Assembly (NCBI GenBank): GCA_022072255.1
Contig: JAJVHZ010000027.1
Location: forward strand, 18,660 to 82,659
Reading direction: 5' to 3'
Length of the DNA: 64,000 nucleotides
Source of the DNA: Gammaproteobacteria bacterium
Lineage (GTDB): Bacteria; Pseudomonadota; Gammaproteobacteria; JAJPIJ01
In this document: piece by piece, positions 1-64,000 of the stretch
How the letters are laid out: each line of letters opens with the position of its first letter
Position numbering within the stretch: position 1 is the stretch's first letter
Notes under the pieces: generated by a model
Databases searched by the model: none
What the model saw: only the letters and a program-made list of their open reading frames with translations
What the model was told of the DNA's origin: nothing
Made by a program: the position numbers and the translations under genes

Positions 1-89
1 TGCAACAATACCTCATTCACAACGGAAAATCACAGTTACTATGAATAATAATGAATCGTTTGATCCATCGTTGAAACTCCTCTAGGTGC

Positions 90-119
90 TTGACAACATC
101 TAGCTCGAGAATCTACCAT
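90..119 (+). promoter_or_regulatory. sigma70-like promoter of czc operon 1 (near-leaderless transcript)
   Basis: TTGACA (90-95), 18 nt, TACCAT (114-119); ATG at 128 follows 8 nt later with no SD. Confidence 0.55.
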
Positions 120-127
120 AAACTTTA

Positions 128-541
128 ATGATCCAAACAAAGACGGTCTCAAAGATAGCCAGATGGATTTTGGGTGTCTTTCTCCTGGTGGGGATGTTCT
201 GTCCTTGCCGGTGGTTCCCTCCCCATTCCCAATCGCCACATGCCATTGAGCGATTCTGTTGCCCAACCTGCGAAGACGAACAGAGGAGTGATCAGGAGGA
301 CTCCGGAAGCATCCCGGAGACGTGTGAAAGTGGCTGTTGCAGTTCCTGCCTAACCCCGGAGAGGGGGGGCAATTGGAGCCTGGATCATGCCACAACCTTT
401 CTCTCGGTTATCTGTGTTGTGCCTCTCGTTGAGTCCCTCGTTGCATTTTGTAAGCTGGCCCCATATCCCCTCCTACCTCTTGCTTCTCCTCCAATATATA
501 AAGGTTGCCCCTTCCCCAACCTGGGTTCTCTCCTGATCTGA
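128..541 (+). CDS. Cys-rich leader/upstream ORF (paralog 1 of 7)
   Basis: N-terminal hydrophobic stretch ending CPC, then CCPTCE and CESGCCSSC, Pro-rich linker, C-terminal LGSLLI; same layout as 8270-8680. Confidence 0.65.
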   Translation: MIQTKTVSKIARWILGVFLLVGMFCPCRWFPPHSQSPHAIERFCCPTCEDEQRSDQEDSGSIPETCESGCCSSCLTPERGGNWSLDHATTFLSVICVVPLVESLVAFCKLAPYPLLPLASPPIYKGCPFPNLGSLLI

Positions 542-634
542 ATCCCGCTCGTTACTTCCTCTTCATCCACAAGATAGCAGTAGTTATGACGCTTACAGGT
601 TTACCGCAATGGAAACCTGAAATAGGAGGAACAA

Positions 635-2683
635 ATGAGCAGCAATTTCAAAATCGCATTTGGAGTATCATTAGTGCTCCTGGTAATCGGTACGGCAGTG
701 ATCTTCGGTGCCCGTGATGTCAACGGATGGAACCATTTCAGTGGATTTGTTGCGAAAGCATTTGACCAGTTGTATATCGAAGCACTTGCGTCTGATCAAC
801 CCTCCACGGAGGCAACTGGAGACAGTTCTGGTGATTCAGCAGATGGAAAACCGGAGGACACCGCGGATTGGGACGTTGAATTGAGTTCAACGGTTCCCAA
901 TGTGGCGTTGCCAGAATTCGATGCAGGAAAAGTCGCGGAGTTCAAAGCCAAGGGAGATTGGTGTACCTCTCATAATGTGCCGGAGTCAATGTGCATTATG
1001 TGCAATCCAGACTTGATTCCAAGATTCAAGGGAACCGGTGATTGGTGCGCTGGTCATGGGGTTCCAGAATCGCTTTGCACTTCATGCAACCGGAAGTTGG
1101 CTGATCTGGGCATTGGATTCACTACGCCTCAAACGTCAGGGACCCATGATTCGGGCAGCCCCGAAACCCTCACGAAGGAGAAGCTTCAGGAGTTCAGGGC
1201 CAAAGGTGATTGGTGTACGGAGCACAACATCCCAGAGTCTCTCTGTACAAAATGCAATCAACAATTAGCGGCTGAATACAAGGCAAAAGGCGATTGGTGT
1301 GCGGAACACAAAGTCCCCGATTCACTTTGTCCAGACTGCAAACCGGCGATTGCTGCTCTCGGTATCGGAAGAGATTGGTGCGAGAAACACAATCTACCCG
1401 AGTCCCAGTGTGTCTTCTGCCATCCTGAACTGGCCCTTTCGAAATCACAACTGGCAATTTATGCCAATGCCGGATTGGACCTTGGTTTGTCGGGTGAAGG
1501 AATCTTGAAAAGTCTGGAGATGAGCATATCTCAGCACCTCCCGATTGCAGTGGAACCTATGGACGAACCAGACCAACGATTGGGAATCAATCCAAACTGC
1601 CATCTCCACGGCACGCAGATTCTGTTTGCATCCCCTGAGGTCGCGGGAGAAGTAGGGATCGCCGTGGTAGATGCGAAAATGGATCTCGTCACGGAGTCGT
1701 TACCCTGCTACGGGGAGGTTCAATATAACAAGAGCAGGTTTGTCTTGCTCTCCTCGAGGGCACCGGGGATCGTTGAATCTGTTCAAGGAGACCTCGGTGA
1801 TTCCGTGAAAAAGGGCCAGGTTGTAGCCATCATCGACTCGGCCGAACTGGGTGAGGCCAAAGCTGCTTTGCTTCGCGCACACTCGGAACGCAACCGTTGG
1901 AGTTGGGTTACCGAGTCCTATGAGAGTTCCAACGGGAGCGGGGCGATTTCCCGGAAAGACCTGGTCGAAGCCAAGGCCGCCTTAGCGGGGGCAAGTATCG
2001 AGGTCGATATTGCCGCTCAGAAACTTAGGAACTATGGCCTCGATGGAGAGATGCTGGAACAGATCGTTGAAAATCACAACACTTCCACCCTCCTTCCCGT
2101 AATGGCCCCATTCGATTCAACCGTGGTAGAGTTGAAAGCGGTTCCGGGTGAAGTTATCGAACGAGGTGGTCCCATCTTTGCGTTGGCCGACACATCAACG
2201 ATGTGGGCGATGTTAGACATTTTTGTGAGGGACCTCCCGAAGGTCAAGGAGGAAATGCCTGTTGTCTTTTCTCCCGACGGATTGGATGGACAAGTCTTTC
2301 ACGGGAAAGTCGATTGGATCGGTTCGCAGCTGGATGAGAAGACCCGAACTGCGAAGGTGCGTGCGATTCTACATAACCACGATGGCCAAATCCGTTCGGG
2401 TCTTTTTGGCAAGGGTGAAATCGCGCTTCACCAAAACGATGGGGTTCTTACCGTTCCGCGCGAATCTGTCCAGTGGGATGGTTGCTGCAATGTTGTGTTT
2501 GTGAAGAAGTCCGACGTGCTTTATCAACCTCGGAAGATTCGAATCGGCTATGCAACAGACGATAATTATGTCGTCGAGGCTGGCCTTATCTCAGGAGAGA
2601 GAATTGTAACAACGGGAAGTTATCTTCTCAAGACTGAAATCCTTAAGGGAAGCATCGGCGCCGGATGCACCTGCGGAGGCTAG
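635..2683 (+). CDS. czcB: HME-RND periplasmic adaptor (CzcB-like) with five N-terminal WCxxHxxPESxCxxC repeats
   Basis: SD AGGAGG; N-terminal TM segment; adaptor core (SRAPGIVESVQGDLGDSVKKG, LDEKTRTAKVR); directly upstream of czcA-type gene. Confidence 0.85.
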   Translation: MSSNFKIAFGVSLVLLVIGTAVIFGARDVNGWNHFSGFVAKAFDQLYIEALASDQPSTEATGDSSGDSADGKPEDTADWDVELSSTVPNVALPEFDAGKVAEFKAKGDWCTSHNVPESMCIMCNPDLIPRFKGTGDWCAGHGVPESLCTSCNRKLADLGIGFTTPQTSGTHDSGSPETLTKEKLQEFRAKGDWCTEHNIPESLCTKCNQQLAAEYKAKGDWCAEHKVPDSLCPDCKPAIAALGIGRDWCEKHNLPESQCVFCHPELALSKSQLAIYANAGLDLGLSGEGILKSLEMSISQHLPIAVEPMDEPDQRLGINPNCHLHGTQILFASPEVAGEVGIAVVDAKMDLVTESLPCYGEVQYNKSRFVLLSSRAPGIVESVQGDLGDSVKKGQVVAIIDSAELGEAKAALLRAHSERNRWSWVTESYESSNGSGAISRKDLVEAKAALAGASIEVDIAAQKLRNYGLDGEMLEQIVENHNTSTLLPVMAPFDSTVVELKAVPGEVIERGGPIFALADTSTMWAMLDIFVRDLPKVKEEMPVVFSPDGLDGQVFHGKVDWIGSQLDEKTRTAKVRAILHNHDGQIRSGLFGKGEIALHQNDGVLTVPRESVQWDGCCNVVFVKKSDVLYQPRKIRIGYATDDNYVVEAGLISGERIVTTGSYLLKTEILKGSIGAGCTCGG

Positions 2684-2686
2684 ACG

Positions 2687-5600
2687 ATGCTTTCACAAAT
2701 CATTGAATGGTCTCTGAACAACCGTCTCCTGGTTTTGTTTCTCAGTCTGCTGCTTGTGCTGACTGGGCTTTGGTCGCTAAAGGAACTGCCGATTGATGCT
2801 TTTCCGGACACGACTCCTGTTCAGATCCAGATCAACACGGTGACTCCGAGTCTCTCGCCGGAGGAAATCGAACAACAGGTCACTCTTCCAGTTGAATTGG
2901 CCATCTCCGGGCTGCCGGGACTGCACGTGGTCCGATCGGTTTCGAAGTTTGGATTCAGTCAAGTGATGGCAATATTTGATGACAGCATCGACATCTACTT
3001 GGCGCGCCAAGTCGTGAATGAACGGCTTCAAACGGTGCAGCTTCCAGTTGGAATACGACCACCCGAACTGGGGCCGGTCTCCACGGGGTTGGGAGAGGTA
3101 TTCCACTATGTGGTGTCCTCATCAAAACGGGATTTGACGGAGTTGAGAACGCTTCATGATTGGGTTGTCAAGCCCATTCTTCGCTCCGTTCCAGGTGTCG
3201 CCGAAATCAACTCCTGGGGTGGTTTTGTCAAGCAATACCAAGTCCTGGTCGATCCTTTGAGACTGCTGAAGTTCAATCTCGGAATGGATGATCTCAAGGA
3301 AGCCTTGGAAAACAACAATGCCACTATGGGTGGGGGCAACGTGATCCAGGCCGGTGAACAGGTGCTTGTTCATGGTGTAGGCCTGGTAACCACGATACCT
3401 CAGATCGAAAATATTGTGATCACCTCCCATGATGGAGTCCCGATTAAGGTCAGGGATGTCGCCGATGTCGAAGTGGGTCACGAAATCCGACGAGGCGCTG
3501 TCACGGCCATGGGCCAAGGCGAGGCTCTACTTGGTCTTGGGTTCATGCTCATGGGAGAGAACACTCGCATCGTAGCACAACGTCTTGAAGACCGTCTGGA
3601 GGAAGTGCGTCAAGCGCTTCCTCCAGACGTCAAGATCGATGTTGTATACAACCGCATGGACCTTGTCGATAGAGTTCTCCACACGGCCCGGAAGAACCTC
3701 TTCGAGGGCGCATTGCTTGTCATTGCGATTCTGTTTGCGCTCATGGGAAATTTACGAGCGGGCCTGATTGTCGCCCTTTCGATCCCTCTCTCAATGTTGT
3801 TTGCGTTCAATCTGATGCTTAAGGCGGGAATCGCCGGAAGCCTTCTCAGTCTTGGAGCCATCGACTTTGGTATTGTTGTGGATAGCTCTGTTATTATGGT
3901 GGAGAACTCCGTGAGGAGGATCGCCGAGAAACCTCCTGGGAGATCGTTCATCGACACCATCAAAACCGCCTCGCTCGAGGTCCGGAAGCCGACGCTCTTT
4001 GGAGAAGCAATCATCATGATCGTTTACCTTCCGATTCTGACCCTTGAAGGGGTGGAAGGGAAACTGTTCCGCCCCATGGCTCTGACCGTCATCTTCTGTC
4101 TTCTTGGCTCCTTGGTCCTTTCTCTGACCCTAATGCCAGTATTGGCCAGTTTGTTTCTACCCAAGAGGATAAAACATCGAGAGAATTTCATCCTTAGAGG
4201 GGTCAAGTTCATTTATGACCCACTTTTGAGATTGAGTATGAAAGCTCGGCCGCTTGTGCTCGGACTCTGCCTCCTTCTGCTTGCTATAACTATTAGGGTT
4301 GGAATGAACATCGGGACCGAATTCATTCCCGTACTCTCAGAAGGATCGATTGTGATCAATACTGTAAGGCTCGCGGGGGTTTCCCTTGAAGAGTCTATTC
4401 GCTATGGATCTCAAATTGAACAAACGATCCTCAGAAAGTTTCCGGATGAAGTCAATAAGGTATGGACACGCACAGGAACTCCGGAAATTACAACTGATCC
4501 CATGGGTCTGGAGGTTTCGGACATTTTTATGACGCTGAAACCCAGAGAAGAGTGGAAGAAAGCGTCTTCACAAGAAGAACTGGTTTCCGCTATGGGCACT
4601 GAACTCTCAACATTTCCAGGAATGAGGATGGTCTTTACTCAACCGATTGAAATGAGATTGGCAGAGATGACCGCAGGCGTCCGAGCCGAGCTCGGGGTCA
4701 AGGTCTTCGGGGATGATTTCCAAAAGTTGGCTTCTATTGCCCAGGAGATCGATGCATTGCTGAGGCGGATTCCTGGTGCATCGGATGTCTCAACGGAGCA
4801 ATTGACTGGGCAGCCTGTGTTTCAAGCAACGCTCGATCAGGAAGCGCTCGCACGCTATGGAATCCCTGGACGGGGAGTTCTTGAAATTATCGGATCTGTG
4901 GGAGGGCTTGAGGCCGGGGAAATTCGCGAGGGACAGAGGAGATTCGATCTCGTTGTTCGACTCAAAGAAGAATACAGAAGAAATCCTGACAGGATACGAG
5001 ATATCCTGATTCCGAACCCGAATGGGGCAAATCTCCCACTCAGTGAACTTGCCTCACTCCGATATATCGATGCGCCCTCGTCGATTCAACGGGAATGGGG
5101 AAAGCGAAGAATTACGATTCAATGCAACGTGCGAGAGCGTGATATAGGTTCTTTTGTTAAGGAAGCCAGACAGAAGATTTCGGAACAGGTGAGTCTGCCA
5201 ACGGGGTACTATATTGGTTTTGGAGGACAGTTCGAGCACATGGTAACCGCTCAGCAACGGCTAATTGTTGTTGTTCCACTTGCTCTTGGATTGATCTTCT
5301 TCCTTTTATACATGAGTTTCCATTCCGTCAGAGATGCAGTTCTCGTTTTATCGGGGATTCCCTTGGCTACCATTGGGGGAGTCTTCTCTCTGTACTGGAG
5401 AAATATTCCATTCACCATTTCTGCCGGTATCGGTTTCATCGCATTGTCCGGTATCGCTGTTTTGAATGGCCTTGTTATGGTGTCCTATATGAAGCAACTA
5501 ATGCAAGAAGGAGTCTCGCTCCAACAATCAGTTTACCAAAGCGCATTGGTCCGGCTTCGTCCAGTCCTGGCTACAGCAATCGTGGATGCAGTGGGTTTTG

Positions 5601-5764
5601 TTCCGATGGCTTTGTCCACGGACGTGGGTGCTGAGGTTCAACGTCCATTAGCAACGGTGGTGATTGGTGGGGTCATCTCCTCCACAGTTCTTACGCTATT
5701 TGTCCTGCCTGCACTATATTCCTTGTTTGGAAGAGACTTGAGTCGGGGCAAGACACAAGAATGA
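2687..5764 (+). CDS. czcA: HME-RND permease, CzcA/CusA family (CzcA-type)
   Basis: 1025 aa; IDAFPDTTPVQIQINT, GAIDFGIVVDSSVIMVEN, RLRPVLAT, EVQRPLATVVIGG. Confidence 0.92.
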   Translation: MLSQIIEWSLNNRLLVLFLSLLLVLTGLWSLKELPIDAFPDTTPVQIQINTVTPSLSPEEIEQQVTLPVELAISGLPGLHVVRSVSKFGFSQVMAIFDDSIDIYLARQVVNERLQTVQLPVGIRPPELGPVSTGLGEVFHYVVSSSKRDLTELRTLHDWVVKPILRSVPGVAEINSWGGFVKQYQVLVDPLRLLKFNLGMDDLKEALENNNATMGGGNVIQAGEQVLVHGVGLVTTIPQIENIVITSHDGVPIKVRDVADVEVGHEIRRGAVTAMGQGEALLGLGFMLMGENTRIVAQRLEDRLEEVRQALPPDVKIDVVYNRMDLVDRVLHTARKNLFEGALLVIAILFALMGNLRAGLIVALSIPLSMLFAFNLMLKAGIAGSLLSLGAIDFGIVVDSSVIMVENSVRRIAEKPPGRSFIDTIKTASLEVRKPTLFGEAIIMIVYLPILTLEGVEGKLFRPMALTVIFCLLGSLVLSLTLMPVLASLFLPKRIKHRENFILRGVKFIYDPLLRLSMKARPLVLGLCLLLLAITIRVGMNIGTEFIPVLSEGSIVINTVRLAGVSLEESIRYGSQIEQTILRKFPDEVNKVWTRTGTPEITTDPMGLEVSDIFMTLKPREEWKKASSQEELVSAMGTELSTFPGMRMVFTQPIEMRLAEMTAGVRAELGVKVFGDDFQKLASIAQEIDALLRRIPGASDVSTEQLTGQPVFQATLDQEALARYGIPGRGVLEIIGSVGGLEAGEIREGQRRFDLVVRLKEEYRRNPDRIRDILIPNPNGANLPLSELASLRYIDAPSSIQREWGKRRITIQCNVRERDIGSFVKEARQKISEQVSLPTGYYIGFGGQFEHMVTAQQRLIVVVPLALGLIFFLLYMSFHSVRDAVLVLSGIPLATIGGVFSLYWRNIPFTISAGIGFIALSGIAVLNGLVMVSYMKQLMQEGVSLQQSVYQSALVRLRPVLATAIVDAVGFVPMALSTDVGAEVQRPLATVVIGGVISSTVLTLFVLPALYSLFGRDLSRGKTQE

Positions 5765-6495
5765 AAAAGGGATTTATTGGAAGAGATAATTGTTGATACT
5801 ACAATCAAACCTGAGTAAGTGGGAGTGCGCATCCGATCACATGATCTTTGCAAGGCGGAGGTTGATTAGCTGCTATTCCTTTAATTTCCAAAGAAAACAC
5901 CGAGTCCGTGTTCGTATATGTCATAAAAGACACTCCCGAGAAGATATGGAGGGACATCATGATCGTGAGGAATCTGAATACCTATATGAACATTATTCCT
6001 ACACCGCATGCGCTGTCCACAACTCAGGTTGATTCACATTCTCATACTGATGTCAAAAATAAACCATATCCGGCTAACGGTGATACGATTGATGGGATAA
6101 CATCTAGCGAGTTGAATGGAATGATTGTGAGTTTCTTTCTTGAGTAATGCGTCGTGTTTATTACACAATTATCCGGAGACTGAAATGCGCATACTTTTAC
6201 CGAAAATAAAGGAAGTAAAGGTCGGAGGTGTTTCTAGTCGTGAGAATCTTGAAGGTCGACATGAGGTATCAGTTGACGAGTGGATGATTACAGATACATT
6301 GTTACAGCAATAGAACCTTTTGGATGGAACCAACTATGAAGTGGAGAATAGATGTTTCCGTGAGATTGACTGAAGACGTTACCCCAAACGTGGCTGATCG
6401 TTTATTTCCAATAGTGCTCACCGTATGGAATGGTAAGAAGATCTGGAGGCACTACAGATCGGTCAGTGACTGATAAGATCTGTCCGCAGGACGAC

Positions 6496-6975
6496 ATGCT
6501 CATGATCTCTCGGAGGTTATCCCTTTTCCTTTGTTTGGTTCTCCTTACTGGTCCAACCCCTGATATCTGCTGCTGTTGCCACACTGTCGATACCGAGTCC
6601 CACAAAACTTCTCCCAAGGCTTGGTTCGCTCAAACCTACACTCACCGCGACGTCTCGGGTTGTATCTGCTGTCAGATTCCCTCATCTGAACGAATGGGAT
6701 GCTGCGATTCGGGGGATTGTGTTCCATTCGACCCAACTGGTTGTAATTGCTGTGTAAGAGGACAGAACCCTGACAATCAGGGGACTCCACCCCCCAAGGC
6801 GTTGGAGAAAGGAACGAGTTCGAATCGCTTGCTGTTTCTTACAGCGATCCACTCGAACTTCAGTCGCGCTTATCTGGCCCGTGGCACCACCTCACCGCTT
6901 TTCGAGCAATCCCCTGATCCCTCCGGGTTTGCATATCACCCCCTGTTCTTACTCAATTACTCCATCCTTTGCTGA
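6496..6975 (+). CDS. Cys-rich leader/upstream ORF (paralog 2)
   Basis: Hydrophobic N-terminus, CCCCH, CICC, GCCDSGDC, CNCC; ends PLFLLNYSILC; same length (480 nt) as homolog 22383-22862. Confidence 0.7.
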   Translation: MLMISRRLSLFLCLVLLTGPTPDICCCCHTVDTESHKTSPKAWFAQTYTHRDVSGCICCQIPSSERMGCCDSGDCVPFDPTGCNCCVRGQNPDNQGTPPPKALEKGTSSNRLLFLTAIHSNFSRAYLARGTTSPLFEQSPDPSGFAYHPLFLLNYSILC

Positions 6976-7192
6976 ACCTCCTTTAGTTGAGGCCGCTCGG
7001 AAAGTCTGTCTACGCCACGAAAAGAGCTGCGCTGGATGATGATTCGCATGGCCTCACACTAATCCCAGAAACCCATTCCAACAGGATCAAATGACGTGCC
7101 CTACCGAGGCGCCCGCTCTCACCTCCCTTGTAGGCCGAGGGGCTGGCTCTCGAGTCGGGTCCGAACAAAGAGGTAACAAAGGAGGTTTCACC

Positions 7193-7852
7193 ATGAACAG
7201 CATGAAAACCGGCATGGGCCCACTACTCATGCCTCACGACACTTCAACTGAAGAAGCAGAATGGCTTGCTGATGATCCGTCGTACCTTATCCAGTCGCTG
7301 GACGCGATGCCGATCGAGATGGCGGCGTCCTGGATGTTGACCTGGTACAGGAGTGGAGACATTTGGAGGGTGGCGCTCTCTTCCCATTACTTTGCACAGT
7401 GCCGCTATCAGTCTTGGATTGAGGGGATGATTGGGGAGATACGGAGCGGCATTGACTGGCGAGTCGGTTTCGTGGTGGACCAACTTGCGAACTATGGAGA
7501 ACCAGCGGTTGAGAAAATTCTGCCACTTTTTGGCGACACCAGTTTTCGCTCTGCAGCCGTCGAAATCATTGGGAGGATGGATCTCCATGTCTTGCCCAGA
7601 ATCATCCGAGAACTCAGCAGGACATCGTGGGGAACTCGGCTGAATCTCATTAGGTCATATACCCTCAGCCAACCAGAAGCAGCTTATGGGTTGATGGTTG
7701 ATCTCCTCTACAGCGAGAGTTCGCGGGTAAGCTGCCGGGGTTCTGTCAGGAAATCATCCTCTTTATCTCCCTCTACTTGCCATTCGGAAGCAGTCGGCAA
7801 AGGGTCAGTTCAGTTCCTTTACGACGTTCCTCTCGCAGGAGGATCCCAATGA
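7193..7852 (+). CDS. hypothetical helical protein, WYRSGD family (copy 1 of 3)
   Basis: SD AAAGGAGG; motif WYRSGDIWRVALSSHYF shared with 21508-22167 and 32588-33154. Confidence 0.75.
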   Translation: MNSMKTGMGPLLMPHDTSTEEAEWLADDPSYLIQSLDAMPIEMAASWMLTWYRSGDIWRVALSSHYFAQCRYQSWIEGMIGEIRSGIDWRVGFVVDQLANYGEPAVEKILPLFGDTSFRSAAVEIIGRMDLHVLPRIIRELSRTSWGTRLNLIRSYTLSQPEAAYGLMVDLLYSESSRVSCRGSVRKSSSLSPSTCHSEAVGKGSVQFLYDVPLAGGSQ

Positions 7853-8022
7853 AACAAGGGAATCACACAGCAAGGCTCCTGATTGTCATCTCACTGGGGG
7901 TATTCCTCGTTGGATGCACATCGGCAACCGGATTTCGAAGGGGATCGGTCTCACCTGCAGCATATGACCAGAATGTCTACGGACTGGGATACGACTTCAA
8001 GCATGCGCCTCAGCCATTCTGA
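7849..8022 (+). CDS. 57-aa putative lipoprotein (copy 1)
   Basis: ATGA overlap with upstream gene; lipobox-like LVGC; C-terminal YDFKHAPQPF identical in the second copy at 21338-21511. Confidence 0.65.
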   Translation: MKQGNHTARLLIVISLGVFLVGCTSATGFRRGSVSPAAYDQNVYGLGYDFKHAPQPF

Positions 8023-8101
8023 AAGAGGTATTGCAGTGAACCAGTGGTTGGTTAGCCCAGAACGCAGCCAACCGGGAAAGTAGAACCGAGGAGAAATCGC
8101 A

Positions 8102-8233
8102 ATGAAACGGTACAAAGCGGGTCGTTCGATTACTCTCAACTTGCTTGTTGTGACGTTGACCACAGTCGCTCTGACTCTTGTCCCCAGCCAAGCGTTCGCC
8201 GGTGCCTACGTCCAGATCGGGGACAGAGATTGA
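8102..8233 (+). pseudogene. 43-aa signal-peptide-only ORF, probable truncated copy of the SGNH hydrolase gene
   Basis: Manual translation MKRYKAGRSITLNLLVVTLTTVALTLVPSQAFAGAYVQIGDRD*; N-terminus matches MKRYKTRNSITLNLLIV of 19739-21259. Confidence 0.5.
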
Positions 8234-8258
8234 CCGTGATCGCAGAATAGGATAACGT
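8230..8258 (+). promoter_or_regulatory. sigma70-like promoter of czc operon 2
   Basis: TTGACC (8230-8235), 17 nt, TAACGT (8253-8258); ATG 8270 lies 11 nt downstream. Confidence 0.55.
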
Positions 8259-8269
8259 AACTTTTAGCA

Positions 8270-8680
8270 ATGCTATCACAATCGTTCGCACATCGGCTTG
8301 CACGGTGGTTCTTCCCACTCTTCGTGGGAGGGTTCTTCCTCTGTCCATGCCGTGGCTTTGTGGACCTTCTGAAGCCAGCTGAGGCGTCTTCTGTTTCCTG
8401 CTGTGAGAATTGTGAGCGTGAGAAACAGAATCATAGAGTCCCACCAGGAAACGGCCAAGACTGTAAGTGTGCGACTGGTTGCTGCAGTCACTATTTGGTT
8501 CCAGAAAGTGGAGATTACTCCCATCCGACTCCGCCTCCTCAAGAGGTGCCGCCTTTTCTCGGGTCTTCATCCGAAAGCCCTATTCTTGCTCTCTGTGTCG
8601 AAGGAGGGGTGCCTCTCAGGTTTCTCCCGCTTTTCCATAGAGGGAGCCTCTTACCCGCCTTGAATGCCCTTCTGATCTAG
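8270..8680 (+). CDS. Cys-rich leader/upstream ORF (paralog 3)
   Basis: Hydrophobic N-terminus ending CPC; CCENCE and CKCATGCC; ends LNALLI; paralog of 128-541. Confidence 0.68.
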   Translation: MLSQSFAHRLARWFFPLFVGGFFLCPCRGFVDLLKPAEASSVSCCENCEREKQNHRVPPGNGQDCKCATGCCSHYLVPESGDYSHPTPPPQEVPPFLGSSSESPILALCVEGGVPLRFLPLFHRGSLLPALNALLI

Positions 8681-8776
8681 TCCTTTCTCCTTAGGTCTCA
8701 ACGAGATTGAGTCACAAGAAGATTTGCGTGTCTCGCATCCAAGATGCGAAGCCAAGAATCGACAAGGAGAATAAAC

Positions 8777-10594
8777 ATGAGCCGAATGGGAATTAGTTTC
8801 ACCGGCCTTTTGCTGGTTATTACGATTATCGGGACACTGTCCCTTCTTGAGTATTCTGGGACGGTTGCATCAATTCTATCGGGTGCCGGGAAATCCACTA
8901 TCCCCACCGCAGTGGCAGAAGGAAGCCCCGTGGCTTCCGAGGATGACGACCGGGAGACGGATTCCGGCGATGGCTGGAGCATGGAGACGCCACCTGCCAA
9001 CGACGAGGGCGCAGCCTCTGCTGTGAAAGCGGCGGGAGACACTTGTTGTCCTCCGGGTGCCAAGAATCCTACCTGCGAGGTCGGCGGGCTTTTCGACCCA
9101 TCGAAGATCGAGCAATACAAAGCCTCCGGGGACTGGTGTACGCCTCACGGGGTTCCCGAATCGATGTGCGTCAAATGTAATCCCAATCTAGTCGTCCAAT
9201 TCAAGGAGAAAGGCAACTGGTGCGCCGGCCATGAGCTTCCCGAATCTCTGTGTCCACTCTGCCACAAGGAGTTAGCGGAGGCTGGGGTCGGTCGCGATTG
9301 GTGCTCCGCGCACGGCCTCCCCGCGTCGCAATGCATCATCTGTAAGAACCGTTCAAAACAATCCACGGGCGAGAACGGCTTGGTATCTTCACTTCAAAAC
9401 CAAGTCGCAGAAATGGCACTCGAGCTCGTCCCCTCAGGAGATGGCGGAACGGATTCGAAAATCAGCGCGGCGAGCGGGATCGGCCAGAGAGTATCGATCA
9501 ATCCGAACTGCCTCCTTCACTTGGCTAAAATCCGGCTGGCCTCTCCAGAAATTGCGGAGAGCGCGGGATTGCAGGTGGAGAGTGCGCAAGCCGCGGACCG
9601 GAATCGGACTGTTGATTGTTACGGCGAGGTTCAATTCGACAAGACCAAATACGCTCTGATCTCACCCCGTAGCGGTGGCATCGTGAGAACGGTGGAAGTC
9701 GATCTGGGCCGGGCGGTGAAACGGGGCGATGTTCTGGCGAATGTCGATTCGATCGAATTTGGCCGCGCCAAAGCAGATTACCTTCGGGCCTGGACCGAGT
9801 ACGAGCGTTGGACTTGGATGGACGAGTCTTTCGACCGCGCCATTAGTGTAGGTGGTATTGCCCTTAAGGAAAAAGTGGAAGCGAAATCTTCCCTTGACGC
9901 CGCCAGCGTGGAGATCGCCATCGCCGCTCAGGACCTTAGGAATTATGGACTCGAATCGGAAGATATCGAACGGATAAAACTGACCAATGACACCCGAACG
10001 GACCTTCCGGTGCGCGCTCCTTTCGATGGCACCGTGGTGGAGTTGAACGCTGTGGTCGGAGAAAGGGTCGTAGCAGGGGATCCACTTTGCTCGGTCGCCG
10101 ATTTGACCAGCGTGTGGGTAGTTGTCGATGTTTCCGCGAGCGATCTCCCGATGCTCGCCCTTGGGTCATCTCTGACGTTCCGGCCTGATAGTCTCATCGG
10201 TGAAACCTTTACGGGAACCGTGACTTGGATTTCGCCGAAACTCGACGAACGGACTCGGACGGCCAAAGCCCGGATGGAGATCCAAAATACGGACGGTCTC
10301 CTGCGTGCCGGTCAATTCGGACGCGGGTCTATTCAGGAAGAAGAGTTCCCGGATGCAATCGTGGTTCCCCGCGAGGCGGTTCAATGGGACGGCTGCTGTA
10401 ACGTCATTTTCGTGGAGGAATCTCAAGGTGTATACGAAACACGCAAACTGCGCGTCGGCTCCGAAACCGAAACGGAACGCGTGATCCTCACTGGATTGGT
10501 TCCCGGCGAGCGTGTAGTCACAACCGGGAGTTATCTCCTAAAGACTGAAATCTTGAAGGGGAGTATTGGCGCCGGTTGCTGTGGAAACGACTAA
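8777..10594 (+). CDS. czcB: HME-RND periplasmic adaptor (CzcB-like) with three Cys/His repeats
   Basis: SD AAGGAG before ATG 8777; paralog of 635-2683 (QWDGCCN, KTEILKGSIGAGC). Confidence 0.85.
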   Translation: MSRMGISFTGLLLVITIIGTLSLLEYSGTVASILSGAGKSTIPTAVAEGSPVASEDDDRETDSGDGWSMETPPANDEGAASAVKAAGDTCCPPGAKNPTCEVGGLFDPSKIEQYKASGDWCTPHGVPESMCVKCNPNLVVQFKEKGNWCAGHELPESLCPLCHKELAEAGVGRDWCSAHGLPASQCIICKNRSKQSTGENGLVSSLQNQVAEMALELVPSGDGGTDSKISAASGIGQRVSINPNCLLHLAKIRLASPEIAESAGLQVESAQAADRNRTVDCYGEVQFDKTKYALISPRSGGIVRTVEVDLGRAVKRGDVLANVDSIEFGRAKADYLRAWTEYERWTWMDESFDRAISVGGIALKEKVEAKSSLDAASVEIAIAAQDLRNYGLESEDIERIKLTNDTRTDLPVRAPFDGTVVELNAVVGERVVAGDPLCSVADLTSVWVVVDVSASDLPMLALGSSLTFRPDSLIGETFTGTVTWISPKLDERTRTAKARMEIQNTDGLLRAGQFGRGSIQEEEFPDAIVVPREAVQWDGCCNVIFVEESQGVYETRKLRVGSETETERVILTGLVPGERVVTTGSYLLKTEILKGSIGAGCCGND

Positions 10595-10597
10595 GTC

Positions 10598-13500
10598 ATG
10601 CTGAAGATTCTCGGGGCAATTCTTTCGTGGTCGCTTAGGAACCGGTTACTGGTTCTGGTCCTGACTGGTCTGCTAGTGGTTACAGGGGTTGTGTCCCTTC
10701 AGCGCTTGCCGATTGACGCTTTTCCCGACACCTCGCCGACACAGGTTCAAGTCAACACAGTCGCGCCGAACCTGTCGCCTGAAGAGATCGAACGGCAAGT
10801 TACGATCCCGGTCGAACTCTCCCTTTCCGGAATGCCGGGAATCGTCGCGATGCGGTCTCTAACCAAATTCGGATTTTCCCAGGTCATCATCATTTTCGAC
10901 GACCATACTGACGTTTACAGGGCCCGACAAGTGGTGGGCGAACGCTTGCAGACCGTCGATCTTCCTGAAGGGATCGGCCCACCGGAGATGGGTCCCATCG
11001 CGACCGGGTTGGGGGAGGTCTTCCACTATCTCCTGACATCCACAACCCGCGACCTAACAGAACTGCGAACCCTTCATGACTGGGTGGTTCGGCCCATTCT
11101 TTCTTCGGTTCCGGGAGTCGCGGAAGTCAACACTTGGGGCGGGCTTGTCAAACAATACCAAGTCGTTATCGATCCGCTGCGGCTAGCCAAGCATGGCCTT
11201 TCTTTGGAGGAGTTGGTCGACGCTCTCAGGAAGAACAACTCCAATGTGGGGGGTGGAAACCTCGTTATTTCAGGCGAACAAATCCTTGTGCATGGCATCG
11301 GCCTGGCGCAGAACGTCGAAGATATCGAATCCATCCCTGTCGCCACTTTCGATGGAACTCCCATTCATGTCGCCGACCTCGCCGAGGTCCGTGTAGGGCA
11401 TGAAATCCGCCGGGGAGCGGTTACGGCGCACGGGGGAGGCGAAGCCGTGCTCGGTCTGGCCTTCATGCTGGTCGGTGAAAACTCACGTGTCGTAACTCAA
11501 AACCTCGAACGAAAGATGGAGGATGTTCGTCGCGCTCTCCCCGAGGACGTGGAGATCGAAGTCGTTTACAACCGAATCTCACTGGTCGACGGCGTTCTGG
11601 AGACGGTTCGTACCAACCTGTTGGAAGGCGCCCTCCTAGTTGTTGCGGTTTTGTTTCTCCTGATGGGGAATTTCAGGGCTGGGCTGATTACCGCGCTGGC
11701 CATTCCTCTTTCGATGCTCTTCGCCTTCAGCGCGATGCTCCGCTACGGGATCGCGGGCAGTCTGATGAGTCTAGGCGCCATCGACTACGGCATGTTCGTG
11801 GACAGCTCCGTCATCATGATCGAGAACAGTGCCCGACGCGCCGCGGAGGACGACGGCAGACGCCCCTTCAAGGAAGTCATCCGCGAGGCTTGTATGGAGG
11901 TCCGCCGTCCGACCCTTTTTGGAGAGGCGATCGTGATGATCGTCTTTCTTCCGATCCTCACGTTAGAGGGGATCGAAGGGAAAATGTTCCGGCCCATGGC
12001 GCTGACTTTCCTATTCTGCCTTTTGGGTTCCTCGATCCTGTCTCTCACCCTCATGCCGACTTTGGCTAGTTTCTTTCTCAAGCGCGGCAGCCGCCCACGC
12101 CCCAATCGACTGATGTCTGGACTTCTTTGGATCTACCGCCCCTTCTTGTCGGTCGCTCTGAAGGTCCCACTGTTGGTTGTCCTTGCGGCCTTGCTCCTGA
12201 TCGGCTTCTCTGCGTGGGTGGCAAGCGACCTCGGATCAGAGTTCGTGCCCAAACTCTCTGAAGGCTCTATCGTCGTCAATACGGTCCGGTTGGCCGGAGT
12301 TTCGTTGGAGGAATCCGTCCGCTACGGAACCCAACTGGAGAAAGCCTTGCTCAAAGAATTCCCGGACGAAATTGACCGCCTCTGGACCCGGACCGGCGCG
12401 CCGGAAGTGGCTACCGATCCGATGGGGCTGGAAGTCTCGGATATCTTCATCCGACTCAAACCACGCGAAACCTGGTCGCGCGCGAAAACTCAGGAAGAGC
12501 TAGTCGAACGGATGAGCGTAACCCTTGCGGCATTTCCGGGAATGCGGGCCGTTTTCACTCAGCCGATCGAAATGCGGATGGCAGAGATGGTGGCGGGTTC
12601 CCGGGCAAATCTGGCGGTCCGAGTCTTGGGCGATGACCTTAAGGAGTTGGAGCGGGTGGGGACGGAGGTGGACGCTCTGCTGCGTACGGTCGAAGGAAGC
12701 GCCGATGTCCGCAGAGACCAGCTCACGGGGCAGCCGATCCTTCGAGCGAAACTTAAAAAAACCGCATTGGCCCGACACGGTATCGCGGGGAGTGAAGTCC
12801 TCGACCTAATCGAGGCTATCGGGGGTCTTAAGGTGGGCGAAATCCGTGAAGGCGAACGCCGTTTCGATCTAGCGATACGTCTTGACGACCGTTACCGCGG
12901 CGAGCCGGAAGCCTTAAAAAAGGTCTTGGTCCCCGCTCCCAATGGCACGACCCTCCCTCTCGAGGCCTTGGTCGATCTCACTTTCGAGGAAGGACCGCAG
13001 ACGATCCGCCGCGAATGGGGAAAACGCCAGATCACCATCGAATGCAACGTGCGCGGTCGCGACATCGGGTCCTTCGTGGAAGAAGCGCAACAAAAGATTT
13101 TGGATGGAGTGTCAATTCCTGATGGGTATCTCGTCGAGTTCGGCGGACAGTTCGAGCACCTGATAGCGGCACGGCGCCGGCTGATGTTCGTCGTACCGCT
13201 GTCTCTCGGCCTCATCCTCGTGTTGCTGTATCTGACTTACCAAAGCGTGCGCGACGCCATCCTGATCTTTACGCAAGTGCCATTTGCGGTGGTGGGAGGC
13301 GTATTTGCACTTTATTTCTCCGGACTCCCCTTTACAATTTCGGCGGCGGTGGGATTCGTTGCGCTATCCGGCATTGCCATACAGAACGGTTTGGTCGTCA
13401 TCTCGTATGCCCGCAGCCTGATGCGCCGTGGTTCAGCCCTTCGAGAGGCAATCCAGGAAAGTGCCCTGGTACGCCTCCGTCCAGTCTTGGCGACGGCGCT

Positions 13501-13693
13501 CACAGACGTGTTGGGTTTCATTCCAATGGCCCTCTCGACTGGCTTAGGTGCAGAGGTCCAACGTCCGTTGGCAACCGTCATCATCGGAGGGGCTGTTTCA
13601 TCCACGCTGCTGACGCTCCTTGTCTTGCCAGCGGTCTATTCCATTTTCGGAAAGCAGTTGGACCCGTCGGATGGAGAAGAAGATTCCGGTTGA
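10598..13693 (+). CDS. czcA: HME-RND permease, CzcA-type (second copy)
   Basis: 1031 aa; IDAFPDTSPTQVQVNT, GAIDYGMFVDSSVIMIEN, EVQRPLATVIIGG. Confidence 0.92.
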   Translation: MLKILGAILSWSLRNRLLVLVLTGLLVVTGVVSLQRLPIDAFPDTSPTQVQVNTVAPNLSPEEIERQVTIPVELSLSGMPGIVAMRSLTKFGFSQVIIIFDDHTDVYRARQVVGERLQTVDLPEGIGPPEMGPIATGLGEVFHYLLTSTTRDLTELRTLHDWVVRPILSSVPGVAEVNTWGGLVKQYQVVIDPLRLAKHGLSLEELVDALRKNNSNVGGGNLVISGEQILVHGIGLAQNVEDIESIPVATFDGTPIHVADLAEVRVGHEIRRGAVTAHGGGEAVLGLAFMLVGENSRVVTQNLERKMEDVRRALPEDVEIEVVYNRISLVDGVLETVRTNLLEGALLVVAVLFLLMGNFRAGLITALAIPLSMLFAFSAMLRYGIAGSLMSLGAIDYGMFVDSSVIMIENSARRAAEDDGRRPFKEVIREACMEVRRPTLFGEAIVMIVFLPILTLEGIEGKMFRPMALTFLFCLLGSSILSLTLMPTLASFFLKRGSRPRPNRLMSGLLWIYRPFLSVALKVPLLVVLAALLLIGFSAWVASDLGSEFVPKLSEGSIVVNTVRLAGVSLEESVRYGTQLEKALLKEFPDEIDRLWTRTGAPEVATDPMGLEVSDIFIRLKPRETWSRAKTQEELVERMSVTLAAFPGMRAVFTQPIEMRMAEMVAGSRANLAVRVLGDDLKELERVGTEVDALLRTVEGSADVRRDQLTGQPILRAKLKKTALARHGIAGSEVLDLIEAIGGLKVGEIREGERRFDLAIRLDDRYRGEPEALKKVLVPAPNGTTLPLEALVDLTFEEGPQTIRREWGKRQITIECNVRGRDIGSFVEEAQQKILDGVSIPDGYLVEFGGQFEHLIAARRRLMFVVPLSLGLILVLLYLTYQSVRDAILIFTQVPFAVVGGVFALYFSGLPFTISAAVGFVALSGIAIQNGLVVISYARSLMRRGSALREAIQESALVRLRPVLATALTDVLGFIPMALSTGLGAEVQRPLATVIIGGAVSSTLLTLLVLPAVYSIFGKQLDPSDGEEDSG

Positions 13694-13855
13694 ATCGTGG
13701 AATTCTTGGAAGCGGTAGAATGGGTGGAAGCCTAATAACCTTATGCCTTCGGGGGGATATATCAGTGTAAGAGATGGCTCCCACATGTTGTGTGTACAAG
13801 GGGCAGAGTTTCTGCCCTTGAATTAGAACTCTCAGAAAGTTGGAGGAAGTCAATC

Positions 13856-14419
13856 ATGAGATGCACTCTTAAGAGTCTGGTCGTCACATTCATGGCAGTT
13901 GCCTTTTGCACGTTCCTTGCAGCAAGACCGGTAGTCGCCGCAGAATCAAAGGAAGGAGATTTCGAGTACCTCTACGGAAACCACTATTGCCCAGCATGCA
14001 ATTACTCGGACCTTGTTGACCCCCAATTCCACGCGGATATCTCGAACAAGAAAGCGGGCGCGTTTGCCCGTATTTATGTATGCTCTGCCGGCTGCGTCGA
14101 CAAGATCAAGAAAGACATTGCAAAGTACTACACCGAAATCTACCGAACCGATAAGAAGACAGGAAAAGAGAAACCAGCACTGGATCTCAAGAATAAAACC
14201 TGTCCTATGAGTGGCGAAGCCATTGATGGGAAAACCTCCATCGAATACAACGGAATGATCGTACACTTCTGCTGCGCGGATTGCACTAAGTCATTCGTAA
14301 AAGACCCCGAACCTGGTATGCGCAAATTACTGCCTGAAGCGAAGGAGTACAAGTTTCCCAAAAAGCCCGAGGGACAGGGCAATGCTCATGAAGGTCATAC
14401 CGACCACGATGGCAAATAG
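13856..14419 (+). CDS. exported Cys-rich double YHS-like metal-binding protein (copy 1 of 3)
   Basis: SD GGAGG; signal peptide; YGNHYCPAC..YVCSAGC..KNKTCPMSGE..YNGMIVHFCCADC; His-rich tail. Confidence 0.7.
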   Translation: MRCTLKSLVVTFMAVAFCTFLAARPVVAAESKEGDFEYLYGNHYCPACNYSDLVDPQFHADISNKKAGAFARIYVCSAGCVDKIKKDIAKYYTEIYRTDKKTGKEKPALDLKNKTCPMSGEAIDGKTSIEYNGMIVHFCCADCTKSFVKDPEPGMRKLLPEAKEYKFPKKPEGQGNAHEGHTDHDGK

Positions 14420-14752
14420 GGCTTGAGAACCGGAAACGCCGCCTGGCATGACGGACTTAGTGAAGTGTTCGCGACGCCTTTTGGGTCTTCGTACAGGTCC
14501 AATTCGCGATGCTGGGCGGCGTCTTCGCACTGTCTGGGTGGGGACTCCCATTTGTCGTCTCAGTAGTCTGAGTTTGGACCATTCGATTGAGATCACCGAA
14601 GGGAAATATCGCGGTCTGACAGGCTCCGCGCGATAGAATCTGGCAGGGCTGTTACGTCTCCTACTCTTGAAAATCCACGTGGCATGTCTATGATCTTGTA
14701 ACCTTCTTGCAGGAATCTATGACCGGTGGATACGGCATGAAAGGGCACAACA

Positions 14753-16105
14753 ATGACTCGAAGCACCCTAACCTTGACGGTCCTTCTATTCGTGGTGTCA
14801 GCGGTGTTCACGCCGAGCGGGACCAGTGCACAAATCCTGAACTCTGCAGGGTCGGTCCCACCAGCCCAATCCGGAGTGGTTCTCTCACCCATCGAAGATC
14901 TTGACCTCCCTCTGGAAGAAGCGGGTCTGGTGGCCTATGGCGAAACCCCAGCCATAGGCGGAGCGGTAGCTGGGTTGGATCTGAACACAATTGTCGATCT
15001 CGCGTGTCGTCAGAGCCCGCGGTTATCCGTTCAGCGAGCCAAACTCACTGCCTCGCAGATGCGATCCATGGCCACGGGGCTGCTTCCAAATCCCACTGTT
15101 GAGGGAGGCGTGAAGAAGGTCTCCGGCGATGGGACAGGACCGCTCCTCACAATCAGCCAGGAACTCCCGGTCAATGGCGTCCTCGGTTTGGAACGCCAGG
15201 CAGCGAACCTTGAGTACAGCGCCGATCGCGCTGCTCTCTCTCGCGAGGTTCAGACTGTTCTGAGTGAGGTCCAGACCACTTACATCCGAGTTCTCGCCAC
15301 CTTGGAACTTATGGCTGTGGAGCAGCATGGCCTGGAGGTAGCTGGCAGTTCGCTCAAACTTGTGTCCGAAACGCTCAAAGCGGGCCTCGTTTCCCCTCTC
15401 CCCTTTAACCTCGCCCAGGCAGAATACTCCAATTCAAGAACCTCTCACATGCTGGCTCAGCGCGAGACCGTGCTGGCGCGTGAGGAGTTGGCCGCGCTGC
15501 TTGGAATGAAGGGTGAGTCTCTTCCTGCGGTGTCAGGGGATCTGAGGCAGTCTCTTCTTCTGCCTGGAATGGATCCGTCGCAAAGAAACCGGGGTGATCT
15601 CCAGGCCGCCAACCTGCGTGTCCAAGCCGCCCAGTCCTCAGTAGCTGCGGCTAACCGCGACCGGATTCCCAACCCCGTCATCGGTTACAGCCGGGAAGAG
15701 GCAGGCGATGATTCAGAGAACTTCTTCACCATCGGCCTCGAGGTCCCGGTCTTCAACAACAAACGTCCTAAGGTCTATCAGCGTCAGGCCGAACAACTGG
15801 CGGCGGTGAGTGAGAAGAGCGCACTCGCCAAAACCATTGAGGCGGAAGTGGGCCAGGCAGCCATCCGACTCGAGGCCAAGCGCGAGGCGGTGCAAATCTA
15901 TGAGACCGAAGTGCGGCCTTCAATCGAGAAGTCCCTTGAGTCCGCTAACCTCGCCTTCCAAAGTGGCACCACCGACCTGAGCCTCCTCTTGCAGACCCAG
16001 ACCCGCTTGATCGAACACGAGCGTAGCGCCATCCGCGCAATGGAGGATTTACGCAAGGCCGAGATCGGTTATCTGTTCGCCCTGGGTGCTGTGCGGGATC
16101 GATAG
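14753..16105 (+). CDS. TolC/CzcC-family outer membrane channel
   Basis: Signal peptide; two OEP-like repeats (LLPNPTVE, RIPNPVIG..TIGLEVPVFN); follows the czcBA-type genes. Confidence 0.85.
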   Translation: MTRSTLTLTVLLFVVSAVFTPSGTSAQILNSAGSVPPAQSGVVLSPIEDLDLPLEEAGLVAYGETPAIGGAVAGLDLNTIVDLACRQSPRLSVQRAKLTASQMRSMATGLLPNPTVEGGVKKVSGDGTGPLLTISQELPVNGVLGLERQAANLEYSADRAALSREVQTVLSEVQTTYIRVLATLELMAVEQHGLEVAGSSLKLVSETLKAGLVSPLPFNLAQAEYSNSRTSHMLAQRETVLAREELAALLGMKGESLPAVSGDLRQSLLLPGMDPSQRNRGDLQAANLRVQAAQSSVAAANRDRIPNPVIGYSREEAGDDSENFFTIGLEVPVFNNKRPKVYQRQAEQLAAVSEKSALAKTIEAEVGQAAIRLEAKREAVQIYETEVRPSIEKSLESANLAFQSGTTDLSLLLQTQTRLIEHERSAIRAMEDLRKAEIGYLFALGAVRDR

Positions 16106-16352
16106 GCGTGGAGCGGTCAAGGGGCATCCGCTACAAATGCCAACGGCGGATTCCCCCGGCCATATATCAAGCATTTCGCCACCCGTGAGGATTGCCCATA
16201 TTAGGTCCCTCCCCCTCCCGCTCTGGAACCTTAGTCTCCATCAACCTCACCCGAAATTGGCCACGGGGCCCCGCTGCGAAACGCGACATGGGAAAGCCAG
16301 ACAATTCCGTAATAAACAATCCAAGTCCCACACAAGCCAATCTACAACGCCG

Positions 16353-16928
16353 TCAGCCCGATTTCGTGAAAACCAGCCCATAGTGAAAGGGTGGCAAGTC
16401 GAGCACCCCAGATGGCGTAGGAACCAGTCCAGCTTGCAATGACCATTCACAGCATTGCTCCGGTCGCGGGCGGATGTCCATCGATGGCCCGCGAGGTGTC
16501 GAGGGATCATAGCGCCAATGAATGACGTGAATGAGACCTCCTGGACGAATCACTCGCGACGCCTCCTCCAGGACTCCAACAGGGCCCTCACAGTGGAGGA
16601 TGTTGAATAACAGACAAGCATCTTGGGAATCTGAAGCAACACCAAAACCCTCAGTGAACACATCTCGAACACTGCAACTGATGTTCAGCACACCGGCGTC
16701 TGTAGCTCGTTCTCGAGTTCTTTCAACCATGTCCGAGTCGATATCATATGTCCCCAAGAGGCCTGAGATTCGTTTTGCGACGGGAAGACTGAATGTGCCG
16801 TAGCCGCATCCCAGCTCGACGACATTCCGCAGCTTGTCATCAATCTCAAGCCGGTCAAGGATGAGTGGTACATCGAACAGAGTCTCCCAGTAGCCCTCTT
16901 CGGGCATACCACTCTGACGCAGTTTCAT
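16353..16928 (-). CDS. class I SAM-dependent methyltransferase
   Basis: VVELGCGYGTF motif I, YDID acidic motif, LLFNILH, VIRPGG. Confidence 0.85.
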   Translation of the reverse strand: MKLRQSGMPEEGYWETLFDVPLILDRLEIDDKLRNVVELGCGYGTFSLPVAKRISGLLGTYDIDSDMVERTRERATDAGVLNISCSVRDVFTEGFGVASDSQDACLLFNILHCEGPVGVLEEASRVIRPGGLIHVIHWRYDPSTPRGPSMDIRPRPEQCCEWSLQAGLVPTPSGVLDLPPFHYGLVFTKSG

Positions 16929-16940
16929 GGTTGGAGGTGG

Positions 16941-17261
16941 TCAGACCGTGACCAGACGGTCGGAGTCGCGGACGATCTCGTAGTGGTCCTTTAGAGTCGA
17001 GAGAGGGCAGATTTCGGAACCCGCTGATTCACGTATCTTCAGGCAAGTCTCACAGGCGTAGAACCGTCCCCCAGCGTCGAGAACGATTCGCGCCTGCTCA
17101 CGTACATTGAACCGAGCGTCCTCTATCTTATCCATTTCGACACCTCGGCCGGACAGAAAAATCCTCACGTCATCCCCTTGATCCAGGCTGTACTTGGCCA
17201 AACGCAGGACGTTGAATACTGTCTCCGCGTCAGTTTGAGTGATCACAATGCCCAGATTCAT
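16941..17261 (-). CDS. DsrE/DsrF-like family protein
   Basis: 106 aa; VRIFLSGRGVE and ACETCLKIR motifs; ends SDRLVTV. Confidence 0.75.
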   Translation of the reverse strand: MNLGIVITQTDAETVFNVLRLAKYSLDQGDDVRIFLSGRGVEMDKIEDARFNVREQARIVLDAGGRFYACETCLKIRESAGSEICPLSTLKDHYEIVRDSDRLVTV

Positions 17262-17314
17262 TCCAAACCCTCCTCGCTACCCAACGTGGTCTTTTCCAAC
17301 GTGTTGTCAGATCA

Positions 17315-18127
17315 CTATTCCCCTGTGGAGGCTTCGTTCCATGCACATGCAGCATGGTGAACGAGGCGCAGAGAATCCGCGCAGCCGTTGTCTCCCCCCT
17401 TCTCGAAATCACCCTGAATCCTGCCCATCTGGTTTGTGACATGGGCGAAACAGACGACCGGCTTCTTCTTTGCTTCCGCAAAGGCGTAAAGAGAGGCGGC
17501 CTCCATCTCGACCGCAAGGATGCCCTCATTGCGCGCCTCCCCGATTGCATACTCGGTCTCCCGGTAAGGTGCATCAGTCGTCCATACTCTTCCCGTCTCC
17601 ACCCGAGGTGAGAAATGGTCGAAAGCGTTAACGAGGACCTCGCGAATAGATTGGTTCAGATGGGCATATCTTGAGGGAGGGAGGTAATGATAGCTGGTCC
17701 CTTCGTCCCGTAGAGCCGATTCGATCAACACAAAGTAGGGTGGATCCCAGTGTGTTGTGATCTGACCCGCGGATGTGATGCTAATCAGCAACTCACAGCC
17801 GGAAACGAACAGCTGCTCGGCAAGCAGGACAGCGAACGATCCCCCGACGGCACATCCGATAGTGCCATAGAGCTGACCCTCATGTTCGAACTCATAGAGA
17901 TCCGTGTGGTAGCAGGGCCAGGATCTGCAAGGTCTTCCTCGTTCGAGAGTCCGGAGATACGTGACAAGATCCCCATCCGGATCAAGGATACAGATGGAGG
18001 GCACACGTCCTTCAGGAACTGACTTCTGGCGGCGAGCCTCCCGTAAGAGGTTGTCTGGCAGGAAAGCCGAAGGACTCGAATACTGTTTTCGTGTAAGTAA
18101 CGGCACCTCAGTCAGACTCATGGTCAC
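17315..18127 (-). CDS. nucleoside phosphorylase (PNP/UDP family 1) domain protein
   Basis: ISITSAG, ALRDEGTSYHY, WTTDAPYRET, AVEMEAA motifs. Confidence 0.85.
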   Translation of the reverse strand: MTMSLTEVPLLTRKQYSSPSAFLPDNLLREARRQKSVPEGRVPSICILDPDGDLVTYLRTLERGRPCRSWPCYHTDLYEFEHEGQLYGTIGCAVGGSFAVLLAEQLFVSGCELLISITSAGQITTHWDPPYFVLIESALRDEGTSYHYLPPSRYAHLNQSIREVLVNAFDHFSPRVETGRVWTTDAPYRETEYAIGEARNEGILAVEMEAASLYAFAEAKKKPVVCFAHVTNQMGRIQGDFEKGGDNGCADSLRLVHHAACAWNEASTGE

Positions 18128-18464
18128 ACTTCACTCTTCGTAACTTACCTTCACGGCGGACGGAGACCGCAGATCGTGTTTTCAGCGGGTAGTCTTCGGA
18201 GAGGAATCTAATCAGGGCCGTCACCAGGCTCGGTCTGGTCAGGTAGTAACACCGGAGATTTCCATCCTCGTGAAAATCCACCAAACCCTCTCGCCGGAGA
18301 ATCACCAAGTGTTGCGAAACGTTTGCCTGTCCGACATCGAGCAACTCCTCGATGTCAGAGACACACTTGGCCCCCCTCCGGAGTTCCTCCAGAATGGCCA
18401 AACGGGTCGGGTTTCCGAGGACTTTCAGTAGATCAGACTTCTTTCTCAGATCAGGATCTTTCAC
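18108..18464 (-). CDS. ArsR/SmtB-family transcriptional regulator
   Basis: LKVLGNPTRLAILEEL..CVSDIEELL..QANVSQHLVILRREGLV winged-HTH signature. Confidence 0.9.
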   Translation of the reverse strand: MKDPDLRKKSDLLKVLGNPTRLAILEELRRGAKCVSDIEELLDVGQANVSQHLVILRREGLVDFHEDGNLRCYYLTRPSLVTALIRFLSEDYPLKTRSAVSVRREGKLRRVKCDHESD

Positions 18465-18768
18465 CGACGAGGCCCTATCCTTCCTATAGGCGTCCCTCCT
18501 CAGCGGAGGACAACTGCATGGTTCAAGATTATATTCGCATACTCGAATATATCTGTCCTATAGAATGCGGTCAAGGCCCCCTACGCTCCTCCGGATCGGC
18601 ACAACCTTTGAGTACCCCCTCCGTTTTCCCTTGGGAGTAACATCCCACCGGAGGTGCAACTCTATGCGTAAACCCAAGACCAAACTCGGATGGATCAGGC
18701 AATGGCTCAAGAGAAAATGGAGTCAGACAGGTACCCGGCACGGGACATACGAACGTGTTGTGGTGATC

Positions 18769-18959
18769 CTAACCACCCCCTTTACGCAGGCGGTAAAGGA
18801 TCTGTCGTAGTTCGTTCATGTGGATAGGCTCCATGTCTCCCCCAAAGTCATCAGAGTTGGAGGGATGGTAGATCCCGATTCCCCCGGGTCAAACCGGCCG
18901 ATCCCAGGTGGGTCAATCCGGTCGACTATAGGTGGGTCAATTTAGGGCGGTGATTGAGA
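18769..18959 (-). mobile_element. IS21-family remnant: terminal repeat array plus 21-codon istA-like start
   Basis: Minus strand begins TCTCAATCACCGCCCTAAATTGACCCACC; three TTGACCC repeats at 23-24 bp period (18887, 18910, 18934); then SD and MEPIHMNELRQILYRLRKGGG* (18834-18769). Confidence 0.65.
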
Positions 18960-19742
18960 GCAAGCACACAGAGATCATCCACGACCTCATCTACTACCAC
19001 TCGAGGATCAATCGCCTGCTTGGTGACCGTCCACTTACCAGAATCACCACAAGTCAGCGTCAGTAGGTTCTCGACCAACCGTACAAGGCAGGCCACTTCC
19101 TCCAACATGCTCCCGATGACATCCCGGTAGGCGATGGAATCGAGGTTGTCGCGCAGGGCGACTTCGCCAACGCTCCGTATCGCTGTAAGGGGCGTACGTA
19201 GCTCATGGGAAGCATCGGAGGTAAACCGGCGCTGCCGTTCGAAGGCATCCTCCAATCGGGATAGTGCTTCGTTGAAACTGGTAGCCAGGAGTCCCAGTTC
19301 ATCACCCGGGTTTCCAACGGGCAGCCGTTGGCATAGTGACTCAGCGGTGATCTTTCTGGCCCGCTCCGCCATAACGCCCACAGGCGCAAGCAGGCGGCCC
19401 GTCAGGAAGTGGCCACCCGCCCAACCCGCCGAACAATACATTGACCCCAAGCATGGTGAATTGGTTTGCGTTCTCCATGGGGTCGTCCGGCCAGGAAACC
19501 CGGATGTCGACAAAGTAAAGAACGGAAATCCCAAGGGCTGCAGCCACGTTTCCCCTGATCCCAAACCAAAGTACCGAGCCCAGAATGATGAGCAGACAAA
19601 GCGTTCGAAGGAAGATGTGGACGAGATGCTGCTGATGATTCTCGGTTCCTGTCGCGAAGTGGAGCCCTGTCACCACCAAGCCGCCTCCGACCAAGAGGAT
19701 TGCCTGTAACATGCGATTTGAAGCTGTCGCTGTGGTCATCAA
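18960..19742 (-). pseudogene. disrupted membrane sensor histidine kinase (TM region, frameshift, HAMP-HisKA; no ATPase domain)
   Basis: HAMP (DELGLLATSFN) and H-box (FTSDASHELRTPL) lie in a different frame from the TM N-terminus (shift near 19410); reading runs into the IS end after DDLCVLA. Confidence 0.8.
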
Positions 19743-21259
19743 CTTGCTTCCGACTGTTGAACCCGAGCTAACCGATGAATCTGCAGGGTCTGGGGTGAGG
19801 CCCCTCTCAGGCGATCTTCCGGTGAGGGAATCCAGGACGGACCTATAGATTGGAGCTCGATCTCCACGGGGGCTCCTCGAAGCCTTTCCGGGACTGGGAA
19901 CGAGTAGACCAGATCCTTTCCACTGATCAAAACGGGTGGGCTGACGGGCACCCCTTCGATAACGGCCGACAGGAACTGTGGGGTTTCTGGAGAACTAAAC
20001 AGCGGCGAAACCTCGATCTCAATGATATTTCCGAGTCCGCCCAAACGAAAGAGAGATGTCCGGGCCATCTTGCCCTCCACATCAATCCCCCCGAGCACGC
20101 CTATGATCCCTTCTGCACGCACGATATCAATCCGCGCAGGTGCTTCAAGGCTCCTTTGTTCAAGCCGGCGTACCTCTGCAGGATCCATTAGCTCCACATA
20201 TTGGTTGTAGTGGATGGGTGTTTGGAAGAAGCGGGGAGCAAGGAGGCTTTCGGTCGCGAGGAAAGCAAGCAGCCGGTCCGCCATAAGGCTATGTCCAAGC
20301 GGATTACAGTGAGGATCATATCCCAAGGAATGAGTTCGTGTGTAGGAAGGGTAATCGAAGATGGGAAGAGTCGTGGCGTGTGGCAGTCCCCGTTCTAGGC
20401 ACAGCTTGTGAAGACGGGCAACCACTGGCTCAGCGCTTCCACGAAGCCCAAAGGAGTATACGAGCAGAGGGGTCTGACCTTGAGCACATAGGGTTTTCAT
20501 GCGATCCAGCTCCGTCGCAAATCCTCTCCATCGATGCAGCGTCTCGGGATGATCTCCCACAAGAAGCGGTGGAGGTAATGCGCAAATGTCCTCAAATTGA
20601 TTGTCAAACACTCCCTGCAGTCGTGTGAGAATCCCTGATGACTGCACACTGTTCCTTCGCAGCATCCACAGGCCCGGGAAGTCATCCATCACAAAAGCTG
20701 AATCCTCAGACCTGCTTGGATCAAGCGCCATTAGCAAGCCTCCGGGACCCACTGAAAGGGAATCATCCAGGTCGTTTTCCACAAAGGTGTACACGACTAC
20801 ATCGGGCCTGAGATGGCTGAGATAAGTCTCCAACAAACCCCGTATATTGCGAGTGTTATAAGCGCTAACTCCCGCATTGATCACATCGACAACAACGCCA
20901 GGTGCGGCATTGGCCTGCAAGTGTGCCTCGAGGACATTGGGGAAAGTCTGGTCATTTGCCACCCCAGTGCCAAAGGTGATTGAATCCCCAAGGCAGAGGA
21001 TACGGAATACGGAAGGCGACTTTTCAAAGATTGGGCGGTCACGAAAACCAAGTTCATTGGTCCGGAACGGGACTCCCAGTGTGATGAAGTCGCTGTTAGG
21101 ACGAATAATATAACACATGTCCGGATTGGGCGCCGGAGCGCACAGCCAGCGGTTATCTCTGGTTGATGTTTGTCCAATGGCTTCAGACTGTACAACTACG
21201 ACCAGTGCCACAATCAGCAAGTTGAGCGTGATCGAATTTCGCGTTTTATACCGTTTCAT
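19739..21259 (-). CDS. exported SGNH/GDSL-type hydrolase
   Basis: Signal peptide; TNELGFRD, LCLGDSITFG (block I), INAGVSAYN, ENDLDD, DPHCNPLGH (DxH). Confidence 0.85.
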   Translation of the reverse strand: MKRYKTRNSITLNLLIVALVVVVQSEAIGQTSTRDNRWLCAPAPNPDMCYIIRPNSDFITLGVPFRTNELGFRDRPIFEKSPSVFRILCLGDSITFGTGVANDQTFPNVLEAHLQANAAPGVVVDVINAGVSAYNTRNIRGLLETYLSHLRPDVVVYTFVENDLDDSLSVGPGGLLMALDPSRSEDSAFVMDDFPGLWMLRRNSVQSSGILTRLQGVFDNQFEDICALPPPLLVGDHPETLHRWRGFATELDRMKTLCAQGQTPLLVYSFGLRGSAEPVVARLHKLCLERGLPHATTLPIFDYPSYTRTHSLGYDPHCNPLGHSLMADRLLAFLATESLLAPRFFQTPIHYNQYVELMDPAEVRRLEQRSLEAPARIDIVRAEGIIGVLGGIDVEGKMARTSLFRLGGLGNIIEIEVSPLFSSPETPQFLSAVIEGVPVSPPVLISGKDLVYSFPVPERLRGAPVEIELQSIGPSWIPSPEDRLRGASPQTLQIHRLARVQQSEAS

Positions 21260-21337
21260 GGTGATGTCTCCTCGGTTCAGCTTCCCCGGCTGGGGCTGTC
21301 CTGGACGAATCCGCTTTTGATTCATCGATTCCCTCTT

Positions 21338-21511
21338 TTAGAATGGCTGGGGTGCATGCTTGAAATCGTAGTCCGACCCGTAGTCATTCGACGCGCTCAC
21401 CGCATAGGGGACCGTTCCTCTTCGAAATCCATTTGCCGACATACACCCAAAGAGGAACGCGCCCAGTGAGACGAGGATTAAGATCCTTACCGCGTGATTG
21501 CGTTGTTTCAT
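21338..21511 (-). CDS. 57-aa putative lipoprotein (copy 2; absent from ORF track)
   Basis: Manual translation MKQRNHAVRILILVSLGAFLFGCMSANGFRRGTVPYAVSASNDYGSDYDFKHAPQPF*; ATGA overlap with upstream gene. Confidence 0.65.
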   Translation of the reverse strand: MKQRNHAVRILILVSLGAFLFGCMSANGFRRGTVPYAVSASNDYGSDYDFKHAPQPF

Positions 21512-22167
21512 TGGAATCCTCCTGCCTGAGAAATGACGTAGAGGGACCGAACGGAGCCTTTGGTGGCTACTCCCTCCTGCTCTGCCGAGAGAAGAGACAT
21601 GGATAGTTTCCTGGGGGTATACAAACGGCTCACCTCTGAGCCCGCGTTATAGAGAACCTTAACCATGACTTCAAAAGCCGCTTCCGGCTTCCTGAGGACA
21701 TATGACCTAATGAGGTTCAGCCGGGTTTCCCACGATTCCTTGTTCAGGGCCCGGAGCACTCTTGGCAAAACATGGAGATCCATTCCCACGATGATTTCGA
21801 TGATCGCCGGGCGTACAACTGAATCAGACAGGAGTGATAGAATCCGCCTGATTGCCGGTTCCCCATATTTCGTCAGTGGATCGATGACAGAGACTTGGCG
21901 CCGTTCGACGCCGCTGAAAAGCTCCCCGACCATCCCTTCGATCCACGATTGGTAGCGGTGCTGTGCGAAGTAATGCGAGGAGAGCGTTACCTTCCACATA
22001 TCTCCGCTCCGGTACCAGATCAACATCAAGGATACCGATCTCTCAATCGGCATCGTGTCCAGCTCCTCGATCAGTTCCAGCGGATCAGCTGGAAACCAAT
22101 TCTCATCTTCAGTTGAAGCTTCGTAAGGCCTAGGAACTAAGCCCAAGCCGTTTTTCGTGCTTGTCAC
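21508..22167 (-). CDS. hypothetical helical protein, WYRSGD family (copy 2)
   Basis: GTG start with SD AAAGGAGG; WYRSGDMWKVTLSSHYFAQ..YQSWIEGM aligns with 7193-7852. Confidence 0.75.
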   Translation of the reverse strand: MTSTKNGLGLVPRPYEASTEDENWFPADPLELIEELDTMPIERSVSLMLIWYRSGDMWKVTLSSHYFAQHRYQSWIEGMVGELFSGVERRQVSVIDPLTKYGEPAIRRILSLLSDSVVRPAIIEIIVGMDLHVLPRVLRALNKESWETRLNLIRSYVLRKPEAAFEVMVKVLYNAGSEVSRLYTPRKLSMSLLSAEQEGVATKGSVRSLYVISQAGGFQ

Positions 22168-22382
22168 GGAATAACCTCCTTTGTTTTTCCCTGCTCCAAA
22201 CCGAGTCGGAACACCTTTCGTTCAACCGGCAGATGGCTTGGGAGCTGGCGTCTCCGCGTGGAGGCCTAATGCTCTTGCCAATATGGATTTCGACGATTGG
22301 TGCGAGCCCGTGCGATAAGTTATCTGACGCCACCTAGATTGCGGCAGAGACAGACTTCTCGAGCGGTTTCAACTGAGGAGGT

Positions 22383-22862
22383 TCAGCGAAGAATGGAGTG
22401 GTTGACTAAGAACCGTGGCGAATATGGAAAGATGAAACTACCCGAGGACTCATCGAACAGAGATGGGGTGGTACCCCTGGCCAGGAAATCCCCACAAAAC
22501 GTTGAGTAACCTGCCATCAAGGACTGCAGACGATTCGAAATCGTTTCGTTCTCTGACGCCTTTGGGGGTAGAGTGCCGTGATTGATTGGATTCTGTTCTC
22601 TTAGGCTGCAATTGCAGGCATTTGGCCCGAATGAAACACATGACCCCGAATCACAGCAGCCCATGCGTTCAGAGGAGGGCATCTGACAGCAGGTACGACC
22701 CGAGTGTTCGCAGCGAGAGCAGGTTGGAGCGCGCAAGGAATCGGGAGACTTATTGTGGGACTCGGCATCGGCCGTGGGGCAACAGCAGCAAATCGCGGGG
22801 ATCGGGCCGAGAAGCAGGACCAGACAAAGAAAGGAGACCACTATCCGATTCATCATTGGCAT
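22383..22862 (-). CDS. Cys-rich leader/upstream ORF (paralog 4)
   Basis: ICCCCP, CSRCE, CCQMPSSERMGCCDSGSC; ends FLVNHSILR; homolog of 6496-6975. Confidence 0.7.
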   Translation of the reverse strand: MPMMNRIVVSFLCLVLLLGPIPAICCCCPTADAESHNKSPDSLRAPTCSRCEHSGRTCCQMPSSERMGCCDSGSCVSFGPNACNCSLREQNPINHGTLPPKASENETISNRLQSLMAGYSTFCGDFLARGTTPSLFDESSGSFIFPYSPRFLVNHSILR

Positions 22863-23175
22863 ACGTAACTGTGGATGAATGTTGCCGGTTAATAACTGAT
22901 TCCCCACATCTTTCCTTTTCACCACCACCATCTCACAGGAAGGTTTCCACAAGCACGAAACGATTAGCCATGTTCGAAGTAACGATCGATCACAGGCTGT
23001 CGGGTACACGGACCCATATTGCTGTCAAGATTTTCGCGGAAGGCCTGTACCCTTTACGTGTCCTTGCCGAGAAGACCCGGCGGTGTTGTCAGATTCGTCC
23101 TCCCATCGAGAAACGGGACAGGAGGGTTGGGCCCATCCAACCAGATACTCCCTGATTAGGTCGAGTCTGATCTGT

Positions 23176-24666
23176 CTATTCGTGTTGTTCCGGCGTGGTC
23201 ACATCCACTTCGACCGGTTCATCTGTAAACGAAGACTGGCTGAGATCAGCAGGCTTTAGAATCGATTGGGAACCGTCATCTACCAACGACCTTCCAACGA
23301 GGGCTTCGACCTTGGCGAGAGCCTGAGCGTAGTCTGCGACCGATCGGTAGTAGCTTTCCTGGAACATGAGCAGCTCGCGTTGCGTGTCGACTAGTTCCAA
23401 GAAGCCCGATTCCGCGGAGCTGTAAGATGTTTCGGTAATCTGGACTGATTGGCGTGCCTTTGGAATCAGAATGTCTGTAAACAGGTGGATTTGCCGCTCT
23501 GCGTTGCGCAGCCGATAGAGCTCATTCTGGAGATCAACTGAAACCTTGTTCTTCATTTCCTCCCGCATACTTTGGACCTCTTGCACGGTGGCTTCCGCTT
23601 CTCTGACACCAGCAGCTAATCGCTTTCTGTATATGGGCAGGTTGATCTCCACCATGGCCATATACTCATCGCCCGGAGGTGCTTCCATTCGGTTGTTCCC
23701 GTTCTCCCAATTCAGGCCGAGTGAGAAATCTGGGAAGTATTGTTTTTGGGCAAGCGCAACCTGGTCCCGGCTCTTACCAAGGCGGGCGTCAAGTGCCTGG
23801 ATTTCCGGGTTGAGGCGGGAAGACATCGCAAGGACCTCCTCGGTATGCAGATCCAACTGCTTGACGTCCAGATCGGTAGGCGGCAAAATGGGCTCGCTGG
23901 TGGGACGGTTCATTGCAGCGTTCAATCGTGCCCGCACAGGGGCACGGGAATCCTCCAGGCTTCTCACATCGTTTTCAACCTTCCCCAACTCCACTTGGGC
24001 CTTGATCACATCCTGGTTACCACCGCGACCAACCCCATATCGCGCTGCAGCTACTCGCTCAAAACGCCGCAGGAGATCCAAGTTCTCACGGTTAATTCGA
24101 ACGGTCTCCTCGAGGTAGTAGTACTCATAGTAGGCGTCCTTCACATCTGCCCGCAGATCAAGGCGTTCTTTCTCAAATTCCTTACGCAAGGCTTCGGCCT
24201 CCGCTGACTCAATCCTGCCTCGCAACGCAAGTTTGCCAGGGTACGGTATCATCTGTGTGATCCTAATCTCCTCCGCAACCTCCATAGTCCTCTCGAGATA
24301 GTCCGTGAAGGTCAATCGTGGATCCTCAAGAGAAGTGACTTGGGGGATCTTCTGCAGGGCACTCTGCCATCTGTGATAGGCCGCCTTCAGCCCTGGGTTA
24401 TTCCTCTCCGCGAGAGCTAATAGCTCGGGAAGCAGGTTAGGAACCGGTGCTTTGGGAGGGCCAGGGGACCCCTCAGTGGGCATCACCACAGCGATAGAAT
24501 TGATGTCGGACTCCTGGAGTGAAAGCTGAGGAGCCGACTGGCAACGGACGGACAAATGCCAAGCGAAAAGGAGGGCCACCGACCCCACCCACGTAATCCA
24601 GCGCCGGTTCGATCCCAATCGAAAGCAAGTCTCACTAACCAAACACTTCGGGATTGGCAGTGCCAC
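23176..24666 (-). CDS. TolC/CusC-family outer membrane channel
   Basis: ERNNPGLKAA, SLEDPRLTF, QYFPDFSLG, INLPIY, FLELVDTQR; start codon uncertain. Confidence 0.85.
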   Translation of the reverse strand: MALPIPKCLVSETCFRLGSNRRWITWVGSVALLFAWHLSVRCQSAPQLSLQESDINSIAVVMPTEGSPGPPKAPVPNLLPELLALAERNNPGLKAAYHRWQSALQKIPQVTSLEDPRLTFTDYLERTMEVAEEIRITQMIPYPGKLALRGRIESAEAEALRKEFEKERLDLRADVKDAYYEYYYLEETVRINRENLDLLRRFERVAAARYGVGRGGNQDVIKAQVELGKVENDVRSLEDSRAPVRARLNAAMNRPTSEPILPPTDLDVKQLDLHTEEVLAMSSRLNPEIQALDARLGKSRDQVALAQKQYFPDFSLGLNWENGNNRMEAPPGDEYMAMVEINLPIYRKRLAAGVREAEATVQEVQSMREEMKNKVSVDLQNELYRLRNAERQIHLFTDILIPKARQSVQITETSYSSAESGFLELVDTQRELLMFQESYYRSVADYAQALAKVEALVGRSLVDDGSQSILKPADLSQSSFTDEPVEVDVTTPEQHE

Positions 24667-24917
24667 GATCGTAACCTCCCATATGGTCTTCGATGGTCAC
24701 GGATATCTCCATGCACCTTCTCCGCCTTTTGCATGAGACACGTATTGACAGAACTCGGACTAGACAGACCCACAGGCTGCCCATTGCGGCGTACGACCAT
24801 CCGCAATGAGATGGGAACAAACTATGTGAATATAGCCCCAGCCGAAGAAGGGGGGAAGGCGTAGTCGTCTCCCCTCCCCCCGGTATTGAGGCATTCGGAG
24901 AGTCCCCCCTCCTGTGA

Positions 24918-25523
24918 TTACTTACCTTTCATTTTCATAGAGTGGGACCCGGCTTTGGCTTCGTACTTGAACTCATCCGCCTTCGGCAGAAGTTTGGCCA
25001 TTTTCGCTTCAGGATCTTTCAGGAATTCTTTGGCACATTCCGGGCAGCAGAAGTGTACGATCATCCCGTTGTACTCGATCTTGGCGTTGGGATCGATCGG
25101 CTCGCCCGTGTTGGGGCATCTATCGTTCTTGAGATCCCTTGGCTCCATGGATTTGCCAGTCTTGGGATCGGTTCGGTAGAACTTCATGTAAGTCTCTTCC
25201 GCAGTCTTCTTAACCTTCTTCTCACAGCCCTGACAGCACAGGTAGATTCGCGCGTAAATCCCCTTCTCCTTGTTTTCATAAAGGAAGAAGGACTCCGGAT
25301 CAACTGGCTCTCCGGTCACCGGGCAGGCATGGTTACCGTAAAGATGTGTAAGCTTCTTTTCAGCCGTGGTCTTCTGGACAGGCGCGGTGTTGCTGCCTTG
25401 TGGCTTGGGCGCAGCGTGCTGGTGATTATGGTCATTACCAGCCAGTGAGAGAATGGCCATTCCGAACATGACCAGGACAGCTGTCGTCAGTGCTAGTATG
25501 GGTGTCGACTTGTATGCTTTCAT
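24918..25523 (-). CDS. exported Cys-rich double YHS-like protein (copy 2)
   Basis: Signal peptide, His-rich N-terminus; YGNHACPVTGE..YLCCQGC..KNDRCPNTGE..HFCCPEC. Confidence 0.72.
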   Translation of the reverse strand: MKAYKSTPILALTTAVLVMFGMAILSLAGNDHNHQHAAPKPQGSNTAPVQKTTAEKKLTHLYGNHACPVTGEPVDPESFFLYENKEKGIYARIYLCCQGCEKKVKKTAEETYMKFYRTDPKTGKSMEPRDLKNDRCPNTGEPIDPNAKIEYNGMIVHFCCPECAKEFLKDPEAKMAKLLPKADEFKYEAKAGSHSMKMKGK

Positions 25524-25766
25524 CAGAGATTAACTCCTCTTCTGGGTATCTGTTGCATGGATGAAATCCGAACTCCCGTCAAAGAAGCCATGCTTGCATG
25601 ACGGGGCTCTCGGATACGATGAGGGGACCTGGGATTGTGAGGACACCCGTCCGGCGGTTTCACCACGGACAGACGGCCAGACAGTCTACCAGCATCGAAT
25701 CGGTCACGTGGGATCGCAATTCGGATCCAGCTGGACAGGCCTCTCCCCTCATCGTAGCGGGGGGGG

Positions 25767-26219
25767 TCAACATCGGAAGGAGTGGTTTGAGAGATATGGC
25801 GGCGGAACAAGGAAACAGACCAGTTCCTGAGAAAAGTCTCCACGAGCTGTGTCATCCGAGGGGGATCCGACGGTCCGTCTCCAACGGCCTGATGGGATTA
25901 TCCCGCTCGGATGCTCAGGAAGCCTTTCCGAACCGGGGCGCGGTACTGCCGGTGGGGGTGTGGGACGTTCATTACAGCGGCAGTGGCCATAGGCACAGCC
26001 GCACTGTGATGGGTCACACCGGCTGCAGCAGTCACAACAGCCCTTGGATTTCCGGCAGCCCTCTCGAGGACCTTGGGCGTCTTCCACGCAGCAGGTGGAA
26101 CAGGCTGGTAACTTACATTCCGGTAAAGTGGAGTCACCTCCGCAACAGCTATAGCCCCACTGGGGACCAAGCCCTGTGACCACCAGAACGGAAAAGAGAA
26201 TCAGATACCTCTTCATCAT
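25767..26219 (-). CDS. Cys-rich leader/upstream ORF (paralog 5)
   Basis: Signal-like N-terminus; SCCGG, CSTCC, CCDCCSRC, CGC, CRC; ends PYLSNHSFRC; promoter TTGACG-17-TAACGT at 26260-26232. Confidence 0.68.
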   Translation of the reverse strand: MMKRYLILFSVLVVTGLGPQWGYSCCGGDSTLPECKLPACSTCCVEDAQGPREGCRKSKGCCDCCSRCDPSQCGCAYGHCRCNERPTPPPAVPRPGSERLPEHPSGIIPSGRWRRTVGSPSDDTARGDFSQELVCFLVPPPYLSNHSFRC

Positions 26220-26365
26220 AGTCCCTATTCAACGTTACCCATTGAGTGATGAGACGTCAACCATCGCGCCAGTACCGACAAGTGGAACCATACCTGTGGA
26301 GGAGAGTGAAGAGAAAAGATGGGCATTCCACCCGCCCTCGATGCCCTTCAGCCAACGGGTGCAAC

Positions 26366-26623
26366 TTAGCCATGACGGCCTCCTGAGCGCGGGCCAACAT
26401 TCCGATGCACGGTTTGCCCTTGGGAACCGCGATATCGGGACCCGTACCATGGGGAAGGATGGCTTCCATACATCGCCGAGAGACCGTAGCCTCCTCCCCC
26501 GTAGCCCCAACCACCACACGCTTGGGTGCTAGGAATCGGGTAAAGGGGGGTACCCATGGAGAGGGCCATCAACACCAGTAGGATTGGCCACCTTCTGAGA
26601 CTTCTGGACTTGTTTCCTATCAT
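26366..26623 (-). CDS. small exported Gly/Tyr-rich protein
   Basis: SD AAGGAG; signal peptide then CGGWGYGGGGYG; directly after cusA. Confidence 0.5.
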   Translation of the reverse strand: MIGNKSRSLRRWPILLVLMALSMGTPLYPIPSTQACGGWGYGGGGYGLSAMYGSHPSPWYGSRYRGSQGQTVHRNVGPRSGGRHG

Positions 26624-26703
26624 TGCTTTGTTCTCCTTTCTGCCAAATAAGGCCTTGCAGCGCAAGGCCAATGTGAGCATCTTTCAATATGATCCGAAAT
26701 CCT

Positions 26704-29700
26704 TCATGTTTGTGTTCCCGTTCGAGCAATATCCTTCATATCTGTCCGCAGGATCCGGAGCTTGTAGATGGCGGGGTAGACCAACAGCTCGAGGATGAAT
26801 GAAGTCGCTAAGCCGCCGATCATCGGTGCGGCGATCCGTTTCATCACATCCGCTCCCGCCGAATTAGACCACATGATGGGCAGCAAGCCCATGAACGCTG
26901 CGGCAACCGTCATCATCTTGGGACGGGCGCGTTTGACTGCTCCGTGAAGGATGGCAGCATCCAGCTCCTTGAGGTTCGTTAGGCGTCCTGCCTTCTTGGC
27001 CTCTTCATAAGAGAGGTCCAGGAACAAGAGCATGAAAACACCGGTCTCCGCATCCAAGCCCATCAAGGCGATCATGCCCACCCACGCAGCTATCGACACA
27101 TTGTAGTCGAGAAAGTAGAACAACCAGACGGCACCAATAACGGAGAAAGGTACGGCCAGCATGACAACCGTCGTCTTGAAGGCCGAACCTGTGTTCGCAA
27201 ACAGAAGGATGAAGATCAGCGCGAGAGTGATTGGGACCACCAGCTTAAGGCGCTCTCGCACACGCAACATGTTTTCGTACTGCCCGCTCCATTGCAGGAC
27301 ATAGCCGGGCTTCAAATCAAGTTTTTCTTGTACAACCCGCTTGGCTTCCTCCACATAACTTCCGATGTCGCGTCCCGTAATGTCAACGTAGACATACCCG
27401 GCCAGGAATCCGTTTTCGTCCCGGAGCATTGCAGGACCTTGCAACACCTTGATGTCAGCCAGCTGTGCCAAGGGAACCTGGGCGCCCACCGGTGTGGGGA
27501 CCAGGACACGCTGTAGATGGTCGATATCGTCGCGCAACTCCCGTGGATACCGGACGTTGACCGGGTAGCGTTCACGGCCTTCGATGGTTGTTGTGATGTT
27601 CTCGCCTCCGATGGCGCTGCTGATGATCATCTGGACCTGTTCGATGGTCAGTCCGTACCTCGCAAGTTGTTCGCGCCGAGGTTCGAAATCGACGAAGTAC
27701 CCTCCCGCCACACGTTCGGCAAAGACGCTACGCGTTCCAGGGATCTCACGTACAATGGATTCAAGCTCCTCTCCGATCCTCTCGATCTCAGTTAGGTCGG
27801 ACCCGAATATCTTGATCCCGATTGGTGTCCGCACACCAGTTGAAAGCATATCGATACGCGCTTTGATTGGCATGGTCCAGGCATTGGTGGTGCCAGGGAT
27901 CTTAAGGGCCTTGTCCATCTCCGTTACCAGTTCGTCCCATGAGATGTGTTCCGGCCAGATCCTCCGCAGGAAGGGTTTCAGCCACTCAGGAGCAGTCTTG
28001 GAATACCACTGATCCTTAGCTCGCCACTCGTCCTCCGGTTTGAGGATCACGGTGGTTTCCATCATGGAGAAGGGTGCCGGATCGGTGGAGGTATCCGCGC
28101 GTCCCGCCTTGCCGAAGACTCGTTCCACTTCGGGAAAGCCGCGAAGGACCTTGTCTTGTGTCTCCAGGAGTTCCCGTGCCTGGGTAACTGAAATACCTGG
28201 AAGAGTGGTGGGCATGTAAAGGATGCTCCCCTCATTGAGGGGTGGCATGAATTCCGAGCCGAGTTTGAAATACGCCGGAAGACTGGCGAGGACGAGTGCG
28301 ATGGCGAGAAAAATTACCGTTTTGGGGAACCGTAGGACGAGCTTGCAGGCGGGTTCGTAGAAAAAGAAGATTATGCGGCTGATTGGATGACGTTCCTCAG
28401 AGTAGTATTTTCCTACGAAGACGCGAGTCATCAGCCACGCCAACCAGCGCGGACGGAAGGCGAAAGGATCCATCCGGGTGAAGAGCATTCGCAAGGCGGG
28501 ATCAAGCGTGATGGCCAGAATTGCTGCAATCGCCATCGCCAAGTTTTTCGAGTAGGCCAATGGCTTGAAGAGGCGTCCCTCCTGGTCAACCAGAGCGAAG
28601 ATCGGGAGAAAGGCAACGGCGATCACGAGGAGCGAGAAGAAGACCGATGGACCGACCTCTTTGAGCGCCTCAAGCCGGACTTCATGAAAGTCGCCTTTTC
28701 TCCCCTCCGCCTGCCAATGATAGAGTTTGTTGTAGGCATTTTCGACCTCGACAATTGCGCCATCCACAAGGACTCCGATAGAAATGGCGATTCCCGCAAG
28801 CGACATGATGTTCACGGTCAAACCCATGTAGTAGAGAGGGATGAACGCCACCAAGACCGACACCGGGATCGTCACGATGGGCACGATGGCCGAAGGGATG
28901 TGAAAGAGGAAAAGGAGAATGACGAAGGAAACGATGATCATCTCGATGGTCAGCTCGTGCTTGAGCGTCTCCAGCGCCCGAGTGATGAGATCGGCACGAT
29001 CATACGTGGTAACAATCTCTACCCCCTTCGGGAGAGATGGCGCAAGATCCTTGATCTTTTCCTTGACCCGGTTAATCACATTGAGGGCATTCTCTCCATG
29101 GCGCATGATAACGATCCCGCCGACGGCGTCTCCATTCCCATCCAGGTCGGAGATTCCCCGCCGGATTTCGGGCCCCAGCTCAACACGAGCAATATCACCC
29201 AGGTGAACAGGAATGCCTCCTTCGCCGACTTTCACCACGATTTGCTCGAAGTCTGAAAGGGATTTCGCGTATCCCTTCCCACGAACCATGTACTCCCGTC
29301 CGCTCCACTCCAGGAGACGCCCTCCCACCTCGTTGTTGGAGCTGCGAATTGCGTTCACAACTTCATCCAGGGGAATCTGAAATGCAGCAAGGCGGTTGGG
29401 ATCAACCGTGACCTGGTACTGTTTGACAAACCCACCGATCGAGGCAACTTCAGCTACTCCGGGAACCGACTGGAGAGCGTAGCGCAGCGTCCAATCCTGG
29501 TAGGATCTCAGCTGATCAAGGGAATGCTCACCTGAGTGGTCCACGAGCGCATACTGGAAGACCCAACCGACACCCGTCGCATCAGGGCCAAGCTCAGTCT
29601 GGACCCCCTGAGGAAGACGCGACTGGATCTTGGACAGGTATTCGAGGACTCGGGAACGAGCCCAATACATGTCGGTTCCATCCTGAAAGATCACATAGAC

Positions 29701-29973
29701 ATAGGAGAACCCGAAGTCGGAAAAACCACGGATGGCCTTCACCTTGGGCGCACCCAGCAGCGCGGTAATGATTGGGTAGGTGACCTGATCCTCAAGAATG
29801 TCGGGCGAGCGGTCCCACTTGGAGAAGACGATGACCTGGGTATCCGAAAGATCGGGCAACGCATCCAGGGGAATCTCCCCCAGGATGTACACCGCGATAG
29901 CCGAGACGGCGACAACGCCCATGAGAACCAGGATCCGGTTCTTAGCGCAGAATTCGATTATTTTCTGGATCAT
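26704..29973 (-). CDS. cusA: CusA/SilA-type Cu(I)/Ag(I) RND permease
   Basis: LDALPDLSDTQVIV, DPAPFSMMET, RIDMLSTG, RARPKMMT, MKRIAAPMIGG. Confidence 0.92.
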   Translation of the reverse strand: MIQKIIEFCAKNRILVLMGVVAVSAIAVYILGEIPLDALPDLSDTQVIVFSKWDRSPDILEDQVTYPIITALLGAPKVKAIRGFSDFGFSYVYVIFQDGTDMYWARSRVLEYLSKIQSRLPQGVQTELGPDATGVGWVFQYALVDHSGEHSLDQLRSYQDWTLRYALQSVPGVAEVASIGGFVKQYQVTVDPNRLAAFQIPLDEVVNAIRSSNNEVGGRLLEWSGREYMVRGKGYAKSLSDFEQIVVKVGEGGIPVHLGDIARVELGPEIRRGISDLDGNGDAVGGIVIMRHGENALNVINRVKEKIKDLAPSLPKGVEIVTTYDRADLITRALETLKHELTIEMIIVSFVILLFLFHIPSAIVPIVTIPVSVLVAFIPLYYMGLTVNIMSLAGIAISIGVLVDGAIVEVENAYNKLYHWQAEGRKGDFHEVRLEALKEVGPSVFFSLLVIAVAFLPIFALVDQEGRLFKPLAYSKNLAMAIAAILAITLDPALRMLFTRMDPFAFRPRWLAWLMTRVFVGKYYSEERHPISRIIFFFYEPACKLVLRFPKTVIFLAIALVLASLPAYFKLGSEFMPPLNEGSILYMPTTLPGISVTQARELLETQDKVLRGFPEVERVFGKAGRADTSTDPAPFSMMETTVILKPEDEWRAKDQWYSKTAPEWLKPFLRRIWPEHISWDELVTEMDKALKIPGTTNAWTMPIKARIDMLSTGVRTPIGIKIFGSDLTEIERIGEELESIVREIPGTRSVFAERVAGGYFVDFEPRREQLARYGLTIEQVQMIISSAIGGENITTTIEGRERYPVNVRYPRELRDDIDHLQRVLVPTPVGAQVPLAQLADIKVLQGPAMLRDENGFLAGYVYVDITGRDIGSYVEEAKRVVQEKLDLKPGYVLQWSGQYENMLRVRERLKLVVPITLALIFILLFANTGSAFKTTVVMLAVPFSVIGAVWLFYFLDYNVSIAAWVGMIALMGLDAETGVFMLLFLDLSYEEAKKAGRLTNLKELDAAILHGAVKRARPKMMTVAAAFMGLLPIMWSNSAGADVMKRIAAPMIGGLATSFILELLVYPAIYKLRILRTDMKDIARTGTQT

Positions 29974-29985
29974 GGCTACGCGCTC

Positions 29986-31548
29986 CTAATGGGAGTGTCC
30001 ACCCTTATCGGAGGCTCCGGAAAAAGCGGCCTGAAGGCGTGATTCGGAATCGAGCAGGAAATTCGCCCGGGTTACTACACTCTCCCCAGGCTGGATACCA
30101 TCAAGGATCTGGGCCTTCCCTACGTCGCGGATTCCGACTTTCACCTTGCGCGGCTCAAACCGGCCTTTCCCCAGGTCGACAAAGACGATTTTCCTCTGGC
30201 CGCTATCCATCACCGCCGAATCCGGGATGACCACACCCTCGGTGGCTTCTACCTGCAGATCAACATTGACGTACATGGAGGGTTTGAGGAGGAGGTTGGG
30301 GTTGTCCATCTCGAACCGCACTTTGAGGGTCCGGCTCTCAGGATTCAGGGTCGGGCTAATGTAGGAGACGGTGCCGGTCGTTTCCGGGATCGTCCCATAG
30401 GGCATGCTAAAATTGGCCTGCTGTCCAAGTTTCACAAAGGTTGCCTCATACTCATAGATGGCCGCTTCAATCCAGATGTGCGAGAGGTCCGTAACTGTAA
30501 ACAGCTCCATACCCGGTTCCACCTGCTGCCCCTCGAATACCTCCTTGGCGCCGATGAAGCCGGAGGACGGAGCGGTGAGCGTTACGCTCTTCCGAATCTT
30601 CCCGGATTTCTCGAGTTCTTCGATGAATGTCTCCGGGACATCAAAAAGCTGCAACCGGTATCGAGCTGTCTTGACCAAATCCACTTCGGTCTTCATGAAT
30701 TCCGGTGAGTCTACACCCCCTACTTTCCCGATGCGTTCACGGACTGTCAGATATTCCTGTTGGCTGGCTACGAGCTCCGGCGAGTAAATTGACAGAATGG
30801 GAGAGTCCTTCTCCACCCACTGACCTGTGAAGTTGGCTTCGAGCTTCTCAATCCAACCTGAGATCTTTGTGTGCACATGCCGGACGAGGGTTTCATCAGG
30901 TGTGACGTAGCCAACGGTTCGGATGGTTCGAGCCAGATGTTCCTGAGTCGCTGTGGCAACCTGAATCCCCGCCAGCCGAAGTCCATCATTCGAAACCGTG
31001 ATGGGAACAAGACCCTCCACATTGGTGCCGGTTTGACTCGGTATCTCATCCGAGTAGACCGCCACATAATCCATCCCCATCTCATCCTTCATGGGTACAG
31101 GTGAGGTCACTTCGGGGTTCATGCGATTCCGGTAGAAGAGGATCTTCCTATCCCCCGGAGCGACCGGGGATCCGGTGGAATGCGAGCCGTCGGCATGACC
31201 CGTTCCGGGGCTTTCCGCAGGTGGAGTGTTGTCTGGTTCCTCCATCGGTTCCAGGTTCATCCCACACTTGGGACATTTGCCGGGTTTGTCGGAGACAACT
31301 TCGGGATGCATGGGGCAAGTATATTTTGTTCCCTCGGTGGGGGCTTTCTCCTTTTCCATTGGGACCAGTCGCATCCCGCAGATGGGACAGTCCCCCGGCC
31401 GGTCCGTGATGTAAGTGGGGTGCATGGGGCAGAAATACTTCTCCGCTGCCTTGTCGCCTCGGTTACACCCTATGATGAGTACAACGACTGCAAAGGCTAC
31501 AATTGGTGCCAGAGAGAACGATCTTAAGTCAGTTGACGCTTTCATCAT
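29986..31548 (-). CDS. cusB: CusB-type adaptor with N-terminal heavy-metal-binding (YxCPMHP) domains
   Basis: YFCPMHP..CPICGM, YTCPMHP..CPKCGM, FYRNRMNP..KDEMGMDY, YSPELVASQQEY; SD GAGGAG before 31548. Confidence 0.88.
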   Translation of the reverse strand: MMKASTDLRSFSLAPIVAFAVVVLIIGCNRGDKAAEKYFCPMHPTYITDRPGDCPICGMRLVPMEKEKAPTEGTKYTCPMHPEVVSDKPGKCPKCGMNLEPMEEPDNTPPAESPGTGHADGSHSTGSPVAPGDRKILFYRNRMNPEVTSPVPMKDEMGMDYVAVYSDEIPSQTGTNVEGLVPITVSNDGLRLAGIQVATATQEHLARTIRTVGYVTPDETLVRHVHTKISGWIEKLEANFTGQWVEKDSPILSIYSPELVASQQEYLTVRERIGKVGGVDSPEFMKTEVDLVKTARYRLQLFDVPETFIEELEKSGKIRKSVTLTAPSSGFIGAKEVFEGQQVEPGMELFTVTDLSHIWIEAAIYEYEATFVKLGQQANFSMPYGTIPETTGTVSYISPTLNPESRTLKVRFEMDNPNLLLKPSMYVNVDLQVEATEGVVIPDSAVMDSGQRKIVFVDLGKGRFEPRKVKVGIRDVGKAQILDGIQPGESVVTRANFLLDSESRLQAAFSGASDKGGHSH

Positions 31549-31613
31549 GCTTCTCCTCTGCTTTCCTTTTCGCATTGGTCCCGGTGGAACAAAGAGCTTT
31601 ACTGGGATATACC

Positions 31614-31862
31614 CTAATGCGACATATGGGAACCAGCCGAATATGAAGATCCCCCGGATTTGACGGAGCTCCCCATCGGTTTAAGATCCATCTTACATAT
31701 CGGGCACTGTCCAGGAGACTCGGATTTCTCCTCCGGGTGCATTGGGCAGGTGTACATTCCTCTCGACCTGGCCATCTCAGCACATCCCCCAACTAGAAGG
31801 ACAACCCCGATTAGAAGCAGTGCAGTGGCAATAACCTGCCTCCTCTTCATTCCTTCAAACAT
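31614..31862 (-). CDS. small lipoprotein with heavy-metal-binding domain
   Basis: Lipobox-like VGGC; [16 protein letters not shown]; ends HMSH. Confidence 0.75.
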   Translation of the reverse strand: MFEGMKRRQVIATALLLIGVVLLVGGCAEMARSRGMYTCPMHPEEKSESPGQCPICKMDLKPMGSSVKSGGSSYSAGSHMSH

Positions 31863-32134
31863 GGCGCAATTCCTCGATTCTTTAACCATTTAGATCCATC
31901 ACACTTGCCTCTGAAAAATCCTGACAAAGCGGCAGACTGTGTTGGATGGTGATCTCGCAGCCTCCTCACTCTTGTCCAACCGCGGAAGGATGAACGAACT
32001 CAGAGATGGGATACCGGGTTACTTACGTTTTGGCTCAAAGATGGAGAAGTCTGTGATCCCGAGTAAACCTCAGGCATTAGAACTCGTCTTGCCTGGTGTT
32101 CAGTGGACAGACCTATCGCGTCGATTGGAGTGAT

Positions 32135-32524
32135 TCAACACCTGAATGAACTATCGAGTAGATACAAGGGAGTGCTGCCAGAGCACGGCAGTAGCCATTC
32201 CACCTCTGAGGGTGAATAGGCCTGAGAGGATACTTCCACAACTGTGCCAAGGCCGGTTGGAATGATTGCCCCGAGCACGTTGTCATCAGCTCTTTCAGCT
32301 GGCCGCGGGGCTGGTACGGTTGGTTGAGGGGATTCCGCCTCGGTACAGCCGCACATGCACGGCCCACTATCAGACCCATCGCAGCAACCGCAGCCACACA
32401 TCCCCTTGTTATCATCGTTGGGACTGGGATCTGTGCCAGCCAAGTATTGAGCACAGGAGCACTCTGCCAACGGAAAGGCAAGCACCAGCGAAAAAATAAG
32501 GATCAGGCTCGCATAGCGTCTCAT
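32135..32524 (-). CDS. Cys-rich leader/upstream ORF (paralog 6)
   Basis: Signal-like N-terminus ending CSC; CGCGCCDG, CMCGC; ends PLYLLDSSFRC; promoter TTGACA-17-TAGCTT at 32567-32539. Confidence 0.68.
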   Translation of the reverse strand: MRRYASLILIFSLVLAFPLAECSCAQYLAGTDPSPNDDNKGMCGCGCCDGSDSGPCMCGCTEAESPQPTVPAPRPAERADDNVLGAIIPTGLGTVVEVSSQAYSPSEVEWLLPCSGSTPLYLLDSSFRC

Positions 32525-32587
32525 GATTCTCTAAGGAAAAGCTACAAACACATTCCTTCCATGTCAATAAGAACGTTTGTGGTTCTC

Positions 32588-33154
32588 CTAACGCAACGTT
32601 GGGACCTCATCACGGTCCCGTCGCTGCATCAGGCTTGAGATCAAGCCGATTCGCATATCCATGGACTGATTCCGGACACAACCGACTAAAACAGGCACCA
32701 CATGCTTGTCCATCTTGGCCAGGATGTCGATGGTCGACCACAGCAGGTCTGGGTCCGAAAGCAGGCAGATGATCTTCCTCACGACGGGTTCACCAATCCG
32801 AATCAGCGTATCTATCGCTTTCTCAACGATGTCTCGTTCGGCACTCCGGAGTTGACTGATCAGGTCATCGATGAGGTGAGGGAAATCGGAATGGACAAAG
32901 AAGTGAGCTGCTATGGCGACTCGCCACAGGTCACCGCTTCTATACCAGGCCATCATCTCCTCCGCAGCATGTTCCAGAGGCAGTTTCAACAGAACATCCA
33001 GTAGGTCCGTCGGATCTTCGCTTAGAGTGCCATATCCAAGGCCTCCTCCCAGTGTCGGATTCCCTTTCCACAATTGCGTCACAGGTCTTCGTCTTTCGAG
33101 CCTAACAAACGGCACATGTTTTTTTTCGACAACTGTATTATTGGTTCTTAACAT
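32588..33154 (-). CDS. hypothetical helical protein, WYRSGD family (copy 3, divergent)
   Basis: SD AAGGAG; WYRSGDLWRVAIAAHFF, IGEPVVRKII, MDKHVVP. Confidence 0.7.
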   Translation of the reverse strand: MLRTNNTVVEKKHVPFVRLERRRPVTQLWKGNPTLGGGLGYGTLSEDPTDLLDVLLKLPLEHAAEEMMAWYRSGDLWRVAIAAHFFVHSDFPHLIDDLISQLRSAERDIVEKAIDTLIRIGEPVVRKIICLLSDPDLLWSTIDILAKMDKHVVPVLVGCVRNQSMDMRIGLISSLMQRRDRDEVPTLR

Positions 33155-33246
33155 TTGAGACTCTCCTTTGTCTGCAGTCTTACAAGCCCCGCATCCCATG
33201 GATGGGGCGTATTCTAGGTTTCTCAGTTCACGTCTTCATGGATTCC

Positions 33247-33915
33247 TCAGAGCCAAAAATGCTGCTGGCTATCAATCCCGGGCCACACCAAGATCGTCTC
33301 CGGTGGATTCAATGCGTGAAACGGTGGCATCTGTCGTGGCATTGAAAACGTTATCGTTTCTCCTTCTTGATTGGCCTTGAGCCTACGAAGCGCTAAGTCA
33401 GGATCTCTCAGGAAGGAGTTGATGCAATTCTCACAATGGAAGTGGAAGATCACACCATTGTACTCAATCCTTACCTTAGAGAATGCCTGCCTCATTGGCG
33501 CCACCGGACAGAAATTGTTCTGAAGGTCAATGGGTGTCTCAGGCCAGCCTGTCCGCTGATTCATTCGGTAGGCTTTCATATAAGTCCCAGAAAGATTCAT
33601 GGCTGCTTCGTCTTTGCAGGCTTCACAGCAGAGGTAGAGCCGTCCTGCAAGGTTTCGTTCCTTATCCTGATAATCAAGGTAGATCTCCGGATCGATGGGC
33701 TGTTTCGTGACAGGACACAAGCGATTCCCATTGACAGGTGGGGTCTTTCCAGTCTGGAGACCAGGTGTTCCAGAATCAATTTGACGATGGTCACTCATGC
33801 CACCCTCAGGATTGATTCGTTTGTCCTTCGAGAGCTCCGCTTGTGAATATAACGTCGCGATCAAGACTCCGAGTGATAGCGCTAACGTGCTAACCGTTTG
33901 AGCGATAGTTTTCAT
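33247..33915 (-). CDS. exported Cys-rich double YHS-like protein (copy 3)
   Basis: SD AAAGGAG; GNRLCPVT..YLCCEAC..QNNFCPV..EYNGVIFHFHCENC. Confidence 0.68.
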   Translation of the reverse strand: MKTIAQTVSTLALSLGVLIATLYSQAELSKDKRINPEGGMSDHRQIDSGTPGLQTGKTPPVNGNRLCPVTKQPIDPEIYLDYQDKERNLAGRLYLCCEACKDEAAMNLSGTYMKAYRMNQRTGWPETPIDLQNNFCPVAPMRQAFSKVRIEYNGVIFHFHCENCINSFLRDPDLALRRLKANQEGETITFSMPRQMPPFHALNPPETILVWPGIDSQQHFWL

Positions 33916-34186
33916 GTTGAATTGTCTCCTTTCTCTTCTCCCGTCTCTCCTCACAGGACATACATACGGTGAGGTCCAACGACTTTTACTTGTCGGCTTC
34001 CCGACCCTTCCTGTCTGAATCTCGCGCTGCGCTAGACATGCTCAGACCGGTGGATGGATCAGGGCGTTACCTTACTGGACTCTGTGTGTCGTGGTGGTGC
34101 GAAAAGATTGTTGACCGAATGGAAAATCCTCAGCTGACGTAGATGCTAAAGAAGGATTCCTCTCGGATCAGGTGGAGTGGAAAGGG

Positions 34187-34660
34187 TCAACACTGAATGG
34201 AATGGTTGGTAATGTAGCGTGAAAGACCAGAGGGGTGGAAAACACAGTCGATGTAACTCGGTGCTGAAAGACGGTACCCTGCGACCAATGGGATTCCGCT
34301 GACAGGGCTGGAAAGCAGATCCAACACCCTTGGGAACCTTTCGGACTCGGATTCACTTCCCGGCACGGATGATTGAGCCTGACCTGATGTATCACCGTTG
34401 AGACAGCAACGGCAGGATGCGTTCCCGTTTGCCTGATCCGAGCAACTCACGAGGAACCCCGTATCCGATCCGGCATGGCTGTCCTCGCAACAAGAGGGGC
34501 AGGCATGGCTGGTTTCACCTATTCCCTCAGTACCACAGCAACCAGCCACACCATCTGCCGCGCGAATCGGGGAAGTGCCCGAATGGTTGCACAGGCACAG
34601 ACGAGGTGTCAGGCCGACAAGCAGAACCACGGAAAGTAAACTGGAGATCAGCTTTCTCAT
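34187..34660 (-). CDS. Cys-rich leader/upstream ORF (paralog 7)
   Basis: Signal-like N-terminus ending CLC; GCCG, CPSCC, CRCC; ends RYITNHSIQC; promoter TTGACT-16-TATCAT at 34697-34670. Confidence 0.68.
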   Translation of the reverse strand: MRKLISSLLSVVLLVGLTPRLCLCNHSGTSPIRAADGVAGCCGTEGIGETSHACPSCCEDSHAGSDTGFLVSCSDQANGNASCRCCLNGDTSGQAQSSVPGSESESERFPRVLDLLSSPVSGIPLVAGYRLSAPSYIDCVFHPSGLSRYITNHSIQC

Positions 34661-34719
34661 TACCACGGTATGATATCTACAGCCGACCGCGAGTCAACAG
34701 GAGGCACCCGTCCTCTCGG

Positions 34720-37038
34720 TCAGATCTTCAGGCGTCTCAACCGGAGTGCGTTGCCGATGACCGAGACTGAGCTGAAGCTCATGGCGGCGGCGGCGATCAT
34801 TGGGTTGAGCAGGAGGCCGAAGAAGGGGTACAGAACTCCCGCCGCGATGGGGATCGCTAGTGCATTGTAGATGAAGGCCAGGAAGAGGTTCTGGCGGATG
34901 TTGCGGAGGGTCTCCCGGCTGAGTGCGCGAGCCCGGACAACACCGCGCAAGTCGCCACTGATGAGGGTGATGCCAGCGCTTTCGACAGCCACTCCGGCTC
35001 CAGTTCCCATGGCGATTCCCACGTCCGCTCGCGCAAGAGCAGGAGCGTCATTTATCCCATCCCCCGCCATCGCGACAATGCCCCCTTCCTTCTGGATCTG
35101 TTCGACTACAGTCCGCTTCTCTTCGGGGAGGATTTCAGCCTTCACCTCGCGAATTCCAAGGCGGTATGCAATCGCTTGAGCGGTTGTTTGGTTGTCCCCT
35201 GTCAGCATCACCAACCGCAGATTCTCCTTGCGTAATAACCGGATCGCCTCGGGTGTTGATTCCTTGATCGGGTCCTCAACACCCAGGAAACCAACCATCC
35301 GGCCGTCGATCGCCACGAAAAGAATGGTATGGCCTTGGGATCGCAACGTCTCTGCTTTCTCACGGAGGAGGCCGGGATCGATCCCCTTCTCCTCCAAAAG
35401 TCGGAGGTTCCCAATGAGAAGAGCCTGCCCTTTTACTGAACCGGCAACGCCTCGACCGGTCAAAGATTCGAAGGATTCGGGTTCCGGGATTGTGAGGCCG
35501 CGTCGTTGTGCTTCGGTCACGATTGCCGCAGCCAGAGGGTGCTCGCTGGCACGCTCCAGACCGGCGGCCAAGCCAAGAAGATTCTCCTCGGTTGTGCTGT
35601 CGTGTGATTCCAGTGTGACGACATGGGGTTTTCCCTCGGTCAGCGTTCCGGTCTTATCTACGACAAGGGTGTCTGTCCTGCCCAGAATCTCGAGCGCTTC
35701 CGCATTCCGGAAGAGCACCCCCATCTGGGCTCCGCTCCCTGTCGCAACCATGATTGAGACCGGAGTCGCTAACCCCAGAGCGCATGGGCAGGCGATGATC
35801 AGGACCGCGACCGAGTTTACCAGCGCGTAGGCCAGAGACGGCTGTGGTCCCACCAACGCCCAGACCAGGAACGTGAGAATAGCAACCAGCACGACGGACG
35901 GAACGAAATAGCTTGCCACACTGTCCGCGATGCGCTGAATCGGGGCTTTGGTTCGTTGAGCATCCAAAACAAGCTGCACGATCTGCGAAAGGAATGTGTC
36001 ATCCCCAACCTTTTCGGCTCTCATGACGAAACTCCCGGTTCCGTTCAGAGTTCCTCCGGTGACCGGGTCTCCGAGTGTCTTCTCAACAGGGATGGATTCA
36101 CCCGTGACCATCGATTCATCGACTGCGGGATTTCCCTCCAGAATGATGCCATCGATGGGAACTCTGTCGCCGGGACGGACGCGAAGACGGTCTCCGACTT
36201 GAAGGCGATCCAATGCTATGTCTTCCTCAATCCCGTCGGGTAAGAGGCGTCGGGCGGTCGCCGGAGCAAGCTTCAGCAGTTCACGAACGGCGCCACTGGT
36301 CTTGCTCCTTGCTTTGAGCTCGAGCACCTGACCAAGTAAGACCAAGGTGGTGATCACTGCTGCACTTTCAAAATAGAGCGGAACATGGCCGTGGATATCA
36401 CGGAAGGCTGAAGGGAAAAGATTCGGGAGTACAAGGGCAATGGTACTATAGGAATAAGAGACCCCGGTCCCCATGGAGATCAATGTGAACATGTTGGGAT
36501 TGCGAGTGACCAAAGAGGACCATCCACGCGTGAAGAAGGACCAGCCCCCCCAGACAACTACGGGAGTGGAGAGGACGAACTGGATCCAACCCGATGAATG
36601 GCTCAGAAACGCTGATCCCAGAACAGGGCCACTCAAATGCTCAGACATGGCAATCAGGAAGACAGGAGCAGTCAGGACCAAGCTGACCCAGAATCGCCGG
36701 AGCATCTCTTGGTACTCCGGGTTCTCCTCCTCCGCTGCACTTGGCCTCATCGGCTCAAGGGCCATTCCACATTTCGGGCAGGGGCCGGGAGTGGTTCGTT
36801 GTATCTCGGGATGCATCGGACAGGTGTACAGGGAGCCGGAAGGCGCAATCTCCTCAGGCCTGAGCGCCTCGCTCTCCTCGAGATAGTGCTCCGGGTTGGC
36901 CTCGAACTTTCGCAAGCATCCCTCGCTGCAGAAATAATAGGCATGGCCCCGGTGATGGTGTGGCCCGTGAGCCGTTAATGGGTCCACCGTCATACCACAG
37001 ACTGGATCTACTGTGTGGTGGTTGTCTTGATCGTTCAT
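34720..37038 (-). CDS. copA: P1B-1 copper-exporting ATPase with N-terminal YHS and heavy-metal-binding domains
   Basis: [54 protein letters not shown] and MSFSS in C-terminal TM helices. Confidence 0.93.
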
Positions 37039-37403
37039 GTCTTCAGCATAGAAATGATTCCGGGATCTGTCATCCCGCCAATCCTCGTTCTTTTAATCTC
37101 TCCCCCTTCCTTCTTGACCACCCCTTGAAGTGATAGAACCCCTCATGTGCAGCCTCCGATTGGCGCCACCGAGAAGGGGCTCAAAGGTCTTGACCTGAAG
37201 CATGGAGTGAATCAGGCCCGTGGGGAATCCGATAATCTGAGATGTGTATTCGATGAACACAGTTTTGACGGCCTAGGAGTGAAACTGCTGGGATAGCGAT
37301 ATCCACTTTGGGTATCGGAGGCAGCCTCCAATACTTCCAGTTCTCTGCATGCATCCTGGGGAACGGCTGTCGCAATCGTTTCCTGGTGTGCTTTGGTGAC
37401 TAT

Positions 37404-38009
37404 CTAAAAGGTTGAGATCTGGTACAGAGGGGCAATCGTGTGAAGGACTGAACTCGCCAACGAGATCGCTCTGAGGAGCTCCGGTATCTGGTCTGTGAGT
37501 ATCCAAGCTGGTTGTGTGGTGAGTTCGGGTGGGAGGAGGTGGGGGTGGTGTTGGAGGATTTGTTGGGTGAGGGTGAGTTGGCTCTGCCAAGTAACGGTGT
37601 GCTTCATGATGGTCCAGGTGATGTGGTGGGTGTGTTGTTGGGTGATGAGGGCTTCGGTGAGAGTTTTTAGGACGGTGGTGTGGCCGGGGCCATGGGGTAG
37701 TGTGGCGTCGAGGTATGCGCGTTCGTATCCGCCTGCGGGGTAGTGGTGGTCGAGGAGTTGTTTGGCTTTTCCGAAGGCTTGTTCTGGGGTGAGGTCTGTC
37801 TTGAGGGGGAGGGCTTCTTTGAACACCAAGGTGGTGAAGGCGGTCAGGCTTTGGTTGAAGGTTTGGTAGTCGGTAGGTTCGGGGTGGGTTTCGAGGAAGG
37901 TGAGGTAGCATTTTTGGATGGGTTCGTCGTAGAGGGTGGCGAGGTGGTTCTCGTCCAGTTCGGCGAGGATCTGTTCCAGGGGGGATGGGTTGGTTTGGGT
38001 GGGGTTCAT
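37404..38009 (-). CDS. hypothetical protein, stand-alone copy of the ~195-aa repeated domain (D1)
   Basis: ATGA overlap with upstream ATPase; aligns by eye with 56436-57023, 57052-57642 and the C-terminus of 52998-54662. Confidence 0.72.
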   Translation of the reverse strand: MNPTQTNPSPLEQILAELDENHLATLYDEPIQKCYLTFLETHPEPTDYQTFNQSLTAFTTLVFKEALPLKTDLTPEQAFGKAKQLLDHHYPAGGYERAYLDATLPHGPGHTTVLKTLTEALITQQHTHHITWTIMKHTVTWQSQLTLTQQILQHHPHLLPPELTTQPAWILTDQIPELLRAISLASSVLHTIAPLYQISTF

Positions 38010-40546
38010 GGGAAGGTGTCGTATTTGAGTTCGGTATGGTTTGTGTCGCCGGTTGCTGTGGGTTCGGTTGCGGGTGGTGGGGTGCTGTATCTGTGTCGGC
38101 TGTTGCTGAGTCGTTTGGCTTCGAGGTATGGCAGGTAGTAGCGGCGGTGGGAGTTTTCGATGATTTGGTCGTGGTGGTGGGTTTCGGGTTGGGGTGGGGC
38201 GTTGAGGGTACTGATTTTTACGATTTCTGTGTGGATGCGGGCGTAGGCTTGGTAGGGGTCGAGGTGGATGATGTCTTTTGCGGTGACTTCTTCTTGGAGT
38301 TCGAGGCTGGCGCGGTGTGCTGATTCGGGGTCGCAGCGCATGATGATGGAGGCTCCGGCTCCGGTGAGGGCTTCTTGTTCGGCGGGTGTGAATTGGCGGC
38401 TGTAGTGGTGGGCGAGTATCCATCCGACTTTGGCTTTGCGGTCTTCGACGAGGCTGTCTTCGATGGCGTCGGTGACGAATTTGTGGGCTTCGTCGGCGTA
38501 GACGAAGAATGGAAGGTTGTCTTCGTATTTTTTGTTTAGGCGTCGTAGTGCGGAGATGTGGAGCATTGCGAATAGTAGGGATCCGAGGATTTGGCAGATC
38601 ATGGGTCCGATGGCTGAGAGGTCGATGAGTAGGATGTGGCCTTTTTCCATGATGTGGGGGATGTCAATTTTGCTTTGGGGGATGGAGAGGGTGAGGCCGA
38701 CGGTGTCGCTGTGGATGAGTTTGCTGAGGAGTCCTTGGGGTGGTTGGAAGGCCATTTTTTCGTAGTTTTCGAAGTCGTTTCTCCAGTATTGTTGGATGTC
38801 GGTGTCGTTGATTGATTTGAGGATTTTGCGGATGAGTGTCCGGCTTTCGTCGGATCCTCGGCGTAGGAGTGTGCTCAGGTCGCGGATGGTGCTGCCGGGG
38901 AGGTGGAGGAGGGCGTGGAAGCCGTAGCGTAGGATGTGTTCCATGCGGTTGCCCCAGGCGTTGTGTTCCATGAGTCCTTTGAAGGCGCCGACGATTTCGT
39001 CGACGGTGCGTCCGAGGTCTTGCAGGGTTCCGATGTCGAGTGGGTTCCAGCAGGGGGCGAAGGCGTGATCTTTCCAGGAGACGTAGACGACGCGGTCGAT
39101 GTGTTCGGGGGTGATGTAGTAGAGGAGTTTGTCGACGAGGGTTCCGTGGGGGTCGAGGACGCAGACGCCGTATCCTTTTGGGATGTCGTCAAGGATCATG
39201 GTGAGCATGGTGGTGCTTTTGCCCATACCGGGGCCGCCTTGGATGTGGATGCTGCGGAAACGCAGGTCTTCGGAGAGGTAGACGGTTTTGTCTTCTCCGG
39301 CGATGTTGGCGGTACCAATGGGGGTGCCTTCTTTTAGAATAGCGTCGGAGGGGATGAAGGGGGTGAGGTGAGTCATGGGGACGTCGTCGCGTTCTAGGGC
39401 GGATTCGGGTGGTAGGTGGACCAGTCCGGTGAGTTCTTGGGAGTTGAGGAGGAATCCTGGCCGGTAGGTGGTCCCCAAGTGCAGCATTTGATGAATCGCA
39501 TCAGGCGGGAAGTTGTCGCCGTAGCCTTGCTCAGTTAGACGATTGAGGGGGAGTCCGCCGTGTTGGAAGACGCACATTGAGGAGTCGAGCGAAATCATAT
39601 CGATGAGACGTTCGCTTGAGGAAGCGAGTCCGATGCGGATGGCGACTGAGAAGAAGGGTTTGTCGTTGTGGGCTTTGTTTTCGATTTCCATGGCTTCCTG
39701 GCGGTTGTCGGCTGATGGGGGGATCAGGGGCCGGTTCTGGGCGAGTGGGTTGTTGAGGGTTTTGATGAAGTGTTCCATATCCCGTAAGACGTCCACGTTG
39801 TGGTGCCAGTTGTGGGTGGGATTGGTGGGTTGGAAGGCTACTTGGTAGAGGCCGATTGCTTCCGTTGGAAGGCGGCCTATGAGGACGATGACTGGTTCCA
39901 GGGTGGAGAATTTTAGCTCGTAGGGTCGTGTGAGTAGGTGCGAGTAGGGGGGATTGGGGAAGTAGTCCAGTAAGTGGATGACCTGGCGATCCATTCGTGG
40001 GTTTCCCCAGAGTGTTTTGTTATCTGGCATGAGGCGGCATTCGGGGTAATGGGCTGCGAACATTCCTTCTAGAACCGGCCAGTCTTTGACAGTGGCAGAG
40101 AACTGGATGTCGACTCGCTCCTTGTTTCCGGCCACGGCGAAGAGGATCCGGTGGGTAAGCCCGCTGATCCCCTTGAGGAAGAGTTCGGATCGGACCCAGT
40201 CGAATGGGTGCTTCGGTGAGATCCATACCCTCCCGGTCTGCCAGACCGGCTCTTCTTCACAGGAAACCGATAGGGGAAAGCGTTGGGCGCTCCCAAAGTC
40301 TTTAGTCAGAACGATCGGTTCGTACCGGGGTTCAAGGTGTACCGGGTACGGATAGATTTCCGGGCTACAACCCTTCTCCATCTCGCCCGAAATGAGCCTT
40401 TCAGCGCTAGACCGCAGGAACTGGGGACGGCTGTACTCCACAATGGCACCGGCGATTGAACCCATGGATCTAGTTTTCTCCCGATCCTCTAGCGGCAGGC
40501 AAGACCTCCACTGTTCGGTTTCGCCTCTCAGGTTACCCCCGTTCAT
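38006..40546 (-). CDS. VirD4/TraD-like coupling-protein ATPase (FtsK-HerA superfamily)
   Basis: Walker A GGPGMGKS, CVLDPHG, WNPL, WGNRMEHIL, Walker B YADEAH, ILAHHY; start uncertain. Confidence 0.8.
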   Translation of the reverse strand: MNGGNLRGETEQWRSCLPLEDREKTRSMGSIAGAIVEYSRPQFLRSSAERLISGEMEKGCSPEIYPYPVHLEPRYEPIVLTKDFGSAQRFPLSVSCEEEPVWQTGRVWISPKHPFDWVRSELFLKGISGLTHRILFAVAGNKERVDIQFSATVKDWPVLEGMFAAHYPECRLMPDNKTLWGNPRMDRQVIHLLDYFPNPPYSHLLTRPYELKFSTLEPVIVLIGRLPTEAIGLYQVAFQPTNPTHNWHHNVDVLRDMEHFIKTLNNPLAQNRPLIPPSADNRQEAMEIENKAHNDKPFFSVAIRIGLASSSERLIDMISLDSSMCVFQHGGLPLNRLTEQGYGDNFPPDAIHQMLHLGTTYRPGFLLNSQELTGLVHLPPESALERDDVPMTHLTPFIPSDAILKEGTPIGTANIAGEDKTVYLSEDLRFRSIHIQGGPGMGKSTTMLTMILDDIPKGYGVCVLDPHGTLVDKLLYYITPEHIDRVVYVSWKDHAFAPCWNPLDIGTLQDLGRTVDEIVGAFKGLMEHNAWGNRMEHILRYGFHALLHLPGSTIRDLSTLLRRGSDESRTLIRKILKSINDTDIQQYWRNDFENYEKMAFQPPQGLLSKLIHSDTVGLTLSIPQSKIDIPHIMEKGHILLIDLSAIGPMICQILGSLLFAMLHISALRRLNKKYEDNLPFFVYADEAHKFVTDAIEDSLVEDRKAKVGWILAHHYSRQFTPAEQEALTGAGASIIMRCDPESAHRASLELQEEVTAKDIIHLDPYQAYARIHTEIVKISTLNAPPQPETHHHDQIIENSHRRYYLPYLEAKRLSNSRHRYSTPPPATEPTATGDTNHTELKYDTFP

Positions 40547-40567
40547 GCCAAATCTGAACTTCAGATG

Positions 40568-40607
40568 AAAAAAAACTCCTTGACCGCCTGAAGGTAATGA
40601 GTATCAT
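40568..40607 (+). promoter_or_regulatory. sigma70-like promoter of the plus-strand ATPase/kinase operon
   Basis: A-tract, TTGACC (40580-85), 16 nt, TATCAT (40602-07); SD AGGAGG before ATG 40729. Confidence 0.55.
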
Positions 40608-40728
40608 TCCTCATTTATTGTCGATATTGTTTGCATGTTTTGTCTCGGTCGCATCGTTTCGGTTTCGTTCAGTTCACACAAACCCTAGGTGTTCGTTTGA
40701 TTTGTCACTGAGGAGGAGGTGTGTAAGG

Positions 40729-42951
40729 ATGACATCTGAAGGGCCGGATATCGCCAAAGAGATTCCTGTCAGTATTGAGGCAATAGGGGACAAGGTACTC
40801 GCATCGCAGTTTCATGTCTCCCGAATTATCACTCCTTTCATCGGGTGGTTGCTGCTAACCTTCGTTCTCTTCGATGTAATGGGAAACATAATAGGATTCC
40901 CGGTTATTACAGGAAGTATCTTCGGTGGGGTTAAGCGAATCAGTGGCACTGATGATCCTTACACATCCCGCCATGGATTCGAAGTCACTAAGCGTGATTC
41001 GGAAAAGAGTCCCCAATTTCGCTGGGTAGCAGTAGTTCATACGCGCGCTGCCGGTGCTGTTTCATTTGGTATTCAATTGGTGATTCTTGTAGCATCCGTC
41101 GGTTTTCTCTACTTCTCTCCTTGGCGCTTTTGGCTTCCTGTAATGTTTTCCACTGACGAATTTGAAAGCGGAGTCTTTGAAAAGATTCCTTTGGTCGGTG
41201 GGAAATTTCGGTCCCTTTATTCGATCATTTCAGAGAGTGGACTCCGGATAGCCCAGGCTGGGATTAAAGAGGATGAAGATCCACACAGTTTTACGATTGG
41301 ATTTCGTGTTTTTCTGTCGGTAATCGTCATTGTCTGCTCAATGATTCTCATGGCTGTGTTGTGGCATGCGTCGGTAATGCTTCTTGTAATCGGCGTATTC
41401 GTTATTGTTTTTGGGGATAGTGCAATGAAGTGTGTTCACCTCTTTTGGCAAAGGATTAGTTCAGATTTCGGATCGTTGTTGGGAATGTATCTCGGTGTCG
41501 CACTGGCCGCAGCATTCTCTCTCCTCATGGGTGCACAATGGGGCCTCTATTACCAATTCCCCTTCCAAGTTTGGTTTTTGGGTGATTTTTTCGTCTTCCG
41601 GTTACTGGAGGTTTTCCTCCTTTCAGCGGTAATCCTGATGCTTTCTGTTCAGTCCCAGGCGGGATTGAAGTGTGCGGTCTTTTATCGTGCCCAGAAGCCA
41701 GAAGCGGGTTTCAGACGGTCTTATCATGTGTTTGATTACCGCAAGGTAGCATCATGGCCTGTGTTTGTTTACCTGGACCCAGACTCGATCACGAAGGCTG
41801 TTGTGTTGCTGCGGAGAGATGATAAGCACTACGAGGTGATCGACCACTCTCTACGGATTCCTTTGATGAGTGGCATATTCACGGTCTTGAATCTGTCAGC
41901 ACTGGAATCTCGTTTGGGGGACACTCGTGTTCGCGTCAAGGATGGAAGAGAGTTTTTCACTTGTGAGGCGGAATACCGAATCAGTCCTCGGTCTTTTGAT
42001 TCTCTCAAGAGCACGATGCTCGGAGAACTTGGTAATTCTCTTCCAGATAGAGCTGTTGGGCTTGTGTTGGATGAGATTTTTAAGAATGAAAAGCCGTTGA
42101 ACCTTTTTAATGACACGTTTGCAAAGGCATTTGTGGAATACTCGAATGGGAAAAATAAGACGGCAAGAGATATCCGCGAGAAATATACGAGTATTGAGGC
42201 CGAGATCCGTGTAGCGAGTATGTTTGTTGATGCTCAGCTCCAAATACCTTCAACTATGGTAGGCGGCGATGTCGGCGGCCTCGCGTTGAGTATTACTGGC
42301 TACAGCCAACTACGGGCAGCAGGGTCCCGCATGCGTGATTTGATTGAAGGGCCACGTGAGGAGTGGAAGTACTATCGTGAAAAGAAAGCTCAAGCCAGGA
42401 CGGAATTACCTGGCGTATTCTTGAATCATCTTCGCAGTCATTTCATGAAGGAATTGATACAGGGCGAGACAACTCCAGGAGATGAGGTGTTAGAGAAGAC
42501 GGCGGATTGTCTTCTGGCTTGCTTTGGGGTTCATCTGGTGGTCAATGATTTTGACTTTGCTCCGGGTCCGTCTAGGGAGTGCGAAAATATGATACAGACG
42601 CTTGAGGCTGGCTTTGCTGCTAAACAGGAGAGGATCGACCAGGAGATCCAACGTCGTGAACAGTCGATGTTGGATTTCTTCCAGCGTCGGATTGAGCGTG
42701 TCGAGGAGAATAAGCGGGAGGTGGTGAATCAATTGATACAGACGGCTCCGCATGTGCTCCCATACCTGTTACAGACTCGCGGTGGTGAAAGGTTGGTAGA
42801 TTATCTTTTGTCATTGGGTGAGTCGGCGTTACGTAATTCGGTTGAGAGTCTATCCCGGATTCCAGCTGATCGACCCGCTGAGATTGAGGCTCAGGTCAAT
42901 GAGCTGGCTGGGGTGGGAGGGGGTGGTGATCTAGGTGGGTCTGGTGCGTAA
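40729..42951 (+). CDS. polytopic membrane protein with C-terminal soluble coiled-coil region
   Basis: About 7-8 hydrophobic segments in the N-half; charged helical C-half (AKQERIDQEIQRREQ..RRIERVEENKRE). Confidence 0.7.
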   Translation: MTSEGPDIAKEIPVSIEAIGDKVLASQFHVSRIITPFIGWLLLTFVLFDVMGNIIGFPVITGSIFGGVKRISGTDDPYTSRHGFEVTKRDSEKSPQFRWVAVVHTRAAGAVSFGIQLVILVASVGFLYFSPWRFWLPVMFSTDEFESGVFEKIPLVGGKFRSLYSIISESGLRIAQAGIKEDEDPHSFTIGFRVFLSVIVIVCSMILMAVLWHASVMLLVIGVFVIVFGDSAMKCVHLFWQRISSDFGSLLGMYLGVALAAAFSLLMGAQWGLYYQFPFQVWFLGDFFVFRLLEVFLLSAVILMLSVQSQAGLKCAVFYRAQKPEAGFRRSYHVFDYRKVASWPVFVYLDPDSITKAVVLLRRDDKHYEVIDHSLRIPLMSGIFTVLNLSALESRLGDTRVRVKDGREFFTCEAEYRISPRSFDSLKSTMLGELGNSLPDRAVGLVLDEIFKNEKPLNLFNDTFAKAFVEYSNGKNKTARDIREKYTSIEAEIRVASMFVDAQLQIPSTMVGGDVGGLALSITGYSQLRAAGSRMRDLIEGPREEWKYYREKKAQARTELPGVFLNHLRSHFMKELIQGETTPGDEVLEKTADCLLACFGVHLVVNDFDFAPGPSRECENMIQTLEAGFAAKQERIDQEIQRREQSMLDFFQRRIERVEENKREVVNQLIQTAPHVLPYLLQTRGGERLVDYLLSLGESALRNSVESLSRIPADRPAEIEAQVNELAGVGGGGDLGGSGA

Positions 42952-42954
42952 AAG

Positions 42955-44130
42955 ATGTGCGCCCAGATTCGGTATCACAGGGAACTGATTGGTAGCGGTC
43001 CAGAACCCCTTTCGGCTGCTTCGTGTGGGAACGCCTTGATGCAGGCAGTTGGTGCGTTTCTCTCCCAGGGGGGAGACCGGTATGCAATGATGCAACTGAG
43101 TCTGGCCAGACAGTCCGAAGACGCGACTCTGGCGTGGTCTCTCTTTGACTCAGATGTTTCCCTGCTGTCCCAGGAATCAGCCCTCTTCGATCTGCTCTTC
43201 TCACGGGAGGATGGCTGGATCAGGACAGACGATGGGATGTCCTCTCCCGATAGGGCCTTCCCGAGTCCGGGTACTTCGTGCTGGACAACCTCACTCGCGC
43301 GCCGGATTCAGTTCCTTGATCTGCCGTTCCGTTTTCCCGCACTTCCCTCATCCCTGCCGAGTCCACAACCAATTGCCACGGGTAAGGGGGTCCCACCGCA
43401 ATCTTCTGCAGGCCGTCCGGATTCAGGGTCGGTTGCCGTCGGCGTCGGAGACCGTCGGCCATCCGCCATGATCTATCGCGGTAAGCGGAGGATTCCCCCA
43501 CTCGGCTTACCGGTGGTTGAGGATACTCTGGTCTCCCCGGTCTGTCTTCCATTCGTTATGGCTTTGCGAGGGGAGAATGCCATAAGGCGGGACTTCCGAA
43601 ATTTTATTCTCCGACTTGCGCCGATGGAGTTGAGGCTCACTTTCCGCGCTCCCGATGCCGAAGGCCTTTTTCAGGACAGGGCCACTTCGACTTATCTTCG
43701 GCAGTGGGTTGGCCGGCTTTTCGAGCCTGGGTCTTCGATGGTCTTCCCTCACTCCAGGGAAGCGTGGTCGTGCTATGGCCAGTATTGGTCTGCGCCTGAA
43801 GACCTCCTCGATGTGGCTATCTCAGTTGTGGCAGCAAGCCGGGATCGGATGCTTGCGCTCGCGCACCTTTTCTCCAGCGTCTTCCTCGCCACCGGTTGTC
43901 TGGGATCTGATCCGGACGGCGTAACTCAGGGAGAGCCCGGTGGGGAGTGTGGGGGCTCCGAGAAGTGGTTTGATGGCCGTGGTTTGCTTTACGACCAAGT
44001 CTATCAAGGATTCATGACGAGGATGCGCCAAAGGTTCACCGTTCAGGAGGCGCTTGTTCTGTCCAACAACCTGGCAGGCGCACTTGCGAGGTTTGGCAGT
44101 TTGAAAGAAGCGGCGGTGAGTGGAGTTTGA
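42955..44130 (+). CDS. hypothetical protein
   Basis: 391-aa ORF packed 3 nt after the previous stop and 18 nt before the ATPase; no motif recognised. Confidence 0.6.
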   Translation: MCAQIRYHRELIGSGPEPLSAASCGNALMQAVGAFLSQGGDRYAMMQLSLARQSEDATLAWSLFDSDVSLLSQESALFDLLFSREDGWIRTDDGMSSPDRAFPSPGTSCWTTSLARRIQFLDLPFRFPALPSSLPSPQPIATGKGVPPQSSAGRPDSGSVAVGVGDRRPSAMIYRGKRRIPPLGLPVVEDTLVSPVCLPFVMALRGENAIRRDFRNFILRLAPMELRLTFRAPDAEGLFQDRATSTYLRQWVGRLFEPGSSMVFPHSREAWSCYGQYWSAPEDLLDVAISVVAASRDRMLALAHLFSSVFLATGCLGSDPDGVTQGEPGGECGGSEKWFDGRGLLYDQVYQGFMTRMRQRFTVQEALVLSNNLAGALARFGSLKEAAVSGV

Positions 44131-44148
44131 TTCGGGTCCATTTAAGGA

Positions 44149-47100
44149 GTGGTAGCGGTCATGGAGACAGATCTTCCGGAGCGTGGGGAGGGTGTTGCTG
44201 TCTCGGGGGGCCAGTCTGGGCTTCCGGGTGATCCGTTGTTGCGAGTGGAGATTGATCCGGCGGTCGTGAATCCAAGTTGGGTGGCCACGTATGAGTTGTT
44301 GAGTATTCCTGATCCTTCCCGTTATTCGCTTAAGGCGGCGAGTCACGGGAATCCACGGGCCGCGATTGCCAGAGCTCATGAACAAGTGCTTCGTCTTATG
44401 TCTTCCTTTGGTTCCAAGGATGTGGTCTTGAGTCTTCGGTTGCATTTTGATCCGTCGTGCCGTCCGCTTCAGAGACGTTTGCGGGTTTTTCTGCGTATCG
44501 GTTTGAGTGAGAGGATGCCTTCCGAATTGGTGGTGGATCTGGTTGAGAGGGGGCCGTTGTGTCCCTTTTTCGGATTGGAGAGGGTGGTTGAAGGAGGTTT
44601 CCCGAAGGATTGGGATCTTGCTGATTATTGTTCGGGATGGGAGCTCGTTCGTGAGGAGATGTTGTTGCCCAGTTTGTTGGATCGTTCCGATAATCCGAAT
44701 GCAATTTCACTTGGTTATTATCTTCCTGGCCGTTTTTCGGCTTCGAGAGATAATGACGGACTTCTCCTTGACCGGCTTCTTTCGGGTGTTGAATCTCCGG
44801 TGGTAGTGGATCTGATGTTGACGTCTTGGGCAGCGAATGATTTGAGGAGGTCCCAGATTGCTTTGGCTGCTGCTTATCAGAAAGTGAATTCGTTTCGTGA
44901 CTTGGGCAAGAAGCGTATTCGGGGAATTGATCAGCGGGATTCACTGGAAATTCAGGGCTACGAGAAGGATGCCTTGGCGGATGAGGCTGTTCGGTATCAC
45001 CAGCGTTTTCGTGAGTTGTTGTGGAAGCCTTTGCTTCGTTTTCACTTTCGTGTGTTTGGGGTGCATGGGGAGGTTGCCCGGCTTGTGGCTGGTACGTTAG
45101 CTGAGTCTGGTCTAAAGGAGGGGAAGTATTCGCTCCTCCAGATGGAGGCCGGTTTGGATTTGGATGTAGCGAAAGATTCCGTGCTGGCATGCCGTTTTGT
45201 GGCGGTTCCATTCGATCACCAGGTCTGGGTAGGATGGATTTCTGGAGCGCGGGAGAAACCGAAGAGTGTTTGGCGGCACCTGAGTTCCCTGAGCCGGATT
45301 GGGACGGTTGAGGAGTTGGCTGGGGTATTTCGTTTGCCGGTGGGAGGTTTCGGTTCGGCTACGTGTATTCGCATGGATACCGATCCTGATATGGGGCGAA
45401 GGCCGGATTCGTTGATGATCGGGGCGGACCTTGAGAGTGGATTCGATGATTCCTCCTGGGCCTGGAAGCCTACGGCGGATTTGAAGTTGCTGTTCGAGGA
45501 GAGAGAGGCTGCTGTTTCCCATCTTTATCTCCCTTTGTCAGATCTTGCCAAGCACGCCTTTGTCGCGGGTGCGTCGGGGAGCGGTAAGACGACCGCTCTT
45601 TTTCATCTGTTGGTTCAGATGGCGCGTGAGGGTGTTCCATTTCTTGTGATCGAGCCCGCCAAGACGGAGTACCGTATATTGAAGATGTTGGGAGAGCATC
45701 CGGATCCTTTGGTTCAGGATTTTTCGCGCCGGCTTCGCGTTTATACGCCAGGCAAGGAATCGCTTTCTCCGCTTCGATTGAATCCTTTCATTATTCCAAA
45801 AGGAACCGAACCTGATCTGCATCGGGCTAATCTTCTTTCGTGTTTTGAGGCGGCCATGCCATTGGGTGGGCCTTTGCAGGCGTTGCTGGCGGAGGGGATT
45901 GAGCGGGTTTATGAGCTTTGTGATCCTCCGGACTTTCCGCAGATGAAGGATTTGTTTTTGGCGAGTAGGCAAATCCTTGAGGAGAAGTCCTATTCGGGGG
46001 AGGTTCGTGACCACTTGTCGGCGATGATAGAGGTTCGTTTGGGAATGTTGACCAAAGGGGCCATCGGGAAGGTGTTCTCCTCGAAGGATAACCTTCCTGC
46101 CATTCGTGACCTTCTCTCCCTTCCTGTCTTGATCGAATTGGATTCTCTGGCGCCGAATCATGCGTCGCTTTTGACACTTTTTATCCTCACGGCTATTCGT
46201 GAGGATGTGAAGGCGGCGAGGGTGTCGGAGCACGGGGTACTTCATCATGTGACGGTATTGGAGGAAGCCCACAACCTGGTGGGCCGGACGCAGGAGGCAC
46301 GTGCATCAGAGGAAAATGCTGATCCCAAAGCCTATGCGGCGGAATTTGTGACACGAATGCTGGCGGAGATGCGTGCCTTGGGAGAGGGGATGTTGATTGC
46401 GGATCAGCTTCCTTCGGCGGTTGCTCCGGAGGTGGTCAAGAACACGTCCTCGAAATTGGCTCACCGGTTGGTGAGTGTGGATGACCGTGAGGATCTTGGG
46501 GGGGCAATGCTGCTGGATGCAGCGCAGACGGAGGAGATCGCCCGCCTTCAACCTGGGGAGGCGTACTTTTATACCGAAGGTTTGTATCGCCCGCGCAGAG
46601 TCCGGGTGCCGTTTTCTTTGGGCTATCTCGGTCTGGTAAGTGGTTTTCCTCGGGATGCCGCTTTGAGAGCGGTTCTGGAAAGGGAGGACTGGTTTTGGGA
46701 TGGAGCGCTTCAAAGAGGTCGAGAGAAGACCAGAGCCTTGCTTGGCAGGATGGGTGAATGGGTGGATGGAATCCTTCAGTTGAGAACAGACCTTCTCAAG
46801 GAGTTACGGCGGTTCGGGACGTTGTCGAAGGTGGAATCGGATCGTCAAAAGAAGGAGGCGGCCATTTTTGATCATGCTGTGGTTGGCCTTGAGGGGAGGC
46901 ACAAGCAGCTGAATCCGGACAGGCTTTATAGGAAGTATGTGGAAGAGGTTCTTGAGGATCCGGATGTTCGATTGGCCCAGCGGCGAAAGGATTCTGAGTC
47001 TCAGGATTTGGCGGGTCAAGTAAAGATCCGTTGGTCTGGTCTGGTTGAGAAGTGGGGTTCCAATTCGAAGGAGTTGCTTGAGGCGCAGCGGCTTGTGAGG

Positions 47101-47166
47101 GTGCTTCGGAATGTTGGTCTTCTAGTCCCGGAGAGAAAGGAGAAATGCCGTGGCGATTGGAGATAA
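44149..47166 (+). CDS. HerA/VirB4-like ATPase (DUF87-type) with long N-terminal domain and C-terminal coiled coil
   Basis: KHAFVAGASGSGKT, LVIEPAKTEY, LRLNPF, Walker B VLEEAHNL, ADQLPSAVAPEVVKNT. Confidence 0.88.
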   Translation: MVAVMETDLPERGEGVAVSGGQSGLPGDPLLRVEIDPAVVNPSWVATYELLSIPDPSRYSLKAASHGNPRAAIARAHEQVLRLMSSFGSKDVVLSLRLHFDPSCRPLQRRLRVFLRIGLSERMPSELVVDLVERGPLCPFFGLERVVEGGFPKDWDLADYCSGWELVREEMLLPSLLDRSDNPNAISLGYYLPGRFSASRDNDGLLLDRLLSGVESPVVVDLMLTSWAANDLRRSQIALAAAYQKVNSFRDLGKKRIRGIDQRDSLEIQGYEKDALADEAVRYHQRFRELLWKPLLRFHFRVFGVHGEVARLVAGTLAESGLKEGKYSLLQMEAGLDLDVAKDSVLACRFVAVPFDHQVWVGWISGAREKPKSVWRHLSSLSRIGTVEELAGVFRLPVGGFGSATCIRMDTDPDMGRRPDSLMIGADLESGFDDSSWAWKPTADLKLLFEEREAAVSHLYLPLSDLAKHAFVAGASGSGKTTALFHLLVQMAREGVPFLVIEPAKTEYRILKMLGEHPDPLVQDFSRRLRVYTPGKESLSPLRLNPFIIPKGTEPDLHRANLLSCFEAAMPLGGPLQALLAEGIERVYELCDPPDFPQMKDLFLASRQILEEKSYSGEVRDHLSAMIEVRLGMLTKGAIGKVFSSKDNLPAIRDLLSLPVLIELDSLAPNHASLLTLFILTAIREDVKAARVSEHGVLHHVTVLEEAHNLVGRTQEARASEENADPKAYAAEFVTRMLAEMRALGEGMLIADQLPSAVAPEVVKNTSSKLAHRLVSVDDREDLGGAMLLDAAQTEEIARLQPGEAYFYTEGLYRPRRVRVPFSLGYLGLVSGFPRDAALRAVLEREDWFWDGALQRGREKTRALLGRMGEWVDGILQLRTDLLKELRRFGTLSKVESDRQKKEAAIFDHAVVGLEGRHKQLNPDRLYRKYVEEVLEDPDVRLAQRRKDSESQDLAGQVKIRWSGLVEKWGSNSKELLEAQRLVRVLRNVGLLVPERKEKCRGDWR

Positions 47167-47674
47167 ACCCAAACGCAGGGAGGAGATCGAGTCTGAAATC
47201 AAGGAGCGGGAGGAGGATCTTGAGGAGCGAGCGGAGAAAGAAGGTCAGGTTGTGGAGGATAAGGTTCACATCAGTGATGCAGCCAAAGAGCTGAACCTTG
47301 CTGGGACGGAAGATGGCGCCGACCAGATCAAGGAGTTGGTCACTGAGGGGGGTGTTGAGGTGGACGAGGAGTTTGAGCGGCAGGACGACGAACTCAGTGA
47401 GGTTCATGAGGAATGTAAGGAAGTTGAGGAAGAGCTCACTGACCGGGCTGAGAAGAGCTCTGAGGATGCGGAGAAGACGGCGGATGCCGCTGAGAAGGTT
47501 GAGACGGAAAAAGCTAGCCGTCAGTTGGATGAAGCAGCTAAAGCAGCCGATGAGGACAGTCAGTATTTGGAGGCTGCTGAGGAGGAACAGGAGTCGATCC
47601 GGGAAAAGAGTGAGGAGACTCAGGCTGAGCATCGTGAAGTTTTGGAGCATACCGAGATTGAGTTCAAGGAGTAG
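47150..47674 (+). CDS. extremely acidic all-helical protein
   Basis: 174 aa dominated by E/D; no Cys cluster or TM segment; start overlaps the ATPase 3' end. Confidence 0.75.
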   Translation: MAIGDKPKRREEIESEIKEREEDLEERAEKEGQVVEDKVHISDAAKELNLAGTEDGADQIKELVTEGGVEVDEEFERQDDELSEVHEECKEVEEELTDRAEKSSEDAEKTADAAEKVETEKASRQLDEAAKAADEDSQYLEAAEEEQESIREKSEETQAEHREVLEHTEIEFKE

Positions 47675-47678
47675 GCCG

Positions 47679-48236
47679 ATGGATCTTCTTGATCGAACTC
47701 GTGAGGTAATGGAGCGTTATCGCCGGGCTTTGGCGGAGTTACGGCGTCCACCGAAATTCGGTTCAAAGGGTGGGATCTTCGCTTTTGCCGAGGAAGAAGA
47801 GCAACGCCGGGTAAAGGATGAGTATCTTCATGCGCGCCAGGAGTTGAAATTCTGCGTGGATGAATTGCGGGAGGTTGTGTCGCTTCTAGAAATGGATGAT
47901 GAGATTTTGGACGACATGCCTTTGGTTACCAGGCCTGCCAAGGAACTTTTGGATCGAGCTGCGGAAGTTAACCGCAAGGATTTGGAGAGGGCTCAGGAGT
48001 TGCTCGATGCGGCTGGGAACGCGCTTGGTGAGTCGGAGGCGGGTGAGAGTCCCTTCCCTGTTTTTGGATCGGGCCGGATTTGGGATGGGTGGCCGATGGA
48101 GATTGTTGAACCTTGTGATGAACCAATTGCACCTCCGGATCCCTCTCTTGGATCGGCGTCAAATGAACCTGAGAGTTTGGAAAGTCTTTTGGGGCGTAGG
48201 AAGCGTTTGCCTGGAGAAAAGGCCAAGGAGTCGTGA
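47679..48236 (+). CDS. hypothetical helical protein
   Basis: ATG 47679 four nt after the previous stop; GTGA overlap with the WD40 gene. Confidence 0.6.
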   Translation: MDLLDRTREVMERYRRALAELRRPPKFGSKGGIFAFAEEEEQRRVKDEYLHARQELKFCVDELREVVSLLEMDDEILDDMPLVTRPAKELLDRAAEVNRKDLERAQELLDAAGNALGESEAGESPFPVFGSGRIWDGWPMEIVEPCDEPIAPPDPSLGSASNEPESLESLLGRRKRLPGEKAKES

Positions 48237-50215
48237 TGGTTGGAGCACAGCCGGTTCTGGATGATTCATTGTCTCAGGCGTTGGGGCCGAGGTCTGTGGT
48301 TCTCGCGTTGGCGGGTCCGTCGGCGGGGATTCATTTGTGGCCTGATGTGTTGGGACCTTTTCCAGGACGGGCTGTTGCTGAGATTGACTCGGTGTATTCA
48401 GTATATGCGGTAGCAGTGTCACCGCTTGCGCGTTTTATCGCATGGGGACATCGGAGTGGTGAAAATGGTTTTGGGGGAGGTGAGGTCTGTTATGTATCGG
48501 CCACCGAGCCTGGAATTGTTAAGACTGTCGGGCGTCATCGTGGGGGGTGTTTCTCGGTTTCCTTTTTGACTGAGGACACCCTGGTATCTGGAGGGGCGGA
48601 CGGTCATCTTCGGATCTGGGACTTGCGGTTGGGCCAGCAGGTCCGGGAAGTTTCCATTAACCGTAGGTGTGCTTTTTCGGTTTGTGCGCTCTCTCCTCGT
48701 CTCTTGGCGGTGCTGGGTGCGGATAGGAATGAAGGGGAGTTATCCCTTTGGAATGTGGGTTCCCTTTCCTTGCGTTATAAGGGGTCGCGAGTTCTTTTTC
48801 CACGAGGGTATGGATTGATTGAGCTCGTTTTTGATGAGGCAGAAATTTGTTTGTATCATCCCTGTGAGGATGGTTCGATCGCATCGTATGTGATTGATGG
48901 AAATGCTGTTCACGAGAAGTGTGTTCCGAGACATTCCAGTTTTTTCTATGCTGTTGGCTCGATCCAGGGTGCTGGTCTTGTTTCGGCTGGGTATGAAGAT
49001 TGTATGGTTCGAGTGGGGCCTCCGGGTGCTGTGGTCTATGAAATGCAGGTGCCTGGAAATCCATTGGTTTGCGTGCCGGTTCCGCCAGATTTTTTTCTTT
49101 TATTTGATCAGGATCGGAGGGGTCAAGTCTGGCGGTGGGTGAATCAGAGGTTGGAGCTGGTTCTGACACTGCCGGGATGGGGTGTGCGTGGTGTGGCGTC
49201 GATGCCAGGGAAAGCTCTGAGGCGGTGGGAACAGGAGGCAGTGGCATCCAGGAGGAAAAACTTGCTTTCCCAAGTTGATAAGGCCCAGAACGCCGGGAAC
49301 TGGGAGGAGTTGTATAACCTGTCAGTACCTCTTGCGGAGCTGGGTTTAATGGAGGATTCCTGGATGGCTCGTGCTAAAGTTGCTGATGCAAGGCAACAAT
49401 CTTTGGAATTGTTACAGGCTTTGCTGGCTCTTGAACGTCTCCTTCCTTCGGGGTCCCGTTGGCATAAGGAGGTTCATTACCGATTAGGTGATTTACTTGA
49501 AGTGTTAAACGAACCTCATGAAGCCATCGTACGGTATAGGGTTCTTCTTTCCGGGCCGGATGTACATAGAGACTTGGTGGAGAGGATTCATCGTCTGGAA
49601 GGGATTCCTGTGGCAGCTTCTGTTGGTTGCATGATTAGAAATGACCTTGCGGCAGCGGATGCTTTGGTGAGGTTTGTTCAGGTAAGTTCTCTATTGAATA
49701 GGCCGGTATGTGGTTTGTTTCCGTTGTTGGACTCGACCTTTCCTATCAATTATAGGCACCACCTTTCTTTTGAGGAGTTCTCTGGTGCGTTCTCGTTATC
49801 GTGTGATCGGGTGGGTTTGTGTGTGCGGTTGGATGGGCCATTCGAAGGGATTGAGTGCTTGGTGACTACCAGAAAGAGGGTGTGTTGGTGGCTGGTTGCA
49901 CCATCTGCAGGGACTTCTTCCAAGGTCCCTCTTGGAATGGCTGTGGTTATCGTCCTTCAAAGGAGGGAGGGAATCACGAAGTTGGCGCCTGTGGCTGTGT
50001 TGGACCCATCCCGGTGTGGGATTGATGAGGTGGAACCTACCAGGTTCAACTGTCGATTCGAGGAAATGTGGCGCTTGCTTCATGAAAGCGAGGATGTGGG
50101 TCTCTGGTTTGATTCCGTTTGTTTGAGCATTGATTCCGCCTTAGAGGATCTCCTGCGTGGGCAAGATCCTGGGCTTCCCTCCAGTCCCGTCAAGGAGTTT
50201 GAGGTCTTACCATGA
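48233..50215 (+). CDS. WD40 beta-propeller plus TPR-like protein
   Basis: GRHRGGCFSVSFLTEDTLVSGGADGHLRIWD, LVSAGYEDCMVR; helical VHYRLGDLLEVLNEPHEAIVRY. Confidence 0.75.
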   Translation: MMVGAQPVLDDSLSQALGPRSVVLALAGPSAGIHLWPDVLGPFPGRAVAEIDSVYSVYAVAVSPLARFIAWGHRSGENGFGGGEVCYVSATEPGIVKTVGRHRGGCFSVSFLTEDTLVSGGADGHLRIWDLRLGQQVREVSINRRCAFSVCALSPRLLAVLGADRNEGELSLWNVGSLSLRYKGSRVLFPRGYGLIELVFDEAEICLYHPCEDGSIASYVIDGNAVHEKCVPRHSSFFYAVGSIQGAGLVSAGYEDCMVRVGPPGAVVYEMQVPGNPLVCVPVPPDFFLLFDQDRRGQVWRWVNQRLELVLTLPGWGVRGVASMPGKALRRWEQEAVASRRKNLLSQVDKAQNAGNWEELYNLSVPLAELGLMEDSWMARAKVADARQQSLELLQALLALERLLPSGSRWHKEVHYRLGDLLEVLNEPHEAIVRYRVLLSGPDVHRDLVERIHRLEGIPVAASVGCMIRNDLAAADALVRFVQVSSLLNRPVCGLFPLLDSTFPINYRHHLSFEEFSGAFSLSCDRVGLCVRLDGPFEGIECLVTTRKRVCWWLVAPSAGTSSKVPLGMAVVIVLQRREGITKLAPVAVLDPSRCGIDEVEPTRFNCRFEEMWRLLHESEDVGLWFDSVCLSIDSALEDLLRGQDPGLPSSPVKEFEVLP

Positions 50216-52956
50216 TGGGGGGTGATTCACTCCCCGGTGATGAAACGGAGACAACGTCGCATTCCGTTTTGGATGCTGTCTGTTTTTCGCCACCTGTCCT
50301 TCTTTCCAGCCTTCCACCGTTGCAGCTGGGGACGATCTTGGGGGGGCGTTATCGTATTGATCGATTCTTGGGGCGTGGTGGTGTTGGGGCGGCCTATCAG
50401 GCCACCGATTTAAAGTGGAATGGAACTTTGGCGCTCAAAGTGGTGATCGAGGAGGGTGGGGGCCTGAGTGGGTGGCTTGCTTATGAATACTCGGTTTTTC
50501 AGCGGGTTGAACAGAATGCACATATCTTGAGGTTGTACGAGCCGGTTCTTGTCGAGCATGAGGGTTGCCCCCTTTCGCTGCTTCCGATGGAGTGGGCCGA
50601 TGGGGGGAGTTTGCGGGACTGGATTCAGAACCGTGCGTCATCTCCATTTCACCTAGAGAATGTATTGGATCTCTTCATCGAGGCTTGTAGGGGCGTCGAG
50701 TCCTTGCACAAGGTGCATGTGGCTCATCTTGATATCAAGCCCGAAAATCTCTTGCTTGTTCGAGGCCGGTTGAAGGTGGCGGACCTTGCATCGGCGCGTG
50801 TGGATGCGCCTTCCTTCATGAAAGGGTTTGAACAGCTTCCATCAAGGAGACGGGGGACTCCCGCGTACCGGAGTCCGGAGCAGTTCGTGGCCGCTCGCGA
50901 AGAAGATATCGACCATCGCTCAGACATCTATAGTTTGGGCGTGGTTCTTTATGAGCTGCTGGATGGCTCCAGGCCCTTTGACGGTGACGAGGCGGAACTG
51001 AGAGACAAGCACTTGAGTTTGCCGCCGCCAGTGATTCGGAGGGATTCCGGGGATTGGTGGCCGATTACGAGAAGGTGTTTGTCGAAGGGTGTCCTCGAGC
51101 GGTATCAGAGTGTTGAGGAATTACTTCGTGATGTGGACCGTAGAAGGCGTGGGTTGCCTGGTGCCGGTGATGTGGCCTGTAAGGTCTGCGGGCACCTCAA
51201 TCGAGATGAGCGGGCTTTGACCTGTGCGGTATGTGGAACGAATCTGGGAGAGGTTTTTCGAGAGTGTCCGAAATGTGGGACGAAAAATCGGCTGGATGTT
51301 GAGATTTGCCGTGTTTGTGGAACCTCCGTGGCGTGGTTGTTCTTTGGCCTCGATCGGATGCAGAGGATTCGTCAATCTTTTGATAGTGATCCTTGCCAGG
51401 CGGTTACGGATTTGGAGGAGATCCTCCGGCTGAAGATTCCAAGTGTCGAGAATGAAGCCTTGGATTTGTTGCGGGTTGTTCGAGGGCGGATGGAACAGAT
51501 CTCAGGGGACCTTGAGGAGGGGGAGCGTGCTTGGCGGCTTGGGAGGGTTGTGGATGCGTTGGATTCCTGGAACCGGGTCTTATCGGTTTTTCCACACCAT
51601 CGTTCCGTCTGTGAAAAGGTCCTTCAGGCGCAGGTGGTTCTTGCGGAAATTGAGTCTCTAAGGCATACCGCTGAGTCTTGCCTTGAGTCGGCGCGGTTTG
51701 GCGAGGGTCAAGAGCTATTGCGTGCCGGGCTCGCTCGTTTTCCTGGGGCTGATGAACTCCGTTCTCTTCTTGCTCAGGTTCCAGTTTGTCAGGATCGGTA
51801 CAGGAAGGCGTTTGCGGCGGCCAGGAATCACGCTTCCGCCTTGTCGCTCGCCTTGGCATTGGAGAGTCTTGAGGCAGCCCTTTCAACCTCACCAAAGAGT
51901 GAAGAAGCCCTTCTCCTGCAACACCAGATCCTGGAGAGTGTTAAAAAGGTTGAGGCTCTTTTGGATCAGGCTGCGAAGGACTTCGAAGCCGCGCTCTTTC
52001 CCAAGGCCTTCTCCTGTCTCGAACAGGTCAACAACCTTCAGAAGGATAATTCTCAGATGGATTGCCTGCGGAGCACGGGTGTAGAGAAGCAGGCGGGCTA
52101 TTCCGAGTCGTTTTCACAGGCTTCGGTGGCTTACGATGCGGGAGATCTGGAGGGTTGCCTGAAGACGGTTCAGGATGCGCTCAGTTTCTGTCCTACGTCG
52201 GAGGAGGCGTCGGGTCTTGCTCGTGAGGTTGAGGATCGTTTGGAGTCGTGCCGGGCATTGCTTGAGAGTGTTGCGGTCCATCTAAAAGCCGCTAGATTCC
52301 AAGAGGCTGCTGTCGAATTGAAAACAATCGAGTCTCAATGGGCATTTTGTCCTGGACTTGGCGATCTTAAGAAGAATGCTGACAAGACGAAATGTTCCTA
52401 TGCCGCGTGCATGGAAGCGGCTCGCAAAGCGCTGGGAAAGTGGGATCGCAATGGTTTCTTTGAAGCGGTCAGTGGAGCCCTGAGTCTTTGCCCTGACTCG
52501 GTGGAGGCCAAGGATCTGGCTAAGAGCCCGCCCCCGGTACCTCCTCCCCCGGTGGATTTGAGTTGGCTTTTTATCCTGGTTGGCTGGGGTGGCCTGATTG
52601 CCGCTGTGTGCTGGTTGGTGTACTCGCTTGTGATGTCTTTGGCTGCAGGCGTGTGGAAGGTGTGGTTGGTCACCCTGGAGGATCCTTTGCCTCTTTTGTT
52701 GTCCTTTCTTTTCTTGTCGGTCATCACGGGGATAGTGGGTTCTGTTCGGAGTTCCAACGCTCTTTTTTTCGAAAGGTTCGTCACGGCTTTCATATTGCCA
52801 TTTGCGGTCAGCGGCGTGATTGTTGGGTTCGGTGTCGGCATAATGCTATGCCAAAAGCTTCTTGAGTGGGATAACGCCAGTTCTTTCATTGGAGGACTGG
52901 TTGCAGCGAACGTGAGCGCCCTTGTACTTCTCATTGTAACTTTTCGGTCAAGGTAA
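50212..52956 (+). CDS. Hanks-type Ser/Thr protein kinase with zinc ribbons, TPR-like region and C-terminal TM anchor
   Basis: LGRGGVGAAY, ALK, HLDIKPEN, ADLA (DFG position), GTPAYRSPEQ, DIYSLG; four CxxC pairs; PPPVPPPP followed by about 4 TM segments. Confidence 0.9.
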   Translation: MMGGDSLPGDETETTSHSVLDAVCFSPPVLLSSLPPLQLGTILGGRYRIDRFLGRGGVGAAYQATDLKWNGTLALKVVIEEGGGLSGWLAYEYSVFQRVEQNAHILRLYEPVLVEHEGCPLSLLPMEWADGGSLRDWIQNRASSPFHLENVLDLFIEACRGVESLHKVHVAHLDIKPENLLLVRGRLKVADLASARVDAPSFMKGFEQLPSRRRGTPAYRSPEQFVAAREEDIDHRSDIYSLGVVLYELLDGSRPFDGDEAELRDKHLSLPPPVIRRDSGDWWPITRRCLSKGVLERYQSVEELLRDVDRRRRGLPGAGDVACKVCGHLNRDERALTCAVCGTNLGEVFRECPKCGTKNRLDVEICRVCGTSVAWLFFGLDRMQRIRQSFDSDPCQAVTDLEEILRLKIPSVENEALDLLRVVRGRMEQISGDLEEGERAWRLGRVVDALDSWNRVLSVFPHHRSVCEKVLQAQVVLAEIESLRHTAESCLESARFGEGQELLRAGLARFPGADELRSLLAQVPVCQDRYRKAFAAARNHASALSLALALESLEAALSTSPKSEEALLLQHQILESVKKVEALLDQAAKDFEAALFPKAFSCLEQVNNLQKDNSQMDCLRSTGVEKQAGYSESFSQASVAYDAGDLEGCLKTVQDALSFCPTSEEASGLAREVEDRLESCRALLESVAVHLKAARFQEAAVELKTIESQWAFCPGLGDLKKNADKTKCSYAACMEAARKALGKWDRNGFFEAVSGALSLCPDSVEAKDLAKSPPPVPPPPVDLSWLFILVGWGGLIAAVCWLVYSLVMSLAAGVWKVWLVTLEDPLPLLLSFLFLSVITGIVGSVRSSNALFFERFVTAFILPFAVSGVIVGFGVGIMLCQKLLEWDNASSFIGGLVAANVSALVLLIVTFRSR

Positions 52957-52997
52957 GGGTTCTTCCCTCCGCCGGGAAATGGTGTCTCGAAGTGTTA

Positions 52998-54662
52998 TCA
53001 GACCCGTTTGAGGTATGCCGCTATTCCTCCGATATTGTCGGCGAGGGTTTGGAGTAGTTCGGTGAGGTGGTTGGCGTATTGTTCGGGTGGGGCGTTGTGT
53101 AGGTGGCCGGGGAGGTTGTCACCGAGGCGGTCAAGGATTTTCTTGGTGAGGGTGATTTTGAGTTGGTGGTCGAGTGGGTTGATGGCTTGGGTGAGGCGGG
53201 TGGTGCGGTAGTCGTGGATGTGTTGGTGTTTGAGGTGGTTGGTGAGGGTATCGAGGATGGTGCGTAGTCCTCCGTGGGTGGGGTGGAGTGCTTCTTGGGT
53301 GGCGGCTCGGATGCCGCCTTGGTTTTGGTAGGCTTGGTCGAGTGTGGGGATGGCTTGGGTGGCGGCCTGCTCCAGGTCTGTTACTACGATGTGGTGGTGA
53401 AGGTGCCGCATGAGGTGGAGATAGAAAGCGGTGATGGTATTGTGGAATTCTTCCTCGTTTTCGGCAGTTATTTTTTCGAGGCGGTAGGTGTTTCGGGCGT
53501 GGTCGTAGTGGTTGCCGACTTCCTTGGCGAGGTTTTCGTCTGAGATTTCGAAGAGTATCTGGTTGAGGAGCCGGTCTGCATCATCCGTTCCCTGGTTTGT
53601 CTGCATCTCCTTAATGATGGGCCAGGTGCTTTCACTTATTTTTCCTGCAGCGATTTCAAAGATGTGTTTCAGGTCGTCGTGGTTTTCGTGGGTGGCCAGT
53701 TGGGCGATCCGGCTTGCTTGGTCAACACTGAGCGTTGTGGAGTTTTCCTTTTGGCGTATGAGGGGTGGCAGGGAGAGGATGAGGCTGTGCAAGTCGGCTC
53801 CGAAGTTCTTCGGGTATTGGCCGGTGTACGTTTGGTGGGTGATGAAGGCTTCCAGGGTACGGCGAGATCTTTCCGTATTGCCTTCGAGGTAGGCGTGTTC
53901 GAGGGTGTTCCAAAATCTTTTCCTGTGGTCCATCAAAATAAGGTTTACCGTTTTGTCGATGGGGGTGCCATTGGTGCTGAGGGATGCCTGGTCCTGATAG
54001 TACCCAGTCTCGAGGGCTGCGATGGCGATGTCGTCGGGGTCGATGGTGGTTTCGATGAGGTCGGCTATGTCGTGGATGGATTGAATCCTCATGTGGTTTT
54101 GGTGTTGAAATCTTTTTTCGCGGATGCGGTCGAGTTCTCGTGGTGTGAGGTTTTCGAGTGAGGGATCGGTGTCGAGTGCGGGGTGGATGAAGTGGGTGAT
54201 GCCTTGTTGGGCTGCTGCTTCGATTTTTTCCGGGAGGTGGTGGACGAGGCGGGTGTGGCCGTTGGGGTCGGCGATGTGGCCTGTGGCGACCATGTTTTGA
54301 GGGAGTGGGACTTGAGTGGCTGCGGAGAGGGCGGCGAGGAAGATGGGGAGGTCTGCCGAGAAACCGCTGATTGCAATGGGGCGGTTTTGGGTGGCGCTGA
54401 CGTTGAGGTTGGCAATACTGATTTCAAATCCGTTGACTGTGATGTTGACCTTTTTTAGGATGCGTTGGACGCATTCGAGGACTGTTTCTTCGATATGTTG
54501 TTGGATTTGAGTGTCCCATTGGGCCGGTCCTGTGATGCGAAGTCTTTCTGTGTTTCCGTCGTTGATGGCTTGGGCTGTTACTTCTGTAATGACGGCGACT
54601 GCTTGAGTACCGGTGGTTACGACAAGGGCGGCTCGAGTTTTGCCGATCGCTTTGGGGGTCAT
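52998..54662 (-). CDS. Lon/S16-type protease domain (no AAA+ module) fused to C-terminal repeated domain (D2)
   Basis: ISGFSADLPIFLA..TGHI..LPEKIEAA; Ser and Lys 44 residues apart as in the Lon dyad; ATGA overlap at 54659-54662. Confidence 0.7.
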   Translation of the reverse strand: MTPKAIGKTRAALVVTTGTQAVAVITEVTAQAINDGNTERLRITGPAQWDTQIQQHIEETVLECVQRILKKVNITVNGFEISIANLNVSATQNRPIAISGFSADLPIFLAALSAATQVPLPQNMVATGHIADPNGHTRLVHHLPEKIEAAAQQGITHFIHPALDTDPSLENLTPRELDRIREKRFQHQNHMRIQSIHDIADLIETTIDPDDIAIAALETGYYQDQASLSTNGTPIDKTVNLILMDHRKRFWNTLEHAYLEGNTERSRRTLEAFITHQTYTGQYPKNFGADLHSLILSLPPLIRQKENSTTLSVDQASRIAQLATHENHDDLKHIFEIAAGKISESTWPIIKEMQTNQGTDDADRLLNQILFEISDENLAKEVGNHYDHARNTYRLEKITAENEEEFHNTITAFYLHLMRHLHHHIVVTDLEQAATQAIPTLDQAYQNQGGIRAATQEALHPTHGGLRTILDTLTNHLKHQHIHDYRTTRLTQAINPLDHQLKITLTKKILDRLGDNLPGHLHNAPPEQYANHLTELLQTLADNIGGIAAYLKRV

Positions 54663-55309
54663 TTGTTCCACTGGAGTCGTAGGGTTCCGTTTTCGATCCC
54701 GGGAAAAACTTCGAGGAGGATCTCGCCGCCAAGTAATGGGGTGGTGGATGTGGGTTTGAGGTCGCTTGGTTGGGTTGCGGCTGCGGCGGGTAGGGGTTCA
54801 GCGGGGTGTGCCAGGCTCCAGAGGAGTTGTTCGGGTTCGAGTTTGTTGGACCAGATTTCGCGTCCGTTGGCGAAGGTGAGTGTGTACTCGCTGGGGTTTA
54901 TGCTTTGGAGGTCGTGGGGTTTTCCTGGGTGGAGTTGGATTTCCCAGTGTTGGCCTTCCGTGTTTTGGAGTGTGAGTTCGCAGGATGTGGTGTCGGGTGG
55001 TTCGGGGGATGGGATGGTTTCGCCTTGTATCATTTCGAGGAGTGCGTCGAGTTGGTCGTCGGGGATATCCTCGAATTCGCCGGTTTCGATTTTGTGGAAG
55101 ATGTTTTCGGCGAGGTCGGGCGCAAGGTCGCTGTTGGTGAGTACTTCGTGGAGGAATGTTTGGAAGTTTCGGTATCCTTCTTGGTATTCGGGTTGGTTGC
55201 GAAGGGAACAGATCTGGTCAAGGGCTTCGGCGATGGCCTTCTTGGGGTCAGGTGCGTCGTAGGCTTTGGTGAGGATGGCGAGGAAGTAGAGGTTTTGTTG
55301 GTCGGTCAT
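54659..55309 (-). CDS. hypothetical protein (helical N-domain, beta-rich C-domain); candidate partner of the HTH protein
   Basis: ATGA overlaps on both sides; C-terminal LLGGEILLEVFPGIENGTLRLQW. Confidence 0.7.
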   Translation of the reverse strand: MTDQQNLYFLAILTKAYDAPDPKKAIAEALDQICSLRNQPEYQEGYRNFQTFLHEVLTNSDLAPDLAENIFHKIETGEFEDIPDDQLDALLEMIQGETIPSPEPPDTTSCELTLQNTEGQHWEIQLHPGKPHDLQSINPSEYTLTFANGREIWSNKLEPEQLLWSLAHPAEPLPAAAATQPSDLKPTSTTPLLGGEILLEVFPGIENGTLRLQWNK

Positions 55310-56439
55310 TTTTGGTGTTCCTTGCGGGTTGGTTTGGTGGTGAGGGCTTTGATGAGGTCTTCTTGGTTGATTCCCGCTTCGTTAATGGATTCTTGGAATA
55401 AGGGGTTTTGGCTGATGACGGTGACGACGTTTTGCCATAGGTCGGGGATTCGTGGGTTTTCGCTTTCGTACCATTGGGTTCCGGCGATTTCGCTCATGGT
55501 GGCGAGTGGGATGTTGTAGGTTTCGGCGATTCGTCTGAGGTTGAATGTTCCTTCTGTGAGTTGTCGCAGACACATCTGGATTAGTGAGGGGAGTAATTCT
55601 TTTCCGAATCTTTTGAGTGTGGGGCGTAGGCGTTCGAAGTTTTCGAGTTTTTCTTCGATGACGGCGGTTTCTAGGCGGTGGTGGAGGCCGTCGATGGTGT
55701 TATAGAGTGTTTCTTGGTTGTCGCTAGTGAGGGGGAGGTTTTCGGTGTCGATGTGTTGTGGGAAGCGGAACCTGCCGTCGATTGTTTTTTGGATGGTTTT
55801 TTGGTCAAGTTGTTTTTGGCGGTTGTCTTGAGGGAAGTTTTGTTCGAGCCATTCCCTGATCTTTCTTGCGGTAATGCTTTTGGGGATTCGTAGGTTGATG
55901 GTTCCTTGGGGTGTTTTCCATTGGTATCGTCTTCCGGATGGGTCTTGGATGCGTTGGGCGTCAATGAGTGACAGGCCGTAGTGTCTCCAGACTAAACGTC
56001 CGAGAAGGGTGGCGGTGGTTTGTTCTGCTTCGATTTCTCCGAGTGGGGTGGTTTGGTTTTGTTGGTGGAAGGTGTTGAGGAATGCTTTGTAGTATTTGCG
56101 GCAGTCGACGGGGGGGCGTTTTGTGTCTTCGTGGATTTCGTACCTGGTTCCTGGGAGGGAGATGAATTTGTTGAGTGCGCGGTCGTGGGCTAGGTCGGCG
56201 GCTTCACTGTTGAGTGGTTCATTGCGTATCTGGGCTTCACGTAGTTGATTGAGATAATCCGACAGGATCAGGTTCCTCTTGCTTTTGTATTGAAAGATGC
56301 GGCGTGTGGTGAGGAAGCATTCGAGGGCGGCGGTGTCCGAGTTTTGGACGATTTGTTCGATGAGTTGGTGGGTGGGGAGTGAGCGATATTCTCTTGGGAT
56401 GAGGATGTGTATGGTTGCGGTATTGTTTGTGGTGGTCAT
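55306..56439 (-). CDS. hypothetical protein with C-terminal helix-turn-helix
   Basis: FNLRRIAETYNIPLATMSEIAG HTH-like pattern; ATGA overlaps on both sides. Confidence 0.65.
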   Translation of the reverse strand: MTTTNNTATIHILIPREYRSLPTHQLIEQIVQNSDTAALECFLTTRRIFQYKSKRNLILSDYLNQLREAQIRNEPLNSEAADLAHDRALNKFISLPGTRYEIHEDTKRPPVDCRKYYKAFLNTFHQQNQTTPLGEIEAEQTTATLLGRLVWRHYGLSLIDAQRIQDPSGRRYQWKTPQGTINLRIPKSITARKIREWLEQNFPQDNRQKQLDQKTIQKTIDGRFRFPQHIDTENLPLTSDNQETLYNTIDGLHHRLETAVIEEKLENFERLRPTLKRFGKELLPSLIQMCLRQLTEGTFNLRRIAETYNIPLATMSEIAGTQWYESENPRIPDLWQNVVTVISQNPLFQESINEAGINQEDLIKALTTKPTRKEHQK

Positions 56440-57023
56440 GTTTTTTTCTGGATGGCGTTTCGTAGTGTCATGAGGAGGCGTGGGTGTTGGGCGAGGGCGT
56501 GTGGGAAGTTGATGCGTAGGCGCATGTAGTTGTCTTCGGTGAGGTCTGGGGGGAGGATGTGTTGCCATTTTTGTCCGTATTCGATGGGGATGTCGTACTT
56601 CTTTTCGGTAAGGATTTGTCCCCAGTATTCAGTGACGCGGACGTGTATGAGGTTGTTGGCGATTTTTTCGGCCATGTGTGTGGCAAATTCTTTGAGGACG
56701 CCATAGAGTCCTCCGTTTCTTCCTGTTTGTGCTCGTAGGAATGCTTCTTTGTGGCCGTCGTGTCCGTAGATGGCGTTGAGGTTGTGGATGGCTTGTCCCC
56801 AGTTGATGGTGGGATGGACTTCAAGAGGATTCTTTAGGTCGTGGAGGTGGTTGGTCAGGTGGGCGTGGAATTGTTCCATGACGGTTTTGAATTCGTCCCA
56901 GTCGTCGACGCTTGGTTTGGTGTGGTGGAAGGTGTTGAGGGCTCGGTCTCTGAGTTGAAAGATGGCGTCATAGGTTTGTTCTGGGGAGATGGTTTCGAGG
57001 AAATCGTCGAGGTTGGTTCCCAT
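56436..57023 (-). CDS. hypothetical protein, repeated domain copy D3
   Basis: DDWDEF, GQAIHNLNAIY, GRNGGLYGVL, ILPPDL. Confidence 0.75.
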   Translation of the reverse strand: MGTNLDDFLETISPEQTYDAIFQLRDRALNTFHHTKPSVDDWDEFKTVMEQFHAHLTNHLHDLKNPLEVHPTINWGQAIHNLNAIYGHDGHKEAFLRAQTGRNGGLYGVLKEFATHMAEKIANNLIHVRVTEYWGQILTEKKYDIPIEYGQKWQHILPPDLTEDNYMRLRINFPHALAQHPRLLMTLRNAIQKKT

Positions 57024-57051
57024 GACTTCGATCTGTTTTTCGTGTTTTGTT

Positions 57052-57642
57052 TTACTGGCGGCTGAAGAGGCTGGTGGTTCGTCTTAGGGCTTCGGTGTAG
57101 CCTCGGACCAGTTCTTGGTAGTCGCTGGCGTATTTCTCTGGTTGGTCGGTACGGATGTACGGTGGCAGGTTGGGGCCGCAGGCTTGGAAGAGTTGGCGGA
57201 TGATGTTGACTTTTTCGTTCCATTCGGTGGGTTTGACGTGGGCGTCGAAGGCTTCGCGAATGTATCGTTCGACGGATTCGGTTTTAAGAGCGTCGGCGAT
57301 TCTGTCGAGGACGCCTCGGAGTCCTGAGTTGGTTCCTTCGCTGGCGTCGCGGAAGGCGGTCATGAGGTTTCCTTGGTGACGCCGGTAGACTTGTTCAAGG
57401 ATTTCCTTGGCGCGTCCGATGGCTTCGATGCGGTTGATTTGAGCACCTCGCGCCACGCAAGTTGTGTAGTGGTGGACGTAGTACTGTCCGATCATGTCAG
57501 AGAAATCGTCAAAGTCTCGGACGGTGTTCGAGCGGCAAATGAATCCCATACGTGCCTCGTCATGAGGGATTCCAACTCTCTGCGCGATCTCTCTTTCCTG
57601 AAGCGCCTTTGTCAGACTCTGAAAAGAACCCATAAGATCCAT
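57052..57642 (-). CDS. hypothetical protein, repeated domain copy D4
   Basis: RDFDDF, GRAKEILEQVY, GTNSGLRGVLD, NLPPYI, PEKYA; SD GGAGG. Confidence 0.75.
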   Translation of the reverse strand: MDLMGSFQSLTKALQEREIAQRVGIPHDEARMGFICRSNTVRDFDDFSDMIGQYYVHHYTTCVARGAQINRIEAIGRAKEILEQVYRRHQGNLMTAFRDASEGTNSGLRGVLDRIADALKTESVERYIREAFDAHVKPTEWNEKVNIIRQLFQACGPNLPPYIRTDQPEKYASDYQELVRGYTEALRRTTSLFSRQ

Positions 57643-57796
57643 GCACCTCCCAAGGAACTGGCAGCAAAGAGCATTCTAGCACTACACCAAAGACCCAACC
57701 AACCAGAAAATGTCAATGAAATCCATCCCCTAGGAACAGGGAATCGTCGGGGAGGGTGGGCGGGGTTACTCGTTCTTACCAGTTGATTCGGCTTCT

Positions 57797-58315
57797 CTAC
57801 TGGGTCGTGGCCACGATTGGGGGCGTGATGCTGTCTCGTTTGGCTTCAAGGATGGCGGAGTGGATTTCGAAGGTGCTCTGGCAGTGGTCGCGAAGAGCTT
57901 GGTTTTCGTGGTGGAAGATCACTTCCATTCCCGTGAAGAGGTCGGTGTGGTTTCTGAGTACGGTTAGGTTGTGTTCGCTGGCTTCTAGAACGAGTAGGAA
58001 GTGTACTTCCTCTTCCATTCCTTCCGTGAAGAGGTCTGGTCTGGCTTTTTGGAAGTATTCGCGTGCCCGGTGCACCTGGCGGATGGTTTCTCCAACATCC
58101 GCGAGCACCGGCTTGAGTTCGCACACCTGCCAGACCCCGCCTCCCCTTCCCGCTTTACGCTTCCTGAGGACCACGTCCACCACTCCCCGGTCCCCATAGT
58201 GGTTGTAAGGCACCTCACAACCCACAAACTCGAATCCCTCCCGTAAAGAAACCGAAATAAAACTCTGCATGAGGGCCGCATGCTTCCCATCATAGATCGC
58301 CGACTCCAACACCAT
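57797..58315 (-). CDS. PD-(D/E)XK restriction-endonuclease-fold protein
   Basis: EVPYNHYGDRGVVDVVL..VCELKP..DVGETIRQV (D..ExK with following Q helix). Confidence 0.65.
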   Translation of the reverse strand: MVLESAIYDGKHAALMQSFISVSLREGFEFVGCEVPYNHYGDRGVVDVVLRKRKAGRGGGVWQVCELKPVLADVGETIRQVHRAREYFQKARPDLFTEGMEEEVHFLLVLEASEHNLTVLRNHTDLFTGMEVIFHHENQALRDHCQSTFEIHSAILEAKRDSITPPIVATTQ

Positions 58316-58431
58316 GCCTCTCCCACGCAGCAACACCTCTATAAAAAACTTCACCACCACCCCAAAGAAACAACACACGCCATAGGGGGGGGTTTTTTGT
58401 CGGGGGTGTGGGGGTGGTGAAGGGGGGACGC

Positions 58432-58923
58432 CTATTTGGCGTCCTGTTGGATTAGTGTCCAGGTGTGGTGTGAACTGTTCCAGTTGTTGGCTCGTTGGAG
58501 CCGTTTCCTGCATCTTTTCAGGAAGTGTTGGCGGCGGGTTCCGGTTGCTGGTTTGTATTGGGGGTTGCATTTGAAGCAGTTCCAGAACACGGTCCCTCTT
58601 GGGGGATCAATGGCAGGTTGAAGAGGTAGTCCGCAGTGGCACCACGCGTGGAAGGTGAGATATATTTCAGTGTTCTCTCTTGTCCTACTCACCTCTACTG
58701 GCTCTGTTTTCCATATGATCAATTCCCAGATAATCTTTCGTATCTCGTTTTTGATTTCATGCAGTCCCGTGTACATGAAGTATTTGTTGAAGGAGTATGG
58801 GTCTCTGTCGGTTACACTCCTCCAGATCAATTCCTGTAATTCTTCGATTTTTTTGATGAACGTTCCGAGGGTGCTCTTCACGTCCTGGGTTTTTTTGTTG
58901 GTTCTTTCGGTTTCTCCTTTCAT
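58432..58923 (-). CDS. fused A+B protein, tandem unit 3 (coiled coil plus CxC/CxxC domain)
   Basis: MKGET start with SD GGAGG; WCHCG..FWNCFKC..ATG..R..FLK; 163 aa equals 80+83. Confidence 0.7.
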   Translation of the reverse strand: MKGETERTNKKTQDVKSTLGTFIKKIEELQELIWRSVTDRDPYSFNKYFMYTGLHEIKNEIRKIIWELIIWKTEPVEVSRTRENTEIYLTFHAWCHCGLPLQPAIDPPRGTVFWNCFKCNPQYKPATGTRRQHFLKRCRKRLQRANNWNSSHHTWTLIQQDAK

Positions 58924-59129
58924 GTTTTTCTTGCCTCCGATCAGTTTCGATGTATTTTCCTTTTTGTGCTGTGTCTTGTTCTGTAAAGGAGATACGGTTT
59001 CTCCTTGTTTTCCAATCACAATGGTGTCAATAGTGGGTGGGGTTCAGCCCGGTCTTGGAATGGGCCCAAACAACCATTGCTTTTTCCCCTTCCCAAAGGG
59101 GGGTTGCGATATCTGCGGAGGGAGACCCC

Positions 59130-59381
59130 CTAAATGGGGTCCTCCTCTAGCAGTTGTTCCGCGTACCATACGGCATATTGGTCTCCGACTTTATCCATAT
59201 ACTCCTGGAATGATTTCAGGAATTGACGGCGGATCGGTCCGGTTGCTCGCGTAAAATGCGGGAAGCACTGAAAGCAATTCCAGAACAGGAATCCCTTTTC
59301 GGCGTTGTAGGCTGGCTCGACTCGCATTCCACAAACGCATTTGCCGGTGAATCGGGAACCAATTCCATAGGGGAAAGTCAT
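59130..59381 (-). CDS. small CxC/CxxC putative Zn-binding protein B, unit 2
   Basis: RFTGKCVCG..EPA..FWNCFQCFP..ATG..RRQFLK; ATGA overlap. Confidence 0.72.
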   Translation of the reverse strand: MTFPYGIGSRFTGKCVCGMRVEPAYNAEKGFLFWNCFQCFPHFTRATGPIRRQFLKSFQEYMDKVGDQYAVWYAEQLLEEDPI

Positions 59382-59620
59382 GCTCTCACCTCCTGGTTTG
59401 CTGCTGCGTTCAGGAATACCATTTCACTCCAGAGTACGCGGATTTTGGTTTCGATCTCTTTCATTCTCATGTGGACATACTGCCCCTGGTCTTCCGGGCC
59501 GGATTCTCCGCTTCTTGCGACGATGGATTCCTTGAGTCTTCTGGCTTCTGCCGCGAGATCGACAAGACGTTTTTCAAAGTCCCGCATTTGTCTTTTGATG
59601 CTTTTGTTTTTTCCTTTCAT
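59378..59620 (-). CDS. 80-aa coiled-coil protein A, unit 2
   Basis: SD GGAGG; MKGKNKSIKRQMRDFEKRLVDLAAEARRL..EVRA matches the ArdC C-terminal extension. Confidence 0.72.
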   Translation of the reverse strand: MKGKNKSIKRQMRDFEKRLVDLAAEARRLKESIVARSGESGPEDQGQYVHMRMKEIETKIRVLWSEMVFLNAAANQEVRA

Positions 59621-59860
59621 GTTTTCGTACCTCCGTTCTGTTTCAATATTCTTCGTTTCTTTTCAGTCCAGACCGGCTTGAAAGCCGGTGACTGAAGAGC
59701 CTGATTTCGTTTCGCCTTTCTATTCACGCGAAGCGTGGTGGCGTCAATCTGTGGCTTATGGGGATCGGTTCCGATTTCAGAACCGATCCAAGGAAGCCAC
59801 GGTTTCCCATTCGGCTTTTGGTTCCAAATGGGTTTGGCCCGATGTGTGCAGAGAGACCCC

Positions 59861-60112
59861 CTAAGTGGGGGTTTCTTGAATCCGTTCCAGAACATACTGG
59901 GCGCCGTCCCAATCTCCGGCGCGGATCATCTGCTTTCTGAATCTCTTCAGAAAGCGCCGCCGACGGCTTCCGGTTGCCTTTGTGTAAATGGGGAAGCAGT
60001 GGAAGCAGTTCCAGAACACTACTCCGAGCCCGGAATGAAAGGCGGGCTCGACGGTTCCACCACAACAACACTTTCCAGTGAAGCGGGCGTAATGCGGGTA
60101 AGGTGAGATCAT
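59861..60112 (-). CDS. small CxC/CxxC putative Zn-binding protein B, unit 1
   Basis: MISPYPHYARFTGKCCCG..FWNCFHCFP; 83 aa, same length as unit 2; ATGA overlap at 60109-60112. Confidence 0.72.
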   Translation of the reverse strand: MISPYPHYARFTGKCCCGGTVEPAFHSGLGVVFWNCFHCFPIYTKATGSRRRRFLKRFRKQMIRAGDWDGAQYVLERIQETPT

Positions 60113-61299
60113 GCTCTCACCTCCGGGTACCCTTCCGCGTTTAGTCGAACCGTTTCTCTCCAGAGTTTGCGGATTTGTGCCTCGATTTCTCCAATCCTCA
60201 TGTAGAGGTATTTCCGGTGGTCTTCCGGGTCTGGTTCTCCTCTTCGTACAAAGAGGCTTTCTTGGAGTCTTCCGGCCTCTGCCGCGAGTTCGGCTAGCCT
60301 GATCTCCAAGTCCTGCATTTGGTTTTCGATACTTTTGGTTTCTCCTTTCATGTTTTCGTACCTCCGATATGTTTCGATTTGTTTCGATTCTTCCCGGTCC
60401 GAACCGGCTTCTAGGCCGGGGACGGAAGAGCATGATTTCTTAGTGAGTGCCTGGTCTGAGCCATGGAGGCCGGCGAGGATTTCTCTCGCCGTGTCCCGGA
60501 TCGCTTCCAGGGAGTGATAAAGTGTCTCTTTGTCTCCCTGGTAGATTTGGATGTAATCGCTCGATGAGGTGCTGGTGTCCAAACCGATTACCGAACAGAC
60601 CACGAAGGCTACGGCTTCGGCTTCCGTTTCTTTCACTGTCTTGGATGGGTTTTTCTCTCCCGGTTTCTGGTGTAGAATTTCATGCGCGAACTCATGCACC
60701 AAAACAGAGAATTCCTCAGCGGCGGGAAGGCCGGGCCGAATCAGGATTTTTCCGCCTGATGAGGCCCCATCGGCGAGCCCTAAGTCCGGCGTGGATTCGA
60801 TGGCGATTCCTCTCTTCCGAATGGTCGCAACCAAGGAAGAAAGGAGTCCGCCTGGATCGCCCCGGACGCGGGCGAATTCCGGAAGGGGTTTTCCCTCTGT
60901 CTGGTTGATGTCAAAAACGTGGGCCGGACGGAATCCGAAAAGGATCTCTTCCTCGGAATCGGATTCCGTCGATTTCCTATTCCGGACGATGGGGGCAAGG
61001 ATGAGAATTCCTTTCTCACCTTTCCGGACGTTTCTTCCCAACGATTTCCAAGTTTGAAACCCGGCCACGCGAGAGGCATCGGGTTTCTGTGTGCCGATCA
61101 AGAAAACATTCCTCAGGCTGTACCGGGTAAATCTCGCCATAGTGGAAAGGTATTCCTTGAGCGTCTGGCTCTTTCCGTTCTCCAGATCCTGCGCGAGCCT
61201 TTCGAGTGCCTGATCGATCAAGCCGTGGGCGCGGGTTACTTTGGGGTGGGGCGCGCGGGGAGGGGCGCGGATGAGTGGCAAAGCAGCGGGGGAGTTCAT
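60109..61299 (-). CDS. ardC: ArdC-like anti-restriction protein (ssDNA-binding domain plus HExxH zincin) with 80-aa C-terminal extension
   Basis: RYSLRNVFLI..VAGFQTWKSLGRNVRKGEKGILILAP, HVFDINQTEG, LVHEFAHEILH, ETEAEAVAFVVC. Confidence 0.85.
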   Translation of the reverse strand: MNSPAALPLIRAPPRAPHPKVTRAHGLIDQALERLAQDLENGKSQTLKEYLSTMARFTRYSLRNVFLIGTQKPDASRVAGFQTWKSLGRNVRKGEKGILILAPIVRNRKSTESDSEEEILFGFRPAHVFDINQTEGKPLPEFARVRGDPGGLLSSLVATIRKRGIAIESTPDLGLADGASSGGKILIRPGLPAAEEFSVLVHEFAHEILHQKPGEKNPSKTVKETEAEAVAFVVCSVIGLDTSTSSSDYIQIYQGDKETLYHSLEAIRDTAREILAGLHGSDQALTKKSCSSVPGLEAGSDREESKQIETYRRYENMKGETKSIENQMQDLEIRLAELAAEAGRLQESLFVRRGEPDPEDHRKYLYMRIGEIEAQIRKLWRETVRLNAEGYPEVRA

Positions 61300-61718
61300 G
61301 CTCTCCCCCCCGTGTGCTTTGCCTGGTCAATAGCCGCCCCGATTTCCGCGCGGTTCTTATCTTTGCGTGTCGCGTAGATCGTATACACGGGCACGATAAA
61401 CGGTTTCGGGATTTGCCAGTCCTCAAGTTCTGTCTTGAGTGGTTCCGGATCGAGTTCTCCCTTGATTCTCCGAAGGACTGATTGCAGAACTTCAATTTCC
61501 TCCAAAGGGAAAAAGACCACTTGTTCATAGCCGCGCTTTCGTCTTAGATCCGGATCGATGACTCTTAAGTAAACCGTCTTGCGAACCTCCGGCGGCGTTA
61601 CTAACGGGCTGTATCTCCTCGCTAGTGCTAAATTTCCTTCTTCTTCATGCACTCCCACTAGGAAGCGCCCGATTCTTATTTCACCCAATCCGCGTTTACT
61701 CAAATGGGCGAACATCAT
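61296..61718 (-). CDS. hypothetical protein
   Basis: SD GGAGGTG; ATGA overlap with ardC. Confidence 0.65.
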   Translation of the reverse strand: MMFAHLSKRGLGEIRIGRFLVGVHEEEGNLALARRYSPLVTPPEVRKTVYLRVIDPDLRRKRGYEQVVFFPLEEIEVLQSVLRRIKGELDPEPLKTELEDWQIPKPFIVPVYTIYATRKDKNRAEIGAAIDQAKHTGGRA

Positions 61719-61773
61719 GCTTTCACCTCCATTAAGTGAAAAAAACTTGTGCTCACTGGCCGGTAGTGACACT

Positions 61774-62046
61774 CTCCCGAAAGAGACCGCTGAATAAGCC
61801 AGCGGGGAGTCCTGTGACTGGGCCGGGTCTCCAATGAGTGAAGGTTTTTTTCCATTTTTTCCTTTTACCTTTACGGCGGCACGATCGATAAACTTTTAGG
61901 GCCGCGCCCGACCCCGAAGGGGGAAAAGTTTACGTATCGGGCCGCCGTTTGAAGAAAAAATGGAAACAAAATCGAGCGAAGCCGGAGACACGGTCCACCA
62001 AACTGGACTCCCCGATGGCACAAATGTCGGCGGTCTCTTTCGGGAG
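61774..62046. repeat. ~270-bp nested inverted repeat (giant stem-loop) in non-coding DNA
   Basis: Perfect paired arms of 17, 9, 6, 13, 8 and 9 bp arranged concentrically (coordinates in findings). Confidence 0.85.
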
Positions 62047-62351
62047 GCATACAGACGCGTGCGGGTGCGTCCATGCGTTATGTTTCATCGTCACGTAATG
62101 TCGTACGGAGAGATCAAGCGGATGCATAGGGTGGGGTTCTCCCAATGGAATTCGAATTCCGGTCACTGAGACAACTGCTGTGTTTTCAAGTAGTTGGCGT
62201 TGTCCCTTTGTGTCCTTTATTGACGGCATTCTGTCCTCATTGACCCGAATAACGGACACCTTTTGAGGCAATAAGGGACAATGCGGACAGAGACTGAGGA
62301 TGGTCCAGTCAAGGGGTTGTGGGTGGATCCGGTGGAAGATACGTGAATGGT

Positions 62352-63290
62352 TCATTGGATTTCACCTGAGCGATGGTGTTCGAGCCAGGCCCTGCCGAGA
62401 GAAGGTCCCAGGATGGACTCGTTGTCCTCTTTCTGGTTTCCCGCGCGATTCCATACGAATCCGCCGATTCCTCTGGCTTGGATCTGAACCCAGTCGGTGA
62501 TCCAGATGAAATCGTTGGGAGGAACCGACTGGACTAGCCGGGACAACTGACTGGACCGTGTTCGGTCTTGTGCCACGAAGAGCAGCCGGAAACCGTTGAA
62601 CTTCACATTCCATTCGGTCTCGTAGCGCTTGTATGCATTGGATTGAAAGTAGGCTTGGTAGCGCCGGACCTTTTCCGAGATCGCCCCTTGGCTACCAGTG
62701 GCCGTGGAAAGGCCCTCGCTTCCCATGTCGATTTCCACGAAGAAAAGCAGCGCCTTTCCTGATTGGGGCTCCGTGAGTGAAAGAACTCCATCCGGTGTGA
62801 ACCATTCCAGCTCACTTTCCAGATCGGAATCGGCCGCGAATCCCGCAATGTGAGGATGACCCGATTGGAGTGGCTCCAGAAATGGATTGGTGGATGTAAG
62901 GAAGCGCACTTCAAGGAAGGTTGGCACCAAGGCCAGTTCCCGGACGGATATGGCAAACCAGTTTACGGCGAGCTGGTGCTCCAATGTCCGGGTTGAGACC
63001 CACTGAACCCGCTCGATCGAAACATCCGCGCGAAGAAGGGCGCTCTCCTTGAGGAGATTGACAGCCTCTTTGGTGAGGGTGAACACCTTCTCCGGCTGGC
63101 CCCGCTTTCCTCTGAATCCCCTCGTGCTGGAGGCAACAAGTCCCTGTTCCGCCATGCCATCCGCCCAACGCCTGGCCGAACGCACCACCCCGAATCCTAA
63201 GGCGGACATTTGTTCGCTGGTAAGAACCCCGTATTCGACGAGGAGTGCCAAGCGGGTCTTGTCCAGATCGGTAATCTTCGGATGTCCCAT
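62352..63290 (-). CDS. replication-relaxation (Replic_Relax-type) relaxase
   Basis: SD GGAGG; N-terminal winged HTH; EHQLAVNWF, FTPDG..FFVEIDMGSE..KVRRYQAY. Confidence 0.8.
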   Translation of the reverse strand: MGHPKITDLDKTRLALLVEYGVLTSEQMSALGFGVVRSARRWADGMAEQGLVASSTRGFRGKRGQPEKVFTLTKEAVNLLKESALLRADVSIERVQWVSTRTLEHQLAVNWFAISVRELALVPTFLEVRFLTSTNPFLEPLQSGHPHIAGFAADSDLESELEWFTPDGVLSLTEPQSGKALLFFVEIDMGSEGLSTATGSQGAISEKVRRYQAYFQSNAYKRYETEWNVKFNGFRLLFVAQDRTRSSQLSRLVQSVPPNDFIWITDWVQIQARGIGGFVWNRAGNQKEDNESILGPSLGRAWLEHHRSGEIQ

Positions 63291-63433
63291 CGTGAGTACC
63301 TCCCACAGGAGAGCGGCAGACGGGTCAGGTTTGTTCGGCGGTGGAGTTTGTTTTCCTTGAAAAACTCGATGTGGTGATACTCCTGGCCCGGGACACGAAA
63401 GGTTTAAGAGGATAAGGCATCTGGGATCTATCC

Positions 63434-63769
63434 ATGTTTCGATGGCTTGTTTTCGGCCTTCTGGGAGGCTTGGTCCTTGGGTGTTCCAGCACCCAAACCG
63501 GGACTCCATCGGCTTGTGAGGGGATCGACTTGTCGGGGTATGTCTTCAATCTGGAATCTGAGGTTCCCCGGATCCATCCCGACCTGGCTTTGTACTTCCC
63601 GGAGTGTGCTAATGAGATTCTCCTGGGCCACGGTCTGCAGAATCTACATGTAGCCACCTTCGAGGAGCGTCGAAATCAGTTTGGACCTCTCTGGGAGGAA
63701 TCCTTCCGGATTGAGGCGTGTGTGAACCGAACCTGGCGAGGCCGAGTTCCTTCGATCTGCCAATCATGA
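63434..63769 (+). CDS. putative small lipoprotein
   Basis: MFRWLVFGLLGGLVLGC signal peptide with lipobox; divergent from the relaxase. Confidence 0.5.
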   Translation: MFRWLVFGLLGGLVLGCSSTQTGTPSACEGIDLSGYVFNLESEVPRIHPDLALYFPECANEILLGHGLQNLHVATFEERRNQFGPLWEESFRIEACVNRTWRGRVPSICQS

Positions 63770-63918
63770 ACCTGATCTGCTGGGTGACTGTTGTCTCCCA
63801 TCAAAAGCCTTTCTTTAGTCGAGTCTGTGGTGTCATTACCCCGTCCGAACACGAATACCGAAGAGACCGCTCATTGATACAAAGGACCCGAAATCAGGAC
63901 ACAGAAAGGAGAGTCGAG

Positions 63919-64000
63919 ATGACTCTTAAGGATGATCCTCAGATAGATCCCTCCGAGGTGGAGCGGGTTTCCCGCACCACATTCCAGCGGGATGCGTGGC
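63919..64000 (+). CDS. 5' fragment of a gene running off the window
   Basis: SD AAGGAG then ATG ACT CTT AAG..., open to the end of the window. Confidence 0.45.
   Translation, partial: MTLKDDPQIDPSEVERVSRTTFQRDAW

Follow-up and report, generated by a model that had tools for sequence, protein, structure and literature searches.

AICEs such as pSAM2 and SLP1 are integrative elements of 10-25 kb. They bring an integrase and a replication initiator or prim-pol of their own, and have an FtsK-family translocase in place of a T4SS; after excision, pSAM2 reportedly replicates as a rolling circle. Replication-linked, G+T-rich strands are familiar from the leading-strand codon usage of Borrelia and from the heavy strand of vertebrate mtDNA. 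In class 8 streptococcal IMEs, a MOB_C (PF13814) relaxase is combined with a VirD4-type coupling protein (Coluzzi et al. 2017, PMC5357655). The relaxase family, Replic_Relax, is equated with MOB_C by CONJscan (PMC5357655) and has been placed in the PD-(D/E)XK fold (PMC3424549).

We analyzed a 64,000-nt stretch (the window) of contig C9 from a gammaproteobacterial genome; coordinates are those of the window unless prefixed by a contig. A first-pass annotation had named four genes here, a Replic_Relax-type relaxase, ArdC and two FtsK/HerA-type ATPases, and all four are present. The ATPases are the core of a conserved, uncharacterized 13-gene, 20-kb module (37.5-57.7 kb). In contrast, ArdC and the relaxase, together with a methylase-SNF2 protein and ParB, are a neighboring mobile-DNA segment on the right, outside this core.

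The two ATPases and their companions

ATPase1 (38006-40546, minus strand) is a soluble, TrwB/VirD4-like protein of 846 aa, with a conserved N-domain of ~400 aa and the Walker A motif GGPGMGKST. Its matches to DUF87, TraD and CedD are weak; a sequence-profile search returned TrwB (PDB 1e9r, E 0.0034), TrwB_AAD_bind matches are precomputed for its orthologues, and phrog_5156 is matched at E 2.3e-28. ATPase1 is also 27% identical to a TM-anchored T4CP on contig C45, a paralogue encoded beside a Replic_Relax gene and a serine recombinase. Unlike canonical coupling proteins, and as the first reading had it, ATPase1 has no predicted N-terminal TM anchor.

The second ATPase (44149-47166, plus strand; 1005 aa) is VirB4/HerA-like and transcribed divergently from ATPase1, the divergent gene borders lying at 40546 and 40597. 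It has an N-domain of ~450 aa, the Walker A motif GASGSGKTT, a C-terminal coiled coil and weak FtsK, HerA, CedD and mad8 matches, with no CagE_TrbE_VirB match in Pfam; no T4SS-DNA_transf match reached the Pfam cut-off. Its AF2 model is of medium confidence (pLDDT 77.6). With this model, Foldseek placed R388 TrwK/VirB4 first (E 2.4e-11, about 900 alignment columns spanning the full length), followed only about two orders of magnitude behind by DndH-C and HerA, and also returned Sir2-HerA and DUF4297-HerA; the TM-scores behind the VirB4 assignment are 0.33-0.42. The similar motifs noticed at the end of the two N-domains, NSQELTGLVHLP and TVEELAGVFRLP, hold up and are conserved across both ATPase families (invariant residues E389/P397 and N368/S369/E371/L372/H377/P379), whose profiles align with 94.8% probability (E 5e-8) over 433 columns including the motif. 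The data support a pair of one coupling-protein-like and one VirB4-like ATPase.

Between the ATPases lie two sub-lineage-specific genes, both on the plus strand. The first (40597-42951) encodes a polytopic membrane protein of 784 aa, with ~7 TM segments in the first 355 aa, the C-terminal half being soluble and coiled-coil; homologues are limited to the close relatives L076, L077 and L014, and there is no family match in Pfam, PADLOC, PHROG and other profile searches. The second (42955-44130) encodes a 391-aa protein found only in L013, L014 and L077, with no family match. The 784-aa protein and the C-terminus of the kinase described below are the large membrane proteins of the region, as first reported, and the kinase tail is the conserved core's only polytopic membrane component.

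Downstream of the VirB4-like gene, also on the plus strand, follow a highly acidic coiled-coil protein of 174 aa (47150-47674; orthologues in 14 loci), a small protein (47674-48236, approximate start; ORF frame 47298-48236) replaced elsewhere by one to three small genes, a WD40 beta-propeller protein with a C-terminal domain (48233-50215; Pfam WD40-type, orthologues in 14 loci), and a Ser/Thr kinase (50212-52956; Pkinase E 3.8e-32, DZR, TPR_14; orthologues in 27 loci). Besides TPR repeats and a double zinc ribbon, the kinase has 4-5 TM segments at its C-terminus; its L075 counterpart has no TM segments.

The remaining genes are on the minus strand. A Lon-type protease domain (52998-54671; Lon_C and LonB matches) retains the Ser-Lys dyad, with G103, S105, D107 and K149 invariant in 12 orthologues, and is fused to a ~190-aa helical domain: its residues 376-541 match the stand-alone protein p57052. 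Next come p54659 (54659-55309; 216 aa, orthologues in 17 loci), with no Pfam or PDB sequence match, and p55306 (55306-56439; ~377 aa, orthologues in 21 loci, aligned), which has a C-terminal HTH-like motif (consensus FGLSKATxSRFAGS) and no PDB sequence match; its likely start is 56439 rather than 56568. Two stand-alone helical-domain proteins complete this side: p56436 (56436-57023), a paralogue of p57052 by alignment, and p57052 itself (57052-57642), the most conserved module gene (50-57% identity across phyla). The AF2 model of p57052 is all-helical (pLDDT 93.3) and has no fold match in the PDB; the family comprises 1791 clusters at 50% identity in a representative library. A fourth copy (37404-38009, minus strand) lies at the other end; it was identified by tblastn to genes of 202-215 aa located after the coupling-like ATPase in L004, L016 and L028, and by an L076 orthologue of 195 aa starting MNPTQT. 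Its last ~15 codons are unlike those of its relatives, and C/A-rich DNA accounts for the artefactual long ORF that extends to 38423. The ~190-aa helical domain is new, and the module has four copies, one of them fused to the Lon-type protease.

Conservation, strand bias and flanking DNA

More than 25 loci, in Planctomycetota, Desulfobacterota and other phyla, carry the module with its gene order conserved, as HerA-acidic-(WD40)-kinase-p55306-p54659-Lon-p57052-p56436-ATPase1-helical, so that both content and order are shown to be conserved. The ATPase is found in 59 loci, 13-27 of which contain any given other member; the conserved members include the Ser/Thr kinase, the WD40 protein and the Lon-type protease. 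A helical-domain gene is missing from nine genomes that have HerA homologues, eight of them cyanobacterial and one from Lachnospiraceae, and the membrane proteins are not conserved across the family. Elsewhere an AEP-TOTE primase and a tyrosine integrase terminate the module, with AEP-TOTE coming next in all loci that show this side (L004, L016, L028/L079, L074). In L074, the primase is followed by an integrase abutting tRNA-Thr, with chromosomal genes beyond; in L074/L075, module, primase and integrase occupy almost the whole island. Replic_Relax lies within 10 kb of the module in five loci, and in the L028/L079 locus type it heads the VirB4-like operon (compact in L079); the association is therefore not pure chance. 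Most loci have no relaxase.

On C9, the corresponding genes lie beyond the window: the AEP-TOTE primase (C9:7469-8731, minus strand; E 7e-30, single copy in the genome), belonging to a family that Pfam defines and names from a conflict system, then the tyrosine integrase (C9:5700-7052, minus strand) and another integrase (C9:4214-5632). The primase and the tyrosine integrase share the strand of ATPase1. The pair is separated from the module by an inserted 47-kb metal-efflux island, which fills positions 1-37040, continues upstream to C9:~8.8 kb, contains three RND/Cus-Czc sets and a Cu P-type ATPase, and has no skew. Similarity to L076, an 87% identical relative, stops at 37465, which is the left skew border.

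The module coincides with a sharply bordered compositional block (37490-57740) whose plus strand is G+T-rich, and this strand bias is real. Windows of 500 nt show a GC skew of 0.02-0.57 and an AT skew as low as -0.52, against a genome-wide standard deviation of 0.05 and a 99.9th percentile of 0.34 in 2-kb windows. The bias resides at synonymous sites on the plus strand regardless of gene direction: fourfold sites read on that strand are G.60, T.24, C.08, A.08 in minus-strand genes and G.34, T.33, C.19, A.14 in plus-strand genes. Third codon positions are accordingly 50-58% C and 23-35% A in the former, 37-45% G and 31-36% T in the latter, with a GC3 skew of 0.47-0.76. Only 15 of the genome's 2814 ORFs are equally extreme, all in mobile-DNA segments, and amino-acid composition is shifted in the matching direction. 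The same skew and gene order are seen in four independent metagenome contigs (76-99% identity), and the skew is absent from 212 distant orthologous genes.

To the right, ArdC and the relaxase lie 2.5-4.7 kb past the block border in DNA without GC skew. The ArdC-like protein (60109-61299, minus strand) has an ArdC-N ssDNA-binding domain (PF08401, E 1.8e-11) and an HExxH-type region; two ArdC paralogues on C54 are strongly skewed. At 58432-60433 (minus strand; tblastn self-matches) lie three tandem diverged units, each with an ArdC-tail-like coiled coil and a small CxxC zinc-ribbon ORF. The putative Replic_Relax relaxase (62352-63290, minus strand; MOB_C-type, PD-(D/E)XK superfamily) matches PF13814 at E 1.7e-18 and 67.8 bits (cut-off 25.3); its ORF spans 62352-63509, with a likely start at 63290, and the only other copy in the genome is on C45.

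Explanations of the module

We consider it about an even call that the module provides the backbone for an integrative and probably mobilisable element, the plus strand of which is predicted to be often single-stranded. Operon A comprises the VirB4/HerA-like ATPase, the acidic coiled-coil protein, one or more small proteins, the WD40 protein and the kinase. Operon B comprises the HTH protein, its 216-aa partner, the Lon-helical fusion, two free helical copies, ATPase1 and the fourth helical copy, and in other genomes continues into the AEP-TOTE primase and tyrosine integrase; the MOB_C (Replic_Relax) relaxase belongs to the set in some genomes. The element may excise and replicate with its own primase, its DNA being handled by the relaxase and the soluble coupling-like ATPase, and the kinase, WD40, HTH and Lon genes may form a control module. 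Because the element has no recognizable envelope channel, exit would be through a helper T4SS or a not-yet-recognized pore. The G+T excess would be as expected from deamination of C and A on an often single-stranded strand, exposed through rolling-circle or strand-displacement replication or through one-strand transfer.

Searching the larger ORFs in the window and both contig flanks with Pfam found no VirB1/6/8/9/10 or pilin family, as the first-pass annotation had remarked for the window. As to its suggestion that pore genes may lie beyond 64 kb, these scans revealed no MPF cluster on the 94.6-kb contig; integrases do occur outside the window. Across the genome, no TrbL was found, nor any TrbI above cut-off; a single VirB4 fragment opens C11 (65% GC), and C8 and C68 carry canonical VirD4 genes. 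These contigs other than C9 hold parts of canonical T4SSs, a possible helper. An atypical transfer machine or mobilisable element, as first proposed, is still the leading reading because the ATPases sit on mobile DNA without a recognizable pore. The ATPases are a genuine, conserved pair, but the grouping with ArdC and the relaxase needed correction, as the four genes do not form one compact unit here. Repurposing of the ATPases for signaling, also suggested then, is an option. Against the mobilisable backbone count the soluble ATPase1, a VirB4 assignment based on a medium-confidence model and the want of any polytopic membrane protein in the conserved core other than the kinase tail, as well as the occurrence of operon A alone in L078, the nine HerA-carrying genomes with no helical-domain gene, the absence of the full module from PLSDB plasmids and the failure to find an att repeat for the L074/L075 element.

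Defence systems, too, typically feature a kinase, a WD40 protein, a Lon protease and HerA-type ATPases. The main rival, a less probable one that nonetheless deserves weight, sees in the module a defence (conflict) system of several components that integrative islands carry as cargo. Invading DNA would be sensed or translocated by the ATPases, with the kinase and WD40 protein in signaling and the Lon-type protease as the effector, recruited via the shared helical domain; the primase, integrase and relaxase neighbors would reflect only the carrier islands. The best PADLOC matches (defence HerA, mad8, mad6, PD-T4-6 kinases, CARF-Lon) point this way, but they are weakly scoring, generic domains, and no PADLOC system model fits. 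The Foldseek returns of Sir2-HerA, DUF4297-HerA and DndH likewise favor defence, yet the usual HerA partners, such as a nuclease or Sir2, are absent, and ATPase1 comes from the coupling-protein branch and recurs with MOB_C relaxases. Further support comes from the patchy spread across phyla, the type I R-M system and CBASS adjoining L003, the E1-like ThiF genes that precede the ATPase in L075 (with a counterpart of matching size and position in L039), the origin of the AEP-TOTE definition, and operon A occurring without operon B. However, a module that fills nearly the whole L074/L075 island with primase and integrase is backbone-like rather than cargo, and defence leaves the strand bias unexplained.

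It is improbable that the module and a MOB_C relaxase are a self-sufficient conjugation system of a new mating-pair-formation type, with channel proteins (e.g., the kinase tail, the 784-aa membrane protein, small unannotated proteins) unrelated to known VirB. Relaxase, coupling-type ATPase and VirB4-type ATPase, the three hallmark enzymes of conjugation, do occur together here and compactly in L079, and in this sub-lineage a polytopic membrane protein gene directly precedes the VirB4-like gene. But that protein, like the others of its kind, is not conserved across the family, the relaxase is missing from most loci, both ATPases are soluble, and the module has no VirB3-, VirB6- or VirB8-like partner, pilin or transglycosylase.

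A provirus or satellite, whose FtsK/HerA-type ATPases would package DNA, possibly as single strands and hence with a strand bias, is very unlikely. Satellites commonly have a backbone of integrase plus AEP primase, ssDNA phages are known to show one-strand bias, and ATPase1 matches phrog_5156 and the VirB4-like protein, weakly, a terminase-type PHROG; yet PHROG families hold many misassigned prophage-region genes, no capsid, portal, coat or lysis gene was recognized with Pfam and PHROGs, and the genes run both ways. An assembly or binning artefact with an accidental gene association, suggested by the bimodal GC of the bin (core about 67%, C9 54%, many contigs 50-58%) and by several skewed segments at contig ends, is hardly credible given the four independent contigs, the gene order conserved across phyla and the intact ORFs.

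Comparison with known systems

HerA defence systems (Sir2-HerA/Nezha, DUF4297-HerA) and MADS MAD7-MAD8 share the HerA-type P-loop domain with the module, and MADS likewise contains a kinase; here, Sir2, DUF4297, nuclease and methyltransferase are missing, and N-domain and gene set differ. R388 provides the best structural match of the 1005-aa ATPase, TrwK/VirB4 (PDB 7o42, 8rtd), at TM-scores of only 0.33-0.42, and the profile match of the unanchored ATPase1, TrwB/VirD4, whereas VirB3/6/8/10 partners are absent here.

With AICEs, as generally described, the module elements share size, an integrase, their own replication gene and an FtsK-family translocase, but they differ in diderm host phyla, in having both TrwB-like and VirB4-like ATPases, and in the added signaling/protease module. 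Class 8 IMEs are alike in uniting an integrase with a Replic_Relax/MOB_C relaxase and a coupling-type ATPase of their own, with no mating pore, and C45 of this genome carries a textbook-like copy of that set. Here, in contrast, the coupling-like ATPase is a soluble protein with an N-domain of 400 aa, the integrase belongs to the tyrosine recombinases, and an AEP primase is present along with a second, VirB4-like ATPase; about nine further conserved genes (kinase, WD40, Lon, helical domain) are without counterpart, and most module loci have no relaxase. As in Borrelia and mtDNA, the G+T excess affects synonymous sites regardless of gene direction and shifts amino-acid usage, but here it is stronger and confined to about 20 kb of element backbone within unskewed DNA.

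A conserved module with two soluble ATPases

The first-pass annotation had reported a relaxase, ArdC, and two FtsK-HerA ATPases, an inventory that family scans bear out. The window, positions 18660-82659 of contig C9, encodes a Replic_Relax protein (62352-63509, minus strand; PF13814, E 1.7e-18, 67.8 bits against a cut-off of 25.3), an ArdC-N protein (60109-61299, minus strand; E 1.8e-11), an 846-aa ATPase, here termed ATPase1 (38006-40546, minus strand; weak matches to DUF87, TraD, and CedD), and a 1005-aa ATPase (44149-47166, plus strand; weak matches to FtsK, HerA, CedD, and mad8). A WD40 protein and a Lon_C-like protein are also present, as is a Ser/Thr kinase whose sequence includes a double zinc ribbon and TPR repeats and whose C-terminus is polytopic. 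RND metal-efflux genes, in three sets, and a gene for a copper P-type ATPase occupy the first 37 kb. An Rfam scan of 34-64 kb gave no match, and the window contains no tRNA genes. Replic_Relax is assigned to the MOB_C relaxase superfamily, CONJscan equating the family with MOB_C (PMC5357655), and a PD-(D/E)XK fold has been attributed to it (PMC3424549); the window gene is thus a putative MOB_C relaxase. Its neighbours in that segment are ArdC, a methylase-SNF2 protein of 1103 aa, a ParB-like protein, and another DUF87 ATPase; both ArdC and the relaxase lie outside the GC-skewed block described below. Between 58432 and 60433, three diverged tandem units each pair an ArdC-tail-like coiled coil with a small CxxC zinc-ribbon ORF, and a similar zinc-ribbon ORF occurs in one module-bearing locus (L027).

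The two ATPases belong to a large, ordered, and widespread module. Homologues of the 1005-aa ATPase, ~950 aa long, number in the hundreds, and a scan of species genomes yielded 59 loci in Planctomycetota, Desulfobacterota, Omnitrophota, Gemmatimonadota, Cyanobacteria, and other phyla. Gene order, established by tblastn of all window proteins against these 59 loci, recurs as the VirB4/HerA-like ATPase, an acidic protein, small proteins, the WD40 protein, and the kinase (operon A), followed by p55306, p54659, the Lon-like protein, p57052, p56436 (named by window coordinate), ATPase1, and a ~205-aa protein (operon B), the second half being inverted in some loci, including the window. The best-conserved member is p57052 (50-57% identity); its ~190-aa helical domain recurs in p56436, at the C-terminal end of the Lon-like protein, and in the product of the gene that follows ATPase1. 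AF2 models this domain with confidence (pLDDT 93), and a Foldseek search with p57052 matched no PDB fold; the domain family comprises 1791 clusters at 50% identity, nearly all stand-alone proteins of ~192 aa. Similarly, sequence-profile searches of the PDB with p57052, p55306, and p54659 gave no match. In the Lon-like domain, Ser and Lys are invariant, and an HTH-like motif closes p55306, while the polytopic membrane protein TM_40597 and p42955 are restricted to a close sub-lineage. The kinase alone among module members reaches a curated Pfam cut-off, the WD40 protein falling under every one.

Variation on this layout was seen in several loci. On a 1.42-Mb contig (L078), operon A stands alone, with no operon B within 10 kb, and is surrounded by kinase-FGE-sulfatase and kinase-HSP70 fusions. 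In two distant loci (L075:6935-10004 and L039:6655-9990), the VirB4-like gene is preceded by a conserved trio encoding proteins of ~375-413 aa, ~150 aa, and ~490 aa, the last an E1-like ThiF, confirmed by Pfam in L075, the L039 trio being matched by ORF size and position alone. Such trios hint at a ubiquitin-like conjugation step in some module variants.

ATPase1 contains an FtsK/HerA-type P-loop domain, with GGPGMGKST as Walker A and YADEAH in the Walker B region. Its family profile matches TrwB (1e9r, E 0.0034) and HerA; against Pfam, the protein itself matches DUF87 alone, at 19.2 bits, under the cut-off of 23.2, and unmarked precomputed matches to TrwB_AAD_bind exist for the L074 and L079 orthologues. 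Neither window ATPase has an N-terminal TM anchor, and no TM segments were found in ATPase1 or its L004 and L016 orthologues; by contrast, the VirD4 of contig C8 and the T4CP of contig C45 have two each. The similar motifs noticed earlier before the P-loop domains are conserved in both ATPase families, and because the profiles of the two families can be aligned (94.8% probability over 433 columns, motif included), the two ATPases are related members of one branch. When the AF2 model of the 1005-aa protein (pLDDT 77.6, medium confidence) was searched with Foldseek, R388 TrwK/VirB4 came top (E 2.4e-11 over ~900 columns, with TM-scores of just 0.33-0.42), and HerA and DndH followed at 1e-9. Judged by this model, the ATPase would be best matched, along its full length, as VirB4-like, with HerA and DndH close behind. 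The protein has no match to CagE_TrbE_VirB (PF03135), whose sole match in the genome is at C11:1115-1759, and neither the window, the rest of the contig, nor the related loci gave any VirB3/VirB6/VirB8-type membrane partners.

Strand-biased composition of the block

The module coincides with DNA of extreme composition. From about 37.49 to 57.74 kb, the plus strand is strongly G+T-rich, with GC skew up to 0.57 and AT skew to -0.52 in 500-nt windows, compared with a genome-wide standard deviation of 0.05 for the GC skew of 2-kb windows. The bias tracks the DNA strand rather than gene direction: third codon positions are 50-58% C and 23-35% A in minus-strand genes, and 37-45% G and 31-36% T in plus-strand genes. 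Read on the plus strand, 4-fold sites have G.60, T.24, C.08, and A.08 in minus-strand genes and G.34, T.33, C.19, and A.14 in plus-strand genes. Even the proteins are affected, with G/V/W/C/F/L enriched relative to orthologues in the products of plus-strand genes and P/T/H/Q/N/K in those of minus-strand genes. A codon-usage or transcription-linked origin is ruled out, since genes on the two strands have opposite coding-strand biases. At 37273-38423 and 55306-56568, the C/A-rich DNA yields long, spurious, P/T/H/R-rich ORF extensions and shadow ORFs, the true gene starts there probably being 38009 and 56439.

Among the 2814 genomic ORFs of 150 aa or more, only 15 are equally extreme, seven of them within the block. 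Outside it, this level is reached by a DUF87 ATPase gene at the end of the window's own contig, C9, by its C87 paralogue, by two ArdC paralogues of C54, and by repeated segments of C65 and C103 that are linked to integrases, the bias on C103 again being found in genes of both directions. Further G+T-biased patches (C54:3907-4803, C54:18381-19283, C65:66-2090, C103:435-4010, and C87:2-1036) comprise the ArdC paralogues and the repeated integrase-linked segments, the latter with 89-93% amino acid identity between contigs, and most are at contig ends; the assembly seems to contain several skewed elements related to one another. On C9 itself, all skewed segments have the same sign. The skew also appears in independent metagenome contigs at 99%, 87-89%, and 76% identity and is therefore not an artefact of this assembly. 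It is lineage-specific, as coding GC3 skew in distant loci is 0.00 ± 0.12 over 212 orthologous genes. The sole other strong outlier among these 212 is a HerA homologue from a Synechococcales MAG (L057:7569-9752; coding GC3 skew -0.59).

Leading-strand and mtDNA heavy-strand biases have the same sign as the bias of the block, which, to our knowledge, is among the strongest in bacterial DNA. Its direction, with C and A lost and T and G gained on one strand, is that produced by deamination of exposed single strands, and the plus strand of the element would accordingly often be single-stranded. Strong strand bias is limited to mobile-element backbones; it could serve to recognise, from sequence alone, elements with a single-stranded phase, and skew may also be usable for dating cargo insertions.

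Integration genes, metal island, and transfer parts elsewhere

Wherever the DNA after ATPase1 is visible (L004, L016, L028/L079, L074), an AEP-TOTE primase follows. In a Desulfarculia chromosome, the primase is succeeded by a tyrosine integrase adjoining tRNA-Thr and then by housekeeping genes, with LexA, imuB, and dnaE2 on the other side of the locus. C9 has both genes on the same strand as ATPase1, a primase at C9:7469-8731 (E 7e-30, present once in the genome) and a tyrosine integrase at C9:5700-7052, both moderately skewed. They are parted from ATPase1 by an unskewed 47-kb metal island, whose first gene is an outer-membrane efflux gene (C9:9274). We take the island to have entered the element recently, because it is unskewed, because the similarity of an 87%-identical relative to C9 stops at window position 37465, exactly the left skew border, and because the last ~15 codons of the helical-domain gene at this border differ from that relative. 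The element also carries genes for the efflux of copper and heavy metals, in a community of wastewater type. The integrase was located beyond the window. Att repeats were not found: no direct repeats of at least 14 nt derived from tRNA-Thr occur within 12 kb to the left of the L074/L075 element, and no convincing border repeats surround the block in the window.

The absence of mating-pore genes from the window, as first annotated, holds for the larger ORFs of the whole contig in Pfam scans; of the MPF cluster and integrase envisaged just outside the window, the contig has the integrase and no MPF. No type-specific MPF accessory genes were found near the VirB4-like ATPase, and a scan of the genome gave neither TrbL nor TrbI above cut-off. 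Contig C11 opens with a VirB4 fragment (423-aa frame), the sole one in the genome. Two copies, 88% identical, of a set comprising a 1540-aa MobA/VirD2-like relaxase, a canonical VirD4, an AAA_5 ATPase, and an SLT transglycosylase are found at C8:1473-18488 (L080) and C68:1-10011. The C11 fragment and the VirD4 and relaxase of C8 and C68 are in unskewed DNA of 58-65% GC, and no sequence joining C11, C8, or C68 parts to C9 was found. By their gene content, these could be T4SS parts of a helper, so that a helper system may exist in the cell.

C87 was ruled out as a continuation of C9, as the two share 1.75 kb (92% identity) within a DUF87 ATPase gene and have different flanks, which include a TIR/ThsB gene and a giant FGE-sulfatase protein. 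This strongly skewed gene encodes a 672-aa DUF87/TraG-P-loop ATPase (C9:92772-94606, corresponding to L002:10173-12005, and C87:7676-9694; 92% nucleotide identity), upstream of a HEAT-repeat protein on C9 and beside TIR/ThsB-like genes on C87; this repeat probably broke the assembly at the C9 end. The assembly (4.27 Mb, 128 contigs) is bimodal in GC, with large contigs at about 66-69% and C8, C9, C20, C23, C41, C51, and many small contigs at 47-60%; C9 itself has 54%, against 67% in the core. This could reflect a large accessory fraction or mixed binning, making the host assignment of C9 uncertain. Among PLSDB plasmids, p57052 has no homologue, and the ATPase domain has distant DUF87 relatives alone, in uninformative contexts.

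Mobile element, defence system, and known relatives

Five loci have a Replic_Relax homologue less than 10 kb from the module. Replic_Relax heads the VirB4-like operon in the L028/L079 arrangement and stands immediately before an ATPase1 orthologue in L039. Based on this proximity, the gene layout of contig C45, and the TrwK/VirB4 match, the module family can combine a relaxase with a coupling-like ATPase and a VirB4-like ATPase; in the window, however, the relaxase resides in a neighbouring segment rather than with the ATPases. The best-supported reading is an integrative, probably mobilisable element, with the module as its backbone and a plus strand that would often be single-stranded. Of the options first annotated (an atypical transfer machine, a mobilisable element, or ATPases repurposed for signalling), the first two remain the leading ones. 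A bolder proposal, which we consider unlikely, is that a widespread integrative-element family spanning Planctomycetota, Desulfobacterota, and other diderm phyla moves DNA by means of a relaxase and soluble coupling-type and VirB4-type ATPases, with no known mating-pore proteins. This would be a new conjugative or DNA-export apparatus under kinase-WD40-Lon control, and the extreme one-strand G+T bias of the present lineage would be the fossil of a life cycle that leaves this strand single-stranded for long periods.

The main rival explanation is that the module is a defence system carried on mobile islands. PADLOC-type similarities of module proteins, one locus that adjoins R-M and CBASS, the E1-like neighbours of the VirB4-like gene, and the ability of operon A to occur alone would all suit such a role; however, ATPase1 has coupling-protein affinity, the link between module and MOB_C recurs, and module, primase, and integrase together fill nearly the whole island, as a mobile-element backbone would. 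Should the module move DNA, the range of known transfer machineries would be widened; should it be a defence system, it would be a new multi-enzyme one. Little has been described of the mobile elements in Planctomycetota, Desulfobacterota, and uncultured groups related to them, and standard tools such as CONJscan and PADLOC would at most report an orphan relaxase here.

Two known defence systems were rejected on gene content. MADS is an eight-gene set with a methyltransferase and the MAD3-MAD4 and MAD7-MAD8 ATPase-nuclease pairs, whereas the module has neither methyltransferase nor nuclease, its resemblance consisting of weak mad8 matches (E 4e-14 and 7e-6) and a generic kinase match to mad6. 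A TOTE conflict system (TPR, OB, TBP, effector) is represented by the AEP-TOTE domain alone, no module protein containing OB or TBP families.

The closer comparison is with integrative mobilisable elements (IMEs). With two tyrosine integrases, Replic_Relax, ATPase1, and no MPF genes, C9 would qualify by gene content as such an element (integrase and relaxase, no MPF). In the same assembly, a contig of 39% GC (C45:169-8730; L009) encodes a serine recombinase, an 863-aa TM-anchored T4CP (TrwB_AAD_bind, TraG-D_C) that is 27% identical to ATPase1, a 270-aa Replic_Relax, and GmrSD. Its serine recombinase-T4CP-Replic_Relax set matches the layout of class 8 streptococcal IMEs (PMC5357655), and the segment looks like a class 8 IME in a bin otherwise of 67%/54% GC.

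Follow-up and report, generated by a model that had tools for sequence, protein, structure and literature searches.

In the window (the whole 64,000-nt stretch of gammaproteobacterial DNA analyzed here), all three B genes of a tandem minus-strand gene array carry their TAG stop codon within a GC-rich stem-loop. Eye-catching though a stop codon in a covarying hairpin is, the best explanation is a hairpin of the terminator type whose span includes the gene end—i.e., an ordinary kind of element, repeated through gene-module duplication—rather than recoding or cassette recombination, and the outcome is mainly a clean negative. With moderate confidence, we read the window hairpins as a terminator-derived element, inherited with each B module and poor in U-tracts, that probably serves as a leaky, translation-sensitive terminator and/or as a 3′-end stabilizer. 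The hairpin would then represent the inherited 3′ boundary of the B family genes, and read-through from one tandem module to the next is predicted to depend on translation.

The A-B array and its stop-codon hairpins

The genes concerned lie on the minus strand in the order Replic_Relax-type gene, 158-aa ORF, ArdC-like gene, three tandem A-B units and PDDEXK_18-like gene. Each A-B unit pairs gene A, for an 80-aa coiled-coil protein, with gene B, whose 83-aa product has a CxC...CxxC motif. The ArdC-like gene (60352..61299), the first large gene of the operon, has an ArdcN domain (PF08401, E 1.8e-11), and direct reading of its ORF reveals an HExxH motif (HEFAHEILH). It is fused in frame to the 80-aa coiled-coil module A1 (60109..60351; joint ORF 60109–61299), whose stop codon overlaps the ATG of the 83-aa zinc-ribbon gene B1 (59861..60112) as ATGA. 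The second unit comprises A2 (59378..59620; 80 aa, coiled coil) and B2 (59130..59381; 83 aa), and the third is one fused ORF, A3B3 (58432..58923), of 163 aa from the ATG at 58923, a length also found in relatives. The PDDEXK_18-like gene (57797..58294) lies 3′ of the array in all relatives. This ArdC-A-B-PDDEXK_18 order is kept in metagenomic relatives (L005–L011 among them), which differ in the number of A-B units that they carry (1, 2 or 3). Contigs that encode the B2 protein occur in many public samples.

B represents a rare, uncharacterized zinc-ribbon gene family that recurs beside ArdC on conjugative-type elements, and the element carrying the present array is itself conjugative-type. 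The family comprises 41 cluster representatives (E<1e-3) among 1.84 billion proteins. In 400 further genomes from this phylum, B had no homologs, and neither a plasmid database (tblastn, with B and the Replic_Relax-like protein as queries) nor viral contigs yielded any. A fourth B copy occurs in the host genome (contig C65) and belongs to the L004/L017/L019/L025 group of homologs. B has no Pfam or PHROG match, and its confident AlphaFold model (for B2, a zinc ribbon plus two helices, pLDDT 88) draws only weak, generic zinc-ribbon matches in Foldseek. In the B2 model, confidence is low at the last residues, which are those encoded by the 5′ arm of the hairpin; the C-terminal three to four residues of B are thus probably disordered, as judged from the model. 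The last ~25 residues are also poorly conserved among the B paralogs, and the codon changes between B1 and its counterpart in L012 comprise 10 synonymous and 3 non-synonymous ones.

The preliminary description had placed a stop codon in a hairpin at the end of all three B genes, and both coding-strand reading and RNAfold bear this out. Hairpin 1, at the B1 stop (59852..59876, minus strand; TAG at 59861–59863), reads AGAAACCCCC-ACTTA-GGGGGTCTCT, includes one A·C mismatch and folds at -13.3 to -14.2 kcal/mol (z = -2.4 against dinucleotide shuffles, as for the following z values). Hairpin 2, at the B2 stop (59118..59147, minus strand; TAG at 59130–59132), reads GAGGAGGACCCC-ATTTA(G)-GGGGTCTCCCTC and forms 11 pairs (GAGG-A-GGACCCC/AUUUAG/GGGGUCU-C-CCUC) at -22.0 kcal/mol (z = -3.3). 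Hairpin 3, at the A3B3 stop (58426..58444, minus strand; TAG at 58432–58434), is GGACGCC/AAATA/GGCGTCC, at -13.8 kcal/mol (z = -6.0). In all three, the 5′ arm is made of the last three to four B codons and the 3′ arm of the first untranslated bases. The 5-nt loop earlier proposed for every copy holds for units 1 and 3, where the TA of the TAG ends the loop and its G begins the 3′ arm of the stem, but not for unit 2: there, because five G face four C, the minimum-free-energy fold slightly favors a 6-nt loop in which the whole TAG is unpaired, the 5-nt register being the alternative.

Folds of this stability are infrequent, with -12 kcal/mol or better reached in only 1.2–1.5% of 31-nt segments along the minus strand of the entire window, and each of the three B stops is the center of such a fold. 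The three copies are paralogs, however, and reflect one origin plus conservation instead of three independent events, so that the meaningful test is conservation and not coincidence. Downstream of the stems, the tails in units 1, 2 and 3 are UCUCUCUGC, CGCAGAUAU and CCCCUUCAC, respectively; a U-tract (at least ~5 U within 8 nt) directly 3′ of the stem is absent from all three, and a terminator scan of the minus strand made no call at these positions. Same-strand genes follow 120–240 nt downstream of the hairpins, which sit within what is apparently one operon, and the intervening spacers are highly structured (z -5.9).

Conservation of the stem and terminator-type hairpins in relatives

Conservation was assessed on an ungapped alignment of eight distinct, related stop contexts (window units 1–3, L012 unit 1, L034 units 2 and 3, L005 and L011), in which pairing was scored. 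Of the cells in this alignment, 91.7% are paired; both-sided changes occur in four of nine stem pairs, the covariation score was matched by none of 500 column shuffles, and sliding the 3′ arm by one to three columns as a control reduced pairing to 32–65%. Among the individual changes, the compensatory C-G to G-C swap reported earlier for unit 3 is confirmed (alignment columns 12/22), and one-sided changes mend or lengthen the stem: a change in L012 (TCTC to TTTC; GGGGGTTTCT) removes the A·C mismatch of unit 1, and in L034 unit 2 the loss of one G is accompanied by re-registration of the stem to 10 bp. The hairpin is kept in every member of the close subfamily despite the divergence of B, with the non-coding 3′ arm tracking the coding 5′ arm. 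Since stem pairing is conserved while the B proteins have diverged to 40–48% identity, the structure appears to be selected; the earlier proposal to this effect is upheld by covariation across paralogs and orthologs, and the evidence from these eight related sequences is good but not overwhelming. The tally of wobbles and mismatches (4 G·U vs. 3 A·C) does not discriminate the sense strand from its complement as the acting strand.

More distant B homologs suggest what kind of element the hairpin derives from. At the gene end of L041 (P0013, 123 aa), the sequence GGGAGTC-GTCGTA-GGCTCCT is followed by TTTTTTTG (U7), and the geometry is that of the window, with the TA of the TAG in the loop and its G as the first 3′ stem base; this hairpin was called by the terminator scan, and the next gene is convergent. 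L018 has a bulged 12-bp hairpin whose loop contains the TAA stop and after which comes CAATTTTTTTT (U8). Hairpins over or abutting the stop occur in L044 and L040, and a GC hairpin lies ~25 nt after the stop in the L004/L017/L019/L025 group. B homologs L020–24, L042 and L043 have no hairpin at the stop. Closure of B by a terminator-type hairpin is thus recurrent in the family, and a stop codon in the loop is found combined with a canonical U-tract. Among close relatives, L011 (GGGGUCUUUUCUC) and L012 (GGGGGUUUCUUUCC) have U-richer tails (U-richer segments UCUUUUCUC and UUUCUUUCC, respectively). The U-tracts occur on the sense strand only, and this points to a function of the sense RNA.

These comparisons qualify one further statement of the preliminary description, namely that the hairpins lack a U-tract and so are not classic terminators. 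The window tails are indeed U-poor, and as the defining U-tract is absent we do not file the window hairpins as canonical intrinsic terminators; a terminator role was nonetheless dismissed too quickly, given the U7 of L041 and the U8 of L018. The window hairpins do retain another hallmark of canonical terminators, a GC-rich stem of at least 5 bp with a short loop. Besides the missing U-tract and the position inside an apparent operon, a point against the terminator reading comes from the host genome, in which the profile of 1193 gene ends has no enrichment of stop-centered hairpins and only a weak hairpin enrichment at +20 to +45. Because no peak occurs at stops genome-wide, the stop-overlapping hairpin is not the host's general terminator style. 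The host genome has a GC content of 64%, and the window ~53%.

Alternative explanations

One alternative is a pure mRNA processing or stability element, in which transcription would not stop at all and the hairpin would block 3′ exonucleases after endonucleolytic cleavage of the spacer, so that each A-B segment would decay at a rate of its own within a long polycistronic transcript. The absence of a U-tract from the window copies, the same-strand genes downstream, the highly structured spacers (z -5.9) and the conservation of the hairpin together with the gene module are all consistent with this; yet the canonical U-tract on the equivalent hairpin of distant homologs points to an origin in termination, and a ribosome at the stop codon would melt the hairpin in each round of translation, making it a poor permanent 3′ cap. 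As a complete account, we regard it as unlikely, while a processing or stabilization role as such is plausible. That the hairpin always travels with B could also mean that the B zinc-ribbon protein (or A) binds it, as part of its own mRNA, and thereby autoregulates translation termination or stability. B is small and basic, and its zinc ribbon includes a weak bL31-like motif (CxCG...CxxCxPxF), the match to bL31 among PDB sequence profiles being non-significant (E 0.3). However, the structure search with B returned no match to a known RNA-binding protein, several B homologs (L020–24, L042 and L043) have no stop hairpin, and beyond coding and pairing no loop or stem sequence is conserved (loops ACUUA, AUUUA, AAAUA, GUCGUA and GUAAGG); we regard autoregulation as very unlikely. 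Least probable of all, to the point of being negligible, is a stimulator of programmed stop-codon readthrough, a function raised in the preliminary description, or of frameshifting. All close copies use TAG, the structure begins at the stop and the zero frame remains open for 26–37 codons past the TAG in the three window units, but in L011 the extension ends after just 10 codons and in L034 unit 3 after 18. Ranging from 10 to 37 codons, the extensions are not conserved; they are unrelated in sequence beyond the hairpin-encoded residues, and a stop-poor, C/A-rich composition accounts for the open frames. When in-frame and ±1 extensions were compared across 10 stop contexts, no selected in-frame or shifted-frame extension past the stop was found.

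Two further explanations place the hairpin at the level of DNA. In one, the hairpins would fold in the transferred single strand of a leading region, e.g., as priming, pausing or protein-loading sites, consistent with the position of ArdC next to a Replic_Relax-type gene, with the clustering of hairpins at 58.2–61.9 kb (none occur on the minus strand of the adjoining 50.9–58.2 kb) and with the greater stability of hairpin 1 on the plus strand (-19.0 vs. -13.3). Against this, the hairpins keep a register set by a landmark of translation, the stop codon; in L041 and L018, only the sense RNA has the U-tracts; and the wobble pairs show no strand preference. Frpo/ssi elements, which comprise a folded strand of >100 nt with -35/-10-like boxes or a primase site, are also far larger than these hairpins of 19–30 nt, which have no promoter-like hexamers. 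A DNA-level role is, in our assessment, quite improbable. The other explanation, also put forward at the outset, is a site for site-specific or hairpin-mediated (attC-like) recombination that generated or shuffled the A-B cassettes. That elements carry 1, 2 or 3 units and that homology breaks near gene ends speak for it. Mapping by blastn and MAFFT, however, places the breakpoints of unit gain and loss 35–45 nt downstream of the hairpin, both hairpin arms always come from one unit type, and the homology between units starts inside the ArdC 3′ end and runs at least 40 nt past the hairpin. L011 and L005, which are without unit 3, share with unit-3 elements the block upstream of the PDDEXK gene, and this block starts ~35–45 nt after the hairpin. 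The hairpins (19–30 nt) are without a GTTRRRY-type core, their motif is not dispersed in the genome, and the nearest tyrosine recombinase (PF00589) matches lie at 5–6 kb of contig C9, ~72 kb away. Both an integron attC, which often includes the stop codon as well, and the B hairpin are imperfect palindromes that mark where an ORF in a cassette array ends; attC sites, in contrast, are 57–141 nt long with R″-L″/L′-R′ boxes and a nearby IntI, and no integrase adjoins the B hairpins. With breakpoints outside the hairpin, arms from the same unit and homology that continues past it, the idea of a recombination site that built the array is not sustained, and we consider it highly improbable.

Proposed roles in termination, stabilization and read-through between modules

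Under the terminator-derived reading, each B module would carry its own GC-rich RNA stem-loop with the stop codon at the loop/stem junction. The window hairpin would be homologous, or at minimum equivalent in position, to the Rho-independent terminator that closes B in distant relatives, its U-tract having degenerated to a pyrimidine-rich tail in the window lineage. It would then most likely function as a weak (“leaky”) terminator and/or as a barrier that shields the upstream mRNA from 3′-to-5′ exonucleases. A ribosome on the stop codon covers ~10 nt past the A site and would keep the hairpin unfolded during termination of B; termination or 3′-end formation would thus be expected mainly when B translation is out of step with RNA polymerase, and RNA polymerase would otherwise read on into the A-B unit that follows or into the PDDEXK gene. 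The sequence comparisons establish the hairpin, its position and selection, its terminator-type equivalents in distant homologs and the lack of signs of readthrough, recombination or repeats, whereas the RNA 3′ ends at the hairpins, their leakiness and their gating by ribosomes are inferred.

With canonical intrinsic terminators, the B hairpins share a GC-rich stem of 7–11 bp and a loop of 5–6 nt at the very end of the cistron, to which the distant homologs L041 and L018 add the U-tract; they differ in that the window copies and their close relatives have a pyrimidine-rich, U-poor tail and lie, three in tandem, inside an apparent operon. Terminator-like hairpins of the “I-shaped” type (a stable GC hairpin with no U-tail) are predicted in high-GC bacteria, and their activity is disputed; the host genome of the present case, in contrast, is not generally enriched in such hairpins at its stops. 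Intercistronic 3′ stabilizers (REP-type or puf/pap-operon type) are likewise stem-loops between the cistrons of an operon, and the B hairpin could similarly set segmental mRNA stability, but it does not belong to a dispersed repeat family and lies across the end of the coding sequence rather than in the spacer. The role suggested for the ribosome has a counterpart in the E. coli terminator tR2, where a stop codon 5 bp away cuts termination from ~90% to <10% through the terminating ribosome, and where efficiency recovers once translation is uncoupled (PMC4824070). By analogy with tR2 (PMC4824070), read-through into the next unit would be predicted for as long as B is translated, with 3′ ends forming when it is not. 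In the microcin C operon, an intrinsic terminator just past a short ORF, between mccA and mccB, is reported to depend on ribosome occupancy of that ORF and to give rise to a short, abundant and a long, rare transcript (PMC4231749). In that operon, ribosome binding induces termination and stabilizes the RNA (PMC4231749); the polarity predicted for the B hairpins is the opposite.

A more elaborate possibility, which we hold to be distinctly unlikely, is that the hairpins act as successive ribosome-gated attenuators within an establishment operon of the leading region, or that, in the incoming single strand, they serve as template hairpins and set the pace of early transcription. As attenuators, they would let polymerase enter the next paralogous A-B module only during translation of the preceding B. 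If true, this would constitute a so far undescribed means of metering tandem anti-defense modules right after conjugative entry.

Other candidates in and around the array were examined and set aside. A dispersed repeat of the REP/BIME or MITE type was sought by regular expression over the 4.27-Mb genome, where the core pattern occurs only at the B ends and in three unrelated chance matches. Rfam (E-value mode, 54–64 kb) returned no family, with one sub-threshold chance match elsewhere. A 92-aa ORF in the +1 frame (59617–59895) crosses hairpin 1 and spacer 1, is ATGA-coupled to A2 and is intact in L012, L038 and L039. Of its 21 differences, each codon position has seven (7/7/7); the codon changes are 4 synonymous vs. 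15 non-synonymous, and with no codon-position bias and a non-synonymous excess we regard it as non-coding, a by-product of the stop-poor composition. The hairpin-free stretch beside the 58.2–61.9 kb cluster is extremely skewed. A long-range hairpin with U6 after hairpin 3 (~58345–58422) was considered as the operon terminator and rejected (z -2.1 in the window and ~0 in L011 and L005). The only conserved block in this region, GGTGGTGGTGAAGTTTTTTATAG, more likely represents upstream signals of the PDDEXK gene.

Fusion states and the B family

The same modules, i.e., ArdC, the 80-aa coiled-coil A and the 83-aa zinc-ribbon B, occur in three different fusion states. A single 396-aa ORF encodes ArdC plus A1 in the window (60109-61299) and in the elements most closely related to it, while in the related elements L005-L008 ArdC (313 aa) and A (80 aa) are separate genes with 6 nt between them (L005, 2814-4004); the third state is the fusion of A3 with B3. 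The B genes (59130-60112 in the window) belong to a rare zinc-ribbon family with the core RFTGxCVCG...FWNCFxCFP, which recurs adjoining ArdC in very different elements (the distant loci L040 and L043). The motif is similar to that of ribosomal protein bL31 (CxCG...CxxCxPxF), though with an E-value of 0.3 this match falls short of significance. The same genome carries a fourth B copy elsewhere, on contig C65 (16427-16663); this copy is divergent and is close to one in an Anaerolineae MAG.

Hairpins and short motifs at gene starts

At two junctions an ATGA stop/start overlap sits inside a hairpin loop whose 5′ arm carries the Shine-Dalgarno sequence: between the 158-aa ORF and ArdC (61286-61311; GGGGGGGAGAGCATGAACTCCCCC) and between A1 and B1 (60100-60123; GAGGTGAGAGCATGATCTCACCTT). 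This is a classic translational-coupling architecture. We examined the A2/B2 junction as well and found no such Shine-Dalgarno/ATGA hairpin there.

Immediately upstream of the A1 Shine-Dalgarno, the coding strand carries two direct tandem copies of ATCGAAACA (60370-60389), and single or degenerate copies of this repeat precede A2 and A3. A role as operator or as 5′-UTR motif is possible for the repeat. About 40 nt upstream of the start of the PDDEXK_18-like gene that follows the array lies a conserved block, GGTGGTGGTGAAGTTTTTTATAG (58340-58365), common to L005, L011 and L034 irrespective of the preceding unit, and probably serving that gene as a promoter or 5′-UTR signal. Only in some elements does the block take part in a long-range hairpin.

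The B1-A2 spacer

The spacer between B1 and A2 contains an imperfect long palindrome (59746-59805) with the core GGATCGGTTCTGAAATCGGAACCGATCC and a folding energy of -19.8 kcal/mol; its arms are 29 nt long and complementary at 76%. The complete spacer has a folding z of -5.9, and blastn showed it to be kept in L012, L031 and L034. In the +1 frame, an ORF of 92 aa (59617-59895) runs across this spacer and the hairpin that holds the B1 stop codon, and its TGA overlaps the A2 ATG. Although this frame is uninterrupted in relatives, a coding signature is absent, and we rejected it as a coding gene.

Strand asymmetry beside the array

Between 36000 and 58000 the + strand of the window shows extreme asymmetry, with GC skew up to +0.41 and AT skew to -0.41, so that the coding minus strand is rich in C and A. 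Zero strong hairpins were found on the minus strand from 50.9 to 58.2 kb. The skew ends abruptly at the start of the A-B array.

What the first reader, a model, noticed from the sequence alone, without database searches (positions are those of the whole stretch)
58432..60440. Triplicated two-gene unit (coiled-coil A + CxC/CxxC B) with three different fusion states
Seen: MKG starts at 60351, 59620 and 58923 (periods 731 and 697 bp), each with a GGAGG SD. Unit 1: A is the in-frame tail of ArdC and B is separate. Unit 2: A (80 aa) and B (83 aa) are separate, with an ATGA overlap. Unit 3: the ATGA is lost and a net +1 nt (48 vs 47 nt from GAGGTG to the first Cys codon) fuses A and B into 163 aa. 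B keeps CxCG..PA..FWNCFxC.P....ATG..R..FLK despite heavy divergence. Inference: a diversifying array in the leading region next to ardC, possibly anti-defence proteins or toxin-antitoxin pairs.
Basis: partly seen in the sequence, partly recalled or inferred. Interest (0 to 1): 0.7.

Follow-up and report, generated by a model that had tools for sequence, protein, structure and literature searches.

The report
Amplified ArdC partner genes, bL31-like
A mobile element from sludge bacteria carries three diverged copies of a two-gene unit beside its anti-restriction gene ardC; natural gene fusions tie the three proteins together, and one of them looks like a distant relative of ribosomal protein bL31.

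Summary
On the minus strand, ardC runs in frame into A1. It is followed by B1, A2, B2 and a fused A3::B3 gene. Repeat periods are 731 and 697 nt.

The array is not an assembly artefact. The same DNA is 100% identical in at least 10 independent metagenome contigs. Related elements carry one unit (ardC with a TAA stop) or two units.

All copies appear to be kept by selection. dN/dS is 0.05-0.14 for A1, B1 and B2. It is 0.29-0.41 for the fused A3::B3, measured against two 91%-identical variants that keep the fusion.

Two things are new.
- B belongs to a small, undescribed family of 4-Cys zinc-ribbon proteins that recurs next to ArdC in distant elements. Its closest known relative is ribosomal protein bL31, with the same CxC-x18-CxxC spacing and 33% identity over 60 aa. 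It does not reach the Pfam or NCBIfam L31 models.
- A is a helical hairpin. A distant A-like gene overlaps the ardC start in an Anaerolineae genome.

Best reading: ArdC, A and B form one complex within the ardC-linked module, presumed to act in establishment or anti-defence, with the paralogues as specificity variants. The biochemical function is untested. A toxin-antitoxin pair is disfavoured, and decay of units 2-3 is rejected.

The parts
60361..61299 (-). ardC core (aa 1-313): N-terminal ArdC ssDNA-binding domain plus a HEFAH metalloprotease-type region
   Evidence: Pfam ArdcN scores 44.8 bits, E 1.8e-11, above the cut-off. Peptidase_M78 and DUF6782 hits are weak and below cut-off. PHROG matches are 'anti-restriction protein' at 5.9e-13 and 'metallo-protease' at 1e-3. 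The core is 90% identical to the 313-aa ArdC of L001, which ends with TAA.
60352..60360 (-). Fusion joint TAC-GAA-AAC. The former ardC stop codon TAA is TAC here, so ardC reads in frame into A1.
   Evidence: L001 reads GGAGGTAAGAAAATATG and the window reads GGAGGTACGAAAACATG. The same 396-aa fusion is present in the two-unit lineage L021. The internal GGAGG + ATG is kept, so free A1 could still be translated.
60109..60351 (-). A1: 80-aa helical-hairpin module, C-terminal tail of ArdC (pI 5.5)
   Evidence: Sequence. dN/dS is 0.05 against the L018 orthologue. Charge.
59861..60112 (-). B1: 83-aa 4-Cys zinc ribbon plus two helices. It is the most bL31-like copy (pI 9.7) and has an ATGA overlap with A1.
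   Evidence: Sequence. The AF2 model has pLDDT 90.2 and pTM 0.78. dN/dS is 0.08. A bL31 HMM scores it 21.8 bits, at the top of 5,195 ORFs. For the B1 orthologue P0002 (96% identical to B1), BLASTP against E. coli RpmE gives 33% identity over 60 aa, pairwise E 2e-9.
59621..59860 (-). Spacer 1: strongly structured intergenic region that contains the copied ardC 3' end and the SD of A2
   Evidence: RNA fold is -88.4 kcal/mol, z = -5.1, with 0 of 200 shuffles as good. It is about 90% conserved in the two-unit lineage but shows no covariation.
59378..59620 (-). A2: 80-aa helical hairpin, separate gene (pI 9.9)
   Evidence: Sequence. Against the L040 variant, 14.5 non-synonymous and 2.5 synonymous changes cluster at residues 21-37. 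These changes convert A2 towards the A1 sequence, which indicates gene conversion.
59130..59381 (-). B2: 83-aa zinc ribbon (pI 6.5) with an ATGA overlap with A2. It is the copy closest to the single B of one-unit relatives (84%).
   Evidence: dN/dS is 0.10-0.14.
58924..59129 (-). Spacer 2, with a degraded copy of the ardC 3' end and the GGAGG of unit 3
   Evidence: Alignment. No unusual folding, z = -0.1.
58432..58923 (-). A3::B3: 163-aa in-frame fusion of a helical hairpin and a zinc ribbon. It is exactly colinear with A (80 aa) plus B (83 aa).
   Evidence: The ATGA is lost and there is a net +1 nt. Variants P0050 and P0052, 91% identical, keep the fused ORF and all four Cys. dN/dS is 0.29-0.41, with binomial p of 0.002-0.011 against neutrality.
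59857..59873 (-). Short hairpin with the B1 stop codon in its loop. Equivalents follow B2 (about 59124-59141) and B3 (about 58426-58444).
   Evidence: The three sequences are ACCCCCACTTAGGGGGT, GACCCCATTTAGGGGGTC and GGACGCCAAATAGGCGTCC. Pairing is kept in unit 3 by changes on both sides. In L015 it is followed by a T run.

Best explanation
The array is a tandem amplification of a two-gene accessory module of the ardC operon on a mobile element. The element carries a Replic_Relax nickase-type gene and is found in sludge and bioreactor bacteria, probably Chloroflexota-like.

A is an 80-aa antiparallel helical hairpin. B is an 83-aa zinc ribbon with CxC-x18-CxxC spacing and two C-terminal helices. 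B is most likely a distant derivative of the exchangeable ribosomal protein bL31.

I propose that A is an adaptor that binds both ArdC and B. ArdC, A and B would then act as one complex during establishment of the element in a new cell. B would be the part that recognises a nucleic acid or a host protein. The three diverged A-B pairs would be specificity variants kept by selection.

Shown:
- the anatomy;
- the 1, 2 and 3 copy series;
- the single-base origin of ArdC::A1;
- the frameshift origin of A3::B3;
- purifying selection on every copy;
- recurrent ArdC-B linkage and one distant ArdC-A linkage;
- the bL31 resemblance.

Inferred:
- physical ArdC-A-B complex formation, from the fusions and the translational coupling;
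- timing early after entry;
- target recognition by B;
- an anti-defence role.
For: 1. Fusions act as 'Rosetta stones'. ArdC::A1 arose by TAA>TAC. A3::B3 arose by loss of ATGA plus +1 nt. Both are fixed in many samples and in diverged variants.
2. ATGA overlap with a GGAGG inside the A 3' end couples B translation to A.
3. Synteny: one-unit relatives have ArdC(313)-A(80)-B(83).
4. In distant elements (ArdC 43-58% identical), B lies right after or near ArdC: L026, L033, L035, L052, L055, L056.
5. An A-like 79-aa gene overlaps the ardC start in L033. hhalign gives 88.6% probability, and it is the only outside hit of the A HMM among 5,195 ORFs.
6. Selection: dN/dS is 0.05-0.14 for A1, B1 and B2, and 0.29-0.41 for A3::B3, with p 0.002-0.011.
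7. Diversification: paralogues are 30-57% identical. A/B dS is 0.8-0.9 against 0.29 for ardC, and there is A1-to-A2 gene conversion.
8. Charge patterns are reciprocal: A1 -2.4 with B1 +7.7, and A2 +4.6 with B2 -0.4.
9. B fold: the AF2 model has pLDDT 90.
10. bL31 link:
   - bL31 is the only coherent family hit in the whole PDB sequence set for three different B profiles, E 0.02-0.08.
   - hhalign gives 81-85% probability, score 33.5 against a maximum of 17.3 in 100 column shuffles.
   - A 7-sequence bL31 HMM ranks B proteins 1-25 of 5,195 ORFs.
   - BLASTP gives 33% identity over 60 aa.
11. Metatranscriptome contigs cover all three units.
12. ArdC is an anti-restriction protein needed in the recipient, and the role of its protease domain is unknown (PMC7213743).
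Against: - There is no experimental or structural evidence of an ArdC-A-B complex. The AF2 model of A3::B3 is poor (pLDDT 63, pTM 0.44), so it says nothing about A-B packing.
- Most distant B homologues have no detectable A, so B can work without A.
- B does not hit the Pfam or NCBIfam L31 models.
- Foldseek finds no significant match, and bL31 is not among the 50 matches listed.
- 'Leading region' and early expression are not shown. No sigma-70-type promoter was found.
- The RNA evidence is low-depth, unstranded contigs that could include DNA carry-over.
- No match to any known anti-defence, defence or toxin-antitoxin family was found.
Confidence: 0.45

Rival explanations
1. Ribosome-directed module. 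B is a functional mimic of bL31. It docks on the 50S central protuberance in place of, or in competition with, host bL31. Through A it brings ArdC to the ribosome, or it simply re-tunes subunit association. The result would favour translation of the incoming element or blunt translation-targeting defences. The paralogues would fit ribosomes of different hosts.
For: The bL31 resemblance runs colinearly over residues 7-59 and includes all four Cys, C..C.P.(F/Y)T and ATG.R..RF.KRF. bL31 is loosely bound and exchangeable, and true bL31 genes are carried by viruses (PMC6375957). rpmE is also on 117 PLSDB records, 14 of them conjugative. The only protein pulled down by inactive R388 ArdC from P. putida was a YjgA-like 50S-associated protein (PMC7213743).
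Against: B is predicted to be compact, with two extra helices, rather than extended like bL31. The hallmark CHPFYTG is CFP.F in B. The C-terminal bL31-like motif is absent from most distant B family members. B fails the curated L31 models and Foldseek. A is unrelated to YjgA.
Confidence: 0.15
2. Toxin-antitoxin or addiction pairs. A neutralises a toxic B, or the reverse, and the pairs stabilise the element.
For: These are two small genes with an ATGA overlap. Pairs have opposite charges. Toxin-antitoxin genes are common in leading regions (PMC11541004).
Against: No toxin or antitoxin family matches in Pfam, NCBIfam or PADLOC. A is fused to ArdC and A3 to B3, and these fusions are kept under selection. 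That is hard to reconcile with differential antitoxin turnover. Distant B genes stand alone without A. The conserved partner of B is ArdC, not A.
Confidence: 0.1
3. Operon regulators. B is an RNA- or DNA-binding zinc ribbon that, like bL31 on its own rpmE leader, represses translation or transcription of the ardC operon by binding the structured spacers. A modulates it.
For: bL31 autoregulates rpmE through its leader (title and abstract of PMC7297116, listed). Spacer 1 is unusually structured (z -5.1) and more conserved than the coding DNA downstream of it. B1 and B3 are very basic.
Against: Spacer 2 is not structured. There is no covariation. Three diverged regulators for one short operon lack an obvious rationale. 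Fusion of A to ArdC is not explained.
Confidence: 0.1
4. Units 2 and 3 are decaying duplicates with no function of their own. The fusion in unit 3 is a frameshift scar.
For: Unit 3 is the most diverged copy. Its fusion arose by a frameshift-type change.
Against: The A3::B3 ORF is intact in three variants that differ at 27-37 sites. dN/dS is 0.29-0.41 (p 0.002-0.011). All four Cys and FWNCF.C are kept. B2 has dN/dS of 0.10-0.14. The stop-codon hairpin of unit 3 is kept by paired changes.
Confidence: 0.03

Closest known systems
Ribosomal protein bL31, zinc-binding type A (RpmE; Pfam Ribosomal_L31)
   Same: Cys spacing is identical, CxC-x18-CxxC: B1 has C15, C17, C36, C39 and E. coli has C16, C18, C37, C40. 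The alignment is colinear over about 55 residues. The B1 orthologue P0002 is 33% identical to E. coli RpmE. Shared motifs are P.Y near the N terminus, C..C.P.(F/Y)T and ATG.R..RF.KRF. Both are small and basic. bL31 is the only coherent PDB family hit.
   Different: B does not reach the curated L31 models. FWNCF.CFP stands in place of CS.CHPFYTG. B has two extra C-terminal helices and a predicted compact fold. Foldseek gives no match to bL31 chains. B is encoded beside ardC in 1-3 diverged copies rather than as a housekeeping gene. Ribosome binding is untested.
ArdC anti-restriction proteins (R388/pSa ArdC; PMC7213743)
   Same: The upstream gene has the ArdcN domain and a HExxH region in the same order. 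It sits next to a relaxase-type gene on a mobile element.
   Different: No A or B partner is mentioned in the parts of the R388 ArdC paper that I read. Here ArdC carries an 80-aa helical-hairpin tail through loss of its stop codon, and it is followed by zinc-ribbon genes.
Anti-defence islands in plasmid leading regions (Samuel et al. 2024, PMC11541004)
   Same: These are small, fast-evolving, uncharacterised genes clustered with a known anti-restriction gene. They lie near a candidate origin hairpin and all face one direction.
   Different: The leading-region position is not demonstrated. There is no match to the Pfam, NCBIfam, PHROG or PADLOC libraries; no dedicated anti-defence library was available. 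The in-array series of fusion states is, to my knowledge, not described there.
Virus- and plasmid-borne ribosomal protein genes (Mizuno et al. 2019, PMC6375957)
   Same: Both involve a mobile element carrying a relative of an exchangeable ribosomal protein. bL31 is among those found in viral contigs, and rpmE is on plasmids.
   Different: Those are bona fide, closely host-like bL31 genes. B is a remote, remodelled relative forming its own family and is tied to ArdC.

Membership tests
bL31 (Ribosomal_L31) | Four-Cys zinc site with CxC ... CxxC spacing of type A bL31 | tested here: met
   B1 has C15/C17/C36/C39 and E. coli RpmE has C16/C18/C37/C40. The ribbon aligns without gaps.
bL31 (Ribosomal_L31) | Score above the curated family threshold (Pfam PF01197 / NCBIfam) | tested here: not met
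   There was no L31 hit for B1, B2 or A3::B3 at E<=1. There was none in NCBIfam. None of 43 family members hit L31 at E<=10.
bL31 (Ribosomal_L31) | Remote homology by profile methods | tested here: inconclusive
   hhalign gives 81-85% probability. The score is 33.5 against a maximum of 17.3 in shuffles. The PDB-wide best family is bL31 at E 0.02-0.08. The reverse HMM ranks B first, at 21.8-24.7 bits. This supports relatedness, not membership.
bL31 (Ribosomal_L31) | bL31 fold as seen on the ribosome; incorporation into 50S | not testable with these tools
   Foldseek of the B1 model found no significant PDB match, and bL31 is not among the 50 matches listed. Ribosome binding needs experiments.
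ArdC anti-restriction family | N-terminal ArdC ssDNA-binding domain | tested here: met
   PF08401 scores 44.8 bits against a cut-off of 22.6.
ArdC anti-restriction family | C-terminal HExxH metalloprotease domain | tested here: inconclusive
   A HEFAH motif is present in the sequence. Peptidase_M78 and DUF6782 hits are below cut-off. The PHROG metallo-protease match is at 1e-3.
ArdC anti-restriction family | Protection of incoming DNA from restriction | not testable with these tools
   This needs a conjugation or restriction assay.
Type II toxin-antitoxin pair | Two small co-translated genes | tested here: met
   ATGA overlap in units 1 and 2.
Type II toxin-antitoxin pair | Either partner belongs to a known toxin or antitoxin family | tested here: not met
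   No hits in Pfam, NCBIfam or PADLOC.
Type II toxin-antitoxin pair | Toxicity of one partner, neutralised by the other | not testable with these tools
   The stable A3::B3 and ArdC::A1 fusions and the stand-alone B homologues argue against it.
Leading-region anti-defence genes | Position just downstream of oriT on the first-transferred side | tested here: inconclusive
   A 190-nt block that is about 100% conserved, with a 25-nt inverted repeat, lies between the Replic_Relax gene and the operon. It folds as ssDNA with z -6.0. The nick site and transfer direction are unknown.
Leading-region anti-defence genes | Inhibition of a defence system | not testable with these tools

The most novel reading that the evidence does not exclude
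ArdC works on or with the ribosome. B would be a remodelled bL31 that takes the exchangeable bL31 site on the host 50S subunit. A would tether ArdC (ssDNA binding plus protease) to it. Incoming mobile DNA would thereby couple its first transcripts to captured ribosomes, or disarm a translation-linked defence. The three A-B pairs would be tuned to different host ribosomes. This would give the unexplained ArdC protease domain, and the reported pull-down of a 50S-associated protein, a mechanistic home.
Probability: 0.13. Interest if true: 0.85.

Novelty: new variant of a known kind. Interest (0 to 1): 0.6.

Why it matters
ArdC is a widespread anti-restriction protein. Its metalloprotease domain has no known substrate and was dispensable in the one assay done (PMC7213743). 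Here nature has linked ArdC physically to a helical adaptor and, through it, to a zinc-ribbon protein related to an exchangeable ribosomal protein. It has also kept three diverged versions. That gives concrete, testable partners for ArdC. It also gives a ready-made set of natural fusion constructs, and it defines a new small-protein family, about 44 clusters at 50% identity among 1.8 billion proteins, that travels with ArdC in uncultured bacteria. The 1, 2 and 3 copy series with gene conversion is also a clean example of how accessory genes of mobile elements amplify and diversify.

Tried and rejected
- No curated family for A or B: Pfam, NCBIfam, PHROGs and PADLOC scans gave nothing.
- Weak recurrent Pfam hits were judged to be chance. 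SHLD2_C hit 11 of 43 members with best E 0.005, and Zn_ribbon_DnaG hit 3 of 43.
- Foldseek of the good B1 model gave nothing at E < 0.4. It was run against the PDB and against viral models.
- Foldseek of the poor A3::B3 model listed Gfh1 and GreB at E 0.8-2.2. I had considered a split DksA/TraR/Gre-like secondary-channel factor (coiled coil with an acidic tip plus a C4 zinc domain). I dropped it for lack of support.
- A against PDB sequences gave only designed helical proteins.
- A against E. coli YjgA gave 0.2% probability.
- No DNA match to the region and no tblastn match to B1 was found in PLSDB plasmids.
- IMG/VR viral contigs held no B relative.
- The first metagenome scan, with A3::B3, found nothing.
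The allowed 6-row alignment gave a low-confidence model.
- The promoter scan found none, and terminators were not enriched.
- Rfam gave nothing relevant.
- The spacer structure shows no covariation.
- The extreme strand skew of 37.5-57.5 kb is not G-to-A hypermutation confined to unit 3. It is a lineage-wide feature also present in L001.


Full report
**1.

- A 396-aa ORF runs from 61299 to 60109. Its first 313 residues are ArdC-like: Pfam ArdcN scores 44.8 bits, and a HEFAH motif is present. Its last 80 residues are module A1, with the MKG start at 60351.
- B1 (60112..59861, 83 aa) overlaps A1 by ATGA.
- A2 (59620..59378, 80 aa) and B2 (59381..59130, 83 aa) repeat this arrangement.
- A single 163-aa ORF (58923..58432) is colinear with A plus B.

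The repeat finder gives periods of 731 and 697-698 nt and a 300-nt repeat at 75% identity. Each unit also carries about 70-90 nt copied from the 3' end of ardC in front of its GGAGG-ATG.

It is exactly right.

The array is real DNA. Contigs from at least ten different samples are 100% identical to the window across it.

**2. History of the array**

Relatives found through B homologues show a copy-number series.
- The L001-L004 lineage has one unit: ArdC of 313 aa ending in TAA, then A (80 aa) and B (83 aa).
- The L018/L021/L015 lineage has two units. It already has the ArdC::A fusion, and B2 is followed directly by the PDDEXK_18 gene.
- The window lineage has three units.

The ArdC::A1 fusion is a single TAA>TAC change. 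The 6-nt spacer then reads through as codons. The internal SD and ATG are kept, so free A1 may still be made.

The single unit of L001 resembles unit 2 of the two-unit lineage. That makes unit 2 look like the older copy.

Synonymous divergence of A and B between lineages (0.74-0.94) far exceeds that of the adjacent ardC (0.29). Spacer 1 and B1 are close between the window and the two-unit lineage, whereas A2-B2 are far apart. The units therefore evolve by cassette exchange or recombination as well as by duplication.

A variant A2 in L040 differs from the window A2 by 14.5 non-synonymous and 2.5 synonymous changes. These cluster at residues 21-37 and convert the sequence towards A1, which is gene conversion.

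**3. All copies are kept by selection**

| Genes | dN/dS | Source |
|---|---|---|
| A1, B1 | 0.05-0.08 | |
| B2 | 0.10-0.14 | |
| ardC | 0.15-0.18 | |
| A3::B3 | 0.29-0.41 | |

For A3::B3, two variants at 91% amino-acid identity (L040, L041) were found. Both keep the fused frame and all four Cys. The excess of synonymous changes is significant, with binomial p of 0.002-0.011.

The small hairpin holding each B stop codon in its loop is preserved in unit 3 through paired changes.

Metatranscriptome contigs from sludge and biofilm cover all three units. They are low-depth and unstranded, so this is only weak support for expression.

The 'decay product' reading is therefore rejected.

**4. What A and B are**

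*A.* A has no family in Pfam, NCBIfam, PHROGs or PADLOC.
- AF2 predicts two long helices (2-37 and 45-72) joined by a Pro/Asp-rich loop.
- In a 5.8-billion-protein search, A is confined to seven clusters, all 80 aa, all from this element lineage.
- An A-like 79-aa gene overlaps the start of ardC in an Anaerolineae MAG (L033). hhalign gives 88.6% probability. It is the only outside hit of the A HMM among 5,195 ORFs.

*B.* B is part of a wider family.
- An exhaustive HMMER search of 1.84 billion representatives found 44 proteins at E below 1e-3.
- Nearly all are 42-126 aa and share RFTG.C.CG..LE.AY-x5-FWNCF.CFP.
- The AF2 model of B1 is confident (pLDDT 90, pTM 0.78). It shows a zinc-ribbon hairpin followed by two helices.
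- Foldseek finds nothing significant.

**5. The bL31 lead**

Three different B profiles were searched against all PDB sequences. Each returned ribosomal protein bL31 from many species as the only coherent family (E 0.02-0.08).

Further tests point the same way.
- hhalign of the B family against E. coli RpmE gives 81% probability.
- The six close B proteins against a profile of seven zinc-type bL31 sequences give 85% probability. Those bL31 sequences were fetched from public records. The score is 33.5 against a maximum of 17.3 in 100 column shuffles.
- In the reverse direction, the bL31 HMM ranks B proteins 1-25 among 5,195 ORFs.
- BLASTP of the B1 orthologue P0002 against RpmE gives 20/60 identities, pairwise E 2e-9.

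The alignment is colinear from residue 7. All four Cys are in register (CxC-x18-CxxC). It includes C..C.P.(F/Y)T and ATGSRRRRFLKRF against ATGGRVDRFNKRF.

Against membership:
- the curated L31 models are not hit;
- the hallmark CHPFYTG is altered;
- the C-terminal motif is missing from most distant B proteins;
- the predicted shape is compact.

I therefore call B 'bL31-like, probably a distant derivative', not a bL31.

**6. Linkage to ArdC**

Beyond the close lineage, B lies beside or within a few kb of an ArdC gene (43-58% identical) in L026, L033, L035, L052, L055 and L056. It lies near a Replic_Relax gene in L027 and L028. No B relative was found in PLSDB plasmids or IMG/VR viral contigs.

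Together with the two fusions and the translational coupling, this makes ArdC, A and B a functional trio. ArdC is the constant partner, and A is a lineage-restricted adaptor.

**7. Mechanism**

I commit to the following model. A binds both ArdC and B, so that the three act as one complex in the ardC-linked module, presumed to act in establishment or anti-defence. B provides recognition of a nucleic acid or a host protein. The paralogues are specificity variants.

The complex, the timing and the target are inferences, and I put confidence at 0.45.

The reciprocal charges of A1/B1 and A2/B2 hint at pair-specific co-evolution.

Rivals:
- a true ribosome-directed bL31 mimic (0.15);
- a toxin-antitoxin pair (0.10);
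- an operon regulator acting on the structured spacer (0.10);
- decay of units 2-3 (0.03).

The ribosome reading gains a little from the literature. Inactive R388 ArdC pulled down only a YjgA-like 50S-associated protein (PMC7213743). bL31 is exchangeable and is already known on viruses (PMC6375957) and on plasmids. A itself is unrelated to YjgA.

**8. Context and caveats**

The host is uncultured, and the samples are sludge and bioreactor metagenomes. Related loci include an Anaerolineae MAG.

'Leading region' is plausible but unproven. Between the Replic_Relax gene and the operon lies a 190-nt block that is essentially identical between lineages. It contains a 25-nt inverted repeat and folds as ssDNA with z = -6.0.

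No function was tested, and no multimer model could be made.

**9. Verdict**

The finding is real and more interesting than a simple repeat. It is an amplified, diversifying ArdC-partner module in which natural fusions map the interactions, and its zinc-ribbon member is a remote bL31 relative. It is a new variant within the known theme of accessory and anti-defence genes around ardC. The mechanism remains open.

Noticed in passing
window 37500-57500 (also L001 12000-19000): There is extreme strand asymmetry. The + strand is G 0.34, C 0.19, T 0.29, A 0.18. At third codon positions, GC skew is +0.22 to +0.78 and AT skew is -0.30 to -0.69 on the + strand, for genes on both strands. It is therefore mutational, not transcriptional. 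It resembles the G+T-rich heavy strand of vertebrate mtDNA and suggests long single-stranded exposure of one strand, as in rolling-circle, strand-displacement or transfer replication. The boundaries are sharp, near 37.5 and 57.6 kb.
   Followed up: partly
window 61790-61980 (inverted repeat 61873-61897 / 61924-61948): A non-coding block between the Replic_Relax gene and the ardC operon is about 100% identical between lineages whose ardC differs at dS 0.29. It holds a 25-nt inverted repeat and folds as ssDNA at -34.7 kcal/mol, z = -6.0. It is a candidate oriT, single-strand origin or ssDNA promoter.
   Followed up: partly
window 59621-59865: The B1-A2 spacer folds far better than shuffles (z = -5.1). 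It contains a hairpin of 7 + 12 paired bases (window 59746-59805). It is about 90% conserved in the two-unit lineage although the A2/B2 coding DNA next to it is highly diverged. There is no covariation to test the structure.
   Followed up: partly
window 56436-57642, minus strand: Two adjacent genes of 196 and 195 aa are tandem paralogues (27% identity over 147 aa) of unknown function. They are conserved in the one-unit relatives, and L001 holds a third, weaker copy.
   Followed up: partly
L027-L034, L052, L056 (neighbours of distant B genes): Small genes recur around B in other elements. One is a protein of about 90-117 aa with the motif GRF.(I/V)S(I/V)W.N. Another is a small protein with E.Q.SL.RA.RPELDP.F or AE.PDLADP. 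In L028, L029 and L032 the latter is fused to the C terminus of B. None has a Pfam match.
   Followed up: partly
L034 6001 and 7057; proteins P0008, P0027, P0047: B-family duplication occurs elsewhere too. L034 has two B genes about 1 kb apart in one MAG contig. Three family members carry two zinc-ribbon repeats in one polypeptide.
   Followed up: no
L058-L061 (contig JGI1356J14229_10000009): Four identical B loci are spaced exactly 108,817 bp apart on a 406-kb contig. This looks like a concatemeric assembly of a circular element of about 109 kb.
   Followed up: no
PLSDB search with E. coli RpmE: Genuine rpmE (bL31) or ykgM-type genes lie on 117 plasmid records, 14 of them typed as conjugative. 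Examples are an 87-kb Citrobacter plasmid and a 51-kb Pseudomonas plasmid from activated sludge. Some large records are probably chromosomes or chromids.
   Followed up: no
window 48233-52956, plus strand: A WD40-like protein (660 aa) is followed by a Ser/Thr protein kinase with a zinc ribbon and TPR (914 aa). Both lie inside the skewed segment. A 1005-aa protein at 44149-47166 has a weak FtsK/SpoIIIE P-loop match and is a possible DNA translocase of the element.
   Followed up: no
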